Origin: Candidatus Hydrogenedentota bacterium
GTDB lineage: Bacteria; Hydrogenedentota; Hydrogenedentia; Hydrogenedentales; SLHB01
Direction of reading: 5' to 3'
Assembly (NCBI GenBank): GCA_029552745.1
Contig: JAKPDK010000167.1
Location: 73,973 to 137,972, forward strand
Length of the DNA: 64,000 nucleotides
Shown: positions 1 through 64,000 of the stretch, piece by piece
How the letters are laid out: every line of letters starts with the position of its first letter
How positions within the stretch are numbered: position 1 is the stretch's first letter
Made by a program: the position numbers and the translations under genes
The notes under the pieces: model-generated
Seen by the model: the letters and a program-made list of their open reading frames with translations, nothing else
The model's database searches: none
Told to the model about the DNA's origin: nothing

Positions 1-598
1 GTTCAAGCGTAATCGAGAAATGCGCGTAATTCGAATCCCGAATTTCAGTAGCCTACCGAAGTTTGTTGACGAGGAAACGGACGTCCTCGAGATCAAGGTA
101 TTCGATGATGGCAGTATCGTCTTGGCAAAGCCCTATTTGTCACGTGTTCGGTCGGTGGAAGATTTCGTGCCTGCATACGCGGAACACAAAACCAAAGGCA
201 AGATTGAAATCGCCCGTCGCCCGTCTGAGCAAGAGCTCCACGACCTGCTTTTTGCGTGGTACGTCAATATTCACGTTCGGTCGAATGGAGTAGTCATCGC
301 CAAAAACGGCCAGACACTCGCCGTGGGAACAGGAGAACAGGATCGCGTCGGTGCGGTCGAACAAGCCATTCACAAAGCCAAGACCAAATACCGTGGGACG
401 GAAACGTTGCAGGGTGCCGTGATGGCTTCCGACGGGTTTTTCCCGTTCCGGGATGCAGTAGATGCCGCCACCGCCGTAGGTATCACCGCTATCGCACAAC
501 CCGGGGGCAGCGTCAGCGACTATGACGTCATCGCAGCATGCAACGAGGCAGGCGCTGCGATGGTGTTCACACTGGAACGGTGTTTTTCCCATCATTAG
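1..598 (+). CDS. purH: AICAR transformylase/IMP cyclohydrolase PurH, C-terminal part (5' end lies outside window)
   Basis: Frame is open to window edge; C-terminal motifs VMASDGFFPFRD, QPGGSVSD, AAMVFT...F.HH match the AICARFT domain end of PurH. Confidence 0.7.
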   Translation, partial: FKRNREMRVIRIPNFSSLPKFVDEETDVLEIKVFDDGSIVLAKPYLSRVRSVEDFVPAYAEHKTKGKIEIARRPSEQELHDLLFAWYVNIHVRSNGVVIAKNGQTLAVGTGEQDRVGAVEQAIHKAKTKYRGTETLQGAVMASDGFFPFRDAVDAATAVGITAIAQPGGSVSDYDVIAACNEAGAAMVFTLERCFSHH

Positions 599-640
599 CG
601 AATTGTTACTCCAAAGAATACGCCATCTTACGGGAAGGAA

Positions 641-2035
641 ATGGGTTCCGTGCCAAATCCCAACCACTGCGTTTCCCGAATAGACAATCTCATAGAAAAG
701 TTTGCAGAGGCGTTTCCCGAAGTCTCCCATCCCATTAGGGTTTGTCGCGCCCCTGGAAGGATCAATCTCCTCGGCGAACATCTCGACTACAACGGGCTAC
801 CCGTGCTACCTACCACCATTCAACACGACATTTGCATTGCATTCACCCCCCGAGACGACCATGTGATCCGTTTGAAAAACGCCGACCCACGATTTTCAGA
901 AACCGCGTTCACGAACACGGAAGACATCCCACCCTCGGAGACCGGCGCTTGGGAAAACTATTGCAAAGCCGCAATCCAGGCGCTGAATCGCCGCTTCCCA
1001 TCAAGTGCCTATCGCGGGATGAACCTCTATGTTGACGGCAACATCCCTACGGCGGCGGGGCTTTCTTCGTCTTCTGCTTTTGTCGTCGCGTGTGCCTTGG
1101 CATACCTTGCCGTGTCAGAACTGGAACTGGACAAAGACATCTCTCGGATTGAATTAGCCACGCTCCTTGCCGAGGGAGAACACTATGTGGGCACGCGTGG
1201 GGGCGGGATGGACCAAGCCATTATTCTCCTCGGCGCACAGAACTGTGCATGCAAGATCGATTTCTTTCCCTTGCGGACCGAACGAGTGCCTCTGTTTGAA
1301 GACCATGTCTTCGTAGCTGCCCATTCCCTTGTGAAAGCGGACAAAACCGGCTCTGCGTTGCAACGATACAATGCGGGACCCGCCACTTGCCGCCTGCTCA
1401 CCGCCTTGATCGAACACGCTGCCAGGCAGGCGTTCGACGACGAGATCGAGCTCGAACGCCTCGGTGACTTGTGGCAGGGACCCTTATTTCTCACCCATGA
1501 AGAAGCGGAAGCATTGGTTCGTTCCGTACTATCTGAGAAACCGTTCTCGATGGATGAGCTGTCACGTTTCTTGAATCTCTCCCCGCAAGCCATACGAGAA
1601 AAATGGCTAGGGGCGCTTGAAATGCCTCCCGAAGGACTGCCCCTACACCGCCGAGCGCGACACGTTTTAACCGAATTTCACCGCGTGGAACGAGGGCGCG
1701 ACTTTCTCCTCGCAAAAGATGCCGCCGCTTTTGGGGAGCTCATGAGTGCGTCTCACCGCAGTTGCGCATCAGATTATGAGGTCAGCTGCCCAGAACTCGA
1801 CGAGCTTACAGAAATCGCGCGTCAGGCGGGCGCGTTGGGTTCCCGCATGACCGGTGCAGGATTTGGTGGTTATACCGTGAGCCTGGTACCGCAAGCTGCC
1901 CTTCTCCAATTTCTCCAAAGAGTCTACGAAGAATACTACCGGCCTCGCGGCATGCCGCCCGACGAAGCACACAACGTGCTTTGGGCAGCTGCTCCATCCT
2001 CCGGCGCGGGCTATACACCTTCCCCATTTTCTTGA
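641..2035 (+). CDS. GHMP-family sugar kinase, galactokinase-like (long, GalNAc/galactokinase type)
   Basis: PGRINLLGEHLDYNG (GalK signature), GLSSSSAF (GHMP ATP-binding motif), GGGMDQ, GSRMTGAGFGGYTV C-terminal GHMP motif; GGAAGGA 8 nt upstream of ATG. Confidence 0.8.
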   Translation: MGSVPNPNHCVSRIDNLIEKFAEAFPEVSHPIRVCRAPGRINLLGEHLDYNGLPVLPTTIQHDICIAFTPRDDHVIRLKNADPRFSETAFTNTEDIPPSETGAWENYCKAAIQALNRRFPSSAYRGMNLYVDGNIPTAAGLSSSSAFVVACALAYLAVSELELDKDISRIELATLLAEGEHYVGTRGGGMDQAIILLGAQNCACKIDFFPLRTERVPLFEDHVFVAAHSLVKADKTGSALQRYNAGPATCRLLTALIEHAARQAFDDEIELERLGDLWQGPLFLTHEEAEALVRSVLSEKPFSMDELSRFLNLSPQAIREKWLGALEMPPEGLPLHRRARHVLTEFHRVERGRDFLLAKDAAAFGELMSASHRSCASDYEVSCPELDELTEIARQAGALGSRMTGAGFGGYTVSLVPQAALLQFLQRVYEEYYRPRGMPPDEAHNVLWAAAPSSGAGYTPSPFS

Positions 2036-2169
2036 GGCAAGAAGGTGTCAACCCTTGCCACGCCCTCGGTGAGGAGAACCCTCTTGCCGCCCATTACCCA
2101 GGCGACACTCCCTCTTCTGTAGGGGCGCAACGTTGTTGCGCCCTATCCAGACCCCAGGGGTTCCCCTAG

Positions 2170-2310
2170 TACCCAGGAAATTGCCGCGTCGCCCCTTCGG
2201 GGCTCCTCGTAGTGACAACGTGGGGGTAGGGCAGAAGTGGGTGATTTCTCCGAATTCTTGGGGGATTGCCTCGTCGTGACTGACGGCACTCCTCGAAATG
2301 ACAGGGACGA
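2170..2310. repeat. two degenerate inverted-orientation copies of the 48-bp dispersed repeat module (GGGGATTGCC...CTCCTCG[CA]AATGACA)
   Basis: Sequence similarity to copies at 12135, 23108, 35465, 38890, 44049. Confidence 0.55.
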
Positions 2311-2333
2311 GGGTAGTGGACTTAGACATGCTG

Positions 2334-2362
2334 TTGACAAAGAAGTATCTCGTGGGTACAAT
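2334..2362 (+). promoter_or_regulatory. near-consensus sigma70 promoter (TTGACA-17 nt-TACAAT)
   Basis: TTGACA at 2334-2339, exactly 17-nt spacer, TACAAT at 2357-2362; oriented toward small ORF at 2486. Confidence 0.5.
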
Positions 2363-2485
2363 AGGGTCGTGCCGAGGCGGGTGTTCAATTCGGCAAGGGT
2401 AGGGGAGCCGCCGTAAGGGAGGCGGATCCCAAAACGGGCAATGGTTTTTGCAGCGGATGCTGCAGAAAGCGAAAGGAGAAAGCAA

Positions 2486-2602
2486 ATGAAATCGGAATGG
2501 TATTGGCAGCCTGGTGAGTGGTGGTGGTGGATCGCAGGCATTTTCACCGGCGGTATCGGATTTGTCGTCTATCTGCTGGGCTGGTTCTTTGACTTAGTCT
2601 TC
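2486..2602 (+). CDS. 38-aa Trp-rich small membrane peptide MKSEWYWQPGEWWWWIAGIFTGGIGFVVYLLGWFFDLVF (hypothetical)
   Basis: ATG preceded by GAAAGGAGAAAG SD at optimal spacing; consensus promoter 120 nt upstream; single hydrophobic helix; below ORF-track size cutoff. Confidence 0.45.
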
Positions 2603-2719
2603 TAGTCCGGTCTTTCGTACAGCGAATTAGGGCATGCTTCATTTTGAAGTGTGCCTTTTTCATTTTTTAAGGAGTGGGCTGGGTTGTTACTCGTAAGAGA
2701 GCCGGTGTAGCATAATGCC

Positions 2720-4312
2720 ATGAAAGAGGCATTTCGCAGAGCATCGGCAGCGGTGCAACGTGGGCACCGATTTGTCACGCGGGATGTGTGGCGCCTGGGC
2801 AAACCGGGGGAAGAGATTCCCCACGGACTGATCATCAAACACATCCGTGTTGCCATTTTGGTGTTTCGGAACTTGAAGCGGGATGTGTTTTGGTTGCGTG
2901 CATCGGCGCTCGCCTTCACGACGTTATTGTCCATCGTGCCGTTTTTTGCCGTCATGTTCTATGTTATCCAGTCGTTTAATCTAGAGGAGGGCTTGTACAA
3001 TTTCATAGCCGAACGAGTTCGCAGCCGACTCGAAACTCATCTAGTAACCAAGCCGACTTCAAGTCCAGCAACAACGTTTCCCTCTACAGCCGAAGTCCCT
3101 TCCGCAGATTCTATGGCGGCCTCGGGCGACTCCGCTAAGGACGACACCCGGGAGCCTCCCTTGAAAGATGTACTGATTGAGTGGATCTTTCAAAATGTCG
3201 CACAAAAGACCCAAACCGAAAAAGGCGAGGTGCTTCAAGACCCGGTGCGGGCATTGATCGCGTTTGCTGAACGGAGCGCCAACCCACATGCCATAGGCAT
3301 TTCTGGGCTGTTGCTGGTGCTTGCCGCCGTCTTTAGTCTGATGATCAACATCGAGATGGCTTTCAATTCGATTTGGGGGGTAAAGCCTACGCGGTCTTGG
3401 TATCGAATCATGAGTGACTATGTATTCATCATGCTTTTGCTGCCATTCATTGCCGCGTTTGTGCTGGGACTGACGGTGGCGTTCCAAAGCAAGGGAAACG
3501 AGGCTCTTGCAACCGTTATGCGTGGAACACGGTTCGTGGTCGTGTGGCTTTGTTTTGCGCTGTTGTATTTCATCGTTCCCAATACCCGCGTGCGGTTCCG
3601 CTACGCCCTCATCGGGGGTGTCGTCGCGGGCACCGCGTGGATCGGCAACGCATGGCTATATGTAAGCTTGGTCAGTTTGACCGGATACCGCATGATTTAC
3701 GCCAGTTTTGCCCAATTCCCGCTACTGGTAGGATGGATTTACTTGAGTTGGGTGATTGTGCTGTTCGGTGCTCAGTTGACCTTTGCCTACCAGAACGAAC
3801 GCACCTTTGCCTTGGAACGGCTTGCCGCAGATGCCAGCTATGCATATCGTGAAGCAGTCGCTTTGGGGCTCATGCTCGAGATGGCGCGCCGCTTTGACTC
3901 CGGCATCGGTGGGCTCGAGCCGTCGGCTTCTGCAGCGGCATGGAATATTCCAATGAGCCTTGTCAACCAGACGCTAGACCATCTCGAATCTGCAGGCCTC
4001 ATCCGCCGCTGCGCAACAGAGCCCCCCACTTATCTGCCAGCCCGTTCGCTTGACCGTATCACGGTGAACGACGTGATCTCAGCAATCCGTGAAGCAGGCG
4101 AAGAACCGTCGGCTTTGCGGGAAGACAAGGGACTCCGCCCCTTTTTGGACATGCTGTGCGAGGTGCGAGGCCAGACGTTGGCGCAAACGTTGGCTTCTGT
4201 GATCCGTAATGAGCGTTTAAAGATTCCCGGGATCGACACCCTAGATGATTTGGGGACCGCCCCGGGAGGTCTCGACCTCACCTCACCTTCAAGTGATGCA
4301 GGGTCCCCATAA
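2720..4312 (+). CDS. YihY/BrkB (virulence factor BrkB / former RNase BN) family inner-membrane protein with C-terminal extension
   Basis: Multiple TM helices; family motifs LAFTTLLSIVP, NIEMAFNSIWGV, FGAQLTFAYQ; ~130-aa soluble C-terminal tail. Confidence 0.8.
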   Translation: MKEAFRRASAAVQRGHRFVTRDVWRLGKPGEEIPHGLIIKHIRVAILVFRNLKRDVFWLRASALAFTTLLSIVPFFAVMFYVIQSFNLEEGLYNFIAERVRSRLETHLVTKPTSSPATTFPSTAEVPSADSMAASGDSAKDDTREPPLKDVLIEWIFQNVAQKTQTEKGEVLQDPVRALIAFAERSANPHAIGISGLLLVLAAVFSLMINIEMAFNSIWGVKPTRSWYRIMSDYVFIMLLLPFIAAFVLGLTVAFQSKGNEALATVMRGTRFVVVWLCFALLYFIVPNTRVRFRYALIGGVVAGTAWIGNAWLYVSLVSLTGYRMIYASFAQFPLLVGWIYLSWVIVLFGAQLTFAYQNERTFALERLAADASYAYREAVALGLMLEMARRFDSGIGGLEPSASAAAWNIPMSLVNQTLDHLESAGLIRRCATEPPTYLPARSLDRITVNDVISAIREAGEEPSALREDKGLRPFLDMLCEVRGQTLAQTLASVIRNERLKIPGIDTLDDLGTAPGGLDLTSPSSDAGSP

Positions 4313-4327
4313 ACGAGCTTTAGAGTA

Positions 4328-6532
4328 ATGAGCACGGATGAGCATTCTTTACCAACGCGCAGCGCGCAGCGCGTACTCGACTTCTCTTCCACAGACTCGC
4401 GGGATGACAATCTTGTAGCGGTTCGTGGCTCCGTGGAACGGATTGTCTATGAGAATGCGGAGACGGGTTTTCTCGTAGGACGCCTAAAAGAAGAAGACTC
4501 TAGCCAAGAAATTACGTTTGTGGGGTCGTTTCTCGCTGTTTCTCCGGGGGACTGTATGCGCTTATGGGGACGGTGGAGCGAAAACCCGAGATACGGCAGG
4601 GAATTTCGAGTTGAACGGTTTGAGGTACTCATACCCAGTACTGTAGAAGGCATTGAGAAGTATTTGGGTTCCGGGCTAATCGAAGGGATTGGAAAAGAGT
4701 TTGCGCGTCGTATTGTAACCGTCTTCGGTGCCGAGACCTTACGGATTATTGACGAAGAACCAGAGCGGTTGCGTTCCGTGCCCGGCATCGGCGAAAAACG
4801 CGCCGCACAGATTCGTCAAGCATGGGAAGTCCAAAAAAACATCCGAGCCATCATGGTGTTTCTTCAGGGACACGGCATAGGCGTCAATCATGCCGTGCGA
4901 ATCTACAAGCGCTATGGAGACAAGGCACTCACCGTGTTGCGCGAAAATCCCTATCGCCTGGCGGAAGACATCTCCGGTATCGCGTTTCGCACCGCCGATG
5001 CCATCGCCCAATCCTTGGGGATTCCGAAAGACTCCCCACTACGCGCTCAAGCCGGAATGCGCTATGCATTGGAACAAGCGTCTTCGGAAGGGCACGTATT
5101 CTTACCCCGTGAGGAATTGCGCGAACGCGTAATTCAATTGCTCGAAGCGACTCCCGCCCTTTTCGAAGAAGCCTTGATTAGTGCGTTGGAACGTAAAACA
5201 CTTATCAGCGACGAAAAGGGCATTTATCTGCCTCACCTCTATTATTCCGAGACGGGGGTGGCGCGGCTCCTGAAAACCATTGCAAGCAGTCCCCTACAAG
5301 AAGTCTCCATCCTCGTGGAGAAAGCCATCCCTTGGTTGGAACGCCGCTACTCCCTCCAATTGTCGGAAGAACAACGTCAAGCCATTCGAACCGCCGTAGC
5401 TGCAAAGACATTAGTGATTACCGGAGGTCCGGGCACGGGCAAAACCACCATTATTCGTAGCCTGTTGGATATCTTCGAGCAAAAGGGGCTTTCGATCGCC
5501 TTGGCAGCACCAACAGGACGCGCCGCAAAGCGTATCACCGCAGCCACCGGTCGAGAGGCAAAGACCATTCATCGTTTGCTGGAATTCAGCCCTCAAACGG
5601 GCAAATTCACGCGCAACGATACCAACCCGCTACGAATAGATATGCTAGTTGTGGATGAGTGCTCGATGGTCGACGTCCTGTTGATGTACAGCCTCTTGAA
5701 AGCCGTGCCGCCCTGTGCGCGACTTGTCCTCGTGGGCGACGTCGACCAGTTGCCATCCGTGGGACCTGGGACAGTCTTGTTCGATATCATCACCAGCAAC
5801 GTCATACCCGTCGTCTGGCTTAAGACCGTATTTCGCCAAGCAGCGGAAAGCGGCATCATCACGAATGCGCACCGAATCAATCAGGGTGCCTATCCGGAGT
5901 TCAACACGCGTGACTTTTTTTTCGTCGATCGGCAGGAGCCCGAAGGCGTTTGCACTACAATCGTAGATTTGGTCGCCCACCGAATTCCCAAACGTTTCGG
6001 CCTTGACCCCAAACGTGATATTCAGGTGTTGGCGCCCATGCACCGAGGTCCTGCCGGTGTTATCGCATTAAACGAGGCGCTCCAACGTGTCTTAAATCCC
6101 CACGGCAGCGCAATTCCAGGCAGACGATTTGGTGTGGGCGATAAAGTCATGCAACAGCGAAATAACTACGAGCTCGATGTGTTTAACGGCGATGTCGGCA
6201 TCATTTGCGGGTACGATGAGGACGATCAATCCGTATCCGTGCAGTATGATGACCGAACGGTCGTCTACCCCCGTCTGGCTCTGGACGAATTGGAACTCGC
6301 CTATGCGGGTACTGTACACAAAGCTCAGGGATCGGAATACCCTGCTGTCGTGATACCCGTTGTCCCGCAGCACCACATTATGTTACAGCGGAATGTACTC
6401 TATACGGCCGTCACCCGTGCGTCTCGTTTGGTGGTCATGGTGGGAACCCCAAAAGCCCTACATACCGCCCTGCGAAACACAAAAGTCGTCCGACGCTATT
6501 CAGGATTGGCAGACCGACTCCGCCAAAATTGA
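4328..6532 (+). CDS. recD2: RecD2-type ATP-dependent DNA helicase (SF1, RecD/TraA family)
   Basis: N-terminal HhH region, Walker A VITGGPGTGKTT, LAAPTGRAAKR, LVVDECSMVD, LVGDVDQLPSVGPG, C-terminal AYAGTVHKAQGSEYPAVV. Confidence 0.85.
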   Translation: MSTDEHSLPTRSAQRVLDFSSTDSRDDNLVAVRGSVERIVYENAETGFLVGRLKEEDSSQEITFVGSFLAVSPGDCMRLWGRWSENPRYGREFRVERFEVLIPSTVEGIEKYLGSGLIEGIGKEFARRIVTVFGAETLRIIDEEPERLRSVPGIGEKRAAQIRQAWEVQKNIRAIMVFLQGHGIGVNHAVRIYKRYGDKALTVLRENPYRLAEDISGIAFRTADAIAQSLGIPKDSPLRAQAGMRYALEQASSEGHVFLPREELRERVIQLLEATPALFEEALISALERKTLISDEKGIYLPHLYYSETGVARLLKTIASSPLQEVSILVEKAIPWLERRYSLQLSEEQRQAIRTAVAAKTLVITGGPGTGKTTIIRSLLDIFEQKGLSIALAAPTGRAAKRITAATGREAKTIHRLLEFSPQTGKFTRNDTNPLRIDMLVVDECSMVDVLLMYSLLKAVPPCARLVLVGDVDQLPSVGPGTVLFDIITSNVIPVVWLKTVFRQAAESGIITNAHRINQGAYPEFNTRDFFFVDRQEPEGVCTTIVDLVAHRIPKRFGLDPKRDIQVLAPMHRGPAGVIALNEALQRVLNPHGSAIPGRRFGVGDKVMQQRNNYELDVFNGDVGIICGYDEDDQSVSVQYDDRTVVYPRLALDELELAYAGTVHKAQGSEYPAVVIPVVPQHHIMLQRNVLYTAVTRASRLVVMVGTPKALHTALRNTKVVRRYSGLADRLRQN

Positions 6533-6545
6533 CGCACCGCGAGAA

Positions 6546-9272
6546 CTACCAGGACTGACGTCGAACCAGCAAGACCCAGTCTCGGTCGGCGTCAGCAGGG
6601 GGAGACCCAATGGGTACCCAGTCGCCACCTTTCACGGCGCCGCCCTCTATCAAACCGCCGCCAGCGCGTGGGTTAAACCACTGGAGAACGTATCTTCCCT
6701 TCGGCAAATGAAGCGCGACGCCGCCCACCTGAGGCATATAAAGAAGATACGTTTTCGGCGGTGAGGCAAGACACCATACGCCGTCACCTCGCACTCCGTT
6801 CTCCAGCGGGACCATGTCCCAAAACGGAAGATACTGATGGAAAAACTCAAGCGCATACCGCGTTTGCGCCCACATGTTTTCACGGCTGCGCCAATCTTCG
6901 CACGTTAAGTCACTGTTCGGATAATCGTAACCAAAATACCACTCCACTCCGGCGCCGCCTGCCATCAAATTACCCCAAAGACAATACCGGCGCACCTCAT
7001 CATGGTCCGGATCCTCGGTGTCCGGTTTGACGCCGATATTCGCTGGACCGATCTCGTCGAGGCACACGATCCACGGCTTACCGGCTTCATTAGAACGCCG
7101 CACCCATTTGAGGGTCTCCGCATACGTCTTTGTCTTGTCACCCATTTGCAGCGAAGGCCCCTCCAAATAGGGATAACCTAAGAGCGGTGTATACACCTTA
7201 TCATACTGGTTCGGAAACGTATGGACGACGATAGAGTGATCATACGGGTCGAGCGCGCGAATGTATTCTGCGAATGCCTTTCGTTCTTCGTCGGTATTCG
7301 TATTTTCTTCCCCGAGGTTCCACACCACGCCGAGATGGTGAGCAAATCGCGCCACGAGCTCGCGATAATACAATCGCCGTTGAGGTCCAAGTGCTCCTTT
7401 ATCGAAAAGTTGATCGTTCTCCTGTTCTTGCGTGATCACATGCAGCATGAGTCCCAATCGATCCATGTGACGGAACACGACTTCCCATTGGTCAAGTTTG
7501 CTGCAATCAAACCGCTGGCGTTCCGTGTCGCTCGTCCACATCCAGACGTCTTTTCCGTCCCCTTTCACATTCATCGTGAGAAAATACACGGAATTCATGC
7601 CTTGCCCCGCAAGATAGTTCAATGCCCCAATTATGTTCTTGCCTTTGTTATCGCCCCACAGCGGGTCTCCCCAGCGCCAATCTCCGGCGTGCGGCTCATA
7701 ATGATGTGAGGGAGGAGTTTGATCAAAATCGACGAAAGCCAGAAAGTTCTCCGGGCTGTCTGCCCCGCCTTTAATAAAATACTCTCGACTACCCGCGAAC
7801 TGGAGATAGTGTTTGCCTACATAGTTCAGCATACCCTTGCCATAGAAACCGGGCGCTGCGAGATCGGCTTTGGCAACGCGTATCACCCCTTCTGTCCCGT
7901 CAGGTGCTGCCGGAGTTCCAGTCGTTTCCTGTCCAGCAATCGCGACGTCCTTACCGCTAACAAACGACACGCGGTATTTCCATTCGCCGGCTTCGTCAGG
8001 AACAAAATGAGCCCGCCACACGTTGCCACTGTCCGCGCCCGAGTTGCCGGCGATACCATCCGCTGCGAAATACCCCGGCACAACAACCTCGCGGCGGCCG
8101 TGCCAAAACGTGACCGAAAACTTGTAATCGGTAAACGGATTTGGGTCGCCGGATTCAGAACATGGAGGACCAAACATGGACAGAGTTAATGGAAAGTTTA
8201 CACGTGCTTCTCCCGTCATGACGATGTCATGGTTGCTGTACCCGCAAGCGCGCGCGAGCAAACCAAGTACCTGGTTCATTCGGGTCGTCCGGTCACCGCC
8301 GCACAGTTCGCCCCATTTCCCCTTGGCGCACACGAGCGCAACCCCAAGACTCGGCATGATAGCAGCGCAGTTGCCTCCGGCGCCGATTGCCATCACCGTG
8401 TCAGCCGGGGCGTCGGGCCACGTGGGCAAGTCGGGATGAAGGCGTCCCGTGCTATTGAACCACCAATTAAACCCATAGATACCAGGACCCGCCTTGGAAA
8501 AATGATCGGAGCCGCCTCCGTACGAACCAATACCCAGATAATCGTCCGTGTCGGCAGGCTGAGTCTGCGGCAAATTTTTATGCGTCTGGGGTTGCATGTA
8601 GTCATCGAAGTAATGTCTTGGAAGCACCTGGCGATGTCCCCATCTGCCCTTACTTGCCCAAAACCAGGCAATACGCGCAAAATCCCGTACCGACGCCGAC
8701 ATCCGACGCCGCACGGGATCAAACTTCAGTCCATCTTGCAGCCCGAGCGCACCGAGTCTGTTAGGTGCTTCGGCGGCTTGTTGTGGATCCTGTCGAAAAA
8801 CACAGTCAAAAAGAGTCTTTTGATACAGTTGTATGGCAAAATCGTTGTACGCCCATGCCTCCCCAGGACCTTCCGGGCGGGCGTAACCACTGTTCATACT
8901 TCCCAAGTGCCGAAACGTAATGCCCCGGTCTTTTTCTTTCAGTTCCCAGCCGAAATCTGCTATCGGTTCATCTACACTCTTGACCAGTCCTTCCTCGATG
9001 GCGAAGAACAAAAGGGTACTCAGTACCGGTTTTGCCGCCGAGAACCAATCGCCCCGTTGTTTCTGATCTCCCCACGCTTTGACAATATACCCATCTTTGA
9101 TGATGCACCCCCGACCTTCCAGTAATGCCGCTATTTCATCCAGTTTCGCCGCGTCCATTTTCATGCGTTCCGGCTCTCGGGACTCCCACTCCTCCGCGGG
9201 GAAATGCAGACCTGCATGCACCACGAAGGACACTTGGAGAAACATTCCAAAAAGAACGCCCAACCTACACAT
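6546..9272 (-). CDS. secreted fusion protein: N-terminal beta-lactamase-fold serine hydrolase + DUF5060 Ig-like + DUF4038 TIM-barrel + collagenase-like C-terminal domain (GH140-like architecture)
   Basis: Signal peptide; SAAK (S-x-x-K) active-site motif ~residue 70; C-terminal 560 aa has the DUF5060/DUF4038/Collagen_bind_2-like arrangement seen in GH140 proteins; GGGAGAAG SD before first ATG. Confidence 0.65.
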   Translation of the reverse strand: MCRLGVLFGMFLQVSFVVHAGLHFPAEEWESREPERMKMDAAKLDEIAALLEGRGCIIKDGYIVKAWGDQKQRGDWFSAAKPVLSTLLFFAIEEGLVKSVDEPIADFGWELKEKDRGITFRHLGSMNSGYARPEGPGEAWAYNDFAIQLYQKTLFDCVFRQDPQQAAEAPNRLGALGLQDGLKFDPVRRRMSASVRDFARIAWFWASKGRWGHRQVLPRHYFDDYMQPQTHKNLPQTQPADTDDYLGIGSYGGGSDHFSKAGPGIYGFNWWFNSTGRLHPDLPTWPDAPADTVMAIGAGGNCAAIMPSLGVALVCAKGKWGELCGGDRTTRMNQVLGLLARACGYSNHDIVMTGEARVNFPLTLSMFGPPCSESGDPNPFTDYKFSVTFWHGRREVVVPGYFAADGIAGNSGADSGNVWRAHFVPDEAGEWKYRVSFVSGKDVAIAGQETTGTPAAPDGTEGVIRVAKADLAAPGFYGKGMLNYVGKHYLQFAGSREYFIKGGADSPENFLAFVDFDQTPPSHHYEPHAGDWRWGDPLWGDNKGKNIIGALNYLAGQGMNSVYFLTMNVKGDGKDVWMWTSDTERQRFDCSKLDQWEVVFRHMDRLGLMLHVITQEQENDQLFDKGALGPQRRLYYRELVARFAHHLGVVWNLGEENTNTDEERKAFAEYIRALDPYDHSIVVHTFPNQYDKVYTPLLGYPYLEGPSLQMGDKTKTYAETLKWVRRSNEAGKPWIVCLDEIGPANIGVKPDTEDPDHDEVRRYCLWGNLMAGGAGVEWYFGYDYPNSDLTCEDWRSRENMWAQTRYALEFFHQYLPFWDMVPLENGVRGDGVWCLASPPKTYLLYMPQVGGVALHLPKGRYVLQWFNPRAGGGLIEGGAVKGGDWVPIGSPPADADRDWVLLVRRQSW

Positions 9273-9296
9273 ACCACTTCTCCCTGTTATTTGCGC

Positions 9297-9722
9297 CTAA
9301 AATTGGCGCAAATATGACTCAAACGAATCTGATTGGATTTCCGCCTCTTCCCAATAAGACGACACGGAACTATCCGGGGCACGTTTCAAAGGATCTCGTG
9401 CGGCAATACGTAATACCAGCCCTGCGGGAAGGAACAACACAATGAACGCGACCGTGAGAAGTACATAGGTGATTACCCAGGCAACTGCGTTCATCACCTT
9501 CTCTGACACGATATAAAGGGGACGAAGTATCCTGGGCAAAAGGAGCGACAACGCGGCGCTCACCAAGGCAAATGCCGGCAAAACTACAGGAAACGAAGGC
9601 ATGACGCCTGAACGGTGCCAGAGTAGCCCCCAACGAACTGCCGCTACGAAAAGAAAAGCGACAGCAATGGATAAACCAAATCGCCGCAGCTCCGCCGGTG
9701 ACGCCGATTCATGTTGTCTCAT
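9297..9722 (-). CDS. small two-TM membrane protein, possibly SxtJ family (commonly paired with carbamoyltransferases)
   Basis: 141 aa, two hydrophobic helices, immediately downstream (34 bp) of carbamoyltransferase on same strand; family assignment from memory of gene neighbourhood, not from motif. Confidence 0.4.
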   Translation of the reverse strand: MRQHESASPAELRRFGLSIAVAFLFVAAVRWGLLWHRSGVMPSFPVVLPAFALVSAALSLLLPRILRPLYIVSEKVMNAVAWVITYVLLTVAFIVLFLPAGLVLRIAARDPLKRAPDSSVSSYWEEAEIQSDSFESYLRQF

Positions 9723-9755
9723 GGTAACGTCACTCCGTTTGAGTCCGAAAAGTTC

Positions 9756-11567
9756 CTAGTCCAATTCAAACACGGATTTCCAGGAGTCATCTTCTTCCCA
9801 CAGCGGCTGCTCTTTTTTATCGAGAAGAAACGACTCCAAGACCAAATAGTCCATACGCGTCCGCATAAAACATACATAAGCCTCGTGCGGCGTGCAGACA
9901 ATCGGTTCGCCGCGCACATTGAACGACGTGTTGATAAGCACAGGGCAACCCGTCAAGCGCTGAAACGACTGTAGCAAACGGTAAAAGCGAGGATGATATT
10001 TTTCGTCCACGGTTTGGATGCGAGCGGAATTGTCCACATGCGTTACCGCAGGAATGTCCGAACGCACGACACGAAGTTTGTCGAGGCCTTGCGCGTTTTG
10101 CTCAAGGTCGCTGAGTGGTCGTAGCCGTTCGGCACGCACAGGCGCCGTAAGCAACATATACGGGCTGTCACGGTCTAACTCAAAATAGTCAGCCACCTTT
10201 TCCCGAAGTACCGCCGGTGCAAAAGGTCGAAACGACTCGCGAAACTTGATCTTAAGGTTTAATACAGACTGCATCTGGGGCGACCGTGCGTCCGCCAGAA
10301 TGCTGCGCGCACCCAACGCCCGCGGACCAAATTCCATGCGTCCCTGAAACCAACCTACTACATTCCCCTCAGCGATCAAGTGCGCGACACGGTCACACAA
10401 CACGTCCTCACGAAGCTGTTCATAGGTGATTCGGTTTTCTTCAAGATACGATTGTATGGTCTCATCGCTGAATGCGGGACCCAAATAAGACCCTTTCTGT
10501 CTCAACGGATCCGCCACGCGAGGATGATCTAGCACGTGGTGCCATGCGAACAGCGCGGCGCCAAGCGCACTCCCCGCGTCGCTCGCCGCCGGCTGAACCC
10601 ACAAATCCTCAAAGGGACCCTCACGAAGAAGTCGACCATTCGCGACACAGTTCAATGCAACCCCGCCCGCAAGCACGAGGTTCTTTAGCCCGGTACGTCG
10701 ATGGAGGGTTCGCGCCAAACGGAGGATAACCTCTTCGGTGACATCTTGAATCGACCTAGCCAGGTCCATTTCGCGATGCGTAATGGGGTCTTCAGGACGA
10801 CGCGGCGGCCCACCAAATAGTTCGGCGAACCGCGCGTTTGTCATGCGCAAACCACCACAGAAATCGAAATAATCCAGATTTAGCCGATAAGACCCGTCTT
10901 CTTTGATGTGAATCAGCTTGTTGGTAATGAGATCAACATAGCGGGGCTCTCCATAAGGGGCAAGTCCCATCAGTTTGTATTCGCCGCTGTTCACCTTGAA
11001 ACCCGTGAAATACGTAAACGCCGAATACAATAAACCCAGCGAGTGCGGAAAATTGATTTGGTGCGTTAGCTCGATGCGGTTGCCTCTCCCGATGCCTTGC
11101 GTCGTCGTCGCCCACTCTCCTACCCCATCCAAAGTAAGAATGGCGGCTTCCTCGAAAGGACTGGGAAAAAACGCCGCCGCGGCATGTGCTTCATGGTGCT
11201 GGACGAACAAAATGCGTCCCTGATAGCCGACATGTTTTCGGATTGTGGCTCGCATGAACAACTTTTCTTTCAACCACGATGGCATCTGCACCCAGAACGA
11301 AGCGAGCCCCCGTGGCGCAACGGCTAGGTACGTCGACAACAATCGGTCAAATTTCAGGAAAGGCTTTTCGTAAAAGACGACATAGTCAATCTCTTTTTGG
11401 GAAATGCCGGCTTCGTCGAGACAATAGCGAATGGCATGGTCAGGAAAAGCGGGATCATGTTTCTTGCGGGTGAAGCGTTCCTCCTGGACTGCGGCGCGTA
11501 TTTCGCCGTCCTGAATCAAACACGCCGCACTGTCGTGATAAAATGCCGATATACCCAGAATGTTCAT
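9756..11567 (-). CDS. carbamoyltransferase, NodU/CmcH/HypF-Kae1 fold family
   Basis: N-terminal MNILGISAFYHDSAACLIQDGEI..AVQEERFTRKKHD (Kae1/YgjD-like carbamoyltransferase N-domain), 603 aa typical length; GGAGA SD. Confidence 0.85.
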   Translation of the reverse strand: MNILGISAFYHDSAACLIQDGEIRAAVQEERFTRKKHDPAFPDHAIRYCLDEAGISQKEIDYVVFYEKPFLKFDRLLSTYLAVAPRGLASFWVQMPSWLKEKLFMRATIRKHVGYQGRILFVQHHEAHAAAAFFPSPFEEAAILTLDGVGEWATTTQGIGRGNRIELTHQINFPHSLGLLYSAFTYFTGFKVNSGEYKLMGLAPYGEPRYVDLITNKLIHIKEDGSYRLNLDYFDFCGGLRMTNARFAELFGGPPRRPEDPITHREMDLARSIQDVTEEVILRLARTLHRRTGLKNLVLAGGVALNCVANGRLLREGPFEDLWVQPAASDAGSALGAALFAWHHVLDHPRVADPLRQKGSYLGPAFSDETIQSYLEENRITYEQLREDVLCDRVAHLIAEGNVVGWFQGRMEFGPRALGARSILADARSPQMQSVLNLKIKFRESFRPFAPAVLREKVADYFELDRDSPYMLLTAPVRAERLRPLSDLEQNAQGLDKLRVVRSDIPAVTHVDNSARIQTVDEKYHPRFYRLLQSFQRLTGCPVLINTSFNVRGEPIVCTPHEAYVCFMRTRMDYLVLESFLLDKKEQPLWEEDDSWKSVFELD

Positions 11568-11739
11568 GCCATCTCCAAAACGGATAATACCCAGCCTCCC
11601 TAAAAGCGTTCAAGCAATTGGATAAGTACAGTACCGTTGGCACTTGTTGTCATGTTAGATGAGCAATCGAAGAGAAAATTTTCTATGAAGGTTATTGAGA
11701 GGAAGGCACTGACGCGAAGCCTCATAGCTAGGTTTGATC

Positions 11740-12185
11740 TGTCTGTGCCCCCATTTAGTCCTCCCGCATGCGGGGGGAAACAACGGTGCGCGCCTCGTTT
11801 GCGACTGTGATTGGCTTAATCCCCCGCACGCGGGGGAAACAACGAGATGTCCCGGATGCCAGGCGATGGCTGAATTAGTCGCCCCCATGGGGGCAAGGGG
11901 AGGGCTGAACCATGGGAGGCGGCGTGGTAGGGGCGAGGCATGCCTCGCCATACGGGGAAGGCGTGGTAGGGCGAGCACGGGGGCTCGCCCCTACAGGGGA
12001 TCGCAGGGAGGGGTTTCACCCTATCTCGTTGGGTTTGATGTCCCCCCGTTGTCATTGCGAGGAGCGAGTCCCCGAGCGACGAAGCAATCCCCTCAACCGC
12101 GTAGCGCAAGAGGGCCTTCTGCCAAGGTTGGGCTATCTCCCAAACCTCGCGGGGATTGCCACGTCGTACCTGCGGCACTCCTCGC
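11740..12185. repeat. composite intergenic repeat block: 2x CCCGCAYGCGGGGGAAACAACG hairpins, 2x GGGCGAGC-loop-GCTCGCCC hairpins, then 48-bp module in forward and inverted orientation
   Basis: Direct comparison with copies at other loci in the window. Confidence 0.7.
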
Positions 12186-12349
12186 AATGACAACCGGGCG
12201 TACAAGCCTAGTCTACGCCCTCGATGCAGTGCCGAAGGTTTGTGAACTTATGCATGTCTCGAAGCTAATCCCGCGCGAGCGGCAACTTGCACGTCTCGGA
12301 TGATTGAATAACACGGTTATTTGTGCTCTGTGCTAAAATGCACCCACGT

Positions 12350-13582
12350 ATGAATAAGGAACTGGTATATCTAGCGAGTGAATATCCCGCCGTTTCGCAT
12401 ACGTTTGTTTTCCGCGAGATACAGGCGCTGCGAAGCTTGGGATTCGTCATTGACACCGCCTCCATCCGGAAGTCCGATCGTCTGGAGGTGATGTCGCAGG
12501 CAGAACGGTCTGAAGCGGAAAACACCTTCTACGTGAAGGCGCAGCCGTGGCTTCTTATTTTGCTTGCCCACGCGCAGCTGTTCTTTCGCGCACCGCATCG
12601 CTATATGGCAATGGCGCTGCATGCCTTGCGCTATCGTTTTCGCGCTCCGCTTCGTTCGGTTGCGGCTTTGGGATATTTTGTGGAAGCCGGCATCTTGGTT
12701 TACTGGATGTTGAAACGGCGAAGGCGACACGTCCACGTCCACTTTGCCAACCCTGCTGCAACCGTCGCGCTGATCGCATCGCGGTCGGGATGGGTCACGT
12801 TCAGTTTAAGTGTCCATGGCCCCGACGTCTTCTATAACGTCGACAAGAATCTATTGGAAGAGAAATTTAAGCACGCCGTATTCGTCCGATGCATCAGTTA
12901 CTATTGCCTTAGCCAAGTCCAACGACTTTTGCCCATTGATCAATGGTCAAAATGCGCCATCGTCCGGTGCGGAATCGACCTCGCTCAATTTCAACCGAGA
13001 CCGTCTCCCGTTGCGAATCCCCCCGAGATCCTTTGCGTCGGCCGTTTGACACCCGCAAAGGGGCAAGCCGTGCTGTTGCATGCCTGCCGCCTATTGCGCG
13101 TTCGGGGCAGGGCGTTTCATCTCACACTAGTCGGAGACGGTCCAGACCGCGTGATGCTGGAATCCCTCGCGCAGGAATTGGAAATAGCCGATGCAGTGCA
13201 TTTTGCTGGCGCGGTGGGTCAACATGAGATTCAGGCTTACTATGACCGGGCTACCGTCTTTGTGCTGCCCAGTTTTGCGGAAGGGTTACCGGTTGTCCTC
13301 ATGGAAGCAATGGCAAAAGGGGTGCCCTGTCTGTCGACACGCATAACCGGCATCCCCGAACTTATTCGCCACGGCGAAAATGGGCTGCTCGTCACTCCGG
13401 CTGATGTGCAAGGTCTTGCGGTTGCCATTGAAGAGCTCCTACGTGAACCATCCACATGCGAACGTTTTTCCAATGAGGGACGCGCCACCGTGGAACGAGA
13501 CTTCGACCTGGGAAAAAATGCAAGCACGATGGCTTCGTTGTTCAACCAGTACCTATTTTCAGACGAGGCAGACCCGCCATGA
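12350..13582 (+). CDS. GT4-family glycosyltransferase (WcaL-like)
   Basis: C-terminal VLPSFAEGLPVVLMEAMAKGVPCLSTRITGIPELI..GENGLLV (GT4 E-x7-E region); N-terminal YLASEYPAVSHTFVFREI typical of WcaL-like; start ambiguous (ATG 12338 or 12350). Confidence 0.8.
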   Translation: MNKELVYLASEYPAVSHTFVFREIQALRSLGFVIDTASIRKSDRLEVMSQAERSEAENTFYVKAQPWLLILLAHAQLFFRAPHRYMAMALHALRYRFRAPLRSVAALGYFVEAGILVYWMLKRRRRHVHVHFANPAATVALIASRSGWVTFSLSVHGPDVFYNVDKNLLEEKFKHAVFVRCISYYCLSQVQRLLPIDQWSKCAIVRCGIDLAQFQPRPSPVANPPEILCVGRLTPAKGQAVLLHACRLLRVRGRAFHLTLVGDGPDRVMLESLAQELEIADAVHFAGAVGQHEIQAYYDRATVFVLPSFAEGLPVVLMEAMAKGVPCLSTRITGIPELIRHGENGLLVTPADVQGLAVAIEELLREPSTCERFSNEGRATVERDFDLGKNASTMASLFNQYLFSDEADPP

Positions 13583-14823
13583 TGATCTTTTTTGACGTCG
13601 CTCTCATCATCCTTGGCGCCTATGTGCTTATCGTCACAATGCATCTTGTCCTTTTGAGCGCCGCCGCATGCCTCCCACGGGCTGCACGCAACAACCCGCA
13701 CCTAGAACCCATCAAGATTGCCGTGGTTGTCCCCGCGCATAACGAAGAAGCGACGATTGCCAAGACCGTTGCAAACATTCTGGCTTGTGATTATCCAAGG
13801 GAACACCGTTCCTTGTTCGTCATCGCAGACAACTGTTCTGACAACACGGCAGCGCGTGCCAAAGAAGCGGGTGCAGTCGTTGTCGTGCGTGTCGATCCCG
13901 ACAACCGCGGCAAAGGCCAAGCCCTCGACTGGTTTCTGCGCTGCCATAGCATGTCTTTGAAGCCATATGACGTTCTGGTACTTCTCGACGCGGATGTTGA
14001 GGTAGCCCCGGACTTTTTGAGGGCAATGCGGGATGCGTTTGCAGACCCCACAGTTCAAGCCGGTCAATCGTATAACGGCGTCGCGAACCCTTCAGAAAAC
14101 TGGCGGACCGCGCTGACTTACGCGGGCTTCGCCGGCGTCAATCACTTGAGACCGTTGGGGCAAATGCGCCTATTCGGCGGGACCATGTTGAAAGGGACGG
14201 GTATGGCGTTCCGTACCGATGTACTCTTGGCACAGGGTTGGCCGCCACGTTCTATCGTGGAGGACATGGAGATGACTTTGACCTTGGCACAAACCGGCGT
14301 CGCCGTGCACTATGTCCCCGAAGCGCGGATGGTTTCTTGTGCAGAAAAAACCGCCTCCCAAGCAAGCTCGCAGCGACGCCGTTGGGAAGGAGGCAGGTTT
14401 CAGCTCATGGCTCATTATGTGCCGCGTCTTCTGTTTTCGAGCGCGCGTAGACCCCGGCTGCTGCTGTTAGGGTTGTTACTGGAATTGTTGACCCCACCGT
14501 TGACCGTGACGGTGTTGACCACCGTACTATGGGGCGTTGTTTTATTAGTCCGGGGATGGTACGAAGCCAGTGGGGTCGCCGCGTTGTGTCTTGCGGGTTT
14601 AGGGGTTTACGTCGCCACTGCCTTGTATCTGGTCCGAGCGCCGCGTCGCGTTTGGGCAGCACTTCTGCAAGCACCCTTCTTTATCGTGTGGAAATTCGTC
14701 GTTTATTGTGGTTTAATCTTGCACCCAGAAAAGAATTGGGTGAGGACGGCGCGCACCTCGTCGCCTCGCGAGCCTCGAGACTCGGAAGAGTCGCCGCCGA
14801 TGAAAGAGGACAACGTTGTATGA
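13579..14823 (+). CDS. GT2-family membrane glycosyltransferase
   Basis: VVVPAHNEE, ADNCSDNT, DxD-type DADVE, C-terminal TM helices; ATGA overlap with upstream GT4. Confidence 0.8.
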   Translation: MMIFFDVALIILGAYVLIVTMHLVLLSAAACLPRAARNNPHLEPIKIAVVVPAHNEEATIAKTVANILACDYPREHRSLFVIADNCSDNTAARAKEAGAVVVVRVDPDNRGKGQALDWFLRCHSMSLKPYDVLVLLDADVEVAPDFLRAMRDAFADPTVQAGQSYNGVANPSENWRTALTYAGFAGVNHLRPLGQMRLFGGTMLKGTGMAFRTDVLLAQGWPPRSIVEDMEMTLTLAQTGVAVHYVPEARMVSCAEKTASQASSQRRRWEGGRFQLMAHYVPRLLFSSARRPRLLLLGLLLELLTPPLTVTVLTTVLWGVVLLVRGWYEASGVAALCLAGLGVYVATALYLVRAPRRVWAALLQAPFFIVWKFVVYCGLILHPEKNWVRTARTSSPREPRDSEESPPMKEDNVV

Positions 14824-16094
14824 ACTTGTTGTGTGGAAGTTCTGCGCTACGCGGAGAGGTCACGATCCCTGGATCGAAGTCGCACACGATCCGTGCGGTT
14901 GCCATCGCTGCTTTGGCGGACGGCGAAAGTCATATAGAACGTCCATTGGAATCCGATGATGCGCGCGCTGCCGTGACGGTTTACGGCGCGCTGGGCGCTG
15001 AAATCGAAACAAGCAACGACGTTTGGCGCGTACAGGGCACGGGCGGCAATCTTCGAATACCCGAGAACGTCCTCGATGTTGGAAATTCCGGCACAACGCT
15101 GCGATTGGCGATGGGTTCATGTGCGCTGCTCCGTGAAGGGCTTGCTGTGCTCACGGGCGATGACCAAATCAGACGTCGTCCCGGCGGTCCCTTGGCACAG
15201 GCGCTCACCAACCTTGGCGCCTGCGTACAATCCACCCGCAACAACGGCTGCGCGCCGTTTGTTGTGCGCGGCAGACTGCAAGGTGGAAAAACAAGCATTG
15301 AAGCGATCACCAGTCAGTATCTGTCAAGTCTGCTTCTTAACACACCTCTTGGCGATAATGACACGGTCATCGAAGTACCCGTGCTGAATGAACAACCGTA
15401 CGTGGAAATGACCCTGGATTGGCTGGCACGGCAAGGCGTTGTAATTGAGAATGAAAACTTCAAGCGTTTCTATGTACGGGGAGGACAACACTACAAGCCC
15501 GTGCGCCGCGCCATACCTGCCGACTTCTCCAGTGCGACCTTCTTCCTTGCTGCTGGTGCCCTACCGGGAAATGACATTCTCGTGCGTGGGCTCGATATGA
15601 ACGATACACAAGGCGACAAAGCGGTTGTGGATTACGTAAAGAGCATGGGCGCCAACGTGCAGATTCAGCCGGAAGGTATCCGCGTAGCCGCCCAGGACCT
15701 CGTCGGACGCGAAATCGATTTGAACGCAACACCCGATGCGTTGCCCATGCTGGCGGTGTTGGCTTGTTTTGCCCGAGGAACCACACGGCTTGTCAACGTG
15801 CCACAGGCACGGCTAAAAGAAACCGACCGTATCGCGGTGATGCGTGAGGAACTGACCAAACTGGGCGGCAAAATCACCGAACTGCCCGACGGGTTGGTAA
15901 TCGAAGAAAGTAGGCTACACAGCGGAACGGTAGAGGGACACGGCGATCACCGGGTGATCATGGCACTCGCGATCGGCGCCACTCAAATCCCCGGAACAAC
16001 CCGCATCCGGGGGTGCGAAGCTATGTCAGTCACGTATCCGACCTTTGTCGAGACGGTGTCACAATTGGGCGGCAACGTACAAGTAGAAAAGTAA
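14820..16094 (+). CDS. aroA: 3-phosphoshikimate 1-carboxyvinyltransferase (EPSP synthase)
   Basis: GEVTIPGSKSHTIRA, LDVGNSGTTLRL, typical 425 aa; ATG overlaps GT2 stop (ATGA at 14820-14823). Confidence 0.9.
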   Translation: MNLLCGSSALRGEVTIPGSKSHTIRAVAIAALADGESHIERPLESDDARAAVTVYGALGAEIETSNDVWRVQGTGGNLRIPENVLDVGNSGTTLRLAMGSCALLREGLAVLTGDDQIRRRPGGPLAQALTNLGACVQSTRNNGCAPFVVRGRLQGGKTSIEAITSQYLSSLLLNTPLGDNDTVIEVPVLNEQPYVEMTLDWLARQGVVIENENFKRFYVRGGQHYKPVRRAIPADFSSATFFLAAGALPGNDILVRGLDMNDTQGDKAVVDYVKSMGANVQIQPEGIRVAAQDLVGREIDLNATPDALPMLAVLACFARGTTRLVNVPQARLKETDRIAVMREELTKLGGKITELPDGLVIEESRLHSGTVEGHGDHRVIMALAIGATQIPGTTRIRGCEAMSVTYPTFVETVSQLGGNVQVEK

Positions 16095-16122
16095 ACGGAC
16101 TCATCAGGAAGGAGGTTCGGTC

Positions 16123-17445
16123 ATGTTAGGGTGCAGTTACGGACGCTTGTTTCAAGTCGCAATCGCAGGTGGTTCCTATCAGGAAGGACTTACTGTTCAC
16201 ATCCAGGGCGTTCCCCCAGGATTGCTCATCACTGAGGAAGAAATCTACCGAGACCTCCTGCTGCGCAAGCCCGGACAAGGTGAGTTGACCTCACCGCGGC
16301 GCGAACCCGACGTACCGGTGATCTACAGCGGCGTCAATGCCGCCGACACCATGCCCGGGTTTAACAACAAAGGCAGAACAAACGGCACTCCTTTTGTCAT
16401 TCTGATCCCAAATCTCGACCGACATTTTGAACACATCGAACAATACCAGCTGACAAATCGGACACCTCGTCCGGGGCATGCTTCTTATGCATCCTATCAA
16501 AAATACGGGGAATGGGATGATGCTATCGGCGCAGGATTTTTTAGCGGACGCTATACATCAACCATCGTCGCTGCGGGAGTCGTCGCAAAACGTATATTGA
16601 AGGAACACGGTATTGAGGTGTTCGGCTATGTCAAAGAGGCGGCCGGTGTTCGTGCCCCGGATGTCGACCTGCTTACCGCAAAACAAAAAGTGGAGACATT
16701 CAAGGAAATTCGGCGCCGCCATGACGTGATCTACGACTGGGTATTCGGTGAAAAGCGCATTACACCGGATATGCGGTTTCTTCAAAAGATGGCAGTGCTT
16801 GCGGAACTCGAGCAACGTCTTATTCAAATTCGCGCCGAATCAAAACCCATGGATATCGACGCCGTTCGCAAAGAATATGGTATCCATCCGCTTCTCAACT
16901 GCCCCGACCCCGACGCCGCAGAAGAAATGTACAAGAAAATCATCGAGATTCGTGACCAAGGTGACTCCAGCGGCGGCCTCGTCGAAATTGTGGCGCTAGG
17001 GATGCCGGTGGGAGTTGGCGAACCAATGTTCAGCAAGCTGGATGGAGAACTCGGACGTATGATGAGCATCGGCACCATCAAAGCCGTCGAAATCGGCGCC
17101 GGTTATGCCGTCAAAGACATGACCGGTTCTCAATGCAACGACCAAATGCGCGTCGAAAACGGCAAAGTCGTTTTCAAGAGCAATCACGCCGGCGGTATCA
17201 CCGGCGGTCTCACCACCGGTCAGCCTATCGTGGCGCGGCTCGCCGTCAAACCAACGCCCACCATCGCCAAAGATCAAGAAACCATTGATAAAGTGTCACT
17301 CGAAAACGCCACCCTACGTGCTGTCACACGTCGCGACCCCACCATCGTGGCGCGGGTGTGGCCTGTGGCGGAAGCCTTCATGGCGATCGTGCTGCTGGAT
17401 CAGTATATGATGCACCTGGGCTATCGTGCCCTGTGGGCAAAATGA
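16123..17445 (+). CDS. aroC: chorismate synthase (divergent: ~70-aa insertion, GESHG motif replaced by GGSYQEG)
   Basis: GRLFQV, RPGHASY, GGITGGLTTGQPI..KPTPTI, RRDPTIVARVWPVAEAFMAIVLLD; GGAAGGAGG SD. Confidence 0.85.
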   Translation: MLGCSYGRLFQVAIAGGSYQEGLTVHIQGVPPGLLITEEEIYRDLLLRKPGQGELTSPRREPDVPVIYSGVNAADTMPGFNNKGRTNGTPFVILIPNLDRHFEHIEQYQLTNRTPRPGHASYASYQKYGEWDDAIGAGFFSGRYTSTIVAAGVVAKRILKEHGIEVFGYVKEAAGVRAPDVDLLTAKQKVETFKEIRRRHDVIYDWVFGEKRITPDMRFLQKMAVLAELEQRLIQIRAESKPMDIDAVRKEYGIHPLLNCPDPDAAEEMYKKIIEIRDQGDSSGGLVEIVALGMPVGVGEPMFSKLDGELGRMMSIGTIKAVEIGAGYAVKDMTGSQCNDQMRVENGKVVFKSNHAGGITGGLTTGQPIVARLAVKPTPTIAKDQETIDKVSLENATLRAVTRRDPTIVARVWPVAEAFMAIVLLDQYMMHLGYRALWAK

Positions 17446-17609
17446 GAAGGAGTGGTATTTTTACAACCCGGTAAACGTCTCCCAGCGGCGGCTCAAACCG
17501 TTCTCATGAGGAACCGAAAACGTCCGGAATGCTACGGACATCGGGAGCGTTTTATCAAGATACCCGGCGTGGTAGAATTATCCACAGGCTGAACCAGAAA
17601 GGAAACGAC

Positions 17610-18119
17610 GTGAACATCATTCTCATAGGATTTCGCGGCACCGGCAAATCGAGTGTGGCGGAACTCGTCGCCATGGCAACCAACCGCGACGTGTTTCACA
17701 TGGACAGCGCCATCGCTGAACTAGCCAAGTGCCCCACCGCGCAATTCGTGAAAGAAAAAGGGTGGGAAGCCTTCTGGGAGCTGGAACAACGCGTCGCCCA
17801 GGAAGCAGCACAAAAACAGAATACCGTCATCGATACCGGCGGCGGGGTCATCCGACACGAAGACCACATGGCGGCTTTGAAAAAAACCGGTGTTGTCTTT
17901 TGGCTCACCGCACAACCCTCTACCATTCGAGAGCGGCTCAGTGAGTTCAAAGACAGACCCTCTATCACGCCACATCGTTCCTTTCTCGACGAAGTAGAAG
18001 AAGTCCTGGAAGCCCGCGAACCATTTTACGCGCAATACGCTGACCACCAAATCCCCACCGACAACCGTACCCTGGGCGAAATAGCGAACGACATTATTCA
18101 AATCGTCTGCGGGGGTTGA
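17610..18119 (+). CDS. aroK: shikimate kinase
   Basis: GTG start after AAAGGAAA; Walker A GFRGTGKSSV, NMP-kinase fold length ~170 aa. Confidence 0.8.
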   Translation: MNIILIGFRGTGKSSVAELVAMATNRDVFHMDSAIAELAKCPTAQFVKEKGWEAFWELEQRVAQEAAQKQNTVIDTGGGVIRHEDHMAALKKTGVVFWLTAQPSTIRERLSEFKDRPSITPHRSFLDEVEEVLEAREPFYAQYADHQIPTDNRTLGEIANDIIQIVCGG

Positions 18120-18194
18120 GGCAATTCCCCCGGTATTCGGCAATCACAACCCAGACTGACGCCGACCTCGCCGCCACCCAGGACAAAAGCCGCC

Positions 18195-18390
18195 CTCCAC
18201 ATTGTCATTGCGAGGAGTGCCGCCAACCACGACGTCTTCTCGCTCTAGGTCTTCAGGTTGTTGTTGGAGGAGTGCCGTCAGGCACGACCTCTTCTTGCGC
18301 TACGTCCCCAGGTTGTCATTGCGAGGAGCCCCGAAGGGGCGACGTGGCAATCCCCTCGGGAATCCGAAGATGACCCTGCCCTGAATATTG
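18195..18390. repeat. dispersed repeat block (three forward 48-bp modules, one degenerate)
   Basis: TTGTCATTGCGAGGAG...GGCAATCCCCTCGGGAA copies. Confidence 0.7.
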
Positions 18391-18505
18391 ACCCCGAGTG
18401 TGATGACGTGACCTTTTCTTCAAATTCGCTCTTCCCTTCCAGTTGGACGGAACAACAACGACCTGTGCATAATGAGGAGACAAAACAACTAGGAGTTTTT
18501 CACAC

Positions 18506-19084
18506 ATGCCAATGCCAGTTGAATTTCTCCCCACTGAGTTAGAAGGGGTCATGGTGGTGCGTTCCGGACGCGCGGATGATCAGCGAGGGTACTTTTGCGA
18601 ATTGTATTCGGAGAAAATGTGGGCAGAGAAAGGGATGCACGTCCGTTTCGTACAAGACAATTTGAGTTTCTCGCATAAGGGCGTGTTGCGCGGGCTCCAT
18701 TACCAAATAGAGCCCTATGCGATCGGCAAATTTGTGCGCGTATTACGAGGCGCTGCGTTTGATGTTGCGGTAGATCTCCGTCGGGGTTCGCCCACGTTTG
18801 GCAAGTGGATGGGTATGATTTTGAAGGAATGCGATAGTCTCGCTTTGTGGATACCTGCTGGGTTTGCGCACGGCTTCCTAGCATTAGAAGACAACACGAC
18901 CATGTTGTACAAGGGAACGACACCCCACGTGCCCGAAGCCGAGCGAACCCTGTCATATCGTTGTCCGCGGGTTGGCGTGGTTTGGCCCTTTGAGCCACGG
19001 ATCATCTCGCCCAAAGACGAAAACGCCCCCGATCTGGATCACGCCGAAATCAACTTCACGTATCGTCCTCAAACATCAGCCTGA
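18506..19084 (+). CDS. rmlC: dTDP-4-dehydrorhamnose 3,5-epimerase
   Basis: RGLHYQ, cupin fold motifs GKFVRVLRGAAFDVAVDLRRGSPTFGKW, 192 aa. Confidence 0.85.
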   Translation: MPMPVEFLPTELEGVMVVRSGRADDQRGYFCELYSEKMWAEKGMHVRFVQDNLSFSHKGVLRGLHYQIEPYAIGKFVRVLRGAAFDVAVDLRRGSPTFGKWMGMILKECDSLALWIPAGFAHGFLALEDNTTMLYKGTTPHVPEAERTLSYRCPRVGVVWPFEPRIISPKDENAPDLDHAEINFTYRPQTSA

Positions 19085-21360
19085 CGGGGAAGCCTGAAAG
19101 CGTACATGCTGTTGCGGCAGCCAGCGGTCAAGAAGGTCGCGACAGTTCACCACTTTTTCTACAAGGTCGATGGGCACGTAAAAATAATGATTCGTCGCTT
19201 CAAACCCGATTCGCGAGTCGCAAATTTGAATAGCGTACAAACGTTTCGCCACGTCAATTTCGTCGCGAAGAATGCGCTCAAGTTCTGTGAGGAGCGGCGC
19301 GGCGACTTCTGGAGTTTGCGCTTGATCTAAGGCACGCCGCGCGGCGACAAACCGCGCCTGGTTCGCAGCACTTCGAAAATGGAGCGCCGCGGCTTCCGCA
19401 ATGCGACATTCGCTCTCAATTGCTTCCCGATGGGCAGACCGCCGAACGTCAACGCTACCCATCCGAGTACGCAATTCCGTCAGGGCGTTCTCAAATCCCT
19501 GTGCCACCTTCTCCAGTTGGTTCGCAAACACGTCCGCTGGATATATCACACGCCAGGAATCAAGGTCATCATACGGAAACCCACACATCGTGGCTCGGTA
19601 TCCGGTGGGGCTTTCCCACAGGGGGTTTGCTGGCCCCGTTTGGAGAGGCGCCGTATAGACCACGCCGATATGGAAGGGGAACTCGGAGAACGCCGTGCTG
19701 AATTGCTGCCATGCTTCGACTACCGCCGGCGAAATCTTCTTTCCAAATCTTCGGCTAGCCACCCGATTCATCGCATCGAGTGCGGTTATCGATTCGTCCT
19801 TGCCGATTTCTGCAACCACTTCCAAATTCGGCGAAGGATACCCACCCAACGTCCAGCCCAGCATGAGCCCATCCACCTGACTGTGCCGTAGGTTCTCAGC
19901 ATGTCGGGCAACGTTCCACACCGCCGGGATATAAGGCACAGCGGAAAGCTCCCAGGTGTTTCCGGCCTGGATTTTCGCAAAAGTCTTTAAGCCTCGTGAA
20001 CGCGCTAGGCCCCAATGACGCTGAGCGCGCGGGCCAGGACCTATGGCGGAGATGGAATATTCGCCAACGGTACTCTCGATTCCCCCACGCGAAATCGGCA
20101 AACTCCATTCACTCACCGACATAAAACCAAGGCCTTCCGGCAACGCGCCAATGGCTTCTGCCGCCCAGTCATCCTGCCAGCCCCAGTCCCAAGCGATAAG
20201 CTCCGTCGCGGCACCCGACTTTTCAATTCCCCGCTTGATCAGGGCATTGACTTCGGCAATGACTTCCCAAGCAGGGCGTTTCCCGCATCGGGGACACTCC
20301 ATGCCGCGTTGGTGTGACCAACAGTTCGTCAAGTTCTCTGACGCGGTGATGGTGAACAGTCCCGCAAGGTCTGGCACCGCCGAACAAATAGTCGAAACGG
20401 AATCCGTAATATATTGCTGTATTTCAGGCACACTGGTGCACAGTGCCGCGAAACCGTCTTCCCGTACCCCCATAAACTGTGGATACTTCTCAAAAAACGA
20501 CACCGGTAAAGATCGCGGTTCGTTCAAATACAGGTATACGCCAATCCCATGACGTTTGGCTCGTGCCACTAATTCCCGCAACCGAGCAAGGCGCTTTTCG
20601 TAACCTTCACTTAAGCGCGAGTCCCACGGGAAAGGCGCGAGCTTTGCCAGTAACCCCTGAAGCCATACCCCGTTTACCCCCGAAGCAGCAAGCCGTTCCA
20701 ACAACCCATCAGGATACGGATCAATATTTTCGGCGTAGAGCGGATCGCCATACAAAGCAAAGTAAGAGTAACAATAGCGGCGTGTGAATCGGTTTTTATG
20801 CATCCTCGGAGTTTTCCCAGAAGGAAGCGGCTCAGAAAGTTTCTGAACAAACGCAAAAAGCGGCTCCCCAAGTTCTCCCACACCGTCGGGAAATTCCTCG
20901 CGAACAACTGCAGCCGTGTGGCGTTCCTTGTCTAGCACAGCCTCATCCGGTGCGACGTAAAGCAAAGGCGCGCAGTCGGGTTTGGCACCAAGTTTTACGG
21001 ACAGAAAATCATCCTCCCTCAAGGTAAACGCCAGTTGTTCTTCGCTCCATCCCAGGAGTTGCATGAGTTGGTCATAGGGAAGCAAGTGCCAGTTCCGCCG
21101 GATGACGGTGATATAGGATCGGCGCTGCTGCTCTTCGGTAATTTCCGGGGGACCACTGAGCCCCATGCTTCTGCCCAAACCCACCACATTTTCCGGCGTT
21201 GTCCCCAACACGAGAGCCATTTTCTCCGCTGGAACAAGCTGCCAATTCTTCCAAACAAAGGCATGAACGCGGTCTGGAAAATGCGGCAGACGTACCGGCG
21301 GTGAGGCAACGGGTTCCGGCAAGGCGTGCGCCCCGAAAAGCATTTCGAAAACAAGAATCA
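19076..21360 (-). CDS. secreted hypothetical protein, glycoside-hydrolase-like (family not identifiable)
   Basis: Start chosen at MLILVFEMLFGAHA (signal peptide) with GGAGG SD 7 nt upstream; long ORF; GxxGVWLQG..YLYLNEP-like TIM-barrel GH signature regions; function uncertain. Confidence 0.5.
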
Positions 21361-21550
21361 ACATCTCTAAACCTCCCAAATGACATATTAGAGTAGCAAC
21401 AATTAAAACACAGAACACACAAAATAACAAGAATAGGTTGAAGTCTGCCGCGGCTCGAGGAGAAATACGCAAAAACCCTGGAAAAACCGCGTAAAAACAG
21501 GTTTCCAGAAGAGTGGGAAAAGAATCGAAAAAAGAAATTGAAAAGAAAAG

Positions 21551-21585
21551 TTGACAAATAACTTGAAATGCGCTATATATTGTAG
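21551..21585 (+). promoter_or_regulatory. consensus sigma70 promoter TTGACA-17-TATATA
   Basis: TTGACA 21551-21556, 17-nt spacer, TATATA 21574-21579, in AT-rich island; followed by perfect palindrome GCTACAAAATGTAGC at 21601-21615. Confidence 0.5.
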
Positions 21586-21659
21586 AAGAAGATTGGCAAT
21601 GCTACAAAATGTAGCAAAGCCGAGGGAGAAACAGGGAAAAGGAAAAAAGGAGAAAGACC

Positions 21660-21758
21660 ATGATCGCAAAGAAAAAGGCCGCTGCAAAAAAAGCCCCGGC
21701 TAAAAAGAAAGCCGCCGCTAAGAAACCCGCAGCAAAGAAGAAGGCCGCAAAGAAATAA
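21660..21758 (+). CDS. 32-aa Lys/Ala-rich basic peptide MIAKKKAAAKKAPAKKKAAAKKPAAKKKAAKK (histone H1/Hc1-like tail)
   Basis: AAGGAG SD 6 nt before ATG; consensus promoter 75 nt upstream; below ORF-track cutoff. Confidence 0.5.
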   Translation: MIAKKKAAAKKAPAKKKAAAKKPAAKKKAAKK

Positions 21759-21989
21759 GGTCGGCTTATGTTTTTGACTCGATCGGGACCGCCCGCCGAA
21801 GCCGATCGGAAATCCCGAGCGTTTCGGGGGTTCATCATGGAACAATCGCCTAGGTTAGCGATGGGGAGTGTGAGGTTCATTGGGGGGACAAACAATTCGC
21901 AAAATCACCCCCAAACCAGGCCATGACGAGCGGCCGAATCGCTTGGAAACCATGGTCTAGACCTTACCCGCAGGGGTCCTGAGAAGTAT

Positions 21990-22048
21990 CAAAAACGGCT
22001 GGAAGAGGGCAGGGACAAACTGGCAGACGTCTCTGCCCTCCCTTATTT
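21990..22048. terminator. GC hairpin (GAGGGCAGGG..CTCTGCCCTCC) followed by TTATTTTT; possible bidirectional terminator between small peptide gene and rlpA-like gene
   Basis: Inverted repeat plus T-tract read directly. Confidence 0.3.
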
Positions 22049-22450
22049 TTAAGACTTTGCAGGGGAACGTTCCGGAACGTCCGGTGTGCGCTGCGCCATC
22101 AAGGTCGTCGTGTCCGGAGTTTTAATGCGGTACACTTTGACCCGAAGTGTCCCCGACGTAGCATGCAGCCGTCGCATGGCCGCCTCCGTCAGGTCTATCA
22201 CACGCCCCTTTACATGGGGTCCGCGGTCATTAACCCGACACACCACGGAGTTCCCATTCTCGGCGACCACCAAGCAATAACTGCCCAGCGGCAAGCCTTT
22301 CATGGCACACGTGAAAGCATCGTTCCGAAGAGGTTCGCCCGACGCCGTGATTTTCCCACTGCTTTCCACCGTGTAATACGAGGCTATCCCCTCTGCCGCT
22401 AGCTCGAGGGGTTGATGCCATGCCAGCATCAATACGAGCAACTGGAACAT
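22049..22450 (-). CDS. RlpA-like double-psi beta-barrel protein (septal ring lytic transglycosylase RlpA family)
   Basis: Signal peptide, ASYY...G.TASGE motif, DPBB-type C-terminal region. Confidence 0.7.
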   Translation of the reverse strand: MFQLLVLMLAWHQPLELAAEGIASYYTVESSGKITASGEPLRNDAFTCAMKGLPLGSYCLVVAENGNSVVCRVNDRGPHVKGRVIDLTEAAMRRLHATSGTLRVKVYRIKTPDTTTLMAQRTPDVPERSPAKS

Positions 22451-22739
22451 AGAGGACCCTTTCTTTTTTTACCCAAAGTTACACCATGCGTCGTCCGCAG
22501 CTCGACGCGTAAGCGGCCATTCTATGAAAAAATTGAATCCTATGTCAAGCATTAGTTCGTACCAAATTAACGGTCAGGTACGGACGGTGCCTTCCCCAGC
22601 CCTGCCCGACACCCGTGTATTGGCCACCTCCGTGCATCCAGATGATCCACAGGGCTACATACCAATCCGCAGCATCTGCACAACACAAACCCCTTCAAAA
22701 CCATTCCCACGCCCGTTGCACTTTCCATAATGTCGAGAA

Positions 22740-23160
22740 ATCGCGTAGGGGCGAGGCATGCCTCGCCCTGCGTCGATGTTGGGGAAGGGTCTCTCCCGCC
22801 TATTAGGTTTTTAGGTGGTGTCATTGCGAGGAGTGCCGCTAGGCACGACGTGGCAATCCCCTCGGGAATTCGGGCATGACCTTGCCCGACGTCCTCTTGC
22901 CCTACGTCTTTAGGTTGTCATTGCGAGGAGTGCCGCAGGCACGACGTGGCAATCCCCTCGGGAAATGGATATGACCCGCGACCCTGCTCGTTGTCCTCTT
23001 GCGCTACGTCCCCATGTTGTCATTGCGAGGAGTGCCGTTAGGCACGACGTGGCAATCCCCTCGGGAATGTGGGGATGACCTTACCCGACGTCCTCTTGCG
23101 CTGCGCGGTCGAGGGGATTGCTTCGTCGCTTCGAAGACTGCGCTCCTCGCAATGACAACA
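22740..23160. repeat. tandem array: hairpin element + three direct ~100-bp units (48-bp module + conserved linker) + one inverted module
   Basis: Periodicity ~97-102 bp read directly; linkers share CCTCTTGCGCTACG. Confidence 0.75.
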
Positions 23161-23338
23161 AGGGGCATATGATAAAAAGACTGCCCTTTCCATTTCATGC
23201 TTCGAATTAAAAGGACAGAATACGAAAATTTTTCCCTCTTGTCTCCCTCTTTTTTACCCGTTCTGTTCGTTTTTACCTTTCCTTTTAACTTGCCAAAATA
23301 CGATATACGAATAATTCATGTTTTCCTATAATAGATAC

Positions 23339-23374
23339 TGTAAAGAAAATTTACAATTGTAAAATTTCTTTACA
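23339..23374. promoter_or_regulatory. 36-bp near-perfect palindrome TGTAAAGAAAATTTACAATTGTAAAATTTCTTTACA (candidate enhancer/UAS), with a half-site repeated at 23428-23447
   Basis: Palindrome read directly, ~150-180 bp upstream of sigma54 -24/-12 element. Confidence 0.4.
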
Positions 23375-23519
23375 CTCGGCTTAACCTACTGCCGCCTATT
23401 ATCTTACGACATAAAACTCTAAATACTATGTAAATTTTCTTTACACTTTTTGATCTATTGACAATATCATTATTTTCGCTAACTCATTCTTTGACAATAT
23501 GTTAGCAAAAACCCCGTTT

Positions 23520-23534
23520 TGGCACGATACTTGC
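23520..23534 (+). promoter_or_regulatory. sigma54 (RpoN) promoter TGGCACGATACTTGC
   Basis: Exact match to TGGCACG-N4-TTGC with GG/GC spacing of the -24/-12 consensus; 77 nt upstream of cheW ATG. Confidence 0.55.
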
Positions 23535-23610
23535 CCTTATATAGGTGGCTCCTAAATCAACGACGAACACGCTTCCTTGGGTAAGGAGAACTAGAAAGGA
23601 GGAACCCAGT

Positions 23611-24159
23611 ATGAACCAACCTAACACCTTGTCAGAAAAGACCTTACAAACCGATGTCCCCACCGGACCCCCTACCGGTGCCCTCGCCGAAGCCGGTAAA
23701 TACTTGACATTCCGACTCGGCGAAGAGACCTTCGGATTGCCCATCCTTAAGGTCCAGGAGATCATCGGCATGATGCCCGTCACCGCGGTACCCCGCGTGC
23801 CCTCGTACGTACGCGGCGTCATCAACCTCCGCGGCAAGGTCATCCCCGTCATTGACCTGCGGCTCAAGTTCGGGCTAGAAGGCAAAGAGGACACCACCCG
23901 CACCTGCATCATCGTCCTCCAGGTCGCCGCCGGCCGCGGCAACGTCGTCATGGGCACCATCGTTGACGAGGTATCCGAGGTGGTCAATGTCGCCCAAAAC
24001 CAGATCGAGCCCGCCCCATCGTTTGGGGCGTCCCTCGACACCGAGTTCATCCTCGGCATGGGGAAGATCGGCGACAAGGTCGTCATGCTCCTCGATGTCG
24101 ACCGCGTCCTCTCCGCCGGCGAAATCGCTACTTTAAACCGTCTGGAAACCAGTGTATAA
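23611..24159 (+). CDS. cheW: chemotaxis coupling protein CheW
   Basis: AGGAGG SD; CheW-domain motifs LTFRLGEETFGLPILKVQEI, VINLRGKVIPVIDLR. Confidence 0.85.
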   Translation: MNQPNTLSEKTLQTDVPTGPPTGALAEAGKYLTFRLGEETFGLPILKVQEIIGMMPVTAVPRVPSYVRGVINLRGKVIPVIDLRLKFGLEGKEDTTRTCIIVLQVAAGRGNVVMGTIVDEVSEVVNVAQNQIEPAPSFGASLDTEFILGMGKIGDKVVMLLDVDRVLSAGEIATLNRLETSV

Positions 24160-24205
24160 AAGGCGTGGAAACCATTTCACCAATCGAAAAGGAGGATTCC
24201 AAACA

Positions 24206-26232
24206 ATGTTTACCAACATGGGATTGCGGGCGAAGTTAATGGGTGGGTTTATTATTGTGGCGGTGTTCACCTGCGCCGTGGGCATCATCGGCTACTGGGG
24301 GGTCTCCCGACTCGCCGGAGACATCCGCGAGATCGGAGAAGTCCAATTGCCCAGTGTCCACAGTCTGAAAGAGATTAAGACGCAAGTTATCTCAATCTCT
24401 AAAGAGCTGGCGGCGTTGACGAACCCGCGGGCAACGGTGCAAGACCGGAAACAGTCACTTGATAACATCGGTAAGGCGAGAGAAAAGTACCAGGCGGCAT
24501 GGAAGGTATATGAACCGCTTCCTCGAGAAACTGAAGAAGATCAAGTTTGGCAACAATTTAAGCCTGCTGTGGATGCTTGGGAAGAAACAAACAATCAATT
24601 CATGAATCTTGCGAATGAGCTGAACGCGCTGGGCATTGAGAATCCGGTTGCCATTGAACGGGACATACAGAAGTTTCGCGGAGACCACCATGTGTTGATG
24701 GGCAAGGTTCAAGACCTGCTCCTTGCCGGAACGACATTTGAGGGTGGGGAAGACCCGACTCAGTGCAATTTCGGCAAATGGTTGGCGCAATTCAGAACAG
24801 ACAACCCCGAAATCCAACGGGCGCTCAGTGAGATCCGGGAGTTCCATCAGTACTTTCACCACACAGTCCCGGTTATTCGAGAAGCGGTCGCACGCAATGA
24901 CAAAGACGCCGCGAGGAAACAATTCGAGGAGGTGATGCGTACTGCGGCGACGCACACCTTCGAACAATTTGAGCCAAGATCAATGCCGAGCTCGAAAAGG
25001 CTGTCGGTACTTATGACAAGATGTACGATCAATTCAAGAATGCTGTCGAACCCAAACAACAAGCGGCGTTGGAATTGCTAGACAAACTACTCGCTATCGA
25101 CGTCAAAGGGTCGGAGGAGGCGCGGAACCAGGCTCAAAGCGAGGCACGTCTTGCCAAAGTGTTATCGGTTGGGGGACTGGTTATAGGCACATTGCTTGCC
25201 CTTCTCTTCGGCATCTTGTTGAGCTCTTCCATCAGCAAAGCGCTCAACAAAGTCATTGCGGGGTTGAGCCAAGGGGCGGAGCAGGTGAATGCGGCGGCAT
25301 CCCAAGTGGCGCAATCCAGCCAGGCGATGGCTGCCGGCGCCAGCGAACAAGCCTCGTCGTTGGAAGAGACCTCTGCCTCGTTGGAGGAAATGGCTTCCAT
25401 GACCCGCCAGAACGCCGATAACACCAACCAGATCAACTCGTTAATGCAGGAAGCGAAACAATTCGTCGTCGAGGGCATGCAACGGATGGAAGAGATGAAT
25501 GCTGCCATCGCCGAGATACGACGGTCTGCGGATGACACGGCGCGAATTGTGAAGACCATCGACGAGGTGGCGTTCCAGACCAACCTGCTTGCCTTGAACG
25601 CGGCAGTCGAAGCCGCCCGTGCTGGGGATGCCGGAAAAGGCTTTGCCGTGGTTGCCGAGGAGGTGCGCAACCTCGCACAACGCAGCGCCGAAGCCGCCAA
25701 AAACACCGCTCAACTTATCGAAAACGCCCAAAAGAATGCCGAGAACGGCGTGCAAGTCACTGCGGACCTAGCCGCGGCGCTCAAACGCATCGAGGAAAGC
25801 TCTTCGAAAGTTGCCTCGTTGGTCGGAGAGGTGAACGCGGCAACCAACGAGCAGGCGCAAGGCATCGACCAGATCAACACCGCCGTTGCCCAGATGGACA
25901 AGGTCACTCAAGCTGCTGCGGCAAATTCCGAAGAAGCCGCGTCGGCAAGCGAGGAGTTGTCCGCCCAGGCGCGCGAATTGAACGATATGGTCGCCGTGCT
26001 CTCGCAAATCGTCGGCGGCAAAGCGGCGGCAAGCGGCACCAATGCAGGGACGCGTTCCCGCACCCCTGTCCGGACCGCCTCGCACGGTACGGGACATGGC
26101 GCGGCGGCGTTACCCCATGCGGCAACCGCCGGTACCAAGGCGCTTGCCACTAAGTCCGCGGCTGCCCCGCGCAAGGTAGTTGACCCCGAGCAGGTTATCC
26201 CTTTGGAAGACGATGACCTGAAACAGTTTTAG
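24206..26232 (+). CDS. methyl-accepting chemotaxis protein with periplasmic 4HB + CZB (zinc-binding, CxFGKW...H) sensor; reading frame broken near 24970-24976 (frameshift; pseudogene or sequencing error)
   Basis: Two ORFs 24152-25081 and 25021-26232 together form TM1-sensor-TM2-HAMP-MCP signalling domain; inserting 1 nt in GAGCCAAG (->GAGGCCAAG) restores continuity [14 protein letters not shown]. Confidence 0.7.
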
Positions 26233-26339
26233 GCTCGCCCACGCCCAAGGAGGCACTGTTCCTCCTTTCGACCCGCGGCTGGGGACGGTCCTCCCCCGAT
26301 CCCCCAATACCGTCCCCAGCCCAATCCCATCTAGGTGCC

Positions 26340-26680
26340 CGCCGTCATTGCGAGGAGTGCTAAAGGGGGCGACGCCCTCGTGCGTTGTGCCTTCACGTTG
26401 TCATTGCGAGGAGTGCCGCAGGCACGACGTGGCAAACCCCTCGGGTAATTGGGGAGAGCAGTGCCTTTGCCGTAGGCCATCTTGCGCTACGCGGTTGAGG
26501 GGATTGCTTCGTCGCGTCGGGGACGCCGCTCCTCGCAATGACAACCCGGGGGATACGGGGGTAGAGGAGAAGAAGGGCGAGCACGGGGGCTCGCCCCTAC
26601 AGACGGGCGGGGAATTTGCGGAAGAAGTAGTTTTGGGCAAGCACGGGGCAGGGCGAGCACGAGGCTCGCCCCTACCGGAG
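26340..26680. repeat. dispersed repeat block: 48-bp modules (two forward, one inverted) plus two GGGCGAGC..GCTCGCCCCTAC hairpins
   Basis: Direct comparison. Confidence 0.75.
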
Positions 26681-26754
26681 AGACGGGGGACACCTGCGCC
26701 ACTCTTCCAATTGACAAAAGGGGGCACTGCGCCAAAATCGGGGCAGCGAGCCCG

Positions 26755-27606
26755 CTATTTTCCTCGGGCTGCGAGGGCGGCTTCGAGAAGGTCGACGTCT
26801 TCTTGAATCATATGGGGGTTGTCTTTGGTGAAGATACCAACACACACGGCATCGCCCGGACGGTACGCCTCGGCAACGTATTCAAAGGCTTCGTGAGGTC
26901 TATTTCTTCCAGCGGCAAGGACTTTGTAATGGATCGCCGGTGCGGGAAGCTGCTGGATAAGGGCGCACATAGCGTCGCGATCTTCGGGACCATAGCACTC
27001 GGGAATGTTATAGTCCCGGTCGGGACGTTTGGTCCGGTCACTGGGGTTGTAGTAGCTTGCCATGAAAAAATCGAGTTCCAGATTGTCCGCAGCCCATTTC
27101 AAGGTATCGGGGCGGTGCCCCGCCACGCCAGCTGCCATACCGGCGTCTTTGATCGCGCGGATAGCGCCGAAGATTTCGCGAGTTTCCCGCCGAGCTACGC
27201 GGTGGTCCATTTCTCCGCCATGGATGAAGCAGGCACGGGCCTTACCCCGGATGGCGTTGTTGACGCCGTGCATCAGGGTGCCGACGCCAGGACATTGTTG
27301 TGCAATCCAAAGGAGGTTACCGCCTTCGTTCCAATGCTCTCGCAGGGCACGAATGATAAAATTGTCAGCGCGGCCTACGTGTGCCGTGACGCCCGCCTGT
27401 TCCGCTAGCCGATAACACTCTTTGACCCGTTCCATCGTGTACCAATCCAACATTTCGGCGTCCCGCTGTATGGTGTGATGCGAATAGCCGCCAAACGGAT
27501 TGGCGCCCAATATGAACCGGCTGACAACGACTTGCCCCAACCGCACCAGTTTCGGCCGATAGTGGTGTGCCGACGGCGCTTTGACGGTGCCGGCTTGTTG
27601 CGTCAT
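26755..27606 (-). CDS. hypothetical protein (283 aa), last gene of LarA-family operon
   Basis: Start MTQQAGT overlaps upstream stop (TAATG); no recognisable motif. Confidence 0.55.
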   Translation of the reverse strand: MTQQAGTVKAPSAHHYRPKLVRLGQVVVSRFILGANPFGGYSHHTIQRDAEMLDWYTMERVKECYRLAEQAGVTAHVGRADNFIIRALREHWNEGGNLLWIAQQCPGVGTLMHGVNNAIRGKARACFIHGGEMDHRVARRETREIFGAIRAIKDAGMAAGVAGHRPDTLKWAADNLELDFFMASYYNPSDRTKRPDRDYNIPECYGPEDRDAMCALIQQLPAPAIHYKVLAAGRNRPHEAFEYVAEAYRPGDAVCVGIFTKDNPHMIQEDVDLLEAALAARGK

Positions 27607-28391
27607 TATTTTTCCACTCCGGGGAACTGTTTCAGGAATCGGATAGCCTCGGCAATGTCCGCCACCGGGTCTGCCCCGCACTCCCGTTCGATGGTCAGAT
27701 AGCCGTCGTATCCAATCTCACGAAGGGTTTCCAGATATTTGGGGAAATTCACATCGCCTTTACCCAAGGGGACTTCTTTATAACCGCCTTGTCGAGCGGA
27801 ACAGTAAATTCCGTCTTTGGCATGTGTATGCACGATGTAGGGCGCCAGATCACGCACGGCAGCAAGATGGTCATAGCCGTTCATGCACAGATTGGCAGGA
27901 TCGAAATTGACTCGTGCCCCGTCGCTGCCCACTTCGCGTAAGAACTTGGCAAGTCCCTCGCCAGATTCCAACCCCGTCTCGGTTGCAAAGCAACAATCTC
28001 GGTTTGCGGCATACTCTGCGAGTTCTTTTATCCCGTCGAGCATCGCCTCATAGGCGGCCTTTTCTTCCGGCAGCACCCCGATGTGGGTTGTCAGCACGGG
28101 GGTTTTGAGATCGACACACAAATCGAACATCTCTTTCGTACGAGCGACCCGTTCGTCCAGCTTGGCTGGATCGGCAAACCCGCCAATGTCGCCGCACAAA
28201 GCAGACCGTTCGAGCCCTAGGGACGCCATGTACGTGATCAATTCTTCTCTACCGCTTTTTGTAAGATTGCGTGGATCCAAATCATTGTTAACGATCCACA
28301 ACTGGACGCCGTGCGCGCCCAATTCTTTGGCTTTGCGCAATGCCGCACGCGTGTCCATCGGCAACGATGCTGTAATAATACCTACCTTCAT
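27606..28391 (-). CDS. sugar phosphate isomerase/epimerase, xylose-isomerase-like TIM barrel
   Basis: MKVGII start with GGTGAGGAA SD; GAHGVQLW, HTH..DG, TIM-barrel metal-site pattern of AP-endonuclease 2/xylose isomerase-like family. Confidence 0.8.
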   Translation of the reverse strand: MKVGIITASLPMDTRAALRKAKELGAHGVQLWIVNNDLDPRNLTKSGREELITYMASLGLERSALCGDIGGFADPAKLDERVARTKEMFDLCVDLKTPVLTTHIGVLPEEKAAYEAMLDGIKELAEYAANRDCCFATETGLESGEGLAKFLREVGSDGARVNFDPANLCMNGYDHLAAVRDLAPYIVHTHAKDGIYCSARQGGYKEVPLGKGDVNFPKYLETLREIGYDGYLTIERECGADPVADIAEAIRFLKQFPGVEK

Positions 28392-28495
28392 TTCCTCACC
28401 CTTTCTAATCGCTTGGAGGCGGACGCCTCGAACACCCACCTATCGTAAAGCCGGATCATGCCACCAGGCCAGATCCGTATGCAAAAACCTGTCGG

Positions 28496-29743
28496 TTACG
28501 ATTTCAAGCGATAGAGCACTTCACCGGCATGTTCCACTAAAAGCATGCCTTCGTGTTCCTTATCCCGCCAATCTTCGGGGTTGATGGTCGACGGATCGCG
28601 ATAGCCTAGATTGATGGATTCGCAGACATCGCGCGGGATTTGAGTGGCTAAGGTAACTTGTATCCTCGGCTTTTCAACGCCATTTTCGAACGTGCCAATG
28701 CCTCGGACATGCGTTGAATGCGCCAAGATTCCCCCGGGAACATCACGAAACTTATCCATTTGCGCCAGGAAATAATCGCGGGTGTGGTACCCGATACGCC
28801 GGATCAGTTTACCATGCGTGTAACTGATCTCCGAGATGTGCGGCGCATAGATGATAAGTTCGCCACCATCCGCTACCACAGGTTCCAGTTTATACATACA
28901 CTTCCCCGCCACCCAGATATCGTCGTACATTTCCGGCGCCATTGCCAACACACTGCGGTAGGGTTTTTCTTTGTAAACGATGTGGGTTTGTGCGGAAAGA
29001 TCGGCAGCGACACTCCAAGCCTCTTCCGGTTCCCCGTAAAAGATGCCGTGTGTCCGAGAGCCGGATACATTGAGACAAAAACATCGTTTCTCCAAGTGAA
29101 TCATCGATGCTGCTTTATCGATCACGGCACGAACCGGGGTATGTTTTGTGCCGTTGATGACCGGATTGGTGATCAAGGCGCCGAGCCAGTGAAACAAGTT
29201 CAGAATTTCGGCTCCTGCCACCCCGGGGAAGAAATACTTGTTGCCGCCGCTAAAGCCCACCACTTCATGTGGGAAAACGGGTCCCACGAGAATGACCCTG
29301 TCGTAATCAAATATCCGTTTGTTTACCAACACAGCGGCTTTTTGGCGCATCAACCCGTTGGAAAGTTCGGCGATCTCATCGGCTTCTATGGTACCGATGT
29401 GTTGGAGCCTATCGAGGTTTTGCCATTCGTGATTGAAAATGTTTACGGCGGCATAACGGGTGTTGCGTTCCTCCTGGTTTACGCCGATGAGACGATTGAT
29501 AGCATCTTCCGGCATAGGGGGATGCGTGCCCAAGGCGATCAAAAAATCTACGGCTTCCGCACGTCGTTCCGTCGCGGCGACCAGCGCCCGAAACATCGCG
29601 GGCATGGGCATACTGCGCGTACTATCGGGAATGATAAACAACAGACGTTTGCGGTCTATTGATTCATGCGCCAGCGCCTCATTTACAAAGTCAGCGATAT
29701 CCTCTTCGCTCAACGGCTGTTGAAGATTTACGTGTTGCATCAT
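28496..29743 (-). CDS. LarA-family protein (nickel-pincer-nucleotide-dependent 2-hydroxyacid racemase/epimerase homolog, DUF2088)
   Basis: IIPDSTRSMP (DxTRP), ALGTHPPM, PHEVVGFSGGNKY motifs; 415 aa length as in LarA. Confidence 0.7.
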   Translation of the reverse strand: MMQHVNLQQPLSEEDIADFVNEALAHESIDRKRLLFIIPDSTRSMPMPAMFRALVAATERRAEAVDFLIALGTHPPMPEDAINRLIGVNQEERNTRYAAVNIFNHEWQNLDRLQHIGTIEADEIAELSNGLMRQKAAVLVNKRIFDYDRVILVGPVFPHEVVGFSGGNKYFFPGVAGAEILNLFHWLGALITNPVINGTKHTPVRAVIDKAASMIHLEKRCFCLNVSGSRTHGIFYGEPEEAWSVAADLSAQTHIVYKEKPYRSVLAMAPEMYDDIWVAGKCMYKLEPVVADGGELIIYAPHISEISYTHGKLIRRIGYHTRDYFLAQMDKFRDVPGGILAHSTHVRGIGTFENGVEKPRIQVTLATQIPRDVCESINLGYRDPSTINPEDWRDKEHEGMLLVEHAGEVLYRLKS

Positions 29744-29753
29744 GACCCGATCC

Positions 29754-30926
29754 TCACTTGTGTGGACGCAGCCCGTCCTGTCGCGTACAGATAAACCCCA
29801 GACGCGTGAGAGCCCTCTCTAATTCTGGGTTTGACGGTTCGACGATCGCCCGTGTCAGGATAAACTCCCGACGACGCGGATACTGTTTCCTTAGCTTATC
29901 AAAATAAGCCCCGCGCCGCTCGGGCGGTTCCGCCAAAATACCTCGCATCGCTGCATCGTCCTTGCGCACATCGTACACCGCAAAAACCGCTTTCTGAATC
30001 TCGGACAACCAGTCCGACGCTGCGCCATTCAATCGCACCTCCGGACATTCCGGGGGCGGCAACAACGGCGACGGATCCCACGTGGGCTCTTTTCCCAAGA
30101 AACGACAAGCGGCTTCGTAAATCTGTCGTGTCCCGTTTACTTTACCGTCAAACGAATAGCCCGCAATGTGAGGCGTTCCAATGGACGCCCGTTCCAAAAG
30201 CGTTACGTCGATGTCCGGTTCCCGATCCCAGACATCAAGAACACACGCTTGAATCCGGCCACTGTCCAATGCGGCTTTTAGCGCCTGCTCCTCCACCACA
30301 GGTCCCCGCGAGCTATTGATGAAAATCGCGCCGAGCTTCAACTTTTCGAAAAATGGTCTGTTCGCCAGCCGATACGTAGCGTCTTCACCGTCTCGAGTCA
30401 GGGGTACATGCAGCGTAATAATATCGCATGCCAAGGCCTCCTCTAGGGGACGGTACACGGCGTCGCCGGTCTTGCGCGCTAACGGCGGATCGTTCAAGAC
30501 GCACGTTAGTCCCAAGCCTTCGGCTTTCCGGCGAACGTTACTACCCACATTACCAACTCCGATAATCCCTAGCGACATTTTCGGCAAATCCAGTGCAAAT
30601 CTCTCAGACAAGACCATCAAAGCAGAGACAATATAGTCCCCTACGCTATTGGCGTTGCACCCGGGCGCGCTGGCAAATCCGATACCGTGTTCCTGAAGGT
30701 ATGCCTTGTCCACATGGTCTTCACCGATCGTTGCCGAAGCGACGAATCTCACCCCCGTCCCCTCCAACAACGCCCGGTTCACTCGAGTAATGGAACGCAC
30801 CAACAGCATGTCCGCATCGCGCAGGCATTCTGACGTGATGGCGCGCCCACTCAACGTTTTGACGTTGCCGAGAGATTCGAAGGCTTCCCGGACATACGGG
30901 ATATTTTCATCTGCAATAATGTTCAT
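29754..30926 (-). CDS. pdxB: 4-phosphoerythronate dehydrogenase-like D-2-hydroxyacid dehydrogenase (PdxB family)
   Basis: MNIIADENIPYVREAF..LLVRSITRVN..GVRFVASATIGEDHVD closely parallels PdxB N-terminus; NAD Rossmann GIIGVGNVG; catalytic His in GTPHIAGYS. Confidence 0.75.
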   Translation of the reverse strand: MNIIADENIPYVREAFESLGNVKTLSGRAITSECLRDADMLLVRSITRVNRALLEGTGVRFVASATIGEDHVDKAYLQEHGIGFASAPGCNANSVGDYIVSALMVLSERFALDLPKMSLGIIGVGNVGSNVRRKAEGLGLTCVLNDPPLARKTGDAVYRPLEEALACDIITLHVPLTRDGEDATYRLANRPFFEKLKLGAIFINSSRGPVVEEQALKAALDSGRIQACVLDVWDREPDIDVTLLERASIGTPHIAGYSFDGKVNGTRQIYEAACRFLGKEPTWDPSPLLPPPECPEVRLNGAASDWLSEIQKAVFAVYDVRKDDAAMRGILAEPPERRGAYFDKLRKQYPRRREFILTRAIVEPSNPELERALTRLGFICTRQDGLRPHK

Positions 30927-30952
30927 CGGCGTTGGTTAGCGGACGTTTATCG

Positions 30953-31852
30953 CTATCTCTTCCACGGAGGTACTTCCGGAAGATACCGCTCAAACTCTTT
31001 CAAAAGGCCTGCTTCGTACTCTTCCGTGTACGCGCCCGCGAAAAACTTGTCCAGAGCCTCTTCGTACAACCGCTGCCAAGATGTCTCCTCGTCGCCCGGA
31101 TTGATGGGATAGAAGAAGGCGCCGTTTGCACGAGCCGCTTTTAAGTCACCGTAGGCGTCGCCTATCATCAGCATATTCTTCTTCTCATATCGGCCTTCCG
31201 AGGCATAGGCGATGTGCTGCGCTTTTGTGCCCATTTCTTGTCCCGCGATGGCAAACACATACTTTGCCAAATCTTGCTCCTGCCACTCCCGCACCAGGGC
31301 TTCCGTAGGGGTCTGTGAACACACCAGTAGATCGGCGTGCTGCTTGGCTTTCTCCAGGCTTTCCCGTACAAACGGAAACGGAGGCAACCCTTTGTCCACG
31401 ATGTCCGCTACCGTGGCATTCACGGCTTTGCTCCATTTCAACGTACGGTGCATATCCGGCTCGTCATGTTCTTTACAGTATGCCTCAAGAGCCGGGTTGC
31501 CCAGCTTCGTTTCTGTCTTTATCCAGCGGCGAAGATTGGGCACCTCCGGCAAACGGAACCCGCGCTGCTTCACCTTGTCCCAATCGGCGAGCAGGTCAAA
31601 CGTACGAACCAACGCAGGAAACCGGTTTTCACCGCGCCACTTCGAGTATAGGTTCACAAATTCCGCCGCGGCACGGGCGTATTTGGAAATGGGCTGTAAT
31701 TCCCAATGCTTGATGATGTTGGGGATGAAACACTCTTTCTGTTTAATCTCCATCGTATCGAAGGCGCATCCATCCGAGTCAATGGCAATGAAATACTCGT
31801 GCTGTGGTTTGTGTTCTTTCAGTACTGCTGTGGGATCGCTCATGGTTCTCAT
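30953..31852 (-). CDS. HAD-superfamily hydrolase/phosphatase
   Basis: Motif I IAIDSDGC, motif IV GDAYGD. Confidence 0.7.
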   Translation of the reverse strand: MRTMSDPTAVLKEHKPQHEYFIAIDSDGCAFDTMEIKQKECFIPNIIKHWELQPISKYARAAAEFVNLYSKWRGENRFPALVRTFDLLADWDKVKQRGFRLPEVPNLRRWIKTETKLGNPALEAYCKEHDEPDMHRTLKWSKAVNATVADIVDKGLPPFPFVRESLEKAKQHADLLVCSQTPTEALVREWQEQDLAKYVFAIAGQEMGTKAQHIAYASEGRYEKKNMLMIGDAYGDLKAARANGAFFYPINPGDEETSWQRLYEEALDKFFAGAYTEEYEAGLLKEFERYLPEVPPWKR

Positions 31853-31885
31853 ACCCTTTCTGACTTCACGTTATCTCTACGTTTC

Positions 31886-32716
31886 TCATACACCCGAGAA
31901 GGCGCTGAATCCACCATCCACTGGTACCACAATCCCTGTGACAAAGCGCGAGGCATCGGAGGCAAGCCAAATCGCCGTCCCGATTAGGTCCTCCGGTTTC
32001 CCAAACTCACCCAACGGCGTATGTTGAATAATGGTTTTGCCCCGAGCCGTCAATTCTCCCGTCTTTTCATCCGTGAGAAGGTATCGGTTTTGGTCTGTCA
32101 AAAAGAACCCTGGGGCGATGGCATTCACTCGAAGCTTTGTACTGTATTCTTGAGCCAGATGTACCGCGAGCCATTGAGTAAAATTACTCACAGCGGCTTT
32201 TGCTGCGCTATAACCCGGAATGCGTGTGAGGGGACGAATTGCATTCATGGACGAAATATTAATGATTGATGCGCCGTCCGGGTTGTCTTTCATACGAGCG
32301 CAAAACACCTGCGAAGGCACAATCACGCCGCCAATAAGATTTAGATCGATCACCTTGCGCAAGGCATCGGCAGGGATATCAAAAAACGTCTGCTCGGGAG
32401 ACGTTGTTGCCGCTTTCATATTGCCCCCGACGCAATTCACCAAAATGTGAACCCCACCGAAATCAGCGTAGATGGCGTCACACGCACGAATAATTGATTC
32501 CCGCTGAAATACGTCCAGTTCGTACGGTTTCGCCGTCCCCCCTTGTGCCCGAATTTCATCGCACTTACGTGCTGCGGCATCCGGCGCCACATCGGCAATT
32601 GCCACCTGAGCGCCAGCAGAAGCCAGACCCATGGCAATCGCGCCTCCTAATACACCACCTCCACCGGTCACTACGGCTGTCTTCCCTGCTAAATGAAACA
32701 TAGAAGTCTGAGACAT
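31886..32716 (-). CDS. SDR-family oxidoreductase
   Basis: TGGGGVLG cofactor motif, YSAAK catalytic motif; AGGAG SD. Confidence 0.85.
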   Translation of the reverse strand: MSQTSMFHLAGKTAVVTGGGGVLGGAIAMGLASAGAQVAIADVAPDAAARKCDEIRAQGGTAKPYELDVFQRESIIRACDAIYADFGGVHILVNCVGGNMKAATTSPEQTFFDIPADALRKVIDLNLIGGVIVPSQVFCARMKDNPDGASIINISSMNAIRPLTRIPGYSAAKAAVSNFTQWLAVHLAQEYSTKLRVNAIAPGFFLTDQNRYLLTDEKTGELTARGKTIIQHTPLGEFGKPEDLIGTAIWLASDASRFVTGIVVPVDGGFSAFSGV

Positions 32717-33132
32717 TTTCCCCTGTTGCTCCTTTGTTGTGAACTCGTATGTGAGGTACAGCCGCTCGTAAAGGCTGCATCTCGGACTCTATCCAGTGCA
32801 CTTGGCTTTGTTAACGCGAGGGAGGAACACGTCACACCAAGTGTCCCATACTCTAGCAAACTTGGGTGCCTTTTCGCACCTTTCTGCTTTGGCAAAGGTA
32901 AGCACATAACGCCACGCTGATTGAAGAAGAGTGGGTTTCGCCGGGTATTCGAAATTGAGTCCCCGTATTTTTGGCTTAATGCCAAGCGTTTTTGAACGCG
33001 GGGTCCTGTTGAAAAGCGGCGCCATGAAGTGTACAACTAACAGAAGTTCGTCTTTCCGAATTCGACGGTTCCCGCCATAAGGCTTAGACCGTCTGAGAAG
33101 TATTTGAGTTTCGTTGAAGGCTTGTCGGGGTA

Positions 33133-35250
33133 ATGTCCACAAGAAATGAGATCGGACTGCAAACATCGAGCCACCCGCTGCTAGTTAACTGGAGGCTCTG
33201 CGGTATCTGCCTGTTCATCTGCATCGGATTGTGGAGCACCGCGGGGTCGGCAAAGAGCACGGTGTCGGATTCGGAGGCAGTTCTCCGTCTGATTTGGCAG
33301 GCAGGCAACGCAGCGACGGATGAAGAACGGCTGAATTTGCTTCTCCAACTGGCAAAACGCACGGACTTATCGCCCGCGCTCAAGGCCGATGTTTCCCGAC
33401 TTGTCCACGAGATCGAAGAATGGATTCATAATCCCGACCTACCGTATTTTTGGCGCAAGATCCGGCTGTCTGGAACATACGACTTTGGTATCGCCGAAAA
33501 ATCGCCCCTGTTCCCGATCGTACAGTTTTACCATGCGCGGATGATCGTTTGGGTCGTGTTGGAGTCTGGCGACATCTGGGGCAACCCCAACCGGCGGCGG
33601 ACCATGTTGGATAATGCGCGCGCCCTGTTTGAAGATGCGGCAGCCGCTTTCCCGGAAAACCCGGTTATCCGCATGTATCTGGGTGAACCGATCCCGCCCC
33701 GGCGCCACTATCCTGCCGTACCGGGGGCACCGGAATGGGCTGTTTATCAGCGCGAGGCGCTCGAACGATTAACAGACATCATCACGTGGTGGATCGATCA
33801 CCGGATGCAGGAGAGCGGGGCGTTTGGCGGCGGATGGGGGGACGACTGTGAGATGTGGCGATGGTGGACTCCGGTGCTGATCGGTTTCCATGACCCTAAG
33901 ATTACCGCCGCACAAGCCCGGTTCTCGCGCGCGATGTTCGAGCAAAAACACATGAAAGACGGATACACAAGCCACCTATACGACGTCGAGCACACGGCGG
34001 AAGACTCCGCGGATACCCTGACCCCGATGATGCATCTCGAGCCCGACAATCCGGAATGGAGCGCCCGCGTTCTTCGACTCGCGGACCTCATGGAGACGCT
34101 TTGGACCGGTGTGAATGAGCGCGGCATGCTTCAGTTTAAGAGCACCTATTTTAACGCGACCCGCGTGGACGACTCGCCCCGCCGTGCTTGCGATACGCCG
34201 ATGCATGTACGTGCCATGCAGCCTACTTTGTTGTATTGGCAACGTACCGGCGATGCACGACTGACTCGACTGTTCCGTGCATGGATGGATACGTGGGTAG
34301 ATGCCGCGGCACGCGCAGAACGAGGCAAGCCCGCCGGCGTTCTGCCCAGCGCCATCCACTGGCCGGATGGCCGCATCGGCGGCCTTGGTGAGAAGTGGTG
34401 GGACCCCGAAAACCACACGGAGGACCCCCTGTATGTATGGCCAAGCGCATTGAATCAGATGGCATACGCCCTGCTCCTAACCCATCATATGACAGGGGAG
34501 GACAAATATCTCGAGCCGATTCGCGTTCTGGCAGCGCTCCGCCTGCGCTATCTCACCGAAAATCCCCCCGGTCCTCTGGAAGAGGGTTCCGAGATGTGGT
34601 GTGGCTCGAAGCTAGGTCGTATCACCGGAGTAATCGCCAAGTATCGCTACCTCACCGGTGACAGAACGTTCGACGATCTGCTCCGGGGCGAAGCTAGTCC
34701 CTATGCTGCTTTTTGTTACTACGGAGAAGGCGGCGCCCTCTCGTTGGCGTTGCGAAACACGGCGGAGGCGTTGCGACTGAACTTCGAAGGTTACACGAGC
34801 GAAGTGCGGTACACAGACCGCGTGTTGCGGTTTCCCTCGTTGTTCGGTCAAAACGGCATGTACCCGGAGCCCGTAGTGTCCATCCGAGTACCGGACCCTG
34901 CCCTCTTGTACTCTACCGTCACGGGAGATATGGGAGATGCGCTCTATTTTCCCCTTAATGCGGTGCGTTGGTTGACGCCGCCCCGTGATATCGCCGCGCT
35001 GGTGACAGATTGCAGCAATGAGACCTTCGAGGCGCGGTTGTTTCACTTCGGTACAACCCCACGCCAAGTGGACGCGGAACTATATCTCTTAAAGCCGGGT
35101 TCCTATGAGTTGACCCTGCGCGAGTCGGCTTCTCCGACTACCGTTTTGACATCATCCATGTTCGAGGTATCAGGCCTCCGTTGTCGCGTATCGTTTGAGT
35201 TGCCGCCCCGTCGCCTCTGTGTCATGCGAGTCAGCCGTGTAAGCCACTGA
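33133..35250 (+). CDS. secreted hypothetical protein (705 aa), possibly alpha/alpha-toroid polysaccharide lyase/hydrolase-like
   Basis: Signal peptide; Trp-rich helical repeats; no firm family assignment. Confidence 0.55.
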   Translation: MSTRNEIGLQTSSHPLLVNWRLCGICLFICIGLWSTAGSAKSTVSDSEAVLRLIWQAGNAATDEERLNLLLQLAKRTDLSPALKADVSRLVHEIEEWIHNPDLPYFWRKIRLSGTYDFGIAEKSPLFPIVQFYHARMIVWVVLESGDIWGNPNRRRTMLDNARALFEDAAAAFPENPVIRMYLGEPIPPRRHYPAVPGAPEWAVYQREALERLTDIITWWIDHRMQESGAFGGGWGDDCEMWRWWTPVLIGFHDPKITAAQARFSRAMFEQKHMKDGYTSHLYDVEHTAEDSADTLTPMMHLEPDNPEWSARVLRLADLMETLWTGVNERGMLQFKSTYFNATRVDDSPRRACDTPMHVRAMQPTLLYWQRTGDARLTRLFRAWMDTWVDAAARAERGKPAGVLPSAIHWPDGRIGGLGEKWWDPENHTEDPLYVWPSALNQMAYALLLTHHMTGEDKYLEPIRVLAALRLRYLTENPPGPLEEGSEMWCGSKLGRITGVIAKYRYLTGDRTFDDLLRGEASPYAAFCYYGEGGALSLALRNTAEALRLNFEGYTSEVRYTDRVLRFPSLFGQNGMYPEPVVSIRVPDPALLYSTVTGDMGDALYFPLNAVRWLTPPRDIAALVTDCSNETFEARLFHFGTTPRQVDAELYLLKPGSYELTLRESASPTTVLTSSMFEVSGLRCRVSFELPPRRLCVMRVSRVSH

Positions 35251-35264
35251 TTGTTTTGTGCGCC

Positions 35265-35530
35265 TTGCCATTGTTCCCCTCTTGTCGTCGCGAGGAGCGA
35301 GTCTTCGAAGCGACGAAGCAATCCCCCTCAACCGCATAGCGCAAGAAGGCCTAGAGCAGGGGCAGGCCAAGACCTCTCCTAATTGCCAAGGGGATTGCCG
35401 CCTCGCCCCTTTGGGGTTCTTCGCAATGACAATCAGGAAGTGTAGGGCAGGGGTCAGGGTCATCTCCTTATTTCCCAGGGGATTGCCACGTCGCCCCTTC
35501 GGGGCTCCTCGCAATGACAACCGTGGAGGC
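35265..35530. repeat. dispersed repeat block (one forward, two inverted 48-bp modules)
   Basis: Direct comparison. Confidence 0.75.
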
Positions 35531-35629
35531 GTAGAACAAGAGGGCGTGCGGACGGGTCGGATGGTCAAGTTGGAAAGGGTTTGCGAGGGTAAGATGTGGT
35601 AATCTATTGGAACCTCATTAGCTTGGTTT

Positions 35630-36340
35630 GTGATAAAGCTCACTATGAATGTTGATTTTCGCAAAGAAACTCCTGAATCGTTTCGCCGGACACTCGTACA
35701 AATTCAGCTTGCCGGGGTCTTGTGTCTCACGTTTTGGGCGCTTGCCCTATTCCTTTTAGGCACGTGGGAGCCGGACCCCTATGCTGAAGCGTGGCGGCTG
35801 ATCGTTGGGCAACTATTGGTTGGCAGGGCATATAGCGTGTCCGCTGGGCTGAAACATGGGTTCCCGAAGTTTTTTCTTTTGGCCCAATGCTCTTTACAGG
35901 ATATGGTTATTCTTCTCGTCCTCTATCCCATCATTGTGGGTGGCTATCGACGAATTGTTGAGTACCGCTTTTTAGGGGACGCGCTGGCAAATATCCGTGC
36001 CACGGCGGAACGACACAAGGAGTCCGTCGCGAAATATGGCGTTGTCGGGCTTGTGGCGTTTGTGTTTTTCCCTTTGTGGAGTACGGGGGCACTTGCCGGC
36101 GGCGTTATTGGGTACTTGTTAGGCATGCGCACACGGGATGTTTTCTCTGCGGTCATTGTAGGGAACTTTTTATCCGTGGCATGTTGGCTATGGCTCTTTG
36201 ATCAGATGCGGCGCTTTTCCGAGGTTTTCGGCGACATCATTCCCGGGTTGATTCTCTTTACTGCCCTCGGTGTTGCTGCGTTTATGCGTTTCTATCGTTT
36301 TCGCAGTGGATCTGACCGGAAAAACGGCCCATTCCCTTAA
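35630..36340 (+). CDS. integral membrane protein, hypothetical (possibly small multidrug-export-related COG2426-like)
   Basis: 5-6 predicted TM helices. Confidence 0.5.
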   Translation: MIKLTMNVDFRKETPESFRRTLVQIQLAGVLCLTFWALALFLLGTWEPDPYAEAWRLIVGQLLVGRAYSVSAGLKHGFPKFFLLAQCSLQDMVILLVLYPIIVGGYRRIVEYRFLGDALANIRATAERHKESVAKYGVVGLVAFVFFPLWSTGALAGGVIGYLLGMRTRDVFSAVIVGNFLSVACWLWLFDQMRRFSEVFGDIIPGLILFTALGVAAFMRFYRFRSGSDRKNGPFP

Positions 36341-36368
36341 TTCCATCCTGGGAAAGTGAAGAAACGCC

Positions 36369-38663
36369 TTATGGCGAATCTGGCGGTGTAATTGAGGTGT
36401 ATACCCCTGCCGGAACAGCAACAGAATCAGGTTCTGTGATGCGGAAATAGAAGCCCCATCGAGCTCCGGTTTGGGAGATTTTGAGAAGTACACTCGAAGT
36501 GCCTTGTGGCAACGAAGTCAAAACCACATCCTCATCCGGTGAGGCGCTACGCAACACCTTGTTATTCCAGATCTCCTGGCCGCTGAGAAACACTTTTACG
36601 GCATCGTTGCTACCCAGCCGAAACGCGACCGGTTTTGGACCACCGTCCACAGTCACCCAGCATAATGCGTACGCGCAGGTCCAATCCGTGTCGTCAAACT
36701 CGTTGAGTAAGTCTACATACCCGGTCCATTCGGGGGTTCGGTTCGGTCTCCAAGTCACTTCCTTACCATTCTTGCCCGTATAAACGGCACCGATGTTGAT
36801 TTCCTTTTCGGGCGGGTAGACACGGTCATGTCCGTCCATTCCTTGGTTGTCGAAAGGACCGCAAAGCAGCCATTTGTTAATGAAACCTTGCTCTTTTGCA
36901 AAACGATCCGCCAGATAGACCATTGTTTTTTCTTTTGCGATTCTCGCGAGCAGGAAATCTTCGTTGAGGGTTGCCATATGGTCGATAACGCGATTGAGTC
37001 GTTCCATCTGCGCTTTGTACTGTTCATACGTCACGGACGGATCCGGACGACGTAGTGCGAGATAGGCGTCCATCTCCTCAAAAGAAAGCCGCACCATTTC
37101 GATTCTTCTCTGGATTAATTCCGGCACGGATCTGGATTCTGCGGCTGCGAGTGCGGCTCGACATCGTTCCACTATCTCGGAGGTGAAATACTTGGGATAG
37201 GTTGCAATGCCCCAGGGAACTTTTTCCTCCAACCCGGCAAAAACCACGTTAAGACTGTCGTAATATCGCTTCATGACCGGTGCGGCATCCCCAAAAAACG
37301 CCTGGAGCATGTCTTCAAAAACATGGTTCTCGTCTTGATTTGGGTCCCACATAAACTGTGCGGCAACGTAGTAATTCGGAAAATAAGGTGCCCAGGAGTC
37401 TTGCCCTTCAAACGATACCCCCGTGACGCCGATTTGCCGGTACACCGCCATCTCCTTGGCATGCGCAGACCACATCGGCCAAGGCAGCCCGCCGCTGTAA
37501 GGCACAGGGTCATATTCATAAATGTGAACGTGAGGGGTGAGTTCACACCATTTCTCGAGTAATGCGCGAAACTCTTGGCGCGAAGAGCACTCCTTGTCGC
37601 CCACGCCATGAGCCGAACAGTACATGCTACTCGTCGCAAAAATACAGGTCTTCTTATTCACAGGCGTTTTCGACGGAGGCAAGGTGTGTCGCTCGGAGTA
37701 AGAGTAAGTGGTCACCATGAGATTGGGGTAATCTTCTTGGAGCCCTTCGAGAACCTGGTTCAAAAAGGTCTGATACCGGTCCGCTACGCTAGGCCGTCCG
37801 CTCGTATCGATCATGCCCGTATCCAGCGCTGTACACGCATCGCACTCACAAAAGTCCTGATTGTCATCCGGACATAAAGAGTACGACTCCACATCCGGGT
37901 TTGCTTTCATGTAATCCTTGATTGATTGAATGACAAGGGCAACGACTTCCGGATTCGAGGTACAAATTTGAGTATTTTGGCGTTTCCCATTTACCAGCGC
38001 GTATAAATCCGGGCGTTTTTCAAACGGAGCAAGTCGCTCTAACGTAGTCGTGAGATTATGGCCATGCATAATGCGCGGACGGTACATGCGATTTCGCCGG
38101 AGCCAATCCGACAAACGTATCTGTCCTTCGGGCGAACAACCATACGCATACCAGATGTCGCGATAGGAAAAAGCCGGTTGTTCCCGGCGTCGTCCCGTAG
38201 GCAAACATAGGTCCTTCCCGGTAGGCAGACACTCCCCAATGTCGCCCGGCATGATCCAGCGGAATCCCAGATCACGCAGTAAGGTATACACGCCATGACT
38301 AGTACCTACGGGACTACCCCCTAGCGCCCAAATGCCTTCCGATGTAACCCGCAGTTCAAACTCCTCTTTGTCCAGCGGTGGAACATCGTGCAGTGGGGGC
38401 TCCCACTCCTGCCACTCCCCAATATACAACGGGATTAGCCCCGACTGAGGTTCCCGGCTCAACTTCGCGCCTGTGGCACGCTCGATGCACCCGATAAAAT
38501 CATTCACCACCGTCTCGTTTAATCCTTTCGGATTAACGTCGGTTACGATGTACACATTGGGTTTCCCCTCATGCACAAGATACACAGACGGAGGATCTGC
38601 CAGAGCTTGGATAAAGACGCCCGTAACGACTAGGAGAAGAGAGAAGGAACAAGCAGGTTTCAT
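36369..38663 (-). CDS. secreted DUF4838-like putative glycoside hydrolase
   Basis: Signal peptide; 764 aa; overall resemblance to DUF4838 proteins of glycan-degrading bacteria; low certainty. Confidence 0.5.
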   Translation of the reverse strand: MKPACSFSLLLVVTGVFIQALADPPSVYLVHEGKPNVYIVTDVNPKGLNETVVNDFIGCIERATGAKLSREPQSGLIPLYIGEWQEWEPPLHDVPPLDKEEFELRVTSEGIWALGGSPVGTSHGVYTLLRDLGFRWIMPGDIGECLPTGKDLCLPTGRRREQPAFSYRDIWYAYGCSPEGQIRLSDWLRRNRMYRPRIMHGHNLTTTLERLAPFEKRPDLYALVNGKRQNTQICTSNPEVVALVIQSIKDYMKANPDVESYSLCPDDNQDFCECDACTALDTGMIDTSGRPSVADRYQTFLNQVLEGLQEDYPNLMVTTYSYSERHTLPPSKTPVNKKTCIFATSSMYCSAHGVGDKECSSRQEFRALLEKWCELTPHVHIYEYDPVPYSGGLPWPMWSAHAKEMAVYRQIGVTGVSFEGQDSWAPYFPNYYVAAQFMWDPNQDENHVFEDMLQAFFGDAAPVMKRYYDSLNVVFAGLEEKVPWGIATYPKYFTSEIVERCRAALAAAESRSVPELIQRRIEMVRLSFEEMDAYLALRRPDPSVTYEQYKAQMERLNRVIDHMATLNEDFLLARIAKEKTMVYLADRFAKEQGFINKWLLCGPFDNQGMDGHDRVYPPEKEINIGAVYTGKNGKEVTWRPNRTPEWTGYVDLLNEFDDTDWTCAYALCWVTVDGGPKPVAFRLGSNDAVKVFLSGQEIWNNKVLRSASPDEDVVLTSLPQGTSSVLLKISQTGARWGFYFRITEPDSVAVPAGVYTSITPPDSP

Positions 38664-38774
38664 GTTAGGACTCCTCCATGTGTCGATGCCTTTAAGAAGT
38701 CTTACTTAACGATAGCCCCCAGCCTTACTGTATGTCAATTGCCCATAACCATTGCCTCACGCTTGACCGTTCCA

Positions 38775-38945
38775 TCGCATATCCCCCCTCTTGTCATTGC
38801 GAGGAGCGGAGTCTTCGAAGCGACGAATCAATCCCCTCAACCGCGCAGCGCAAGAGAACGCAGGACAAAGATGGCGGCCTCTCCCTGAACATCCGAGGGG
38901 ATTGCCACGTCGCGCCTCACGGCACTCCTCGCAATGACAGCGCGG
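38775..38945. repeat. dispersed repeat: forward + inverted 48-bp modules (MITE-like pair)
   Basis: Direct comparison. Confidence 0.75.
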
Positions 38946-39096
38946 GAAACGAAGGAGAAGCGGACCCCGCGCAAACCGTCCATTTAATAAAGAAAGGGGC
39001 GTTATCGCCTAGCGCTTGCCGGAGATTTTCTTTTTGTTCCGGCTCTCTGATATGATGCGCAACCCCAAAGTAGTTTAATCAACATGAAAATAGAAA

Positions 39097-40320
39097 ATGG
39101 CTAAGATAAATCCAAATTACGACAAGTTGACGACGGGGTATCTGTTCCCCGAGATTGCGCGTCGTGCGCGGGCATTTATGGATGCCCACCCCGGGGTCAC
39201 GTTAATGAGGTTAGGTATCGGCAACACGACGGAGCCGTTAACGCCTACGATCATTCATGCCTTGCATCATGCGGTGGATCGCTTGGCCTGTGTGGAGACT
39301 TATACAGGTTACGGCGATGAGCAAGGCGACCGCGACCTCCGAGAAGCGCTTGCCGCACGATATGCCCGCTTGGGAGTATCCTTGGAACCGGAGGAGTTTT
39401 TCATTAGTGACGGTGCGAAACCCGACTCCGCAAACATCCAGTCCATTTTTGGGATAGACAACGTGGTGGCTGTGCAGGATCCCGCATATCCTGTTTATGT
39501 GGACAGCAATGTCATCGCCGGGCGGACAGGGCAATCGGTGAACGGACAGTACGCCGGTATTGTGTACATGCCATGCACGGAGGCGAATGGATTTTTCCCC
39601 GATATACCGCGTGAGAAGGTAGATCTGATCTATATTTGTAGTCCGAACAATCCCACCGGTGCCGTTGCTACGCATGAGCAGTTGAAAAAATTCGTGGATT
39701 ATGCGCGGGCACATAAAGCCGTGATTATTTTTGATTCGGCGTATGCGCCGTTTATCCGCGATCCGCATCTGCCGCGTTCTATTTACGAGGTAGAAGGCGC
39801 TCGGGAGTGTGCCATCGAGATCAGCAGTTTTTCGAAGGAGGCAGGTTTTACGGGTGTACGCCTCGGTTGGACGATCGTTCCCAAGACAGCCGTGTGTGAA
39901 GACGCCGCTCCGGGAAAACTTCACGCCCTGTGGCTGCGACGTCAAACTACCATGTTCAATGGGGCTTCCAACATCGCCCAGCGCGGCGGCCTCGCTGTGT
40001 TGTCGCCTCAAGGCGAAGAGGAATGTCGGGGGCTTGTGAATTATTATATGAACAATGCACGTATCATTCGTGAAGGGCTTTCTCAAAAAGGCCTGACGGT
40101 GTTTGGTGGTGTGAATGCCCCGTATGTGTGGGTGCGGACGCCTCATGGAATGTCGTCGTGGGAGTTTTTTGACAAACTACTGCACGAAGCGCATGTGGTG
40201 AGTACTCCAGGCTCAGGGTTTGGTCCGAGCGGGGAAGGGTATTTGCGCCTCAGCGCCTTCGGACACAAAGAGGATATTGAACGCGCAGTCAAAAGTATAC
40301 AAGACAATCTTAACGTCTGA
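39097..40320 (+). CDS. dapL: LL-diaminopimelate aminotransferase
   Basis: N-terminal [57 protein letters not shown] match DapL signature throughout. Confidence 0.9.
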
Positions 40321-40332
40321 AAGGGGTAACTA

Positions 40333-41709
40333 ATGGATATCGTGGGGAAAGAACTGTTGTTCACTGCGTTACGTCGGGAGACGACGCCGCGTCCAGCCTG
40401 GGTGCCTTTTGTCGGTGTGCATGGCGGCAAACTCATTGGCAAGACCGCCACGGAGTATTTGCAATCCGCCGAGGCGATCGTTGCAGGACAATTGCGAGCG
40501 ACAGAACTGTACCGCCCGGACGGGCTACCGATCGTGTTTGATCTTCAAATGGAAGCCGAGGTGCTGGGCTGTGAGTTGAAGTGGGCGGATGACGTACCTC
40601 CTTCGGTTATGTCGCATCCCTTGGAAACAAAGAAAGTCTCCGAATTGCCGCAATTCTCCACCGAGGCAGGACGTTTCCCACTCGTCCGTGATGCCATGCA
40701 ACGTCTCCGCAAAGAAATTGGAGGAACCGTGGCGCTGTACGGACTGCTCACTGGACCGTTCACGTTGCTATCCCACCTGCGCGGCGGCGAACTGTTCATG
40801 GACATGTTGATGGACCCTGCGAGCGTATGTGAGTCACTTGAGTTTTGTACGGACGTCGGCAAAGAGGTCGCCCGATTCTATTGCGACCATGGTGCTGATG
40901 TGGTTGCCGTGGTTGATCCGATGACAAGTCAGATTTCTCCCGATCATTTCGAGCAGTTTGTGGCGCCTTATGTCAATGAGATTTTCTCTTATGTGCGCCA
41001 GCGCGACGCGTTTTCTTCGTTGTTTGTCTGTGGCGACGCAACACGAAACCTCGAAGTCATGTGCCGTACCATGTGTGACAACGTGTCGATTGACGAAAAT
41101 ATCCCTTTGGAATTGTTGCGGTCGCTCGCCGGCAAGTACAACAAATCCTTCGGAGGAAATCTGAAACTGACGACGGTCCTTCTGTTGGGCACGGAGGCGG
41201 ATGCGATGCTCGATGCCATCCGTTGCATCGACGAAGGCGGATTAAAAGGGTTTGTGTTGGCGCCGGGTTGTGATCTGCCGTATGCAACGCCCGAGGCAAA
41301 CCTGCAAGCGGTCTCCCAAATGGTGCACGATGATTACCAGCGTACCGTGGCTCGGACAACCGCACAAGCATCGGAGTTTGGATCGTTCGACGATATCGTT
41401 TTGCCGACCTATGACGCGGAGCCTCAAGTCATTTTGGATGTCATCACCCTTGATTCCACAGCATGTGCTCCATGCCTTTACATGTTGGATACCGCTCTCA
41501 AGGCCGCGCAACGGTCGGGTGTGCCTGTGGACGTGCGGGAACATAAAATCAAGACCCGTTCGGGTATCGGGTACATGTGTAAACTGAATATCAAGAATAT
41601 CCCGACGATATGTATTGATGGAAAACCGACGTTTATCTCCCAGATTCCTGATCCGGAAACGCTGACGGAAGCGATTCAGCGGCGATATCGCGAAAAAAGC
41701 GGTGGATAA
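40333..41709 (+). CDS. uroporphyrinogen-decarboxylase (URO-D) superfamily protein fused to C-terminal thioredoxin-like CxxC domain
   Basis: URO-D/MtaA-like N-terminal 340 aa; C-terminal DSTACAPC...IPTICIDGK thioredoxin/glutaredoxin-like. Confidence 0.65.
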   Translation: MDIVGKELLFTALRRETTPRPAWVPFVGVHGGKLIGKTATEYLQSAEAIVAGQLRATELYRPDGLPIVFDLQMEAEVLGCELKWADDVPPSVMSHPLETKKVSELPQFSTEAGRFPLVRDAMQRLRKEIGGTVALYGLLTGPFTLLSHLRGGELFMDMLMDPASVCESLEFCTDVGKEVARFYCDHGADVVAVVDPMTSQISPDHFEQFVAPYVNEIFSYVRQRDAFSSLFVCGDATRNLEVMCRTMCDNVSIDENIPLELLRSLAGKYNKSFGGNLKLTTVLLLGTEADAMLDAIRCIDEGGLKGFVLAPGCDLPYATPEANLQAVSQMVHDDYQRTVARTTAQASEFGSFDDIVLPTYDAEPQVILDVITLDSTACAPCLYMLDTALKAAQRSGVPVDVREHKIKTRSGIGYMCKLNIKNIPTICIDGKPTFISQIPDPETLTEAIQRRYREKSGG

Positions 41710-41793
41710 ACTTGCTACGTGGCGGGGTTTGTCGCCCCCTCAAATCAGAGTTGTGATACAATCACAAAGGAACTTCGGACAGGAGAAATGCCT

Positions 41794-41988
41794 ATGCCGA
41801 CGTTTGAGTATCACGCCATTCGCGCGGAAGGTGACGAGGAGAAGTCGTTCGTAGGCGGCGTCGTAATCGCGAAAAACAAGGAAGAAGCCAAAGCCAAATT
41901 GCTCGCCAAAGGCTTAAAAGCGACCATGCTAAAAAAAGCCCGAGGGATCATGGCATTGGTGAAGTGGTTCGACGCCGATATCCGGTGA
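41794..41988 (+). CDS. small hypothetical protein (64 aa)
   Basis: AGGAG SD 8 nt before second ATG; Lys/Ala-rich C-terminal half. Confidence 0.4.
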   Translation: MPTFEYHAIRAEGDEEKSFVGGVVIAKNKEEAKAKLLAKGLKATMLKKARGIMALVKWFDADIR

Positions 41989-42107
41989 AATGGTAGGTAG
42001 CTTGGTTCCATCGTCCCGCTTTTGTCTTTTTCGTACGGCAGGTTGGTTTTTTATTAGGGGATTTCAAGAAAGCACGGGAGCCGAGCGTCGAACGCGAGGA
42101 AAACACG

Positions 42108-42794
42108 GTGCGCGTGGCGATACACCAACCTCATTATCTGCCTTGGCTACGATACGTTGAAAAAGTGGCGCGTGCGGATGTCTTCATCCTTTTGGACACC
42201 GTGGCGTTTACCAAAAATGGCTGGCAGAACCGCAATCGAATCAAAACCCAAAACGGCACAGTGCTCCTGACAGTTCCCGTGCACGCCACACTTGGCATGC
42301 CCTTGTCCGAAGTGCGTATTGACCACAATCAACCTTGGCAAAAAAAACATTGGCGCAGCATCGAACAAGCGTACAGGAAAGCGCCGTTCTTTGAGCGATA
42401 TGCGCCCGGATTACGAGCGCTCTATCATGCCGACTGGGACCGACTTGTCGAATTGAATCACCGCATGCTCCTTTTTTTTCTGGACGCATTGGGCCTGCGC
42501 ACTCCGGTTTATCTGGCGTCGTCGATGCCCGTGAATGGTACCGGGACAGAGCGGCTTATCGAGCTTGTTCGCCATGTGCAAGGAGATACGTATTACACGG
42601 GGGCTTTTGCAGCGGAGACGTATCTAAATGCCGCCTTGTTTGAACAAGCGGGGTTGAAACTGGAACTCCAACAATGGCAAGCGCCCAACTATCCTCAACT
42701 CCATGGAGAATTTGTCCGCGATTTGTCCATCGTTGATCTGCTTATGAATGTCGGACCTGACTCATTAAAAATCCTTCTTGGAGAATCCCTATGA
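42108..42794 (+). CDS. WbqC-family protein (O-antigen/glycan biosynthesis associated)
   Basis: MRVAIHQPHYLPWLRY, ILLDTV.F.KNGWQNRNRI typical WbqC N-terminus. Confidence 0.8.
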   Translation: MRVAIHQPHYLPWLRYVEKVARADVFILLDTVAFTKNGWQNRNRIKTQNGTVLLTVPVHATLGMPLSEVRIDHNQPWQKKHWRSIEQAYRKAPFFERYAPGLRALYHADWDRLVELNHRMLLFFLDALGLRTPVYLASSMPVNGTGTERLIELVRHVQGDTYYTGAFAAETYLNAALFEQAGLKLELQQWQAPNYPQLHGEFVRDLSIVDLLMNVGPDSLKILLGESL

Positions 42795-43780
42795 TTCGTC
42801 ATAGCGCTCCCACCCTCACCGAGGAAGAAATCCAAGCATGTGCCGATGTCATGCGATCAGGTCACATCGCCCAAGGCGTCCAGGTGGAAGCATTCGAACA
42901 GGAATGCGCCGCATACCTAGGCCGACGTTTCGGGATCGCCGTTAACAGCGGCACAAATGCCTTAATCCTGGCACTGGAAATACTCGAAATATCCCGGGGC
43001 TCTCGGGTGGCTATGCCGTCGTATGTTTGTGCAGCGTTGGCTACCGCCGTGTTGCAATGTGGCGCTGTGCCCGTCCTCTGCGACTGCCGGCAACAAGATC
43101 ACAACATGGATCCACATCGTGTCCCTCCCGACATACCGGTGATCGCCGTGCACCTGTTCGGCGCGCCAGCACCCCTTCCCCAAAATCCCTTGCTCATCGA
43201 AGACATTGCACAAGCCATCGGGGCACCTGTCGGGAAAACGGGTAAGGTCAGCATCGTTTCGTTTTATGCAACAAAACTCCTCACAACGGGCGAAGGAGGT
43301 ATGCTGTTTACGGACGATGACGCCCTTGCCCAAGCCGCCCGCGATCTGCGCGATTACGATAACCGCGAGCATTTTCGCCTGCGACATAATTTCAAAATGA
43401 CGGACCTTCAGGCAGCCATCGGGCGCGCGCAACTTAGAAAACTGGACGTGTTCATAAAGCGCAGACGGGAAATCGCCCAACGATTTACCGAAGCCTTCGC
43501 GGAACTTCCCCTGGAACTGCCCCACGCTGAAAACCACGTCTATGCGCGGTATGTTGTCGGCCTCGACCAACGAGACGAACTCCAACAGCACCTAAGCCGC
43601 TTCAAAATTGAAGCCAAACGCCCCGTCTATCGGCCGCTCCACCATTACCACCTCGACCCGCACGCTGAGTGTCCCAATGCCGAACGCGCCCACCGCCGTT
43701 TGCTCTCTCTACCCATATACCCGAGCCTCAAAGACGAGGAGGTCGAGCAAATTATCCAAGCGGTTCGCAGCTTTTTCTGA
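42791..43780 (+). CDS. DegT/DnrJ/EryC1/StrS-family PLP-dependent sugar aminotransferase
   Basis: ATGA overlap with wbqC; GTNALILAL, FYATKLLTTGEGGML (PLP lysine), 329 aa. Confidence 0.85.
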   Translation: MIRHSAPTLTEEEIQACADVMRSGHIAQGVQVEAFEQECAAYLGRRFGIAVNSGTNALILALEILEISRGSRVAMPSYVCAALATAVLQCGAVPVLCDCRQQDHNMDPHRVPPDIPVIAVHLFGAPAPLPQNPLLIEDIAQAIGAPVGKTGKVSIVSFYATKLLTTGEGGMLFTDDDALAQAARDLRDYDNREHFRLRHNFKMTDLQAAIGRAQLRKLDVFIKRRREIAQRFTEAFAELPLELPHAENHVYARYVVGLDQRDELQQHLSRFKIEAKRPVYRPLHHYHLDPHAECPNAERAHRRLLSLPIYPSLKDEEVEQIIQAVRSFF

Positions 43781-43839
43781 CCTCCCCATAGCATTTAAGA
43801 AATTAGGATAGATGCATTTCGCGCCACCCGTTTTTTGAA

Positions 43840-44215
43840 GTGCCCCGGCTGTCATCGCGAGAAGCCCCGAAGGGCGACGCCTTCTTGCCCTACACCCCCA
43901 GCTGTCATTGCGAAGAGCCCCAAAGGAGCGACGCTTCCTTACTCTGCCCCCGGCTGTCATTGCGAGGAGTGCCGTGAGGCACGACGTGGCAATCCCCTCG
44001 GGAATTCGGAGAAGACTTTGACCTTGCCCTGCGCCCTCTTGCGCTAAGCGGGTGAGGGGATTGCTTCGTCGCCTCGAAGACTCCGCTCCTCGCAATGACA
44101 ACGACGGGGACGAAGAGGGCGAGCAGGGGGCTCGCCCCTACAAAGAACGCCGGGGACTGATTCCTCGCATAGGGGACGCCGCTCCTCGCAATGACAAGGG
44201 GGCGCAAGGGGCGGG
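43840..44215. repeat. dispersed repeat block (three forward modules, two inverted, one GGGCGAGC hairpin)
   Basis: Direct comparison. Confidence 0.75.
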
Positions 44216-44390
44216 AAAAGGGTTGTCCTTACTAAGGACGAGATAAAACCCATCCCTCCAAAACGTGGAACCCCACGGCGAGACATCCACATTACAAGGC
44301 GCGCGCTATATCAGAATTCCGATGTTCTTGATGTCAGGTGCCGCAAGGTCGTACGAAAATGATAGGCATCAAAACGAACTGTTTTGGCCT

Positions 44391-45927
44391 TTATTTCGCT
44401 GAAAAACCCGGCGTCAATAAGTCTTCGTGCAAGACACGCCCATTAACGTCGCAGTGACGCAGGATTAGCGTAGGCATATCATTGACACGAGTTACTTCAA
44501 CCGCCAGGAAGCCGCCGACCACATTCAGGTATTTGTGTTGAGGGCGCTTGTCGTCTTGACTCCAACCGCCTGCGTGCTCGTCGCTTGCCGGGCCACACGA
44601 GTACTCACGAAGTCCAGTTTCAGGATCGATAGAGACGTATTGCCAATGCCGGTCGCCGCAAATCACAATCATGTCCTTCTGTGACGCCAAGAAAGTACGG
44701 AGCTCTTTCCCCTCTGACGCAAAGGCACTGTTTGCATGGTTATCCCCCTTTCTTGCACGGTCAGGACCGACTAACGGGGTCGGGCTGATCAACACACGAA
44801 ATGTAGCGTCCGAAGCGGCAACCGTCTTCTTGAACCACTCTTTCTGCTCTCGTCCCCAAATGGTTTTTTCAGGTCCATCTGGCATGGTGTTGGGGCTACG
44901 GAAGTCGCGCCCTTCTACCAGCCAGATTTGGAGATCCTTGCCCCAACGAAACGTACGGTAGGTCTTTTCGCCCATGGGGACTTGTTCTAAGAAAAGGGCC
45001 TGTCCTTGTTCGAAGGTGAACTCGCCCATGAAGGTCGTCTTCATACCAGGCCAACAATCGTTCATGAAGGTGTCATGGTCGTCTTTTATGAAATATGCAG
45101 GGACGCGGCGATGAAACTCGCGATTCGTTGGAAGACTGTACACGCGCCACCAATGCCAACGAGCCAAAGGCACGCTTTTTGCCAAATGGTCGTAGTAAAC
45201 GATGTCGCCAGTATGAACAAAAAAATGCGGCTCCAACGCTTGCATGGCGGGATAAATACGGAAGCCAAGATCGAGCATGTCGCGGTGCATGTATTCTTGT
45301 CCTGTGGAAACGCCAAAAACGACGCGTGCAGGTTCCGATGCAAGCGGCGCTGTCCGGAATTGTCCGTACAGGCTAGCACCAGGCGCTTGGGAGTTCGGTC
45401 TACGGGTTTCCACTTTTATCCGATAGAGAGTGTTAGGAACCAACCCATCCAACACAAATTGGTGTGTAAAATCCCGATTAGGGTCTACAGACGCCCAGGG
45501 TGTCATCCGGGGTGAGGACTCCTCGTTATCAGTCCAGTATACGAGGCGCACGTCGCCAGGTGTCCCCGGTGCAGCCCCTTCGAGGGTCTCTACCGTTGCG
45601 CCTTTCGGAAATTGCACTACGGGAACTGCGGTATGCTTCTCTTCTGGTTCTGCTTCGAGTGCCCCTGTCTTGGGGTTTTTGTAAAGCACGGTTGGCATGG
45701 GACCTTCGTCGCCCACGCGTTCCGGGGTGCTCGTCAGCCGTACCCAAACGATCGCCCGCGAATCAGTGACTTCCCCAATCTTGATGCCGGTAGCCAAGTA
45801 AGGACCCCCACTTCGTGTCGGCACGTGTTGACAAGAAACGCTGCAAACAAGAAGCAGCAAGCACAGTAACTCTATCCACCCGAGTCGGCCCGTGGCAATA
45901 TACTGCTTACACCACGCCTGTCTCATG
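44391..45927 (-). CDS. PhoD-like alkaline phosphatase / metallophosphoesterase (lipoprotein-type signal)
   Basis: HTGDIVYYDH, DDHDTF, GDRHWQY metallophosphatase motifs; start at MRQAW overlaps sulfatase 3' end by ~21 nt (alternative start possible). Confidence 0.7.
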
Positions 45928-47478
45928 TGCCCAATCCTCCCATGCGCGCAAAAGTTTCGCCGCCCGTTTGGGTTCTCTCGTGGAGAGATCTTCCAGTTCC
46001 GTACGGTCTTCTTGCATGTTGTACAATTCCCACTCGCCGGTCTTCGTAGCGACAAGCTTCCAGTGACCGTCTCGTATCGCCTTATTTCCCATGTGTTCCC
46101 AGTACAATCGGTCATGCGTCTCAACACGGCCGCCCCGCAACAACCCAGCGAAACTCTTCCCGACCGTCGGCTGGATATCGTTCCCGCGGTATGTTCTTGG
46201 GTAATTCACACCCGCCAACTCGAGACACGTCGGCAAGATATCCGTTATGTGGGTAATACGGTGTACGAGATCGCCCTTGCGCTTCACACCAGCGGGCCAG
46301 TGCACAATAAAGGGGGTTGCAATGCCCCCCTCGTGTACCCAATGTTTGTGAAGGCGGAAAGGAGTGTTACTGGCATTTGACCAAGGCCGCCCATACGACA
46401 CGAAAGATCCCCGTTCACCGGTTCTTGTGCCAGGTTTGTGAAGGTTGCGTTTACGGACATCTTCATGGCATCCCCCATTGTCCGACAAGAACATGACCAC
46501 GGTGTTTTCCGCTAGTTGTCGGGCCTGCAACGCTTCCAGCACGCGACCAATACCCTGGTCCATCCGATCGATCATGGCAGCATATACCGCCATGCGGAGA
46601 TCCATCTCTTCCTTGTCTGGAACATCGTCCCACGGAGGGACTTCAGGATCTCGAGGTGACAGTTTCCAACGGGGATCGATAATGCCCATGTTGACCAAAC
46701 GCTCATACCGTTCCTGACGCAGCCGATCCCAACCTTTGAGATACTTGCCGCGATACTTGGCAATATCCTCGGGCCACGCATGCAAGGGCCAGTGGGGCGC
46801 CGTATATGCCAAATACAGCAAGAAAGGCTTTTCCTCTGGGTGTTCCTTAATACACTGCACGGCGAAATCCGTAAACGCATCCGTCATATAGAAGTGATCG
46901 CCTTCCGGCCAGATACGTGTATCGTCCAACGCCATCGAACGCCGGTTCCGCTCCTCCTCCAATATCTCGAAATACGAACTAGCACCGCTTATCAAGCCGT
47001 AGTACCTGTCAAAGCCCCGTCGACGTGGCCAATGCTCCGGCGCTTCGCCTACATGCCACTTTCCCGACATATAGGTGCTGTAGTTGGCTTCGCGCAACAC
47101 CTCGGCGATAGTAATACACCTGTTATTAAGATAACCTTGGTAAGGTCCGGGAGAACTTGCTTCGTCAGGTTGCACAACCATTCCCCCCATCCCCGCCTGG
47201 TGCGGATTCAACCCCGTGAGCAAAGCTGCCCGCGATGGACAACACCGTGCCGCACTATACGCGTGCGTGAAACGAATACCGTTCCCAGCGAGACGGTCAA
47301 GGTTTGGGGTGGCAATTTCTCCCCCATAACAGCCGATATCCGAAAAACCAAGGTCATCTGCAAGAATAATCAGAAAGTTCGGACGTCGCCTGGGAGTTCG
47401 TTCCGAAGCCGTCGCAAGCCCCCCCATCGCTGCCATTGTCGCCGTGGCACCAACCCGCATAAACTCGCGTCGCGTCAT
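45907..47478 (-). CDS. arylsulfatase (formylglycine-dependent), Tat signal
   Basis: RREFMRVGA twin-arginine; CCPSRAALLTG sulfatase signature. Confidence 0.85.
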   Translation of the reverse strand: MTRREFMRVGATATMAAMGGLATASERTPRRRPNFLIILADDLGFSDIGCYGGEIATPNLDRLAGNGIRFTHAYSAARCCPSRAALLTGLNPHQAGMGGMVVQPDEASSPGPYQGYLNNRCITIAEVLREANYSTYMSGKWHVGEAPEHWPRRRGFDRYYGLISGASSYFEILEEERNRRSMALDDTRIWPEGDHFYMTDAFTDFAVQCIKEHPEEKPFLLYLAYTAPHWPLHAWPEDIAKYRGKYLKGWDRLRQERYERLVNMGIIDPRWKLSPRDPEVPPWDDVPDKEEMDLRMAVYAAMIDRMDQGIGRVLEALQARQLAENTVVMFLSDNGGCHEDVRKRNLHKPGTRTGERGSFVSYGRPWSNASNTPFRLHKHWVHEGGIATPFIVHWPAGVKRKGDLVHRITHITDILPTCLELAGVNYPRTYRGNDIQPTVGKSFAGLLRGGRVETHDRLYWEHMGNKAIRDGHWKLVATKTGEWELYNMQEDRTELEDLSTREPKRAAKLLRAWEDWAHETGVV

Positions 47479-47574
47479 AGCAAATTCCCCTGTTGTGTTT
47501 TCTGTTCATGAACTATAGTCCTATGTTTTCTCGCGTGTCAATCATTGGAAACGTAATTCCCAAAAAGAGCGGTT

Positions 47575-47665
47575 ACGGTCAGAGGGGGGATTCCAATCCT
47601 TCCCCTGCGTTGCCTTGCGCTGCGCCCCATGTTGTTATTGCGAGACGTGCCTCGCCCCTACAAAT
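47575..47665. repeat. partial/degenerate repeat copy (GTTGTTATTGCGAG + CGTGCCTCGCCCCTACAAA hairpin half)
   Basis: Direct comparison. Confidence 0.4.
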
Positions 47666-47800
47666 AGAAACGTGGACTTCTCGGAAACGGGTTGTCCTGG
47701 GTAAGTAGATGGTAGGCAAGCCGCTGGCGCGCATTTGATTGGCACAGGGAAGGTCTTGATATGATTTCGCTTCGTTCCGGTTTTTAAGATCCCAACACAT

Positions 47801-49618
47801 TTGGAAACAAATCTATTTATGGTACCTTGGCAGGCTCTTGTGACGTTGGTGGCGGTCGCGTTGGCATTTGTGGGGCTTGCGCTTAATCTAGCCCCGGATG
47901 CCATGTTGTTGGCTGCCTTGTTGATAGTGCTCTTGGCAGGGATTGTTAGCCCTCAGGAAGCGTTTCAGGGGTTCAGCAACGAAGGGATGTTAACAGTCGC
48001 AGCGCTTTTTGTGGTGTCGGCGGCATTGCGGGAAACAGGGGCGTTGGACCTCTTAGGCCGCTGGGTGTTTGGAAAAGCACGGCAGGAGCGGGGCGCCTTG
48101 GTTCGCCTTGCGGCGACCATAACGCCTTTGTCGGCGTTCTTGAACAATACTCCTATTGTGGCGATGTTCATCCCCGTGGTGATGGAATGGTGCAAGAAAC
48201 ACCGGGTTCCACCTTCTCGACTTTTGCTTTCGCTTTCTTATTTATCAATTCTGGGGGGAACGTGCACGCTTATTGGTACGAGCACGAATATTGTGGTGAA
48301 TGGGCTACTTGCCGAGGCGTCACGCACCCACGAGGCGTTTCGTGAAACGTTGCGCCCCATGTCGCTCTTTGAATTATCGTATGTGGGGGTGCCCTATGCG
48401 GTAATCGGGGTTCTGTATCTCTTGTTTATCGCGCCGCGTCTTTTACCTGCACGAAAGGATCTCGTGGAACAATTTGCAGAAGCTTCCCGGGAATACCTGG
48501 TCAACATGAAGATTCTTTCGGGTTGTCGTCTGATCGGTTCCACGGTTGAAGAAGCAGGGCTGCGCCATCTGCCGGGGCTCTTTCTAATAGAGATTTCGCG
48601 CGGAGACCAATTGATAGCGCCTGCGCCGCCGGACACGGTTCTGAAGGAAAACGATATTCTTACCTTCACCGGTGTAGTCGACACAATTGCGGATTTGGAA
48701 CGTATACCGCATTTTGTGCCGCTTGCGCAGGAGGAATCCCCCTCGCCTTTAAAAAATGCCCCCCGTATGTTGACGGAGGCTGTCGTCTCCCCGCGCTGTC
48801 CTTGTATCGGCAAGACTATTCGAGACGCTGATTTTCGGGCGTTGTACAATGCGGCGGTGGTTGCGGTGCATCGAAACGGAGAGCGGCTTCAGGGCAAGGT
48901 AGGCGACATTGTGCTGCGTGCGGGTGACACACTTTTGCTGCATACGGGTCCCCACTTTGCCCGTGCCCATCGTAACAATCCGGATTTCCTGCTGGTAGGC
49001 GCTGTAGAACATGCCAGGCCGGTTCGCTCGGAAAAGGTACTGGTCTCATTGCTCTTGATGGGGTTGCTGATTGTCTTGATGGCCAGCGGGAAAGTGAGCA
49101 CGTTGACAGCCGCTTTTCTGGTAGCCGCCCTGATGGTTGGTTTCCGGTGTATTTCGGTCGCGGATGCGCGCCAGAGCGTGGATTGGCAAACGTTGATTAC
49201 CATTGGAGCATCGTTCGGCTTGGGCAAGGCGCTGGAAAAATCGGGCGCTCCTGCTGCTGTGGCGGAGTGGTTGGTAGCCACCTCCGGCAACTGGGGACCC
49301 TATGCGGTTCTCGCGTGTGTATACATCGGGACAGGCGTCGTAACTGAAATGATCACGAATAATGCGGCAGCCGTGCTGCTTTTCCCGTTTGCGGTGGCGA
49401 TTGCAAATTCGCTGGGGGTCAGTCCGCGCCCATTTGTCATGGCGGTGATTTTTGCGGCGTCTGCAAGTTTTATTACGCCGATTGGTTATCAAACCAATCT
49501 AATGGTTTATGGTCCGGGCGGCTATCGGCTGGGGGACTTTGTTCGTGTGGGGCTGCCGCTCCATTTGGTGCTGTGGGTTGCGGCAACGGTGCTCATTCCT
49601 TCAGCGTGGCATTTTTGA
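47801..49618 (+). CDS. SLC13/DASS-family anion permease with two central TrkA-C domains
   Basis: ~12 TM with two RCK_C/TrkA-C-like soluble inserts (ILSGCRLIGSTVEEAGL..; PRCPCIGKTIRDADF..). Confidence 0.8.
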   Translation: METNLFMVPWQALVTLVAVALAFVGLALNLAPDAMLLAALLIVLLAGIVSPQEAFQGFSNEGMLTVAALFVVSAALRETGALDLLGRWVFGKARQERGALVRLAATITPLSAFLNNTPIVAMFIPVVMEWCKKHRVPPSRLLLSLSYLSILGGTCTLIGTSTNIVVNGLLAEASRTHEAFRETLRPMSLFELSYVGVPYAVIGVLYLLFIAPRLLPARKDLVEQFAEASREYLVNMKILSGCRLIGSTVEEAGLRHLPGLFLIEISRGDQLIAPAPPDTVLKENDILTFTGVVDTIADLERIPHFVPLAQEESPSPLKNAPRMLTEAVVSPRCPCIGKTIRDADFRALYNAAVVAVHRNGERLQGKVGDIVLRAGDTLLLHTGPHFARAHRNNPDFLLVGAVEHARPVRSEKVLVSLLLMGLLIVLMASGKVSTLTAAFLVAALMVGFRCISVADARQSVDWQTLITIGASFGLGKALEKSGAPAAVAEWLVATSGNWGPYAVLACVYIGTGVVTEMITNNAAAVLLFPFAVAIANSLGVSPRPFVMAVIFAASASFITPIGYQTNLMVYGPGGYRLGDFVRVGLPLHLVLWVAATVLIPSAWHF

Positions 49619-49628
49619 CGTCGCCAGG

Positions 49629-51923
49629 TTAAGGTTTGAACCGGAGCGTGCCCTTTGGCGGAACCACGCGGAACTCCACCGCGTCCACTTCGCCGCGACC
49701 GCTCATGCACGTGAGCCGGTGCTCTCCTTCTTCCAGAGCCAAGAAAACCGGCGCGGTGGCCGTTGACGTTCCCACGTATCGATCGTCGACATACCAATGC
49801 ACGGGGGTTTCAGCATCAGCGGAAGATTCGAGACGAATGCGATCTCCCTGCTTTTCTCCGGTTAACACAAATTCAGCACGGTCTGCCGGAACAAGGATTC
49901 GGGCTCCGGAGACTCGCTTCACAGTGGACGATGACGGGCTTTCGTTCGGCGTCACAGGCGACTGAACATTTGCCAAGTCCCATCCTTTCGCAATACCCGG
50001 GAAACGCTCCACCGTGTGCATAAGGTTGTCCGTCCCTTGCACGGGATAGTGTACATCGCAAACGCGGTGCAAGAATTGGGAGCGGGGAAGGCTGACTTGT
50101 CTCTTGTGTTCACACCACGCCGACGCGGGCAAGCCGGACGTGGCACATACTTCTACCGAAACCAGATCATCACCGACTTCAGGCCATGCGGCGTCTGTTT
50201 TGGCTGGCAGCGCACGGAAAAGGCGTCCCGCGAGAGGCAATGCCGCTCGAGCACCCACCAACCATGTCGACGGCTTGCCATCGTTATTTCCCATCCATAC
50301 TCCCACCACATAGTGACGATTAAAGATGACCGTCCATGCATCCCGTTGTCCCGTGGAAGTCCCTGTTTTCCAACAGACGCGTGAGGTACTCCCACCGGCA
50401 GGGACCGCACTCGAGTCCAGCTCCTCCGGCAAGGTCTGTTCCAGCATCTGATACAGTTGCAAGCACACCCCACGCGAAAGTTTTCGTTGCGGCGTTGGCG
50501 CACGAACCGTAGCGATAAGCCGTAACGGCCGCCATTCCCCAAGATTCGCCACCATCGTGTAGGCTGTCGCCAGTTCTTCCAGCGTCACCTCACAGTCGCC
50601 CAGCGCAAATCCAAGCCCATAAAAATCCGCGCTGCGTTTTAGGGAACGAAACCCCATGTCGCGAAGAAATGTGTAAACCGTGTCGACACCGAGACGTTCC
50701 AAAACAAGTACGGCAGGTACATTTAACGAGCGCCGCAACGCCTCCGAAGCCGAAACGAGCCCCCGATATTTCCCATCGGCGTTTTCCGGAGCGTACAACC
50801 CATAATCTAAGGTATTGTCAAGCAGCATCTCACTACTGTACAAAACGTTCCTCTCCATGGCTGCTGCATACAAGAATGGTTTTAGGGTCGACCCGGGAGA
50901 CCGAGGCGCCCGAACTACGTCTACCTGACCGCCGCCCGGAGTCTGAAAGAAATCCGCCGACCCTACCCATGCCAAGATTTCGGCGCTTTCGGCATCGACG
51001 ACGATCGCTGCGGCATTGCCAATTTTTCCTGCATAGCCGCGAATGGTCTCTCGCAGCATGCGTTCCGCCAGGGCTTGGACGTCGGCATCCAGAGTTGTCT
51101 GCATTGTTTTACCGCCTGCTACAAACGGTTTAAGCCGTGCCGCGACATGTCGAGCATAGCCCGGGAATTCATGACGACGTACGTCGAGTGGTGTCGCAAC
51201 GGCGGCGCGGTATTCCTCTTCGTCGATGTAGCCCTCTTCTCGCATTCGCTGAAGAACATAGTCCCGACGTATCTTGGCTCGTTCCGGGTGGGCGAAAGGC
51301 ATATACGACGAAGGTGCCTTCGGTAATCCCGCTAACAAGGCGGATTCCGGCAACGTGAGTTCTCTTGCCGTTTTGCCAAAGTATCGCCTTGCCGCTGCCT
51401 CGCACCCCACAAGGTTGAGGCCGTAAGGTGCCGTGTTCAAATACGTCTGAAGAATTGTGGCTTTGTCCACATGTCGCTCGAGACGCACTGCTTGTACCGC
51501 TTGGAGAATTTTTTTCCAAAAGCCTCTTTCCGACATCAACCTTGGTTTGACGACCTGCATGGTAATCGTGGACGCCCCCGACACGACCCTACCGGAACGG
51601 AGATTCTGCCACGCCGCACGGACAATGGCGATGGGATCTATTCCCCAGTGGTCATAAAAGCGATGGTCCTCGGTTGCTAGGGTAGCATGAATAAGATACG
51701 GACTTATCTGGGATAAATCGCGTTCAAAACACCATTGATCCGCTGCATTGAGAAACGGATGAAGCAAAACACCGCGGCGATCATGAATTTCCCCCGAGCG
51801 TGGAACGGTCAGGTAAGACATAGCGTCCATAGGTAGCCAAGAAAACAGCCCCCACGCCCCCGCAAGTAGCAGAAGTCCTGTGAAAAGGATAACGCCGAGA
51901 TGTTTCCACGAGATGTGCCTCAT
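49629..51923 (-). CDS. pbpC: penicillin-binding protein 1C (GT51 transglycosylase + transpeptidase + PbpC C-terminal domain)
   Basis: GT51 motifs TLATEDHRFYDHWGID, GASTITMQVVK; transpeptidase SxxK GSTLKPF; 764 aa. Confidence 0.85.
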   Translation of the reverse strand: MRHISWKHLGVILFTGLLLLAGAWGLFSWLPMDAMSYLTVPRSGEIHDRRGVLLHPFLNAADQWCFERDLSQISPYLIHATLATEDHRFYDHWGIDPIAIVRAAWQNLRSGRVVSGASTITMQVVKPRLMSERGFWKKILQAVQAVRLERHVDKATILQTYLNTAPYGLNLVGCEAAARRYFGKTARELTLPESALLAGLPKAPSSYMPFAHPERAKIRRDYVLQRMREEGYIDEEEYRAAVATPLDVRRHEFPGYARHVAARLKPFVAGGKTMQTTLDADVQALAERMLRETIRGYAGKIGNAAAIVVDAESAEILAWVGSADFFQTPGGGQVDVVRAPRSPGSTLKPFLYAAAMERNVLYSSEMLLDNTLDYGLYAPENADGKYRGLVSASEALRRSLNVPAVLVLERLGVDTVYTFLRDMGFRSLKRSADFYGLGFALGDCEVTLEELATAYTMVANLGEWRPLRLIATVRAPTPQRKLSRGVCLQLYQMLEQTLPEELDSSAVPAGGSTSRVCWKTGTSTGQRDAWTVIFNRHYVVGVWMGNNDGKPSTWLVGARAALPLAGRLFRALPAKTDAAWPEVGDDLVSVEVCATSGLPASAWCEHKRQVSLPRSQFLHRVCDVHYPVQGTDNLMHTVERFPGIAKGWDLANVQSPVTPNESPSSSTVKRVSGARILVPADRAEFVLTGEKQGDRIRLESSADAETPVHWYVDDRYVGTSTATAPVFLALEEGEHRLTCMSGRGEVDAVEFRVVPPKGTLRFKP

Positions 51924-52005
51924 GGCAATTTATACCAAGCCACCGTTTGTCTGTGGCGCTTCGCAATCAAGAATCCATATCCCGAAACCCATGTACTTCG
52001 GGCCG

Positions 52006-52842
52006 TCACCCGATATCGCTTCTCGTGTCCCGACTGCGCCGCGGGATGGGCACATACTCCACGGTCGGCACGCGACGCATCGGCTGAGGGTACAACGACA
52101 ACAAATACATAATACTTTCCGGGATATCTGTGCGTACCGGTAGTCCCAATTCCTTTGCCTCATCGCAAGTAATAGGATGATCGTGCGTCCACGTGCCTTG
52201 AGAAAGGAGCGTGGCGATTTGCTGCGCTCGGTCAGCGTTCATCTTATCCCGCAAAAGTTCCACAACACTCCGATGAACCTGTTCCATGGCTTTGCGGGCA
52301 AGATCGGCAAGAATGAGCGTTTGATCGTCGATCTCCGCAACCGGCTTCGTATCAAGCACTTTTAGAATGGACGCCGCAGGGTATTGCCCCAGTTGAGGAT
52401 CGACGGGTCCCAACACGGCGTGAGGCGCCATAACAATTTCGTCTGCGGCAAGGGCAATCAGGGTGCCACCCGACATCGCATAATGCGGAACGAAAACCGT
52501 CACTTTCCCGGGATGGGCATGGATCGCACGGGCAATCTGCAAAGCGGCTAACACCAATCCACCAGGAGTGTGCAACACAATGTCCAGCGGCACTTCGGGG
52601 TCGGTCATGTGGATCGCCCGAATCACTTCTTCGGAATCGTCAATATCAATGTACCGAAATATCGGAAACCCCAAGAGGTTCATAGTTTCTTGGCGATGAA
52701 TCAGAAGAATTACGCGGGAATTACGTTCCCGTTCGATACGACTCAATATGCGCTGTCGGGAACTCTCCAAGAGTTTTTGGCGTACCACCGGTTGGATGGC
52801 GGTCAACATAAAGAACAACCAAAGCAGATCGAGAAAACCCAT
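52006..52842 (-). CDS. ClpP-fold serine protease, SDH (serine dehydrogenase proteinase)/SppA-like family, membrane anchored
   Basis: N-terminal TM; LHTPGG...YAMSGGTLIALAADEIVM core. Confidence 0.65.
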   Translation of the reverse strand: MGFLDLLWLFFMLTAIQPVVRQKLLESSRQRILSRIERERNSRVILLIHRQETMNLLGFPIFRYIDIDDSEEVIRAIHMTDPEVPLDIVLHTPGGLVLAALQIARAIHAHPGKVTVFVPHYAMSGGTLIALAADEIVMAPHAVLGPVDPQLGQYPAASILKVLDTKPVAEIDDQTLILADLARKAMEQVHRSVVELLRDKMNADRAQQIATLLSQGTWTHDHPITCDEAKELGLPVRTDIPESIMYLLSLYPQPMRRVPTVEYVPIPRRSRDTRSDIG

Positions 52843-52871
52843 AGATTTGTCTCCTGCGTGCTAGCGGGCAA

Positions 52872-53618
52872 TCAACGATATCCAGCCCAAGGCCAAGCCC
52901 CTTCAACACCATATTCGTCAATGAAAAACGGCCGTCTTGCCGGCTGCCGAATCAGAAACAACCGATGCAAAAACACCCCAGCTAAAAACCCGCCCACGTG
53001 CGCCCACCAGGCAATACCGCCACATTCCTGTGCCGTCAACAAACACAACGTACCACTGAAAAACTGCGAGAAAAACCACAACAACAGAAAGAAAAACGCT
53101 GGAATCTCTATAAAGAACGGCAGGAAAAATATCGGAATAAGGCAGATAATGCGCGCACGAGGATAGAGAAAGAAATACGCCCCCAACACGCCCGCAATGG
53201 CGCCCGACGCGCCAATTGCAGGAACCGTTGACCCCGGATTCGTCACCACATGGGCAATTCCAGCAATTACCCCACACGTCAAGTAAAAGAGAAGAAAACG
53301 CGCGGGACCCATACGGTCTTCCACATTGTCCCCAAAAATCCACAACGTCCAGAGGTTACTGATGATATGCAACCAACCTCCATGCAGAAACGTCATCGTC
53401 AAAAAAGACGCCAACCCAATTCCCGGAAAACCCACGTGAGCCGCCCAGCCCGGCTGCGTGTACCGTCGCGGCACCACCCCCAGCAAATACACCACACGTG
53501 CCAGCTGCTGATCGGAAAGCCTTAATTGCAGCACAAAAACAACAATGGTCAGCCCCATGATCGACCACATCGCCAACGGCGGCGTTCGGCTGGGCACATT
53601 ATCTCGAATGGGCAACAT
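52872..53618 (-). CDS. rhomboid-family intramembrane serine protease
   Basis: 6-TM; GASGAIAGVLGAYF (catalytic Ser), His in AHVGGFLAG. Confidence 0.85.
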   Translation of the reverse strand: MLPIRDNVPSRTPPLAMWSIMGLTIVVFVLQLRLSDQQLARVVYLLGVVPRRYTQPGWAAHVGFPGIGLASFLTMTFLHGGWLHIISNLWTLWIFGDNVEDRMGPARFLLFYLTCGVIAGIAHVVTNPGSTVPAIGASGAIAGVLGAYFFLYPRARIICLIPIFFLPFFIEIPAFFFLLLWFFSQFFSGTLCLLTAQECGGIAWWAHVGGFLAGVFLHRLFLIRQPARRPFFIDEYGVEGAWPWAGYR

Positions 53619-53887
53619 AGTGGTTCACCCGTTACGCATGCTCTGTTTCCAGTTCATTGTCATTATAGCCCCGCATGTCAGAATTATCCACACGTGTATT
53701 GGCATAATGGACGGTTGCGCAACTCATCGTTGATTGCACACCCGAGCGGGCATCCATATCAACCCTTGTGGATACGACGATGCCACCGCCCCTAAAAATT
53801 GCGTGACGTAAAAGTACCCTTTCCTTTGCGTTTGGTGTTCAACATCGGCATTGCCCCGGGGTGTCCCAAAGAACGAAACCCGTTGCG

Positions 53888-53947
53888 CTACACCACCCAC
53901 CTTGTCATTGCGAGGAGTGCCGTGAGGCACGACGTGGCAATCCCCGC
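53888..53947. repeat. single forward 48-bp repeat module
   Basis: TTGTCATTGCGAGGAGTGCCGTGAGGCACGACGTGGCAATCCCC. Confidence 0.7.
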
Positions 53948-54171
53948 GGGTCTCAGGGATATAACGCGGAGTCGGGATAAAGCGCACGGCAGTGCGCCCC
54001 TGGGGAAGGCGCGGGGGTTACAGGGAATGCCTCCGTTTTTCAGGAGTTCTGGGAATGGGTATACTGGATGGTATGGGACAGGAGATATCTTCATACGAAG
54101 AAGGTTTTTCTTTTTTTGTTCGCTGGTGGAACAGATTGGCGCGCCGTGTCCGCTGGATAGTAAAGGGGACG

Positions 54172-55008
54172 ATGGGTGGGAGACGGCGATTACTTGTCGA
54201 GATTTGCTGGCGTCTCGGAGACGAGGTGATGGCGTTGCCTGTCTATGAGGCATTGAAGAAGCAGTATCCGGATATCATCCTCGGGGTGCAATGCCACTAC
54301 CCGGACCTATTGTTAGATAATCCTTTTGTTGACGAGATCAACCCAAAAGACATGGAGCCCGACCGCTACATCTTCTTGAGGCACGCGGACCGCACCTTGT
54401 ATCGTCCCGAAGCCTATGCGAGGGCGGCTGGCGTGCCCCTTCCTCTTTCCCGTCCTCAGCTCTATTATGCCGACTGGTCGTGTCGTTTTGTACAAGAACT
54501 TCTCATTGGAACGGATCCCCATAAACCATGGGTTGCCGTTTCAACCGGCGCGTCATGGAAAATTAAAGAATGGCGCATAGAATATTGGCAACGACTGTGT
54601 GCTTTGTTGAGGGCACAAGGGTTTCACGTGGTTCAACTGGGCACTTCGGAGCCGGTGTTGGACGGAGTAGTAGACCTCGTGGGAAAAACATCCGTGCGCG
54701 AAGCGGCGTGCGTCTTGCACCACGTTCATCTTTATGTGGGCTGCGACTCAGGCTTGATGCACTTGGCACGTGCCGTGGGGACGCCTACCGTCGCCCTGTT
54801 CGGTCCCACCGACCCTGACATTCTGATTCGAAACGATCCGGGATTTTTCCCCATACGTGCGATGTGTGACTGTTTTGGCTGTTGGAATCGGGGTTTGTCA
54901 AAGCAGCCGGGCGAATGTATTCGAAACCAGCCGTCGTGTCTCGATACAATCCTCCCGGAGCAGGTAGCGGAACAAGTATTCCGCATTCTTTCCGAGTCAA
55001 AAGGCTGA
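54172..55008 (+). CDS. GT9-family glycosyltransferase (ADP-heptose:LPS heptosyltransferase-like)
   Basis: RLGDEVMALPV N-terminus, C-terminal GKTSVREAACVL..LYVGCDSGLMHLARAVGTPTVALFGPTDP. Confidence 0.8.
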   Translation: MGGRRRLLVEICWRLGDEVMALPVYEALKKQYPDIILGVQCHYPDLLLDNPFVDEINPKDMEPDRYIFLRHADRTLYRPEAYARAAGVPLPLSRPQLYYADWSCRFVQELLIGTDPHKPWVAVSTGASWKIKEWRIEYWQRLCALLRAQGFHVVQLGTSEPVLDGVVDLVGKTSVREAACVLHHVHLYVGCDSGLMHLARAVGTPTVALFGPTDPDILIRNDPGFFPIRAMCDCFGCWNRGLSKQPGECIRNQPSCLDTILPEQVAEQVFRILSESKG

Positions 55009-55010
55009 AT

Positions 55011-56063
55011 ATGCAGGCCCTTTTCCTCACGTTATATCCAGAGTCTGCGGCGAGTTCGCGTTATCGCGTGGGCCAGTTTGTACCATTCCTGAGTCAGTTC
55101 GGTATAGAATGTAGTGTCGCAGCGGCACTTTCTGAAGTTCAGTATGCAAGGTACAAGAGACAGGGTGCATGGTTCGGAGCGCTGCGATACCACGTTACCG
55201 AATTATCACGACGGGTGGGGCAGCTTGTTAGGGCGAGGCAATACGATGTCGTCGTGGTGCAAAAGGCGTTGTTATCCGTTTACTTGAAGGGTATGCCTGC
55301 TCTTTTACGTCGGTATGCGCGTCGGATTGTGTATGACATAGACGACGCGGTGCATTTGGTGTCTCCAAACCCTGTACCTCTATATTGGCGGTGGTGGGAA
55401 GACAAAGAACAAATTCTCAAGATTTTCGGTATGTCTGACCTTGTTTTGGCGGGAAATCATTGGCTGAAAACGGAAGCGGAACGCTGCGGGGCGCGCGCCG
55501 TCTTGTTCCCGACCGTAGTGGACGCCGAACGTTTTGTGCCCGCCGCGTATGGAAGCGCGGAGCCCTACACCGTTGGTTGGTTAGGAAGCCCGAGCACAAC
55601 GCCGTCTTTGTCCGTTATCGGCGCCGACCTATCCCTTTTGGAGAACGTGCGATTAGTACTAATGGGTGCAGACCCGAGTAAGGTGTCGTGGGAAAAAGCG
55701 GAAATCGTTCCCTGGTCACTGGAGTCGGAAGTGCCCTTTGTTCAACGCCTCTCGGTCGGATTAATGCCGTTGGAACGGAGCGATTGGTCTCGAGGAAAAT
55801 GCGGTTTGAAGGCGATTCAATACATGGCGTGCGGTGTACCGTGTGTCGCAACACCTTTTGGAGCGGCGCTCGATATCATCCGACATGGGGAAACAGGATT
55901 CTTCGCAGATTCCGCCCACGAGTGGATTCACGCGGTAGAACGATTGCGCGATCCGGTATTACGGCGACAAATGGGGGAGGCGGCGCGGGCGGATGTCGAA
56001 AAGAGGTTTTCGTTGAAAAAAGCAATTCCGGAGATGGCAACGTGGCTAAATGCTGTAGCTTAA
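55011..56063 (+). CDS. GT4-family glycosyltransferase
   Basis: C-terminal LMPLE..GKCGLKAIQYMACGVPCVATPFG..IIRHGETGF. Confidence 0.8.
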   Translation: MQALFLTLYPESAASSRYRVGQFVPFLSQFGIECSVAAALSEVQYARYKRQGAWFGALRYHVTELSRRVGQLVRARQYDVVVVQKALLSVYLKGMPALLRRYARRIVYDIDDAVHLVSPNPVPLYWRWWEDKEQILKIFGMSDLVLAGNHWLKTEAERCGARAVLFPTVVDAERFVPAAYGSAEPYTVGWLGSPSTTPSLSVIGADLSLLENVRLVLMGADPSKVSWEKAEIVPWSLESEVPFVQRLSVGLMPLERSDWSRGKCGLKAIQYMACGVPCVATPFGAALDIIRHGETGFFADSAHEWIHAVERLRDPVLRRQMGEAARADVEKRFSLKKAIPEMATWLNAVA

Positions 56064-57190
56064 AACGCGTATGCTTTGTGATTCCGACACTGGAGAAAGG
56101 GGGAACGGAACGTCAACTGATGTATTTGGCGCGGGGGCTAGCACAAGACCATGAAGTGACGGTGTATTGTACCCGTCGAGAGGGACATTGGGGCAAAATA
56201 CTGCGGGAAGCCGGCGTTTTTGTGCAAGTGGTACAAAGTTTTCGCCTTCCCGGAGGTTATTGTCCGTTTCAAGCTGCGAGGTTCTCGCATCTCTTTCGCA
56301 AACACAGGCCTGACATCTTGCAAACGTTTTTGTTTGGGTTCGATCTGCCAGTAAACCGTGCGGCGCGCAACACAGGGGTACCGGTCGTCATTTCCAGTCG
56401 GCGTGAACTTGCCGCCTGGCAGAAATCCCGCCATCTCGCTCAGCAAGTACGTGCCAACGAGCTGGTGGATTGTGTTGTGGCGAATAGCCGCGCAGTGGCG
56501 GATTTTGCGATTGCCCAGGAAGGACTTCCCCCGGAACGCGTGCGAGTTATTTACAATGGAGTGGATGTGGCGGCGTTTTCCACGCCAAAGGAGGGGGAAG
56601 ACGTCCGACAACGCCTAAAAATTCCCCCTACGGTACAAGTAGTGGGCATGGTAGCCAATCTTAGTCCGGTGAAAGATCACGAACTCTTCTTGCACGCCGC
56701 CGCTCATTTGGCACAACAAAAGCCGAACGTTCATTTTCTTTTGGTGGGTGAAGGACCTCTAAGGGGTACCATCCTACGACAAGCCCGGCGACTCAGACTC
56801 AAAAAACGTCTCACTCTGGCAAGCGCAGCCGAAGTATCCGCATCATGGTACGCGGCAATGGACCTCGTCGTGCTGTGTTCTAAGAACGAAGGATTTCCGA
56901 ACGCATTATTGGAAGCCATGGCAGCAGGGAGACCGGTGGTAGCGGCCGCCGTCGGTGGTATACCGGAACTTGTGGAAGATGGGGTCACAGGACATTTGAT
57001 AAGGTCTCGGAGTCCGGAAGATTTTGCCACTGCCATGCGGGAAATCTTGGAAAGCCCCGAAAAGGCTGACCGCATGGGGACGCTGGCGGCGGAGCGGGCA
57101 CGCACCACGTTTTCCCTCGAAAAAATGATTTCGGCATACCGCGAGCTCTATAACGAACTTCTGGTGCGTTCCATTCGGATAGGAGTATAA
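56042..57190 (+). CDS. GT4-family glycosyltransferase (start approximate; GTG 56042 or 56078)
   Basis: RVCFVIPTLEKGGTERQL N-terminus; VLCSKNEGFPNALLEAMAAGRPVVAAAVGGIPELVEDGVTGHL. Confidence 0.75.
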   Translation: MAKCCSLKRVCFVIPTLEKGGTERQLMYLARGLAQDHEVTVYCTRREGHWGKILREAGVFVQVVQSFRLPGGYCPFQAARFSHLFRKHRPDILQTFLFGFDLPVNRAARNTGVPVVISSRRELAAWQKSRHLAQQVRANELVDCVVANSRAVADFAIAQEGLPPERVRVIYNGVDVAAFSTPKEGEDVRQRLKIPPTVQVVGMVANLSPVKDHELFLHAAAHLAQQKPNVHFLLVGEGPLRGTILRQARRLRLKKRLTLASAAEVSASWYAAMDLVVLCSKNEGFPNALLEAMAAGRPVVAAAVGGIPELVEDGVTGHLIRSRSPEDFATAMREILESPEKADRMGTLAAERARTTFSLEKMISAYRELYNELLVRSIRIGV

Positions 57191-57193
57191 CCG

Positions 57194-59095
57194 GTGTGTG
57201 GGATTTGCGGCATTATCCATCCAACACCTTCCCGCCTCGTTGATGAGACGACACTTGCCGCAATGAACCGTGCTATGCAACACCGGGGCCCAAACGACGA
57301 GGGGGTTTGGGTCGGAGGTCATGTCGGTCTTGCCATGCGTCGGTTGAGCGTGATCGATGTCTTTCGTGGTCGACAACCGATGCAGAACGAGCAGGGCACG
57401 GTTATCTTGGTCTTTAACGGCGAAATCTACAATTACAAGACGCTGCGCGCCGATCTTGAGTCGAAAGGTCATACGTTCCACACATTAAGCGACACGGAAG
57501 TTATCCTGCGCGCTTACGAAGAGTTTGGCGAGGACTGCCTGCACCATTTCAATGGGATGTTTGCCTTCGCCCTATATGACAAGTCCCATGACCGTCTTTT
57601 GATAGCGCGCGACCGACTCGGTATTAAGCCGCTTTACTATACCTTTTCGGAAGGCTCGTTGATTTTTGCCTCAGAACTCGACCCATTAGTACGCGGCGGT
57701 TTCGTTTCCGGAGAAATCGATCCGGCAGCGTTGGACGCCTACTTCACGTATCTGTTCGTTCCCAGTCCGGCGACCATTTTTTCGGGGGTATACAAACTAG
57801 CGCCCGGGGAAAAGCTCATCTACTCGCGCGGACAATGGAGGGTTGAGAAATACTGGTCATTAGAATATCGAATCAATCCTGCCTGGACGTTAGCCTCCGC
57901 CGCCGACGAGTACTTGCATTTACTCACCGATGCTGTGACGAGGCAACGCGTCAGCGATGTGCCGCTCGGGGCCTTGTTAAGTGGGGGCGTGGATTCCAGT
58001 TCAGTAGTGGCACTCCTTAGCCGAGAGATATCGGCACCGATTAAGACGTTTACGGTGGGATTCAGCGATGCCGCCTACGATGAGCTTCGTTATGCGCGGA
58101 TTGCCGCACAGACCTTTGGCACAGACCATACGGAGACCGTTTTAGAAGCAGACGTCAAAGACATGATTCCCAATCTGATTCCCCATTTTGGGGAACCATT
58201 TGCGGATTCGTCCGCGTTACCTACGTGGTTGATTGCGAAGGTTGCACGTCAGCATGTGACCGTCGCTCTGGCGGGGGACGGTGGCGATGAACTTTTTGCT
58301 GGCTACACCTGGACGCATATGACACGGCGCGTGGAACAGTACAGCCGATTGCCACGCTGGGCGCGCCACGTTTTGGAGGCCCTTCTCTTTCTGGCGCCTC
58401 GTCACCCGTTTATCTCCCGAATGCGCCGGTTCAGCAAAGATTCTTTCCGCCCACCAGAAGATGTTTTTCGCCGTCGTCACACGTGTTTCGGGGGCGAAAT
58501 GCGCTCGAAATTGTACAATGCGGACACGGCGCGGGCAGTCGCCTATGCTGCGGTAGACTTCTTTCAACAGCATATGGACCGAGTCGACGGACTCTCTTTT
58601 CCTGACAAAATGCTCTACCATGACACCGTCATGTACTTGCCGGACGATATCTTGACCAAAGTAGACCGAATGAGTATGGCGCATTCTTTGGAGGTGCGAG
58701 TCCCCATTCTGGACCATCGCATCGTCGAATTTGCAGCAACGGTACCCTTTCCGCTGAAATACAGAGGGAACATTTCCAAACGCCTTGTCAAACATGCCTT
58801 TCGAAACATACTTCCACCAGAATTGCTGAAACAGCGGAAACAAGGATTTGCCGTGCCGATTCACCGATGGTTCCGCAAAGAGTTGTTGGAACATTTTGAT
58901 ACAACGGCGCTTGCACCGGACGCACGGCTCCGTCGTTTCCTAAATCCCCAAGCGGTAGCCAAACTGAGAGATAGCCATATAGCGGGAAGAGAGAACTACG
59001 GGCATCACCTTTGGGCAATCTTGGTGTTTGAGCACTGGCTTCGCTATCTCGAGACGTTACCGAAAGTTGTCCCTTATGTACCACAGAAGGTATAA
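57194..59095 (+). CDS. asnB: asparagine synthetase B-like glutamine amidotransferase (glycan-cluster AsnB/WbpS type)
   Basis: MCGICG N-terminal Cys nucleophile, SGGVDSS PP-loop. Confidence 0.9.
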   Translation: MCGICGIIHPTPSRLVDETTLAAMNRAMQHRGPNDEGVWVGGHVGLAMRRLSVIDVFRGRQPMQNEQGTVILVFNGEIYNYKTLRADLESKGHTFHTLSDTEVILRAYEEFGEDCLHHFNGMFAFALYDKSHDRLLIARDRLGIKPLYYTFSEGSLIFASELDPLVRGGFVSGEIDPAALDAYFTYLFVPSPATIFSGVYKLAPGEKLIYSRGQWRVEKYWSLEYRINPAWTLASAADEYLHLLTDAVTRQRVSDVPLGALLSGGVDSSSVVALLSREISAPIKTFTVGFSDAAYDELRYARIAAQTFGTDHTETVLEADVKDMIPNLIPHFGEPFADSSALPTWLIAKVARQHVTVALAGDGGDELFAGYTWTHMTRRVEQYSRLPRWARHVLEALLFLAPRHPFISRMRRFSKDSFRPPEDVFRRRHTCFGGEMRSKLYNADTARAVAYAAVDFFQQHMDRVDGLSFPDKMLYHDTVMYLPDDILTKVDRMSMAHSLEVRVPILDHRIVEFAATVPFPLKYRGNISKRLVKHAFRNILPPELLKQRKQGFAVPIHRWFRKELLEHFDTTALAPDARLRRFLNPQAVAKLRDSHIAGRENYGHHLWAILVFEHWLRYLETLPKVVPYVPQKV

Positions 59096-59097
59096 CG

Positions 59098-60105
59098 TTG
59101 GTGCCGTCTTCACGGCATGCAACCATAAAAATACAGGATTGCGAGAGGTCAGTTTTGAGCAAAAAGGAAGTACCCGTCACGGTCCTTATGTGCGTTTACA
59201 ACGCCGAAAGGTTTCTCGTGCCCGCGGTGGATAGTGTCTTGTCGCAGACATTCGAAGATTTTGAATTTCTGATTATCGACGACGGCTCAAGCCGCCGTTC
59301 GAAGGAAATACTGAAGCGTTTCGCGGCGCTTGATTCCCGTATTCGGTTGATTTCTCGGGAAAACCGCGGCTTTGTTGTTTCGCTGAACGAAGGACTCCAA
59401 GAGGCAAGAGGGAAGTGGATCATGCGCCTCGATCACGATGACATTGCCACGCCGGAACGCCTTGAAAAACAACTGGCGTATCTGGAGCGTCATCCGGAAT
59501 GCGTCGTGCTCGGGGGCGCCTTTGATTACATCGATGACAAAGGACGTTTGCTCACCACGATCTACCCGCCAGAGGATAATGATACCATTCAACAGATGCT
59601 GCTTGCAGGACATAATGCCCTGTGCGATTCGACGCTGATATTTCATCGGGACCTAGCACGTCAAGTAGGGGGGTATCGTTTAGAGATGATTTTAGCAGAG
59701 GACCTTGACCTATGGCTGCGAATGAGCGAACACGGTCAGGTGGCGAATCTACCAGACGTGCTATGCCAATATCGGCTTCACACCCGTTCCTTAAGCGGCG
59801 CTCATCATGAACGTCAGCGTGAAGTCATGCGTAAAGCCTGTGAGGAAGCATGGGCACGGCGAGGCATAACCGGACATTTTGAAGCCGAAGAACCTTGGCG
59901 CCCATCACCTGACCGTTCGTCACGGCTACGTTTTGATTTGATGTATGGCTGGTGGGCGTTCAATAGTGGGGAACGTCGAACGGCTGCTGTCTACGGTTGT
60001 CGGGCGATCAGCACGATGCCCTGGCGCGCGGATGGATATCGGTTGTTGGCTTGTGCTCTGCTGAAACGTAGCAAAGCCAACTCCGACCGACAAGCCTCGA
60101 CATAA
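59098..60105 (+). CDS. GT2-family glycosyltransferase
   Basis: VLMCVYNAERFL, IIDDGSSRRS, DHDD (DxD); start may be TTG 59155. Confidence 0.8.
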   Translation: MVPSSRHATIKIQDCERSVLSKKEVPVTVLMCVYNAERFLVPAVDSVLSQTFEDFEFLIIDDGSSRRSKEILKRFAALDSRIRLISRENRGFVVSLNEGLQEARGKWIMRLDHDDIATPERLEKQLAYLERHPECVVLGGAFDYIDDKGRLLTTIYPPEDNDTIQQMLLAGHNALCDSTLIFHRDLARQVGGYRLEMILAEDLDLWLRMSEHGQVANLPDVLCQYRLHTRSLSGAHHERQREVMRKACEEAWARRGITGHFEAEEPWRPSPDRSSRLRFDLMYGWWAFNSGERRTAAVYGCRAISTMPWRADGYRLLACALLKRSKANSDRQAST

Positions 60106-60161
60106 GACATTTATGCCGATTTCTTCGATAAAAAAGTCAAACGGTATTCCTAGGAAATCCC

Positions 60162-61388
60162 ATGAAGACAAACTTTCATTTCCGGTGTTTTGGTTGTGAC
60201 ACACAAGAAGCCCATGCCACTGCCCCGTACTTGTGTCGTCGTTGTGGAGAACCGCTGAGTATCGAATCTGTTGCTACCGTGCCGTCAGCGGTATTGCGTT
60301 CCCCACCGCGTTCGCTCTGGCATTATTGGGAGTTGCTACCGGTCACGATACCGAATCGAATGGTTTCTCTTGGGGAAGGGGCGACGCCGCTGCTCGAATC
60401 GCCGCGTTTGGCGAGACAGCTTGGTTTTTCACGCCTGTACATAAAGAACGAAGCGACCAATCCCACGGGCTCCTTCAAAGACAGGCAAATTGCTGTTGGA
60501 ATGGCACGAGCGCTGGAATTGGGTGCGCACACGGTCGCTGTGGTTTCCTCGGGAAACGTGGCATGTGCGGCATCGGCTTACGCAGCACGGGCAGGTTTGC
60601 GCGCGATACTCCTCATGCACGGTCATGCCGCTTCTGCAAAAGCCACACAAGCCGCCGCCTACGGGGCACGTTGTTTTCGGGTTTGCTCACCGGCTGCCTC
60701 CGCGGTGTTTGATTTGTGTATTCGTGCTTGCCGAGAACACGGATGGTATCACCTGTCGACAGCGGGCATGTATGAGCCCTTTAATGTGGAAGGTGCAAAG
60801 ACCATCGCGTACGAAATCTACCAACAAACCGACGGCAATCTTCCCGATTGGGTCGTAGCCCCGGTCGGCGGCGGGGGTTTGTTAGGTGGAATTTGGCGAG
60901 GCTTTCTCGATCTGAAACGGATGGGGCTCATCGAAACTTTGCCCCGTTTGGCAGGCATACAGGCGGCGGGTTGTGCCCCGTTGGTCGACGCCATCCAAAA
61001 CAATCGCTCGTTCCTGGAAACACTGCAGACCCCGTGGCAAAACCCCAAAACCATCGCAGGCGGCATTGCTGACGACATTTTATTCGACGGGCATACCGTT
61101 CTTCCGGCTATTCGAACAACGGGTGGCGCCGCCTTTGCTGTAGCGGATGATGAAATACGGGAAGCACAAACCGTGTTGGCAAGGAACGAAGGGTTGCTCT
61201 GTGAACCTTCGAGTGCGGCGGCATTTGCTGCTCTGAAGAGGCTGAGCGATATCGAACGCGGGCTAAGTGTGTGTGTCGTACTCACAGGAAGTGGTATCAA
61301 AGATTTGGACGCGTTACGGGACCAGGTTCCCCCTGCAATCGCGATTGATGGCACGTTGGAAGCGTTGACCGCAGCGTTAGAGAGGTGA
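60162..61388 (+). CDS. threonine-synthase-family PLP enzyme (fold type II) with N-terminal Cys4 zinc ribbon
   Basis: CFGCD...CRRCG zinc ribbon; PLP lysine motif NPTGSFKDR; glycine-rich loop SSGN. Confidence 0.75.
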   Translation: MKTNFHFRCFGCDTQEAHATAPYLCRRCGEPLSIESVATVPSAVLRSPPRSLWHYWELLPVTIPNRMVSLGEGATPLLESPRLARQLGFSRLYIKNEATNPTGSFKDRQIAVGMARALELGAHTVAVVSSGNVACAASAYAARAGLRAILLMHGHAASAKATQAAAYGARCFRVCSPAASAVFDLCIRACREHGWYHLSTAGMYEPFNVEGAKTIAYEIYQQTDGNLPDWVVAPVGGGGLLGGIWRGFLDLKRMGLIETLPRLAGIQAAGCAPLVDAIQNNRSFLETLQTPWQNPKTIAGGIADDILFDGHTVLPAIRTTGGAAFAVADDEIREAQTVLARNEGLLCEPSSAAAFAALKRLSDIERGLSVCVVLTGSGIKDLDALRDQVPPAIAIDGTLEALTAALER

Positions 61389-61392
61389 CCTT

Positions 61393-62424
61393 GTGAAAAC
61401 TGTGATGGCTTCGGCGCTCCTCTTCTTGGTGGTTGGATGTCTCAACGAGACAGATTCGGCTTCCAAGTCTTCGGAAGCGGCAAACCGCGTACGCATCGTA
61501 GTGTACAGTCCGCATGGTCCCGAAGTGCTCGGGGACTACGAAAAGAAGTTTGAAGCAGCATATCCGGAAGCCGACGTCCAGTGGCTCGATCTAGGCTCCC
61601 AAGAAGTCTATAACCGCGTGCGTGCGGAACAGCGACGTCCTTATGCCGACATCTGGTGGGGCGGCCCTTCCAGTCTATTCGTCCAAGCCGCGAAGGAAGG
61701 ACTACTGGAACCCTATCGCCCTTCATGGGCGGATGCTGTGCCTGCAGCATTTCGAGACCCGGAAGACAGATGGTACGGGACATATCGGTCGCCGCTGGCG
61801 ATTGTGTTCAATAATCGTCGATACAATCAGGAAACTGCCCCAAAAACCTGGGACGAATTGCTGGAACCCCCCTGGCAAGGAAAAGTGGCGTTACGAAAAC
61901 CCCAAGCCAGTGGAACGATGAGGACGTTCCTTGGCGCGATGATCCTACGTGCCGAGTCGGAAGATGCGGGGATTGCGTGGTTGAAACGCCTCCATGCATC
62001 TACCGCCGCCTATCTGGAGAATCCCCAGTTGTTGTTCGATCACCTGAAACGACGCGAGGATCACGTGACCATCTGGTTGATGCCCGACGTTGTTCTTCAA
62101 CGGGAACGCAACGGGTATCCATTGGACTGCGTCGTTCCGCCGGGAACGGTAGTTCTCACCGAAGGCATAGCGATTGTACGCGGCGCCCCGAACCGTACCT
62201 GGGCGGAACGGTTCTACGAGTTCGTAACATCTTCGGATGCGCTGTCACATCAAGCACATGCCTATGCCAAAATGCCTGCCCGAACAGACCTTGATCCCTC
62301 CCGTCTGCCGGAGTGGATGGGTTCCTTAAAGATTCAAGATATGGAAATCGATTGGGACTACTTCGCTCAGCATGAAAACCAGTGGTGCGAACGCTGGGAA
62401 AAGGAGGTATATCAGGCTCCGTGA
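61393..62424 (+). CDS. ABC transporter periplasmic substrate-binding lipoprotein (Fe3+/thiamine/AEP-type, SBP family 1)
   Basis: Lipobox LVVGC; overall FbpA/AfuA-like pattern. Confidence 0.7.
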   Translation: MKTVMASALLFLVVGCLNETDSASKSSEAANRVRIVVYSPHGPEVLGDYEKKFEAAYPEADVQWLDLGSQEVYNRVRAEQRRPYADIWWGGPSSLFVQAAKEGLLEPYRPSWADAVPAAFRDPEDRWYGTYRSPLAIVFNNRRYNQETAPKTWDELLEPPWQGKVALRKPQASGTMRTFLGAMILRAESEDAGIAWLKRLHASTAAYLENPQLLFDHLKRREDHVTIWLMPDVVLQRERNGYPLDCVVPPGTVVLTEGIAIVRGAPNRTWAERFYEFVTSSDALSHQAHAYAKMPARTDLDPSRLPEWMGSLKIQDMEIDWDYFAQHENQWCERWEKEVYQAP

Positions 62425-63152
62425 GTTCATTGGAGTTTCGCAGTGTTACAAAACGATATCCCGATGGCGGAGGCATTCGGGAATTCTCCTGTTTGATTTC
62501 TCAAGGAGAGTTTTTCGTGTTTTTGGGACCCAGCGGATGCGGCAAGACCACATTATTACGCCTCGCAGCAGGACTTGAAATGCCAGACGCCGGCAGAGTG
62601 TACATGGATGGTATGGACGTAACGGATATGCCTGCGGAAGAACGTAATGCGGCGATGGTTTTTCAAAACTACGCCCTTTTTCCTCATATGAGCGTCTTTG
62701 AGAATGTCGCCTTCGGCTTACGCGCCCGTCGGATGCCCCAAAAAGATATCCAAGCCCGTGTAAAAGAATGCTTGGCGCTTGTCCAATTGGAGGGGTTTGA
62801 ACGCCGCCGCGTGACGGAACTGAGCGGTGGTCAGCAACAACGGGTTGCCTTGGCGCGGGCACTCGCGATACAGCCGCAGATTCTCTTGTTAGACGAACCA
62901 CTGAGCAATCTTGACGCCGAGTTGCGGTACAGTATGAGGGTTCAGTTGACTGCCCTTCAGGGTAGATTAGGGATTACAACGATATACGTGACTCACGACC
63001 AAGAGGAAGCCTTCGAATTGGCCAATCGCATTGCAATTCTCAGAAACGGGGTTTGTGAGCAAGTGGGGACGCCGCAAGACTTGCTAATGCAACCCGCCAC
63101 ACCGTTTGTGGAACAGTTTCTCGCACGGAGAAGAGCCCCAAAAACGGCATGA
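62421..63152 (+). CDS. ABC transporter ATP-binding protein
   Basis: GTGA overlap start; Walker A GPSGCGKTT, signature LSGGQQQRVALARAL, Walker B LLLDEP. Confidence 0.85.
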   Translation: MSSLEFRSVTKRYPDGGGIREFSCLISQGEFFVFLGPSGCGKTTLLRLAAGLEMPDAGRVYMDGMDVTDMPAEERNAAMVFQNYALFPHMSVFENVAFGLRARRMPQKDIQARVKECLALVQLEGFERRRVTELSGGQQQRVALARALAIQPQILLLDEPLSNLDAELRYSMRVQLTALQGRLGITTIYVTHDQEEAFELANRIAILRNGVCEQVGTPQDLLMQPATPFVEQFLARRRAPKTA

Positions 63153-63170
63153 CGTCGTCAATCCAAATAA

Positions 63171-64000
63171 TTACGGTTTGACAAGTTCCGGGGCGGCGCC
63201 TTCGTAACCAAAAGAGAAAATAGAAGGCAACAAGGTGCGTCCTTGAAGGAAAAGATCGACGGCGCGGGCAGCTTCCCGTCCTTCGTGGATCGCCCAAACT
63301 ACCAACGATTGTCCGCGACGTGCATCGCCGGCAGCGAACACTTTTTCTCGACTGGTTTTGAAAGCGGCAGGTCCCACATAGTCAGCAGCAATATTGCCGC
63401 GCGGGTCACGTTTCAAGCCGAGTTGCTGCGGTATGTCATCCTCGGGGTGTTCAAAGCCTAAAGCAAGCAACACCAAGTCGGCTTCCAACTCAAACTGGCT
63501 TCCGGGGATTTCTTTGAAAGTACGTGTGCCGTTTGCGTCCGGGTCGCTCCACTGCAATCGCACGGCGATAATCTTTTTCACATGTCCGTTTTCGCCGATG
63601 AACTCTTTGGTAAGTACACTCCACAAGCGTTCTCCGCCTTCCTGATGGCTGGAAGAGGTGCGCAAGATGTTAGGCCACATGGGCCATGGGGTAGCGGGAT
63701 TTGTCCCTTCGGGGGGCCGCGGCAATAATTCGACGGACCGTACGGAGCGTGCTCCCTGGCGGATGCTTGTCCCGTGACAGTCGGCTCCGGTGTCCCCACC
63801 GCCTAGAATCACCACGGCTTTGCCTTGGGCGGTAATTTCGTTTTCAGGATTGGGACGACCTGCTACGCGTCGATTCTGCTGGGTCAAAAACTCCATAGCG
63901 AAATGGATGCCCCCCAACTCACGCCCGGGTATGTTCAGGTCACGGGGTTTGGTGGAACCCACCGTCAGCAGAACCGCGTCGTACTTCTCAACGAGGTCAT
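63171..64000 (-). CDS. gltD: glutamate synthase small (beta) subunit-like FAD/NAD(P) oxidoreductase, C-terminal part (5' end beyond window)
   Basis: VVILGGGDTGADCHGTSIRQGA, ATKPRDL-like region; ORF open to window edge. Confidence 0.7.
   Translation of the reverse strand, partial: DLVEKYDAVLLTVGSTKPRDLNIPGRELGGIHFAMEFLTQQNRRVAGRPNPENEITAQGKAVVILGGGDTGADCHGTSIRQGARSVRSVELLPRPPEGTNPATPWPMWPNILRTSSSHQEGGERLWSVLTKEFIGENGHVKKIIAVRLQWSDPDANGTRTFKEIPGSQFELEADLVLLALGFEHPEDDIPQQLGLKRDPRGNIAADYVGPAAFKTSREKVFAAGDARRGQSLVVWAIHEGREAARAVDLFLQGRTLLPSIFSFGYEGAAPELVKP

Follow-up and report, generated by a model that had tools for sequence, protein, structure and literature searches.

Ssn-related motifs (SRM), which include the Neisseria Transformation Sequence (NTS/dRS3), are hairpin repeats that flank the genes of small GIY-YIG nucleases (Ssn) specific for single-stranded DNA (ssDNA) and, in Neisseria, are cut by them (Chenal et al., Nat Commun 2025, PMC11893778). 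Binding and cleavage by the nuclease SsnA require the hairpin to be ssDNA and do not occur with double-stranded DNA or RNA; the GTC 5' and the C 3' of the palindrome are determinants of both activities (PMC11893778). The main text of that study places most Ssn homologues in the Pseudomonadati and does not name Hydrogenedentota there (PMC11893778). The CGTC-tagged REP super-family, which includes Neisseria dRS3 and Rickettsia RPE-4 and RPE-6, is described as carrying at one end only a CGTC tag, often TGTC (variants TGTC or CCTC), with A-T at the first two stem positions and a short unpaired tail (Di Nocera, De Gregorio & Rocco, BMC Genomics 2013, PMC3733652). In the same description these repeats form mostly head-to-head dimers, commonly heterodimers, occur in several phyla and have no known dedicated transposase, and the families CGTC-1 to CGTC-4 have continuous 8-9 bp stems with 4-5 nt loops (PMC3733652).

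The window analyzed here, a 64-kb stretch (64,000 nucleotides) of a Candidatus Hydrogenedentes MAG, contains 19 full copies of a module of 44-47 nt with the layout TGTC-ATTGC-GA-GGAG-(variable hairpin)-CGAC-GWR-GCAAT-CCCC, identified with a regular expression for the whole module, as well as truncated copies. We consider it likely that these repeats belong, as a long variant, to the pan-bacterial CGTC-tagged REP/Ssn-related motif class of DNA hairpin repeats—a longer, previously uncatalogued form of a known kind, set apart from CGTC-1 to CGTC-4 by text descriptions only. For this reading we draw on the anatomy, covariation and cross-phylum spread of the modules, their association with ssn genes and their unit-level turnover between strains, all observed in this analysis.

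The dispersed intergenic family reported in the initial annotation is real: matches to the left arm, TTGTCATTGCGAGGAG, with no more than two mismatches number 23 against 0.04 expected from dinucleotide-preserving shuffles, and all 19 modules are found again at E <= 7e-4 by a covariance model built solely from 76 foreign copies among the matches listed, window copies being left out. Ten modules lie on the + strand and nine on the - strand, bearing out the claim of both orientations, and all are confined, as had also been stated, to intergenic positions, in 10 blocks between long ORFs (Table 1). The intergenic regions concerned are divergent (5), tandem (3) or convergent (2), and some modules lie upstream of promoters. 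The loci originally listed all hold copies, with the exception that 47575 corresponds only to a degenerate hybrid fragment at about 47625-47660. Every module starts with TGTC (19/19); between 17 and 19 of the 19 copies preserve the GTC tag, the base of the stem and the C at its 3' side, and the tail after the stem, C(C/T)(C/A) in general, is CCCC in the window modules. Pairwise identity among the window copies is only ~81-93% and thus gives no sign of a very recent burst.

Two subtypes are distinguished by the 3' arm, which is CGACGTG followed by TCGGGAAT in type A and CGACGAA followed by TCAACCGCG in type B. The proposed succession of forward module, linker and inverted module was confirmed at six doublets, every one of which consists of one A module, a lineage-specific linker of ~50 nt and one inverted B module; the gap between the arms is 58-66 nt in the five doublets recognized by the regular expression used for scoring pairs, which the divergent + arm at 35281 escaped. 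Of the oppositely oriented pairs in the window, the five that were scored all converge with their tags pointing outward, as do 98 of the 128 adjacent module pairs in other genomes. Some copies are also arrayed in tandem, at periods of 102 nt and 53-55 nt. The second hairpin family of the initial annotation (GTAGGGGCG...CGCCCCTAC) was recovered at the positions given in Table 1, with a degenerate copy at about 47640; its hairpins carry GTAG and are a repeat distinct from the TGTC module.

Table 1. Modules, truncated units and family-2 hairpins in the window (CM, covariance model; A and B, module subtypes).
Feature	Position	Strand	Evidence and remarks
Family-2 hairpin	2119-2146		pattern match
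Module, degenerate A-type (P1 ACTAC/..AATT)	2176-2219	-	CM E=7e-4; within 84-nt tandem unit 2155-2238
Module A-type	2261-2305	-	CM E=1.4e-7; directly upstream of -35 box of BrkB-operon promoter
Two family-2 hairpins (GTAGGGGCGAGGCATGCCTCGCC, GTAGGGCGAGCACGGGGGCTCGCCCCTAC)	11927-11994	.	starts 11927 and 11966; same block as doublet 12048-12194
Module B (P2 CGAG-TCCC-CGAG)	12048-12092	+	left arm, doublet 12048-12194; regex and CM
Module A	12151-12194	-	right arm, doublet 12048-12194; regex and CM
Two truncated 55-nt units	18202-18311	+	TRF period 55 x2.3, sequence; module 5' half fused to linker end, 3' P1 arm deleted
Module A (P2 CCCC-GAA-GGGG)	18312-18355	+	CM 58.5 bits, E=1.5e-11
Family-2 hairpin	22745-22771		pattern match
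Three tandem A modules	22817-22861, 22914-22957, 23016-23060	+	CM; period 102 nt; each precedes a conserved linker
Module B	23113-23159	-	closes doublet 23016-23159; CM
Truncated module unit (CCGTCATTGCGAGGAG...CGACGCC...)	26342-26396	+	left-arm match
Module A	26397-26440	+	left arm, doublet 26397-26545; CM
Module B (P2 GCGTC-CCC-GACGC)	26499-26545	-	right arm, doublet 26397-26545; CM
Family-2 hairpins	26572-26600, 26648-26675		pattern match
Module B, diverged P1 (GTCGTCGC)	35281-35326	+	left arm, doublet 35281-35433; CM E=2e-4
Module A	35390-35433	-	right arm, doublet 35281-35433; CM
Extra A module	35478-35521	-	tandem 88-nt unit adjoining 35390-35433; CM
Module B	38790-38836	+	left arm, doublet 38790-38941; CM
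Module A	38897-38941	-	right arm, doublet 38790-38941; CM
Two truncated 53-nt units	43843-43952	+	TRF period 53 x2.4; sequence
Module A	43953-43997	+	left arm, doublet 43953-44102; CM
Module B	44056-44102	-	right arm, doublet 43953-44102; CM
Family-2 hairpin	44114-44141		pattern match
Degenerate B-like module	44152-44198	-	CM E=0.56; left arm exact
Degenerate hybrid, module start TTGTTATTGCGAG and 3' half of family-2 hairpin	47625-47660	+	sequence
Solitary A module	53901-53945	+	CM 57.6 bits

When single-stranded, the module is predicted to fold into an irregular hairpin with an unpaired 5' tag, TGTC. The base helix is 5 bp long (ATTGC/GCAAT) and is surmounted by a purine-rich 2x3 internal loop (GA opposite GWR) and by a GGAG/CGAC segment of four pairs (G-C, G·A, A·G, G-C) that includes a tandem G·A; a variable apical hairpin with a stem of 3-6 bp forms the top, and one invariant C lies 3' of the whole stem. 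The check by covariance model suggested at the outset upheld a conserved structure: across the 76 foreign copies that make up the alignment, paired cells amount to 83.6% against 68.4% in shuffles, and covariation, which is strong in the inner hairpin, scores 0.276 compared to 0.059 in shuffles, none of the 500 being as high. The apical pair 18-33, for example, occurs as GC27/CG21/UA14/AU5, and Watson-Crick pairs stand in for G·A in 15-16 of the 76 copies. The invariant columns of this alignment are the GTC ahead of the stem, the AT...AT at the stem base (columns 7-45 are A-U and columns 8-44 U-A, each in 76/76) and the C behind the stem. At the level of the doublet, folding of 23008-23168 gives one long DNA hairpin (-54.4 kcal/mol, z = -9.35).

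Judged by its sequence, the module is pan-bacterial and not species-specific. Among the matches listed, the exact module pattern occurs at loci from more than 15 phyla, including Chloroflexota, Firmicutes, Patescibacteria, Proteobacteria, Bacteroidota, Ignavibacteriota, Omnitrophota, Actinomycetota, Hydrogenedentota and others. Whereas REP sequences are usually lineage-specific, the arms of this module are nearly identical across phyla.

The module shares with SRM/NTS a one-sided GTC tag, the A-T/T-A stem opening and an invariant C after the stem, GTC lying directly 5' and C directly 3' of the hairpin both in the alignment and in the window copies. It is likewise high-copy and intergenic, and in other genomes small single-domain GIY-YIG genes have modules of this type on their flanks in inverted orientation. 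It differs from the NTS in length (44-47 nt in the window versus 28 nt) and in structure, with a purine loop within the stem, tandem G·A pairs and a further hairpin at the apex. The published SRM string, HGTCWYN(0-2)YYVSBRHN(0-5)WNVSBRGN(0-2)RNCYNB, has 0 matches in the window; the string serves as a practical aid to searching and does not define the motif biologically, and it matches 3/80 Ssn-homologue loci compared to 67/80 for a generic GTC-RY...RY-C hairpin. With the CGTC REPs the module has in common the tag (TGTC in 19/19 window modules and GTC in 76/76 foreign copies), the A-T stem opening, head-to-head dimers and a short tail. In contrast to CGTC-1 to CGTC-4, the stem is interrupted (5 bp, a loop, 4 pairs of which two are G·A, then 3-6 bp), and, going by text descriptions only, the window modules also differ from CGTC REPs in their tail (CCCC versus CCA) and in the conserved ~50-nt doublet linker.

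Small GIY-YIG genes lie between inverted modules in other genomes. At L008 (Oscillospiraceae) a GIY-YIG ORF at 6533-6826 (Pfam PF01541, 1.4e-16) is situated between modules at 6444(+) and 6882(-), and at L015 (Falkowbacteria) a GIY-YIG gene at 2547-3022 lies between modules at 2475(+) and 3039(-). In a sample of 80 Ssn-homologue loci from metagenomes, an ATTGC-type module occurs within 300 bp in 35, on both sides in 21, and the generic GTC-RY-NNN...N'N'N'-RY-C module occurs in 67; the Neisseria NTS, with a single mismatch, is present at two of the loci (L162 and L203). The nearest-neighbour Ssn protein has the same module stem type in 35 of 58 cases, against an expected fraction of 0.195. The assignment of the flanked proteins to the cd10448 type rests on Pfam PF01541, protein size and NTS-flanked homologues.

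The modules are probably non-autonomous ssDNA hairpin substrates. Because modules flank ssn genes elsewhere in the same arrangement, the doublets look like gene-less, non-autonomous counterparts of the module-ssn-inverted module unit, much as REPINs relate to RAYT genes. The likely agent is a small single-strand-specific GIY-YIG nuclease of the Ssn family (cd10448) whose gene would lie elsewhere in the genome; it would bind the hairpin, nicking it beside the GTC tag whenever the DNA becomes single-stranded, as during replication, uptake of incoming DNA or repair; nicking together with recombination between units would then create, duplicate and delete units. We infer that the organism has a cognate Ssn that acts on and spreads the window copies. 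Against this explanation we count that an ssn/GIY-YIG gene was not found in the ~81 kb comprising the window and extensions of 9.4 kb and 7.4 kb past its two ends, that Ssn biochemistry comes from Neisseria and Wolbachia enzymes only, on much shorter hairpins, and that the SRM string lacks a match, the stems are unlike those of CGTC-1 to CGTC-4 and the copies are only 81-93% identical.

A strain whose RecD2 is 97% identical contains a single unit in place of the two in the window (L211/L212 comparison), the 84-nt tandem unit 2155-2238 being missing; recombination alone could produce such a difference in tandem copy number. The same strain, L211, with flanks ~97% identical, carries at this site an extra B module and a GC hairpin absent from the window, a different module set beyond a change in copy number. 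Loci of other, more distant Hydrogenedentes species (L124, L126 and L213; 47 kb examined) contain no module. An unlikely alternative is that the copies are decaying relics of an ancient CGTC-REP/SRM expansion, on which no enzyme acts now and which vary through replication slippage and homologous recombination. The divergence of the copies, many of them truncated or hybrid, fits this account, as do the sole resolved strain difference, a gain or loss of a tandem unit, the lack of an ssn gene in the ~81 kb and the proposal of Di Nocera et al. that CGTC families may be heading for extinction (PMC3733652). However, the retention of tag, stem base and 3' C, and apical stems that are still complementary despite sequence change, point to continuing constraint, and the module set of L211 differs in more than copy number.

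The classification as REP/BIME-type, probably non-autonomous elements agrees with the one-sided tag, the inverted pairs, the mosaic with the second hairpin family and the whole-unit strain differences. As in REPIN/RAYT systems and BIMEs (Bertels & Rainey 2011; Nunvar et al. 2010), inverted hairpin doublets fold into long structures and occur in mosaic intergenic clusters, and the presumed partner of the non-autonomous elements is a domesticated nuclease, encoded by a single-copy gene that lies between copies of these repeats. It is nevertheless very unlikely that they are REPINs moved, like classical GTAG REPs, by a RAYT (an IS200/IS605-like Y1 HUH transposase): the doublet architecture and the GTAG-bearing family-2 hairpins in the same blocks would suit this, but the tag of the main module is TGTC, and RAYT genes flanked by CGTC repeats have not been found according to the account of that super-family (PMC3733652). 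Small GIY-YIG genes, whose enzyme fold is not that of an HUH Y1 transposase, are what the modules flank, and when ORFs of >=110 aa near 120 module loci were clustered, none of the families extended to more than 11 loci, the biggest clusters being without annotation.

Still less probable is a structured RNA family—a cis-regulatory or mRNA-stability element or a small RNA—in which the hairpin is read as RNA. The hairpin covaries, and protein-binding RNAs often contain tandem G·A pairs. Di Nocera et al. suggest transcription of many REPs (PMC3733652). The earlier proposal of a structured small RNA nonetheless found no support: Rfam has 0 matches at gathering thresholds in the window and, at E<=10 on 22700-23200, one chance-level 16-nt match only; copies on both strands are oriented inconsistently to genes; and no terminator-like site coincides with a module. 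Reverse complementation turns G·A into C·T, so one arm of each doublet would not be an equivalent structure as RNA, and SsnA does not act on RNA (PMC11893778). The least credible account is a conventional MITE, a deletion derivative of a DDE-transposase IS moved by cut-and-paste as double-stranded DNA, for although inverted ends around a short linker and the folding of the whole element into a long hairpin resemble one, the plain MITE with 48-bp terminal inverted repeats first envisaged is too simple, since each 'TIR' is an autonomous, internally covarying hairpin conserved in many phyla, single modules and same-orientation tandem arrays are common, a check for target-site duplications at the doublet ends revealed no evident direct repeat, and neither a matching transposase-bearing IS nor, in the ORF clustering, an associated transposase gene was seen.

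A third hairpin family, for which two copies had been noted, is also real, but its pattern was imprecise: because of an additional G in the copy at 11763, the pattern matches at 11823 only.

The dispersed intergenic repeat family reported in the initial annotation is real and well described. A regular expression for the whole module, a hairpin repeat of 44-47 nt with a TGTC tag, recovers 19 copies of this ATTGCGAG-type repeat in the window, and the 16-nt left arm (TTGTCATTGCGAGGAG) has 23 matches at two or fewer mismatches where 0.04 are expected by chance. The copies are grouped in ten blocks, every one of which lies between long ORFs, and nearly all of the window's intergenic gaps of more than 300 bp are these ten blocks. 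Among the loci originally listed, 47575 holds a degenerate hybrid only rather than an intact module.

The modules are of two subtypes. Type A reads TGTCATTGCGAGGAG-[TGCC-N3-4-GGCA or CCCC-GAA-GGGG]-CGACGTGGCAATCCCC, then TCGGGAAT; type B reads ...GAGGAG-[CG(G)AGTC-TTC/CCC-GA(A/G)G]-CGACGAAGCAATCCCC, then TCAACCGCG. Every doublet in the window consists of A, a conserved linker of ~50 nt (...CCTCTTGCGCTACGCGGT) that is absent from all other fetched loci, and an inverted B, with three doublets in each orientation. Folded as DNA, the doublet forms one long hairpin (-54.4 kcal/mol, z = -9.35), and a lone A module also folds on itself (-9.2 kcal/mol).

Comparison of ~200 foreign module copies indicates that the apical hairpin is freely variable, with compensatory changes, and that GGAG...CGAC is swapped in some copies for GCCG/CGGC, GGCC/GGCC, GGGG/CCCC, GGCG/CGCC or GACG/CGTC; these swaps identify the segment as a helix that in its common form contains tandem G·A/A·G pairs. 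In an alignment of 76 sequences, none from the window, the proposed structure has 83.6% of cells paired, versus 68.4% in shuffles, and slid registers have 21.7-31.5%, with the exception of the -3 slide (53.9%). Its covariation score is 0.276 versus 0.059, a value reached by none of 500 shuffles. Because the search pattern fixed the arms, the unbiased structural evidence is that of the inner helix only. A covariance model built from the same foreign alignment recovers the 19 window copies (E 1.5e-11 to 7e-4); GTC, AT...AT and C are the only positions of the alignment that do not vary.

A scan covering one genome per GTDB species looked for the pattern GTCATTGCGAGGAG-N9-16-CGACGNNGCAATC. Among the matches listed, this pattern occurs exactly in Chloroflexota, Firmicutes, Patescibacteria, alpha-, gamma- and delta-Proteobacteria, Bacteroidota, Ignavibacteriota, Omnitrophota, Actinomycetota, Gemmatimonadota, a Tisiphia endosymbiont and others, and the arms are near-identical across more than 15 phyla; the module is therefore not a species-specific REP. 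Adjacent modules in the loci of other genomes are convergent in 98 of 128 pairs. The module is also found in 90 stretches of IMG/VR viral contigs, which carry no gene for the small GIY-YIG single-strand DNA nuclease Ssn. On some of these contigs (L233, positions 2705-3892; also L256, L259, L278 and L279) a 283-aa ORF of unassigned function lies between two doublets ~1.09 kb apart, a layout similar to the “repeat-gene-repeat” arrangement that has been discussed in Neisseria.

Clustering of ORFs of at least 110 aa near 120 module loci, carried out as a search for a partner gene, gave no family present in more than 11 loci; the ~95-aa GIY-YIG genes were missed because of this size cut-off. When the small ORFs of the module loci were searched by motif, two GIY-YIG cases emerged, in the Oscillospiraceae locus L008 and the Falkowbacteria locus L015 (Table). 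The L008 protein has only a weak match among PDB sequences, to the UPF0213 protein 1zg2, and no match in an NCBIfam scan. The L015 gene is split at 2729-2870 by a ~150 bp insertion with its own inverted ends (GAGATGGTTACAAAACTATTT...), which looks like an unrelated MITE inside ssn.

Table. Coordinates of repeat arrays, family-2 hairpins and module-flanked GIY-YIG genes
Feature	Sequence	Positions	Description	Tool or match
Tandem module array	Window	22819-23106	Period 102 nt	Repeat finders, TRF
Truncated-unit array	Window	18202-18328	Period 53-55 nt	Repeat finders, TRF
Truncated-unit array	Window	43843-43969	Period 53-55 nt	Repeat finders, TRF
Family-2 hairpin	Window	2119-2146, 11927-11952, 11966-11994, 22745-22771, 26572-26600, 26648-26675, 44114-44141	(GTA)GGGGCG-stem-loop-stem-CGCCCC(TAC)	
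GIY-YIG ORF	L008 (Oscillospiraceae)	6533-6826	Modules 6444(+), 6882(-)	PF01541, 1.4e-16
GIY-YIG gene	L015 (Falkowbacteria)	2547-3022	Modules 2475(+), 3039(-)	

With an alignment of the L008 and L015 proteins as query, 80 homologue loci were retrieved from metagenomic data. An ATTGC-type module lies within 300 bp of the gene in 35 of the 80, and on both sides in 21, where we estimate that ~0.1 would be expected by chance; a generic GTC-RY-NNN...N'N'N'-RY-C hairpin is present in 67. Stem types include ATTGC, ATTCT, ATTCC, ATGCT and others, the long ATTGC/G·A module being the commonest near the sampled homologues, and the Neisseria repeat NTS itself, with one mismatch, flanks the homologues at L162 and L203. 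Typically, a (+) module precedes ssn by 13-70 nt and a (-) module follows it after 4-100 nt. The stem type is common to the nearest-neighbor Ssn protein in 35 of 58 cases versus an expected 0.195, to which common ancestry of the loci could contribute. Many of the homologous proteins are located on contigs of 0.5-1 kb.

Taken with the literature, the modules are a long variant, with G·A pairs, of a hairpin-repeat class already known from across bacteria and linked to GIY-YIG ssDNA nucleases. Rfam gave no match for the whole window at gathering thresholds or for one block at E ≤ 10, and a full-text literature search with the module sequence strings returned unrelated primer matches only. Di Nocera et al. 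(2013; PMC3733652) describe “CGTC-tagged” REPs with the tag CGTC, often TGTC, an A-T stem opening and a short tail; they present these repeats as mostly head-to-head dimers, found in several phyla and with no transposase known, and include in the class Neisseria dRS3 and Rickettsia RPE-4 and RPE-6. According to Chenal et al. (2025; PMC11893778), SsnA is a 94-aa GIY-YIG protein that binds and cuts the Neisseria NTS (CGTCATTCCCGCGMAVGCGGGAATCYRG) only as ssDNA, cutting being set by three bases 5' of the palindrome and binding by the C directly 3', and Ssn homologues in several phyla have related hairpins (“SRM”) on their flanks in an IS-like layout. The module invariants GTC and 3' C coincide with these cutting and binding determinants. 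The published SRM string matches none of the window modules and 3 of the 80 homologue loci; since the ATTGC/G·A type of the class escapes this string, current surveys may give too low a count for it in Chloroflexota, Firmicutes, CPR bacteria and Hydrogenedentota, and the SRM definition could be extended by window-type modules. Ssn enzymes are under development as tools for cutting ssDNA at specific sites, and the choice of specificities would grow with a new class of substrate.

The modules may have spread by Ssn-dependent ssDNA transposition or by recombination. The window doublets have the same module orientation as the modules around ssn genes elsewhere, and searches of the window and of 9.4 kb and 7.4 kb past its two ends turned up no GIY-YIG/ssn gene. 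We consider it rather unlikely that the doublets are non-autonomous transposons mobilized in trans by Ssn via excision and insertion of hairpin-bounded ssDNA, the near-identical arms across phyla then reflecting one ancient, horizontally exchanged nuclease-hairpin partnership; to our knowledge, the chemistry of transposition by a GIY-YIG single-strand nuclease is yet to be demonstrated in bacteria. A structured RNA family, an option raised initially, is unsupported: gene orientation is mixed, the modules lie upstream of the promoter in block 1, the reverse complement is non-equivalent, no terminator-like sites overlap the modules and SsnA has no activity on RNA (Chenal et al., PMC11893778). 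A role as terminators was rejected, as terminator-like sites in the window overlap no module.

Contigs at JGI, ENA and NCBI from a “Candidatus Hydrogenedentes bacterium” MAG (assembly GCA_035359255.1) match the window at 100% identity, and contigs with identical proteins, all 100% identical to the window, offer no strain difference. A close strain (L211, L212; RecD2 97% identical, ~97% identity to the window near BrkB) differs by whole units: block 1 has one module unit versus two in the window, the 84-nt unit 2155-2238 being absent, and has an additional B module and GC hairpin, neither of which is in the window. In a species whose RecD2 is 76% identical, the BrkB-RecD2 synteny, the promoter and the small ORF are retained, and 12.7 kb of its sequence contain no module; two more loci, from related species, are likewise module-free, and a species with 84% identity to the 705-aa protein is not syntenic at that site. 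From the unit differences and the module-free relatives it follows that the family expanded in the window's lineage and is still changing by whole units. Identity among the window copies is only 81-93%, which gives no hint of a burst in the very recent past. With its dense, structurally distinct doublets and its measurable turnover between strains, this lineage is a usable test case for the spread of CGTC-type repeats.

The second hairpin family noted initially (GTAGGGGCG...CGCCCCTAC) also holds up, with seven or eight sites, all within the module blocks. Its GTAG is often on one side only, a signature of GTAG-tagged (RAYT-type) REPs; no RAYT gene was seen. Family 2 is always in TGTC-module blocks, which makes these blocks BIME-like mosaics built from two REP super-families. 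The third family exists as a repeat, while its pattern needs correction, one copy having an extra G. At 11760-11905 there are three small GC hairpins ~57-60 nt apart (TCCTCCCGCATGCGGGGGGAAACAACG, TCCCCCGCACGCGGGGGAAACAACG and a degenerate TCGCCCCCATGGGGGCAAGG), whose spacing and repeat end recall a very small CRISPR-like remnant; the annotated window genes include no cas gene (~12.3-23.1 kb being annotated only in part). The close strain's contig stops after the first of these units.

Logan short-read contigs of the organism and the close strain (ends of L003 and L211) stop within blocks, at window positions 26516, 35319, ~2086 and ~11803; the repeats therefore break short-read assemblies. ORFs of 100-190 aa that cross blocks (11734-12303, 189 aa; 26348-26806; 35170-35664; 43709-44207) are almost certainly spurious, and gene callers may output them as hypothetical proteins sharing recurrent peptide strings; masking is advised for annotation. 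The gap between a 798-aa ORF and a DPBB-domain gene holds an A-rich low-complexity stretch (21518-21749) with overlapping tandem periods of 13-33 nt (AAAAAGGCCCCGGCA-like units) and no relation to the module family. Upstream of BrkB-RecD2 lies a near-consensus promoter (TTGACA 2334-2339, 17 nt, TACAAT 2357-2362), followed by a leader of ~120 nt, with no match in Rfam, and a small ORF at 2486-2605 whose 39-aa product is rich in tryptophan (MKSEWYWQPGEWWWWIAGIF...). The species whose RecD2 is 76% identical has this ORF too, and a similar promoter (TTGACA/TAGAAT) is visible there (region L213 7990-8270).

What the first reader, a model, noticed from the sequence alone, without database searches (positions are those of the whole stretch)
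26755..32716. Six-gene operon built around a LarA-family (NPN-dependent) racemase/epimerase homolog: candidate undescribed hydroxy-acid / sugar-acid pathway
Six minus-strand genes lie in tight array with 11-34-bp gaps and one TAATG overlap; only a 105-bp gap separates the LarA homolog from the isomerase. In transcription order they are an SDR, a HAD phosphatase, a PdxB-like D-2-hydroxyacid (4-phosphoerythronate-type) dehydrogenase, a LarA/DUF2088 homolog, a xylose-isomerase-like TIM-barrel sugar-phosphate isomerase, and an unrecognisable 283-aa protein. LarA homologs are now known to racemise or epimerise diverse 2-hydroxy acids using the nickel-pincer nucleotide cofactor, but most remain unassigned. 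The pairing with a PdxB-type dehydrogenase, a phosphatase and an OtnI-like isomerase resembles the logic of tetronate (erythronate/threonate) 4-phosphate catabolism, here with a LarA-type C2 epimerase in place of known enzymes. No larB/larC/larE cofactor genes and no kinase are visible in the window.
Basis: partly seen in the sequence, partly recalled or inferred. Interest (0 to 1): 0.72.

Follow-up and report, generated by a model that had tools for sequence, protein, structure and literature searches.

The report
GntE-type LarA cluster with pdxB
In an uncultured Hydrogenedentota bacterium, a conserved four-gene cluster joins a nickel-cofactor sugar-acid epimerase and its partner reductase (a known route for breaking down uronic acids) to a vitamin-B6-pathway dehydrogenase and a phosphatase that nothing yet explains there; the last two genes of the proposed six-gene operon are a separate module.

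Summary
The six minus-strand genes, their gaps and their domain assignments are real. They do not form one conserved unit. SDR–HAD–PdxB–LarA is conserved in order and orientation across Hydrogenedentota-like genomes. The TIM-barrel gene and the 283-aa gene occur in no other LarA locus. They recur together elsewhere as an independent pair.

The LarA homologue has every NPN-binding and catalytic residue. It also carries the published GntE signature (E, V, A, H) and is 37.5% identical to Thermotoga maritima GntE2 (PDB 4NAR), a D-mannonate/D-gluconate 2-epimerase. Its orthologues in other phyla (55–70% identical, same active-site residues) sit beside UxaC, UxaE, a D-mannonate-oxidoreductase-type SDR, an FGGY kinase and Gnd. 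The SDR/LarA pair is therefore most likely the known uronate→mannonate→gluconate→6-phosphogluconate route, not a tetronate-phosphate pathway.

PdxB shows every defining PdxB feature and looks like a genuine 4-phosphoerythronate dehydrogenase. The HAD protein is a Gph-like phosphatase of unknown substrate. Why these two lie between the SDR and LarA genes throughout the phylum is unexplained. One possibility is control of 4-phosphoerythronate, which inhibits Gnd.

The 283-aa protein is a sequence-orphan barrel with an aldo-keto-reductase-like fold. Overall this is a new variant of a known kind, of moderate interest.

The parts
31886..32716 (-). SDR, D-mannonate oxidoreductase (fructuronate reductase) type; first gene of the conserved four-gene core
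   Evidence: Pfam adh_short_C2 1.7e-43. NCBIfam NF006132 D-mannonate oxidoreductase 353.8 bits against a cut-off of 281. PDB hits 4wuv (218 bits) and 1vl8 = T. maritima TM0441 (121 bits). A homologous SDR lies directly upstream of LarA in 23 of 57 assessable non-Hydrogenedentota loci and in most Hydrogenedentota loci.
30953..31852 (-). HAD-IA (Gph/COG0546-like) phosphatase with an enlarged helical cap; substrate unknown
29754..30926 (-). PdxB, 4-phosphoerythronate dehydrogenase
   Evidence: 2-Hacid_dh_C plus DUF3410. NF001309 PdxB 442.2 bits against a cut-off of 434. 335 bits to Salmonella PdxB 3oet. The PdxB-specific residues are present: R44-S45, D146-P147-P148, R207/E236/H253, Y257 and R346. 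It lies immediately upstream of LarA in every Hydrogenedentota-like locus with enough sequence.
28496..29743 (-). LarA homologue of the GntE (hexonate 2-epimerase) branch; predicted to be NPN-dependent
   Evidence: Lar_N 3.6e-23. 4NAR (GntE2) E = 2.5e-67, 37.5% identity. NPN-binding R43/K169/H185 and catalytic D40/H74/H159/K281 are invariant. The GntE signature is E160, V161, A341, H342. Orthologues lie with UxaC, UxaE, SDR, FGGY kinase and Gnd.
27606..28391 (-). Xylose-isomerase-like TIM-barrel protein (261 aa); first gene of a separate two-gene module
   Evidence: AP_endonuc_2 1.8e-37. Best PDB hit is 3tva, of unknown function. A 104-bp gap separates it from LarA. It is absent from the other 81 LarA loci. 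A 76%-identical copy lies directly upstream of a homologue of the 283-aa protein in L086, with no LarA nearby.
26755..27606 (-). 283-aa sequence-orphan protein with an aldo-keto-reductase-like (beta/alpha)8 barrel fold
32717..33132 (.). Divergent intergenic region upstream of the SDR gene (presumed promoter region)
   Evidence: Two weak sigma-70-like matches on the minus strand, not more than in shuffled sequence. No Rfam match.

Best explanation
The locus is composite.

(1) Epimerase and reductase (known enzyme types). The SDR and the LarA homologue are the UxaD/UxuB-type fructuronate reductase and the GntE-type NPN-dependent 2-epimerase of the Thermotoga-type uronate route. D-fructuronate comes from glucuronate via UxaC, or from galacturonate via UxaC plus UxaE; both genes are encoded elsewhere. 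The SDR reduces D-fructuronate to D-mannonate. LarA inverts C2 by transient hydride transfer to the nickel-pincer cofactor, through a 2-keto intermediate, and gives D-gluconate. Gluconate is phosphorylated and then decarboxylated by Gnd into the pentose-phosphate pathway. Gnd and a PPi-PFK lie just downstream of LarA in sister genomes but not in this window.

(2) PdxB and the HAD phosphatase. A genuine PdxB and a Gph-like HAD phosphatase lie between the SDR and LarA genes and are probably co-transcribed with them. This arrangement is fixed throughout Hydrogenedentota. Their role there is inferred, not shown. My preferred reading is that they act on 4-phosphoerythronate (4PE), a side product of erythrose-4-phosphate and an inhibitor of Gnd. 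PdxB would send 4PE towards PLP and the phosphatase would hydrolyse it whenever carbon flows through Gnd.

(3) TIM barrel and 283-aa protein. These two downstream genes are an independent isomerase/reductase-like pair that happens to sit after LarA in this genome.

Shown: the family assignments, residue conservation and synteny. Inferred: the substrates, co-transcription and the 4PE link.
For: LarA:
- 231 bits and 37.5% identity to GntE2 (4NAR), the experimentally shown D-mannonate/D-gluconate epimerase.
- Signature E,V,A,H, which the literature says GntEs 'usually exhibit'.
- All NPN-binding and catalytic residues are invariant.

SDR:
- NF006132 D-mannonate oxidoreductase, above its cut-off.
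- It hits TM0441, the neighbour of GntE2.

Context in 81 orthologue loci:
- SDR in 38 loci, Gnd in 16, UxaC in 5 (600 bits), UxaE in 5 (Pfam 197 bits) and FGGY kinase in 4.
- L072 reads UxaC...SDR-LarA-FGGY-Gnd.

Same function across phyla:
- Hydrogenedentota LarAs differ from the others at only two conservative positions, S44/T and A267/S.

PdxB:
- All subfamily-specific features are present.
- PdxB-LarA adjacency is seen in 13 of 13 genome loci, in all 9 metagenome loci with PdxB at least 60% identical whose sequence reaches past the PdxB gene, and in L116 and L117.

HAD:
- Phosphatase motifs and fold.
- HAD-LarA-Gnd occurs in a Chloroflexi contig, L056.

4PE:
- 4PE inhibits 6-phosphogluconate dehydrogenase, and PPP-feeding carbon sources intoxicate proofreading mutants (abstracts of PMC6449344 and PMC12445079).

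Separate module:
-.
Against: - No uxaC, uxaE, gluconate kinase, gnd or lar cofactor genes lie in the 64-kb window, so the pathway is incomplete here.
- The LarA scores far below the only hexonate-epimerase NCBIfam model (188 bits against a cut-off of 500). It is only 37.5% identical to the characterised enzyme, so a different hexonate pair is possible.
- About half of the non-Hydrogenedentota orthologue loci (33 of 68) show no uronate-pathway neighbour. Many of those contigs are short.
- The 4PE-control idea has no direct support. PdxB may simply be the PLP-pathway gene, and Gnd is not adjacent in this genome or in its closest relative L116.
- Co-transcription is not shown. The promoter and terminator scans are uninformative.
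Confidence: 0.5

Rival explanations
1. Inherited synteny without a shared pathway. pdxB is just the housekeeping PLP-biosynthesis gene and the HAD protein is a general phosphatase. They sit beside the uronate genes in Hydrogenedentota for historical or regulatory reasons only.
For: - PdxB has all canonical features and passes the equivalog cut-off.
- PdxB homologues at 43-55% identity in other lineages stand alone, without LarA.
- The PdxB-LarA link is confined to one phylum-level clade.
- Unrelated insertions are tolerated inside the cluster: a RelB/ParE pair and an opposite-strand DUF2585 gene in L002, and up to about 5 kb in L005.
- Neighbours include other central genes, PPi-PFK and Gnd.
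Against: - Order and orientation are invariant across LarA divergence down to 55% and PdxB divergence down to 49%. Gaps are 10 bp here and there is a 4-bp overlap in L117. That is more than neutral synteny usually retains.
- PdxB-LarA stays together even where SDR-HAD are not within the ~6-10 kb of sequence held around the pair (L006, L007, L013, L090, L096, L099).
- HAD-LarA adjacency recurs in three loci of other phyla.
Confidence: 0.27
2. One new pathway in which all four core enzymes act on a single series of phosphorylated aldonic acids. For example, LarA would epimerise a 6-phospho-hexonate, PdxB would oxidise its C2, and the HAD protein would dephosphorylate it. The first reader's tetronate version belongs here: 4-phospho-D-threonate to 4-phospho-D-erythronate by LarA, feeding PdxB.
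For: - The four-gene linkage is tight and conserved.
- No sugar-acid kinase lies in the Hydrogenedentota clusters, while a phosphatase and a phospho-acid dehydrogenase do.
- D-erythronate and D-threonate are C2 epimers (established chemistry).
- Some LarA homologues epimerise 4-deoxy-tetronates (abstract of PMC11770544).
Against: - LarA active-site residues are identical to those of orthologues in classical non-phosphorylated uronate clusters with UxaC, UxaE and an FGGY kinase.
- The GntE signature is present, and characterised GntEs have a very narrow substrate range.
- The SDR is of the mannonate-oxidoreductase type.
- No DUF1537 kinase, PdxA2, OtnC or OtnI is present.
- The TIM gene invoked as OtnI-like is not part of the conserved unit.
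Confidence: 0.1
3. PdxB-LarA coupling through 2-hydroxy-acid recycling. E. coli PdxB needs 2-keto acids as co-substrates, which implies D-2-hydroxy-acid by-products. LarA would racemise those by-products.
For: PdxB uses 2-keto acids such as 2-oxoglutarate, oxaloacetate and pyruvate as co-substrates (PMC6303947). LarA homologues racemise malate, 2-hydroxyglutarate and lactate.
Against: This LarA has the GntE signature E,V,A,H. It lacks the HGR (Y,F,H/Q,T), MAR (H/Q,K) and LAR (F,F,W,E/Q) signatures. Its orthologues sit in uronate clusters without PdxB.
Confidence: 0.04

Closest known systems
Thermotoga maritima uronate cluster TM0438-TM0443: UxaE, UxaD (TM0441, PDB 1VL8), GntE2/LarAH20 (PDB 4NAR), GntK, Gnd (Rodionova 2012; Desguin 2020, PMC7583248)
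   Same: - An SDR reductase next to a LarA-family hexonate 2-epimerase.
- The same NPN-binding and catalytic residues and the same 'E-V/S' loop signature.
- Gnd close by in sister genomes.
- UxaE, UxaC and FGGY kinase next to orthologues in other phyla.
   Different: - Only 37.5% identity to GntE2, so this is a separate orthologous group found in Hydrogenedentota, PVC phyla, Chloroflexota and Acidobacteriota.
- pdxB and a HAD phosphatase are inserted between the SDR and the epimerase.
- No gluconate kinase lies in the cluster; a PPi-PFK occupies that position in sister genomes.
- No UxaE or UxaC is nearby in Hydrogenedentota.
Lactate racemase LarA of Lactiplantibacillus plantarum (PDB 5HUQ)
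   Same: The fold family (Lar_N), the Lys that tethers NPN, the His nickel ligand, and the two catalytic His residues.
   Different: The substrate-pocket residues are E,V,A,H here, not F,F,W,T as in LarA1 itself (lactate racemases in general show F,F,W,E/Q). No larBCE genes lie beside it. Sequence similarity is only marginal (E about 1e-5).
PdxB, 4-phosphoerythronate dehydrogenase of E. coli, Salmonella and P. aeruginosa (PDB 3OET, 2O4C)
   Same: 335 bits to 3OET. It has the DUF3410 dimerisation domain, the Arg-Ser motif, the D-P-P loop, the Tyr four residues after the catalytic His, and Arg346.
   Different: - The taxon: the subfamily was described as limited to gamma-proteobacteria and Bacteroidetes.
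- The gene context: it sits inside a sugar-acid cluster, not next to PLP genes.
- The NCBIfam score is only just above the cut-off.
4-phosphoerythronate proofreading phosphatases (yeast Pho13, mammalian PGP, B. subtilis CpgA)
   Same: This is a conceptual parallel only. A phosphoglycolate-phosphatase-like HAD enzyme is encoded near Gnd, the enzyme that 4PE inhibits.
   Different: No activity data exist. Pho13 and PGP are, from my own recollection rather than any result here, C2-capped HADs, whereas this protein is a C1-capped HAD-IA. CpgA is a GTPase. The link is an inference.
Tetronate catabolism (DUF1537 kinases OtnK/DtnK/DenK, OtnI, OtnC, PdxA2; Zhang et al. 2016, cited from memory)
   Same: It involves 4-phospho-tetronates, and a PdxB-type substrate is a 4-phospho-tetronate.
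   Different: None of its defining enzymes is present. The TIM-barrel protein does not match OtnI or Hyi models and is not co-conserved with the core.

Membership tests
[quoted passage not shown] | Lar_N / DUF2088 domain | tested here: met
   PF09861, 3.6e-23, 82 bits against a cut-off of 23.
[quoted passage not shown] | NPN-binding residues equivalent to LarA R75, K184 and H200 | tested here: met
   R43, K169 and H185 are invariant in 82 sequences.
[quoted passage not shown] | Catalytic residues equivalent to D72, H108, H174 and K298 | tested here: met
   D40, H74, H159 and K281 are invariant.
[quoted passage not shown] | Cofactor biosynthesis genes larB, larC and larE in the genome | not testable with these tools
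   None lies in the 64-kb window. The rest of the genome could not be scanned.
GntE branch (D-gluconate/D-mannonate 2-epimerases, LarAH groups 18-20 and relatives) | Specificity residues E, V, A, H at the LarA1 positions F175, F176, W358 and T359 | tested here: met
   E160, V161, A341 and H342. The rule comes from PMC11770544.
GntE branch (D-gluconate/D-mannonate 2-epimerases, LarAH groups 18-20 and relatives) | Full-length similarity to a characterised GntE | tested here: met
   4NAR (GntE2): E = 2.5e-67, 37.5% identity over 397 aligned residues.
GntE branch (D-gluconate/D-mannonate 2-epimerases, LarAH groups 18-20 and relatives) | Gene context of uronate/gluconate catabolism | tested here: met
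   The SDR of mannonate-oxidoreductase type is in the window. UxaC, UxaE, FGGY kinase and Gnd lie next to orthologues.
GntE branch (D-gluconate/D-mannonate 2-epimerases, LarAH groups 18-20 and relatives) | D-mannonate to D-gluconate activity | not testable with these tools
   This needs an enzyme assay with NPN.
NCBIfam NF052594 (LarAH group 18 putative hexonate epimerase) | Score above the equivalog cut-off of 500 bits | tested here: not met
   188 bits. It is a relative of that group, not a member.
PdxB (4-phosphoerythronate dehydrogenase subfamily of the 2HADHs) | NCBIfam equivalog cut-off | tested here: met
   NF001309: 442.2 bits against a cut-off of 434, which is marginal. NF011966: 357 bits against 687, not met.
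PdxB (4-phosphoerythronate dehydrogenase subfamily of the 2HADHs) | C-terminal dimerisation domain with the substrate-binding Arg | tested here: met
   DUF3410, 62.5 bits. R346 lies in the LRKQY motif.
PdxB (4-phosphoerythronate dehydrogenase subfamily of the 2HADHs) | Arg-Ser phosphate motif, D-P-P cofactor loop, and the conserved Tyr after the catalytic His | tested here: met
   R44-S45, D146-P147-P148 and H253/Y257.
PdxB (4-phosphoerythronate dehydrogenase subfamily of the 2HADHs) | Pathway partners (epd, serC, pdxA, pdxJ) in the genome | not testable with these tools
   None was recognised in the window Pfam lists.
Tetronate (erythronate/threonate) catabolic pathways | DUF1537 four-carbon acid-sugar kinase | tested here: not met
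   Absent from the Pfam lists of the whole window.
Tetronate (erythronate/threonate) catabolic pathways | OtnI/Hyi-type 2-oxo-tetronate isomerase | tested here: not met
   The TIM protein scores 18 bits on TIGR03234 against a cut-off of 353. Its best hit is a ribulose-5-P 3-epimerase model at 39 bits.
Tetronate (erythronate/threonate) catabolic pathways | PdxA2-type decarboxylating dehydrogenase or OtnC | tested here: not met
   Not in the window.
HAD superfamily phosphatases (subfamily IA) | Motif I DxD, motif II S/T, motif III K, motif IV GDxxxD | tested here: met
   D25/D27, S179/T181, K210 and D232/D236 are invariant in A2.
HAD superfamily phosphatases (subfamily IA) | Rossmannoid core with a helical C1 cap | tested here: met
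Aldo-keto reductases (for the 283-aa protein) | The fold | tested here: met
Aldo-keto reductases (for the 283-aa protein) | Aldo_ket_red sequence family and the D-Y-K-H tetrad | tested here: inconclusive
   No Pfam hit and no PDB sequence hit, even with a profile. The tetrad could not be mapped. R79 and H129 are invariant, and D49 and Y56 nearly so.

The most novel reading that the evidence does not exclude
PdxB and the Gph-like HAD phosphatase form a dedicated pair that clears 4-phosphoerythronate. It is hard-wired into the operon of a Gnd-dependent uronate/gluconate route to protect 6-phosphogluconate dehydrogenase from its inhibitor. This would be a metabolite-proofreading module embedded in a catabolic operon. 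In the same clusters, a PPi-PFK homologue may replace the missing gluconate kinase.
Probability: 0.2. Interest if true: 0.6.

Novelty: new variant of a known kind. Interest (0 to 1): 0.38.

Why it matters
- **Annotation of a large orthologous group.** LarA homologues of this group were found in at least 599 species-level genomes of Hydrogenedentota, Planctomycetota, Verrucomicrobiota, Chloroflexota and Acidobacteriota, and are mostly annotated 'DUF2088' or 'lactate racemase'. They can now be given a concrete, testable function: GntE-type mannonate/gluconate epimerase in uronate catabolism.
- **Carbon use by an uncultured phylum.** This helps in reading the metabolism of Hydrogenedentota, which are common in anaerobic digesters.
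- **An open point.** Why pdxB and a phosphatase are fixed inside this cluster across a whole phylum is unexplained. If they act on 4-phosphoerythronate, this would be the first operon-encoded link between a catabolic route and protection of Gnd.
- **A new protein family.** The 283-aa protein defines an unannotated family with an aldo-keto-reductase-like fold.

Tried and rejected
- **OtnI-like reading of the TIM gene.** Rejected: no OtnI/Hyi model match, and the gene is not co-conserved with the core.
- **One six-gene operon.** Rejected as a conserved unit.
- **Second, non-homologous phosphatase.** An IMPase-type gene lies next to LarA in 11 Planctomycetota loci. It is almost certainly HisN (265.7 bits against a cut-off of 275), so I did not use it as evidence for a phosphatase requirement.
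- **LarA recycling D-2-hydroxy acids made by PdxB.** Rejected on the specificity signature.
- **Riboswitch or other RNA element in the cluster and upstream region.** None found.
- **Promoter and terminator scan.** Counts are no higher than in shuffled sequence, so it is not informative about operon structure.
- **Sequence and profile searches of the 283-aa protein against PDB.** Nothing. Only the fold search gave an answer.
- **HAD protein against PDB by sequence.** Nothing.
- **Resources that were unavailable.** The Rodionova 2012 paper (PMC4505799) was not held, so its content is cited through PMC7583248 and from memory. The afdb50 fold library was not available.
- **PPi-PFK as a substitute gluconate kinase.** Not examined beyond family assignment.

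Full report
**Observation**

The window carries six co-directional minus-strand ORFs:
- SDR, 31886-32716;
- HAD-like, 30953-31852;
- PdxB-like, 29754-30926;
- LarA-like, 28496-29743;
- AP_endonuc_2 TIM barrel, 27606-28391;
- a 283-aa protein, 26755-27606.

The gaps are about 33, 26 and 10 bp. A 104-bp gap with a Shine-Dalgarno-like GGTGAGGA precedes the TIM gene. The last two genes share a TAATG overlap.

The 283-aa protein has no hit in Pfam, NCBIfam or PDB sequences. The same DNA is on JGI contig 3300009712 Ga0116165_1000001. Close homologues are named Candidatus Hydrogenedentes. Pfam lists for the rest of the 64 kb show no larB/C/E, gluconate kinase, uxaC, gnd, pfk, DUF1537 or pdxA.

**The LarA homologue**

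Its best solved relative is 4NAR, at E = 2.5e-67, 231 bits and 37.5% identity over 397 aligned residues. According to PMC7583248, 4NAR is T. maritima GntE2/LarAH20, an experimentally shown D-mannonate/D-gluconate 2-epimerase. True lactate racemases match only at about 1e-5 to 1e-6.

The residues that bind NPN in LarA are R75, K184 and H200. The catalytic residues are D72, H108, H174 and K298. Their equivalents here are R43, K169, H185 and D40, H74, H159, K281. All are invariant in 82 orthologues.

PMC11770544 states that GntEs 'usually exhibit E, V, A and H' at the four specificity positions. This protein has E160, V161, A341 and H342. It scores 188 bits on the NCBIfam 'NPN_18_hexonate' model, whose cut-off is 500. 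It is therefore a sister group of the described hexonate epimerases, not a member of group 18.

**Neighbourhoods of LarA orthologues**

The best 80 loci are 55-70% identical. They come from Hydrogenedentota, Planctomycetota, Verrucomicrobiota, Chloroflexota, Acidobacteriota and Armatimonadota-type bins.

I called ORFs, compared them with the six window proteins, and clustered all neighbours within 7 kb. I annotated cluster representatives with NCBIfam and Pfam. The result:

| Neighbour of LarA | Loci | Note |
|---|---|---|
| Homologous SDR | 38 | Directly upstream, same strand, in 23 of 57 assessable non-Hydrogenedentota loci |
| Gnd | 16 | TIGR00873, 780 bits |
| HAD protein | 13 | 10 Hydrogenedentota-like, 3 in other phyla |
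| PdxB | 13 | |
| PPi-PFK | 13 | NF010675, 375 bits |
| UxaC | 5 | NF002794, 600 bits |
| UxaE | 5 | PF16257, 197 bits |
| FGGY kinase | 4 | |

Locus L072 (Chloroflexia) reads UxaC...SDR-LarA-FGGY kinase-Gnd. L028 reads UxaE-SDR-LarA-UxaC. This is the gene set of the T. maritima uronate route (UxaE, UxaD = TM0441, GntE, GntK, Gnd). PMC7583248 credits that route to Rodionova et al. 2012.

The window SDR passes the D-mannonate oxidoreductase model, at 354 bits against a cut-off of 281. It also hits TM0441 (PDB 1VL8) among its best solved relatives.

**Is the Hydrogenedentota LarA a different enzyme?**

No. I compared 14 Hydrogenedentota-type sequences, which have PdxB as a neighbour, with 68 others. 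Only two positions are group-specific, and both are conservative (S44/T and A267/S). Every inspected active-site position is identical. This is the main argument against a tetronate-phosphate or other new substrate for LarA in this cluster.

**What is and is not conserved with LarA**

- *PdxB.* PdxB lies immediately upstream of LarA in all 13 Hydrogenedentota-like genome loci. Three of these are labelled Nitrospiraceae or Elusimicrobia. The same holds in L116 and L117.
- *The view from PdxB.* It also holds in every metagenome locus where PdxB is at least 60% identical and the contig extends far enough. PdxB homologues at 43-55% identity never have LarA beside them.
- *SDR-HAD.* These precede PdxB in most loci. 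They are not found within the sequence held around the pair (about 6-10 kb upstream) in L006, L007, L013, L090, L096/97 and L099.
- *Downstream genes.* Sister genomes continue with PPi-PFK, Gnd, a different 302-aa TIM barrel and a glyoxylate-reductase-like 2HADH.
- *The window's TIM and 283-aa genes.* They are found in none of the 81 loci.
- *The separate pair.* In L086, a 76%-identical TIM gene directly precedes a homologue of the 283-aa protein with no LarA nearby. Other homologues of the 283-aa protein stand alone or follow a URO-D-like gene.
- *The closest relative.* L116 (LarA 83% identical) has exactly SDR-HAD-PdxB-LarA, then genes on the other strand.

The 'six-gene operon' is therefore a conserved four-gene core plus an independent two-gene module. 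Read-through transcription in this genome remains possible. No terminator-like site lies in the 104-bp gap.

**PdxB**

It scores 442 bits on NF001309 (cut-off 434) and 335 bits against Salmonella PdxB 3OET. The 2HADH review PMC6303947 lists the features specific to the PDXB subfamily:
- an Arg-Ser phosphate motif;
- an Asp followed by two prolines in the cofactor loop;
- a conserved Tyr near the catalytic His;
- a C-terminal dimerisation domain that supplies a substrate-binding Arg.

All are present: R44-S45, D146-P147-P148, H253/Y257, DUF3410 and R346, plus the R207/E236/H253 triad. I therefore treat it as an authentic 4-phosphoerythronate dehydrogenase. The review gives the subfamily's range as gamma-proteobacteria and Bacteroidetes, so Hydrogenedentota extends that range.

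**HAD protein**

The protein is the most conserved of the cluster, at 69-73% identity where LarA is 61-70%. It also lies next to LarA in three loci of other phyla, including HAD-LarA-Gnd in L056.

**Why PdxB and a phosphatase sit here**

This is not settled. Established literature says two things:
- 4-phosphoerythronate, made adventitiously from erythrose-4-phosphate, inhibits 6-phosphogluconate dehydrogenase.
- Carbon sources that feed the pentose-phosphate pathway intoxicate mutants that cannot remove it (abstracts of PMC6449344 and PMC12445079).

A uronate-to-gluconate-to-Gnd route is exactly such a condition. Co-expression of a 4PE dehydrogenase and a 4PE-type phosphatase would therefore make sense. 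This is inference only.

The plain alternative is that pdxB is the PLP gene and has been kept beside larA by inheritance. The data do not exclude it, and I give it about 0.27. A unified phospho-aldonate or tetronate pathway gets about 0.1, because the LarA and SDR evidence points elsewhere.

**The 283-aa protein**

The protein is thus a sequence-orphan AKR-like family. Its 308 detected homologues are, where named, almost all from Hydrogenedentota. Whether it keeps an AKR-type catalytic tetrad is unclear.

**Verdict**

There is a genuine, NPN-competent LarA homologue in a conserved cluster with a PdxB-type dehydrogenase and a phosphatase. However, the epimerase and its SDR belong to an already described kind of pathway, and two of the six genes do not belong to the unit.

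What is new:
- the orthologous group itself, which is large and unannotated;
- the phylum-wide embedding of pdxB and a HAD phosphatase;
- the orphan AKR-like family.

Interest is moderate.

Noticed in passing
window 26755-27606 (-); L085-L089: The 283-aa protein defines a family absent from Pfam and NCBIfam, found almost only in Hydrogenedentota (308 homologues). It has a confidently predicted aldo-keto-reductase-like barrel but no sequence similarity to any AKR. It pairs with a 261-aa AP_endonuc_2 gene here and in L086.
   Followed up: partly
window 24152-25081 (+) and 25021-26232 (+): A chemoreceptor appears split into two overlapping ORFs: a 4HB_MCP/TarH + CZB sensor part and an MCPsignal part. 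This may be a frameshift, a sequencing error, or a genuinely split MCP.
   Followed up: no
L002, L003, L005-L013, L032, L037, L117 (downstream of LarA): In most Hydrogenedentota relatives (11 of the 13 loci of the genome scan, and L117) a PPi-dependent phosphofructokinase homologue lies downstream of LarA, directly after it in several. In Chloroflexi and Verrucomicrobia loci an FGGY (gluconate/xylulose-type) kinase sits in that position. No gluconate kinase is seen in these clusters.
   Followed up: partly
L020, L029, L034, L038, L045, L051, L052, L064, L066, L068, L080: In 11 Planctomycetota loci a HisN-like inositol-monophosphatase-family gene (TIGR02067, 266 bits, just under its cut-off) lies directly downstream of the LarA orthologue.
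   Followed up: partly
window 29754-30926 (-): A PdxB with all subfamily features occurs in Hydrogenedentota. The 2HADH classification paper describes the PDXB subfamily as confined to gamma-proteobacteria and Bacteroidetes.
   Followed up: partly
window 33133-35250 (+): A 705-aa ORF with no Pfam or NCBIfam match is transcribed divergently from the SDR gene. It is not found next to LarA in any other locus.
   Followed up: no
L009 3775-6305 and 14033-14899: In one Hydrogenedens genome the cluster is flanked by metal-transport genes: ZnuA/ABC/ABC-3 upstream and a ZIP transporter downstream. Whether this relates to nickel supply for the LarA cofactor is unknown.
   Followed up: no
L002 8297-8766: A RelB/ParE toxin-antitoxin pair is inserted between the HAD and PdxB genes in a 6.6-Mb genome. 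An opposite-strand DUF2585 gene lies between the SDR and HAD genes. The cluster therefore tolerates insertions without losing its order.
   Followed up: no
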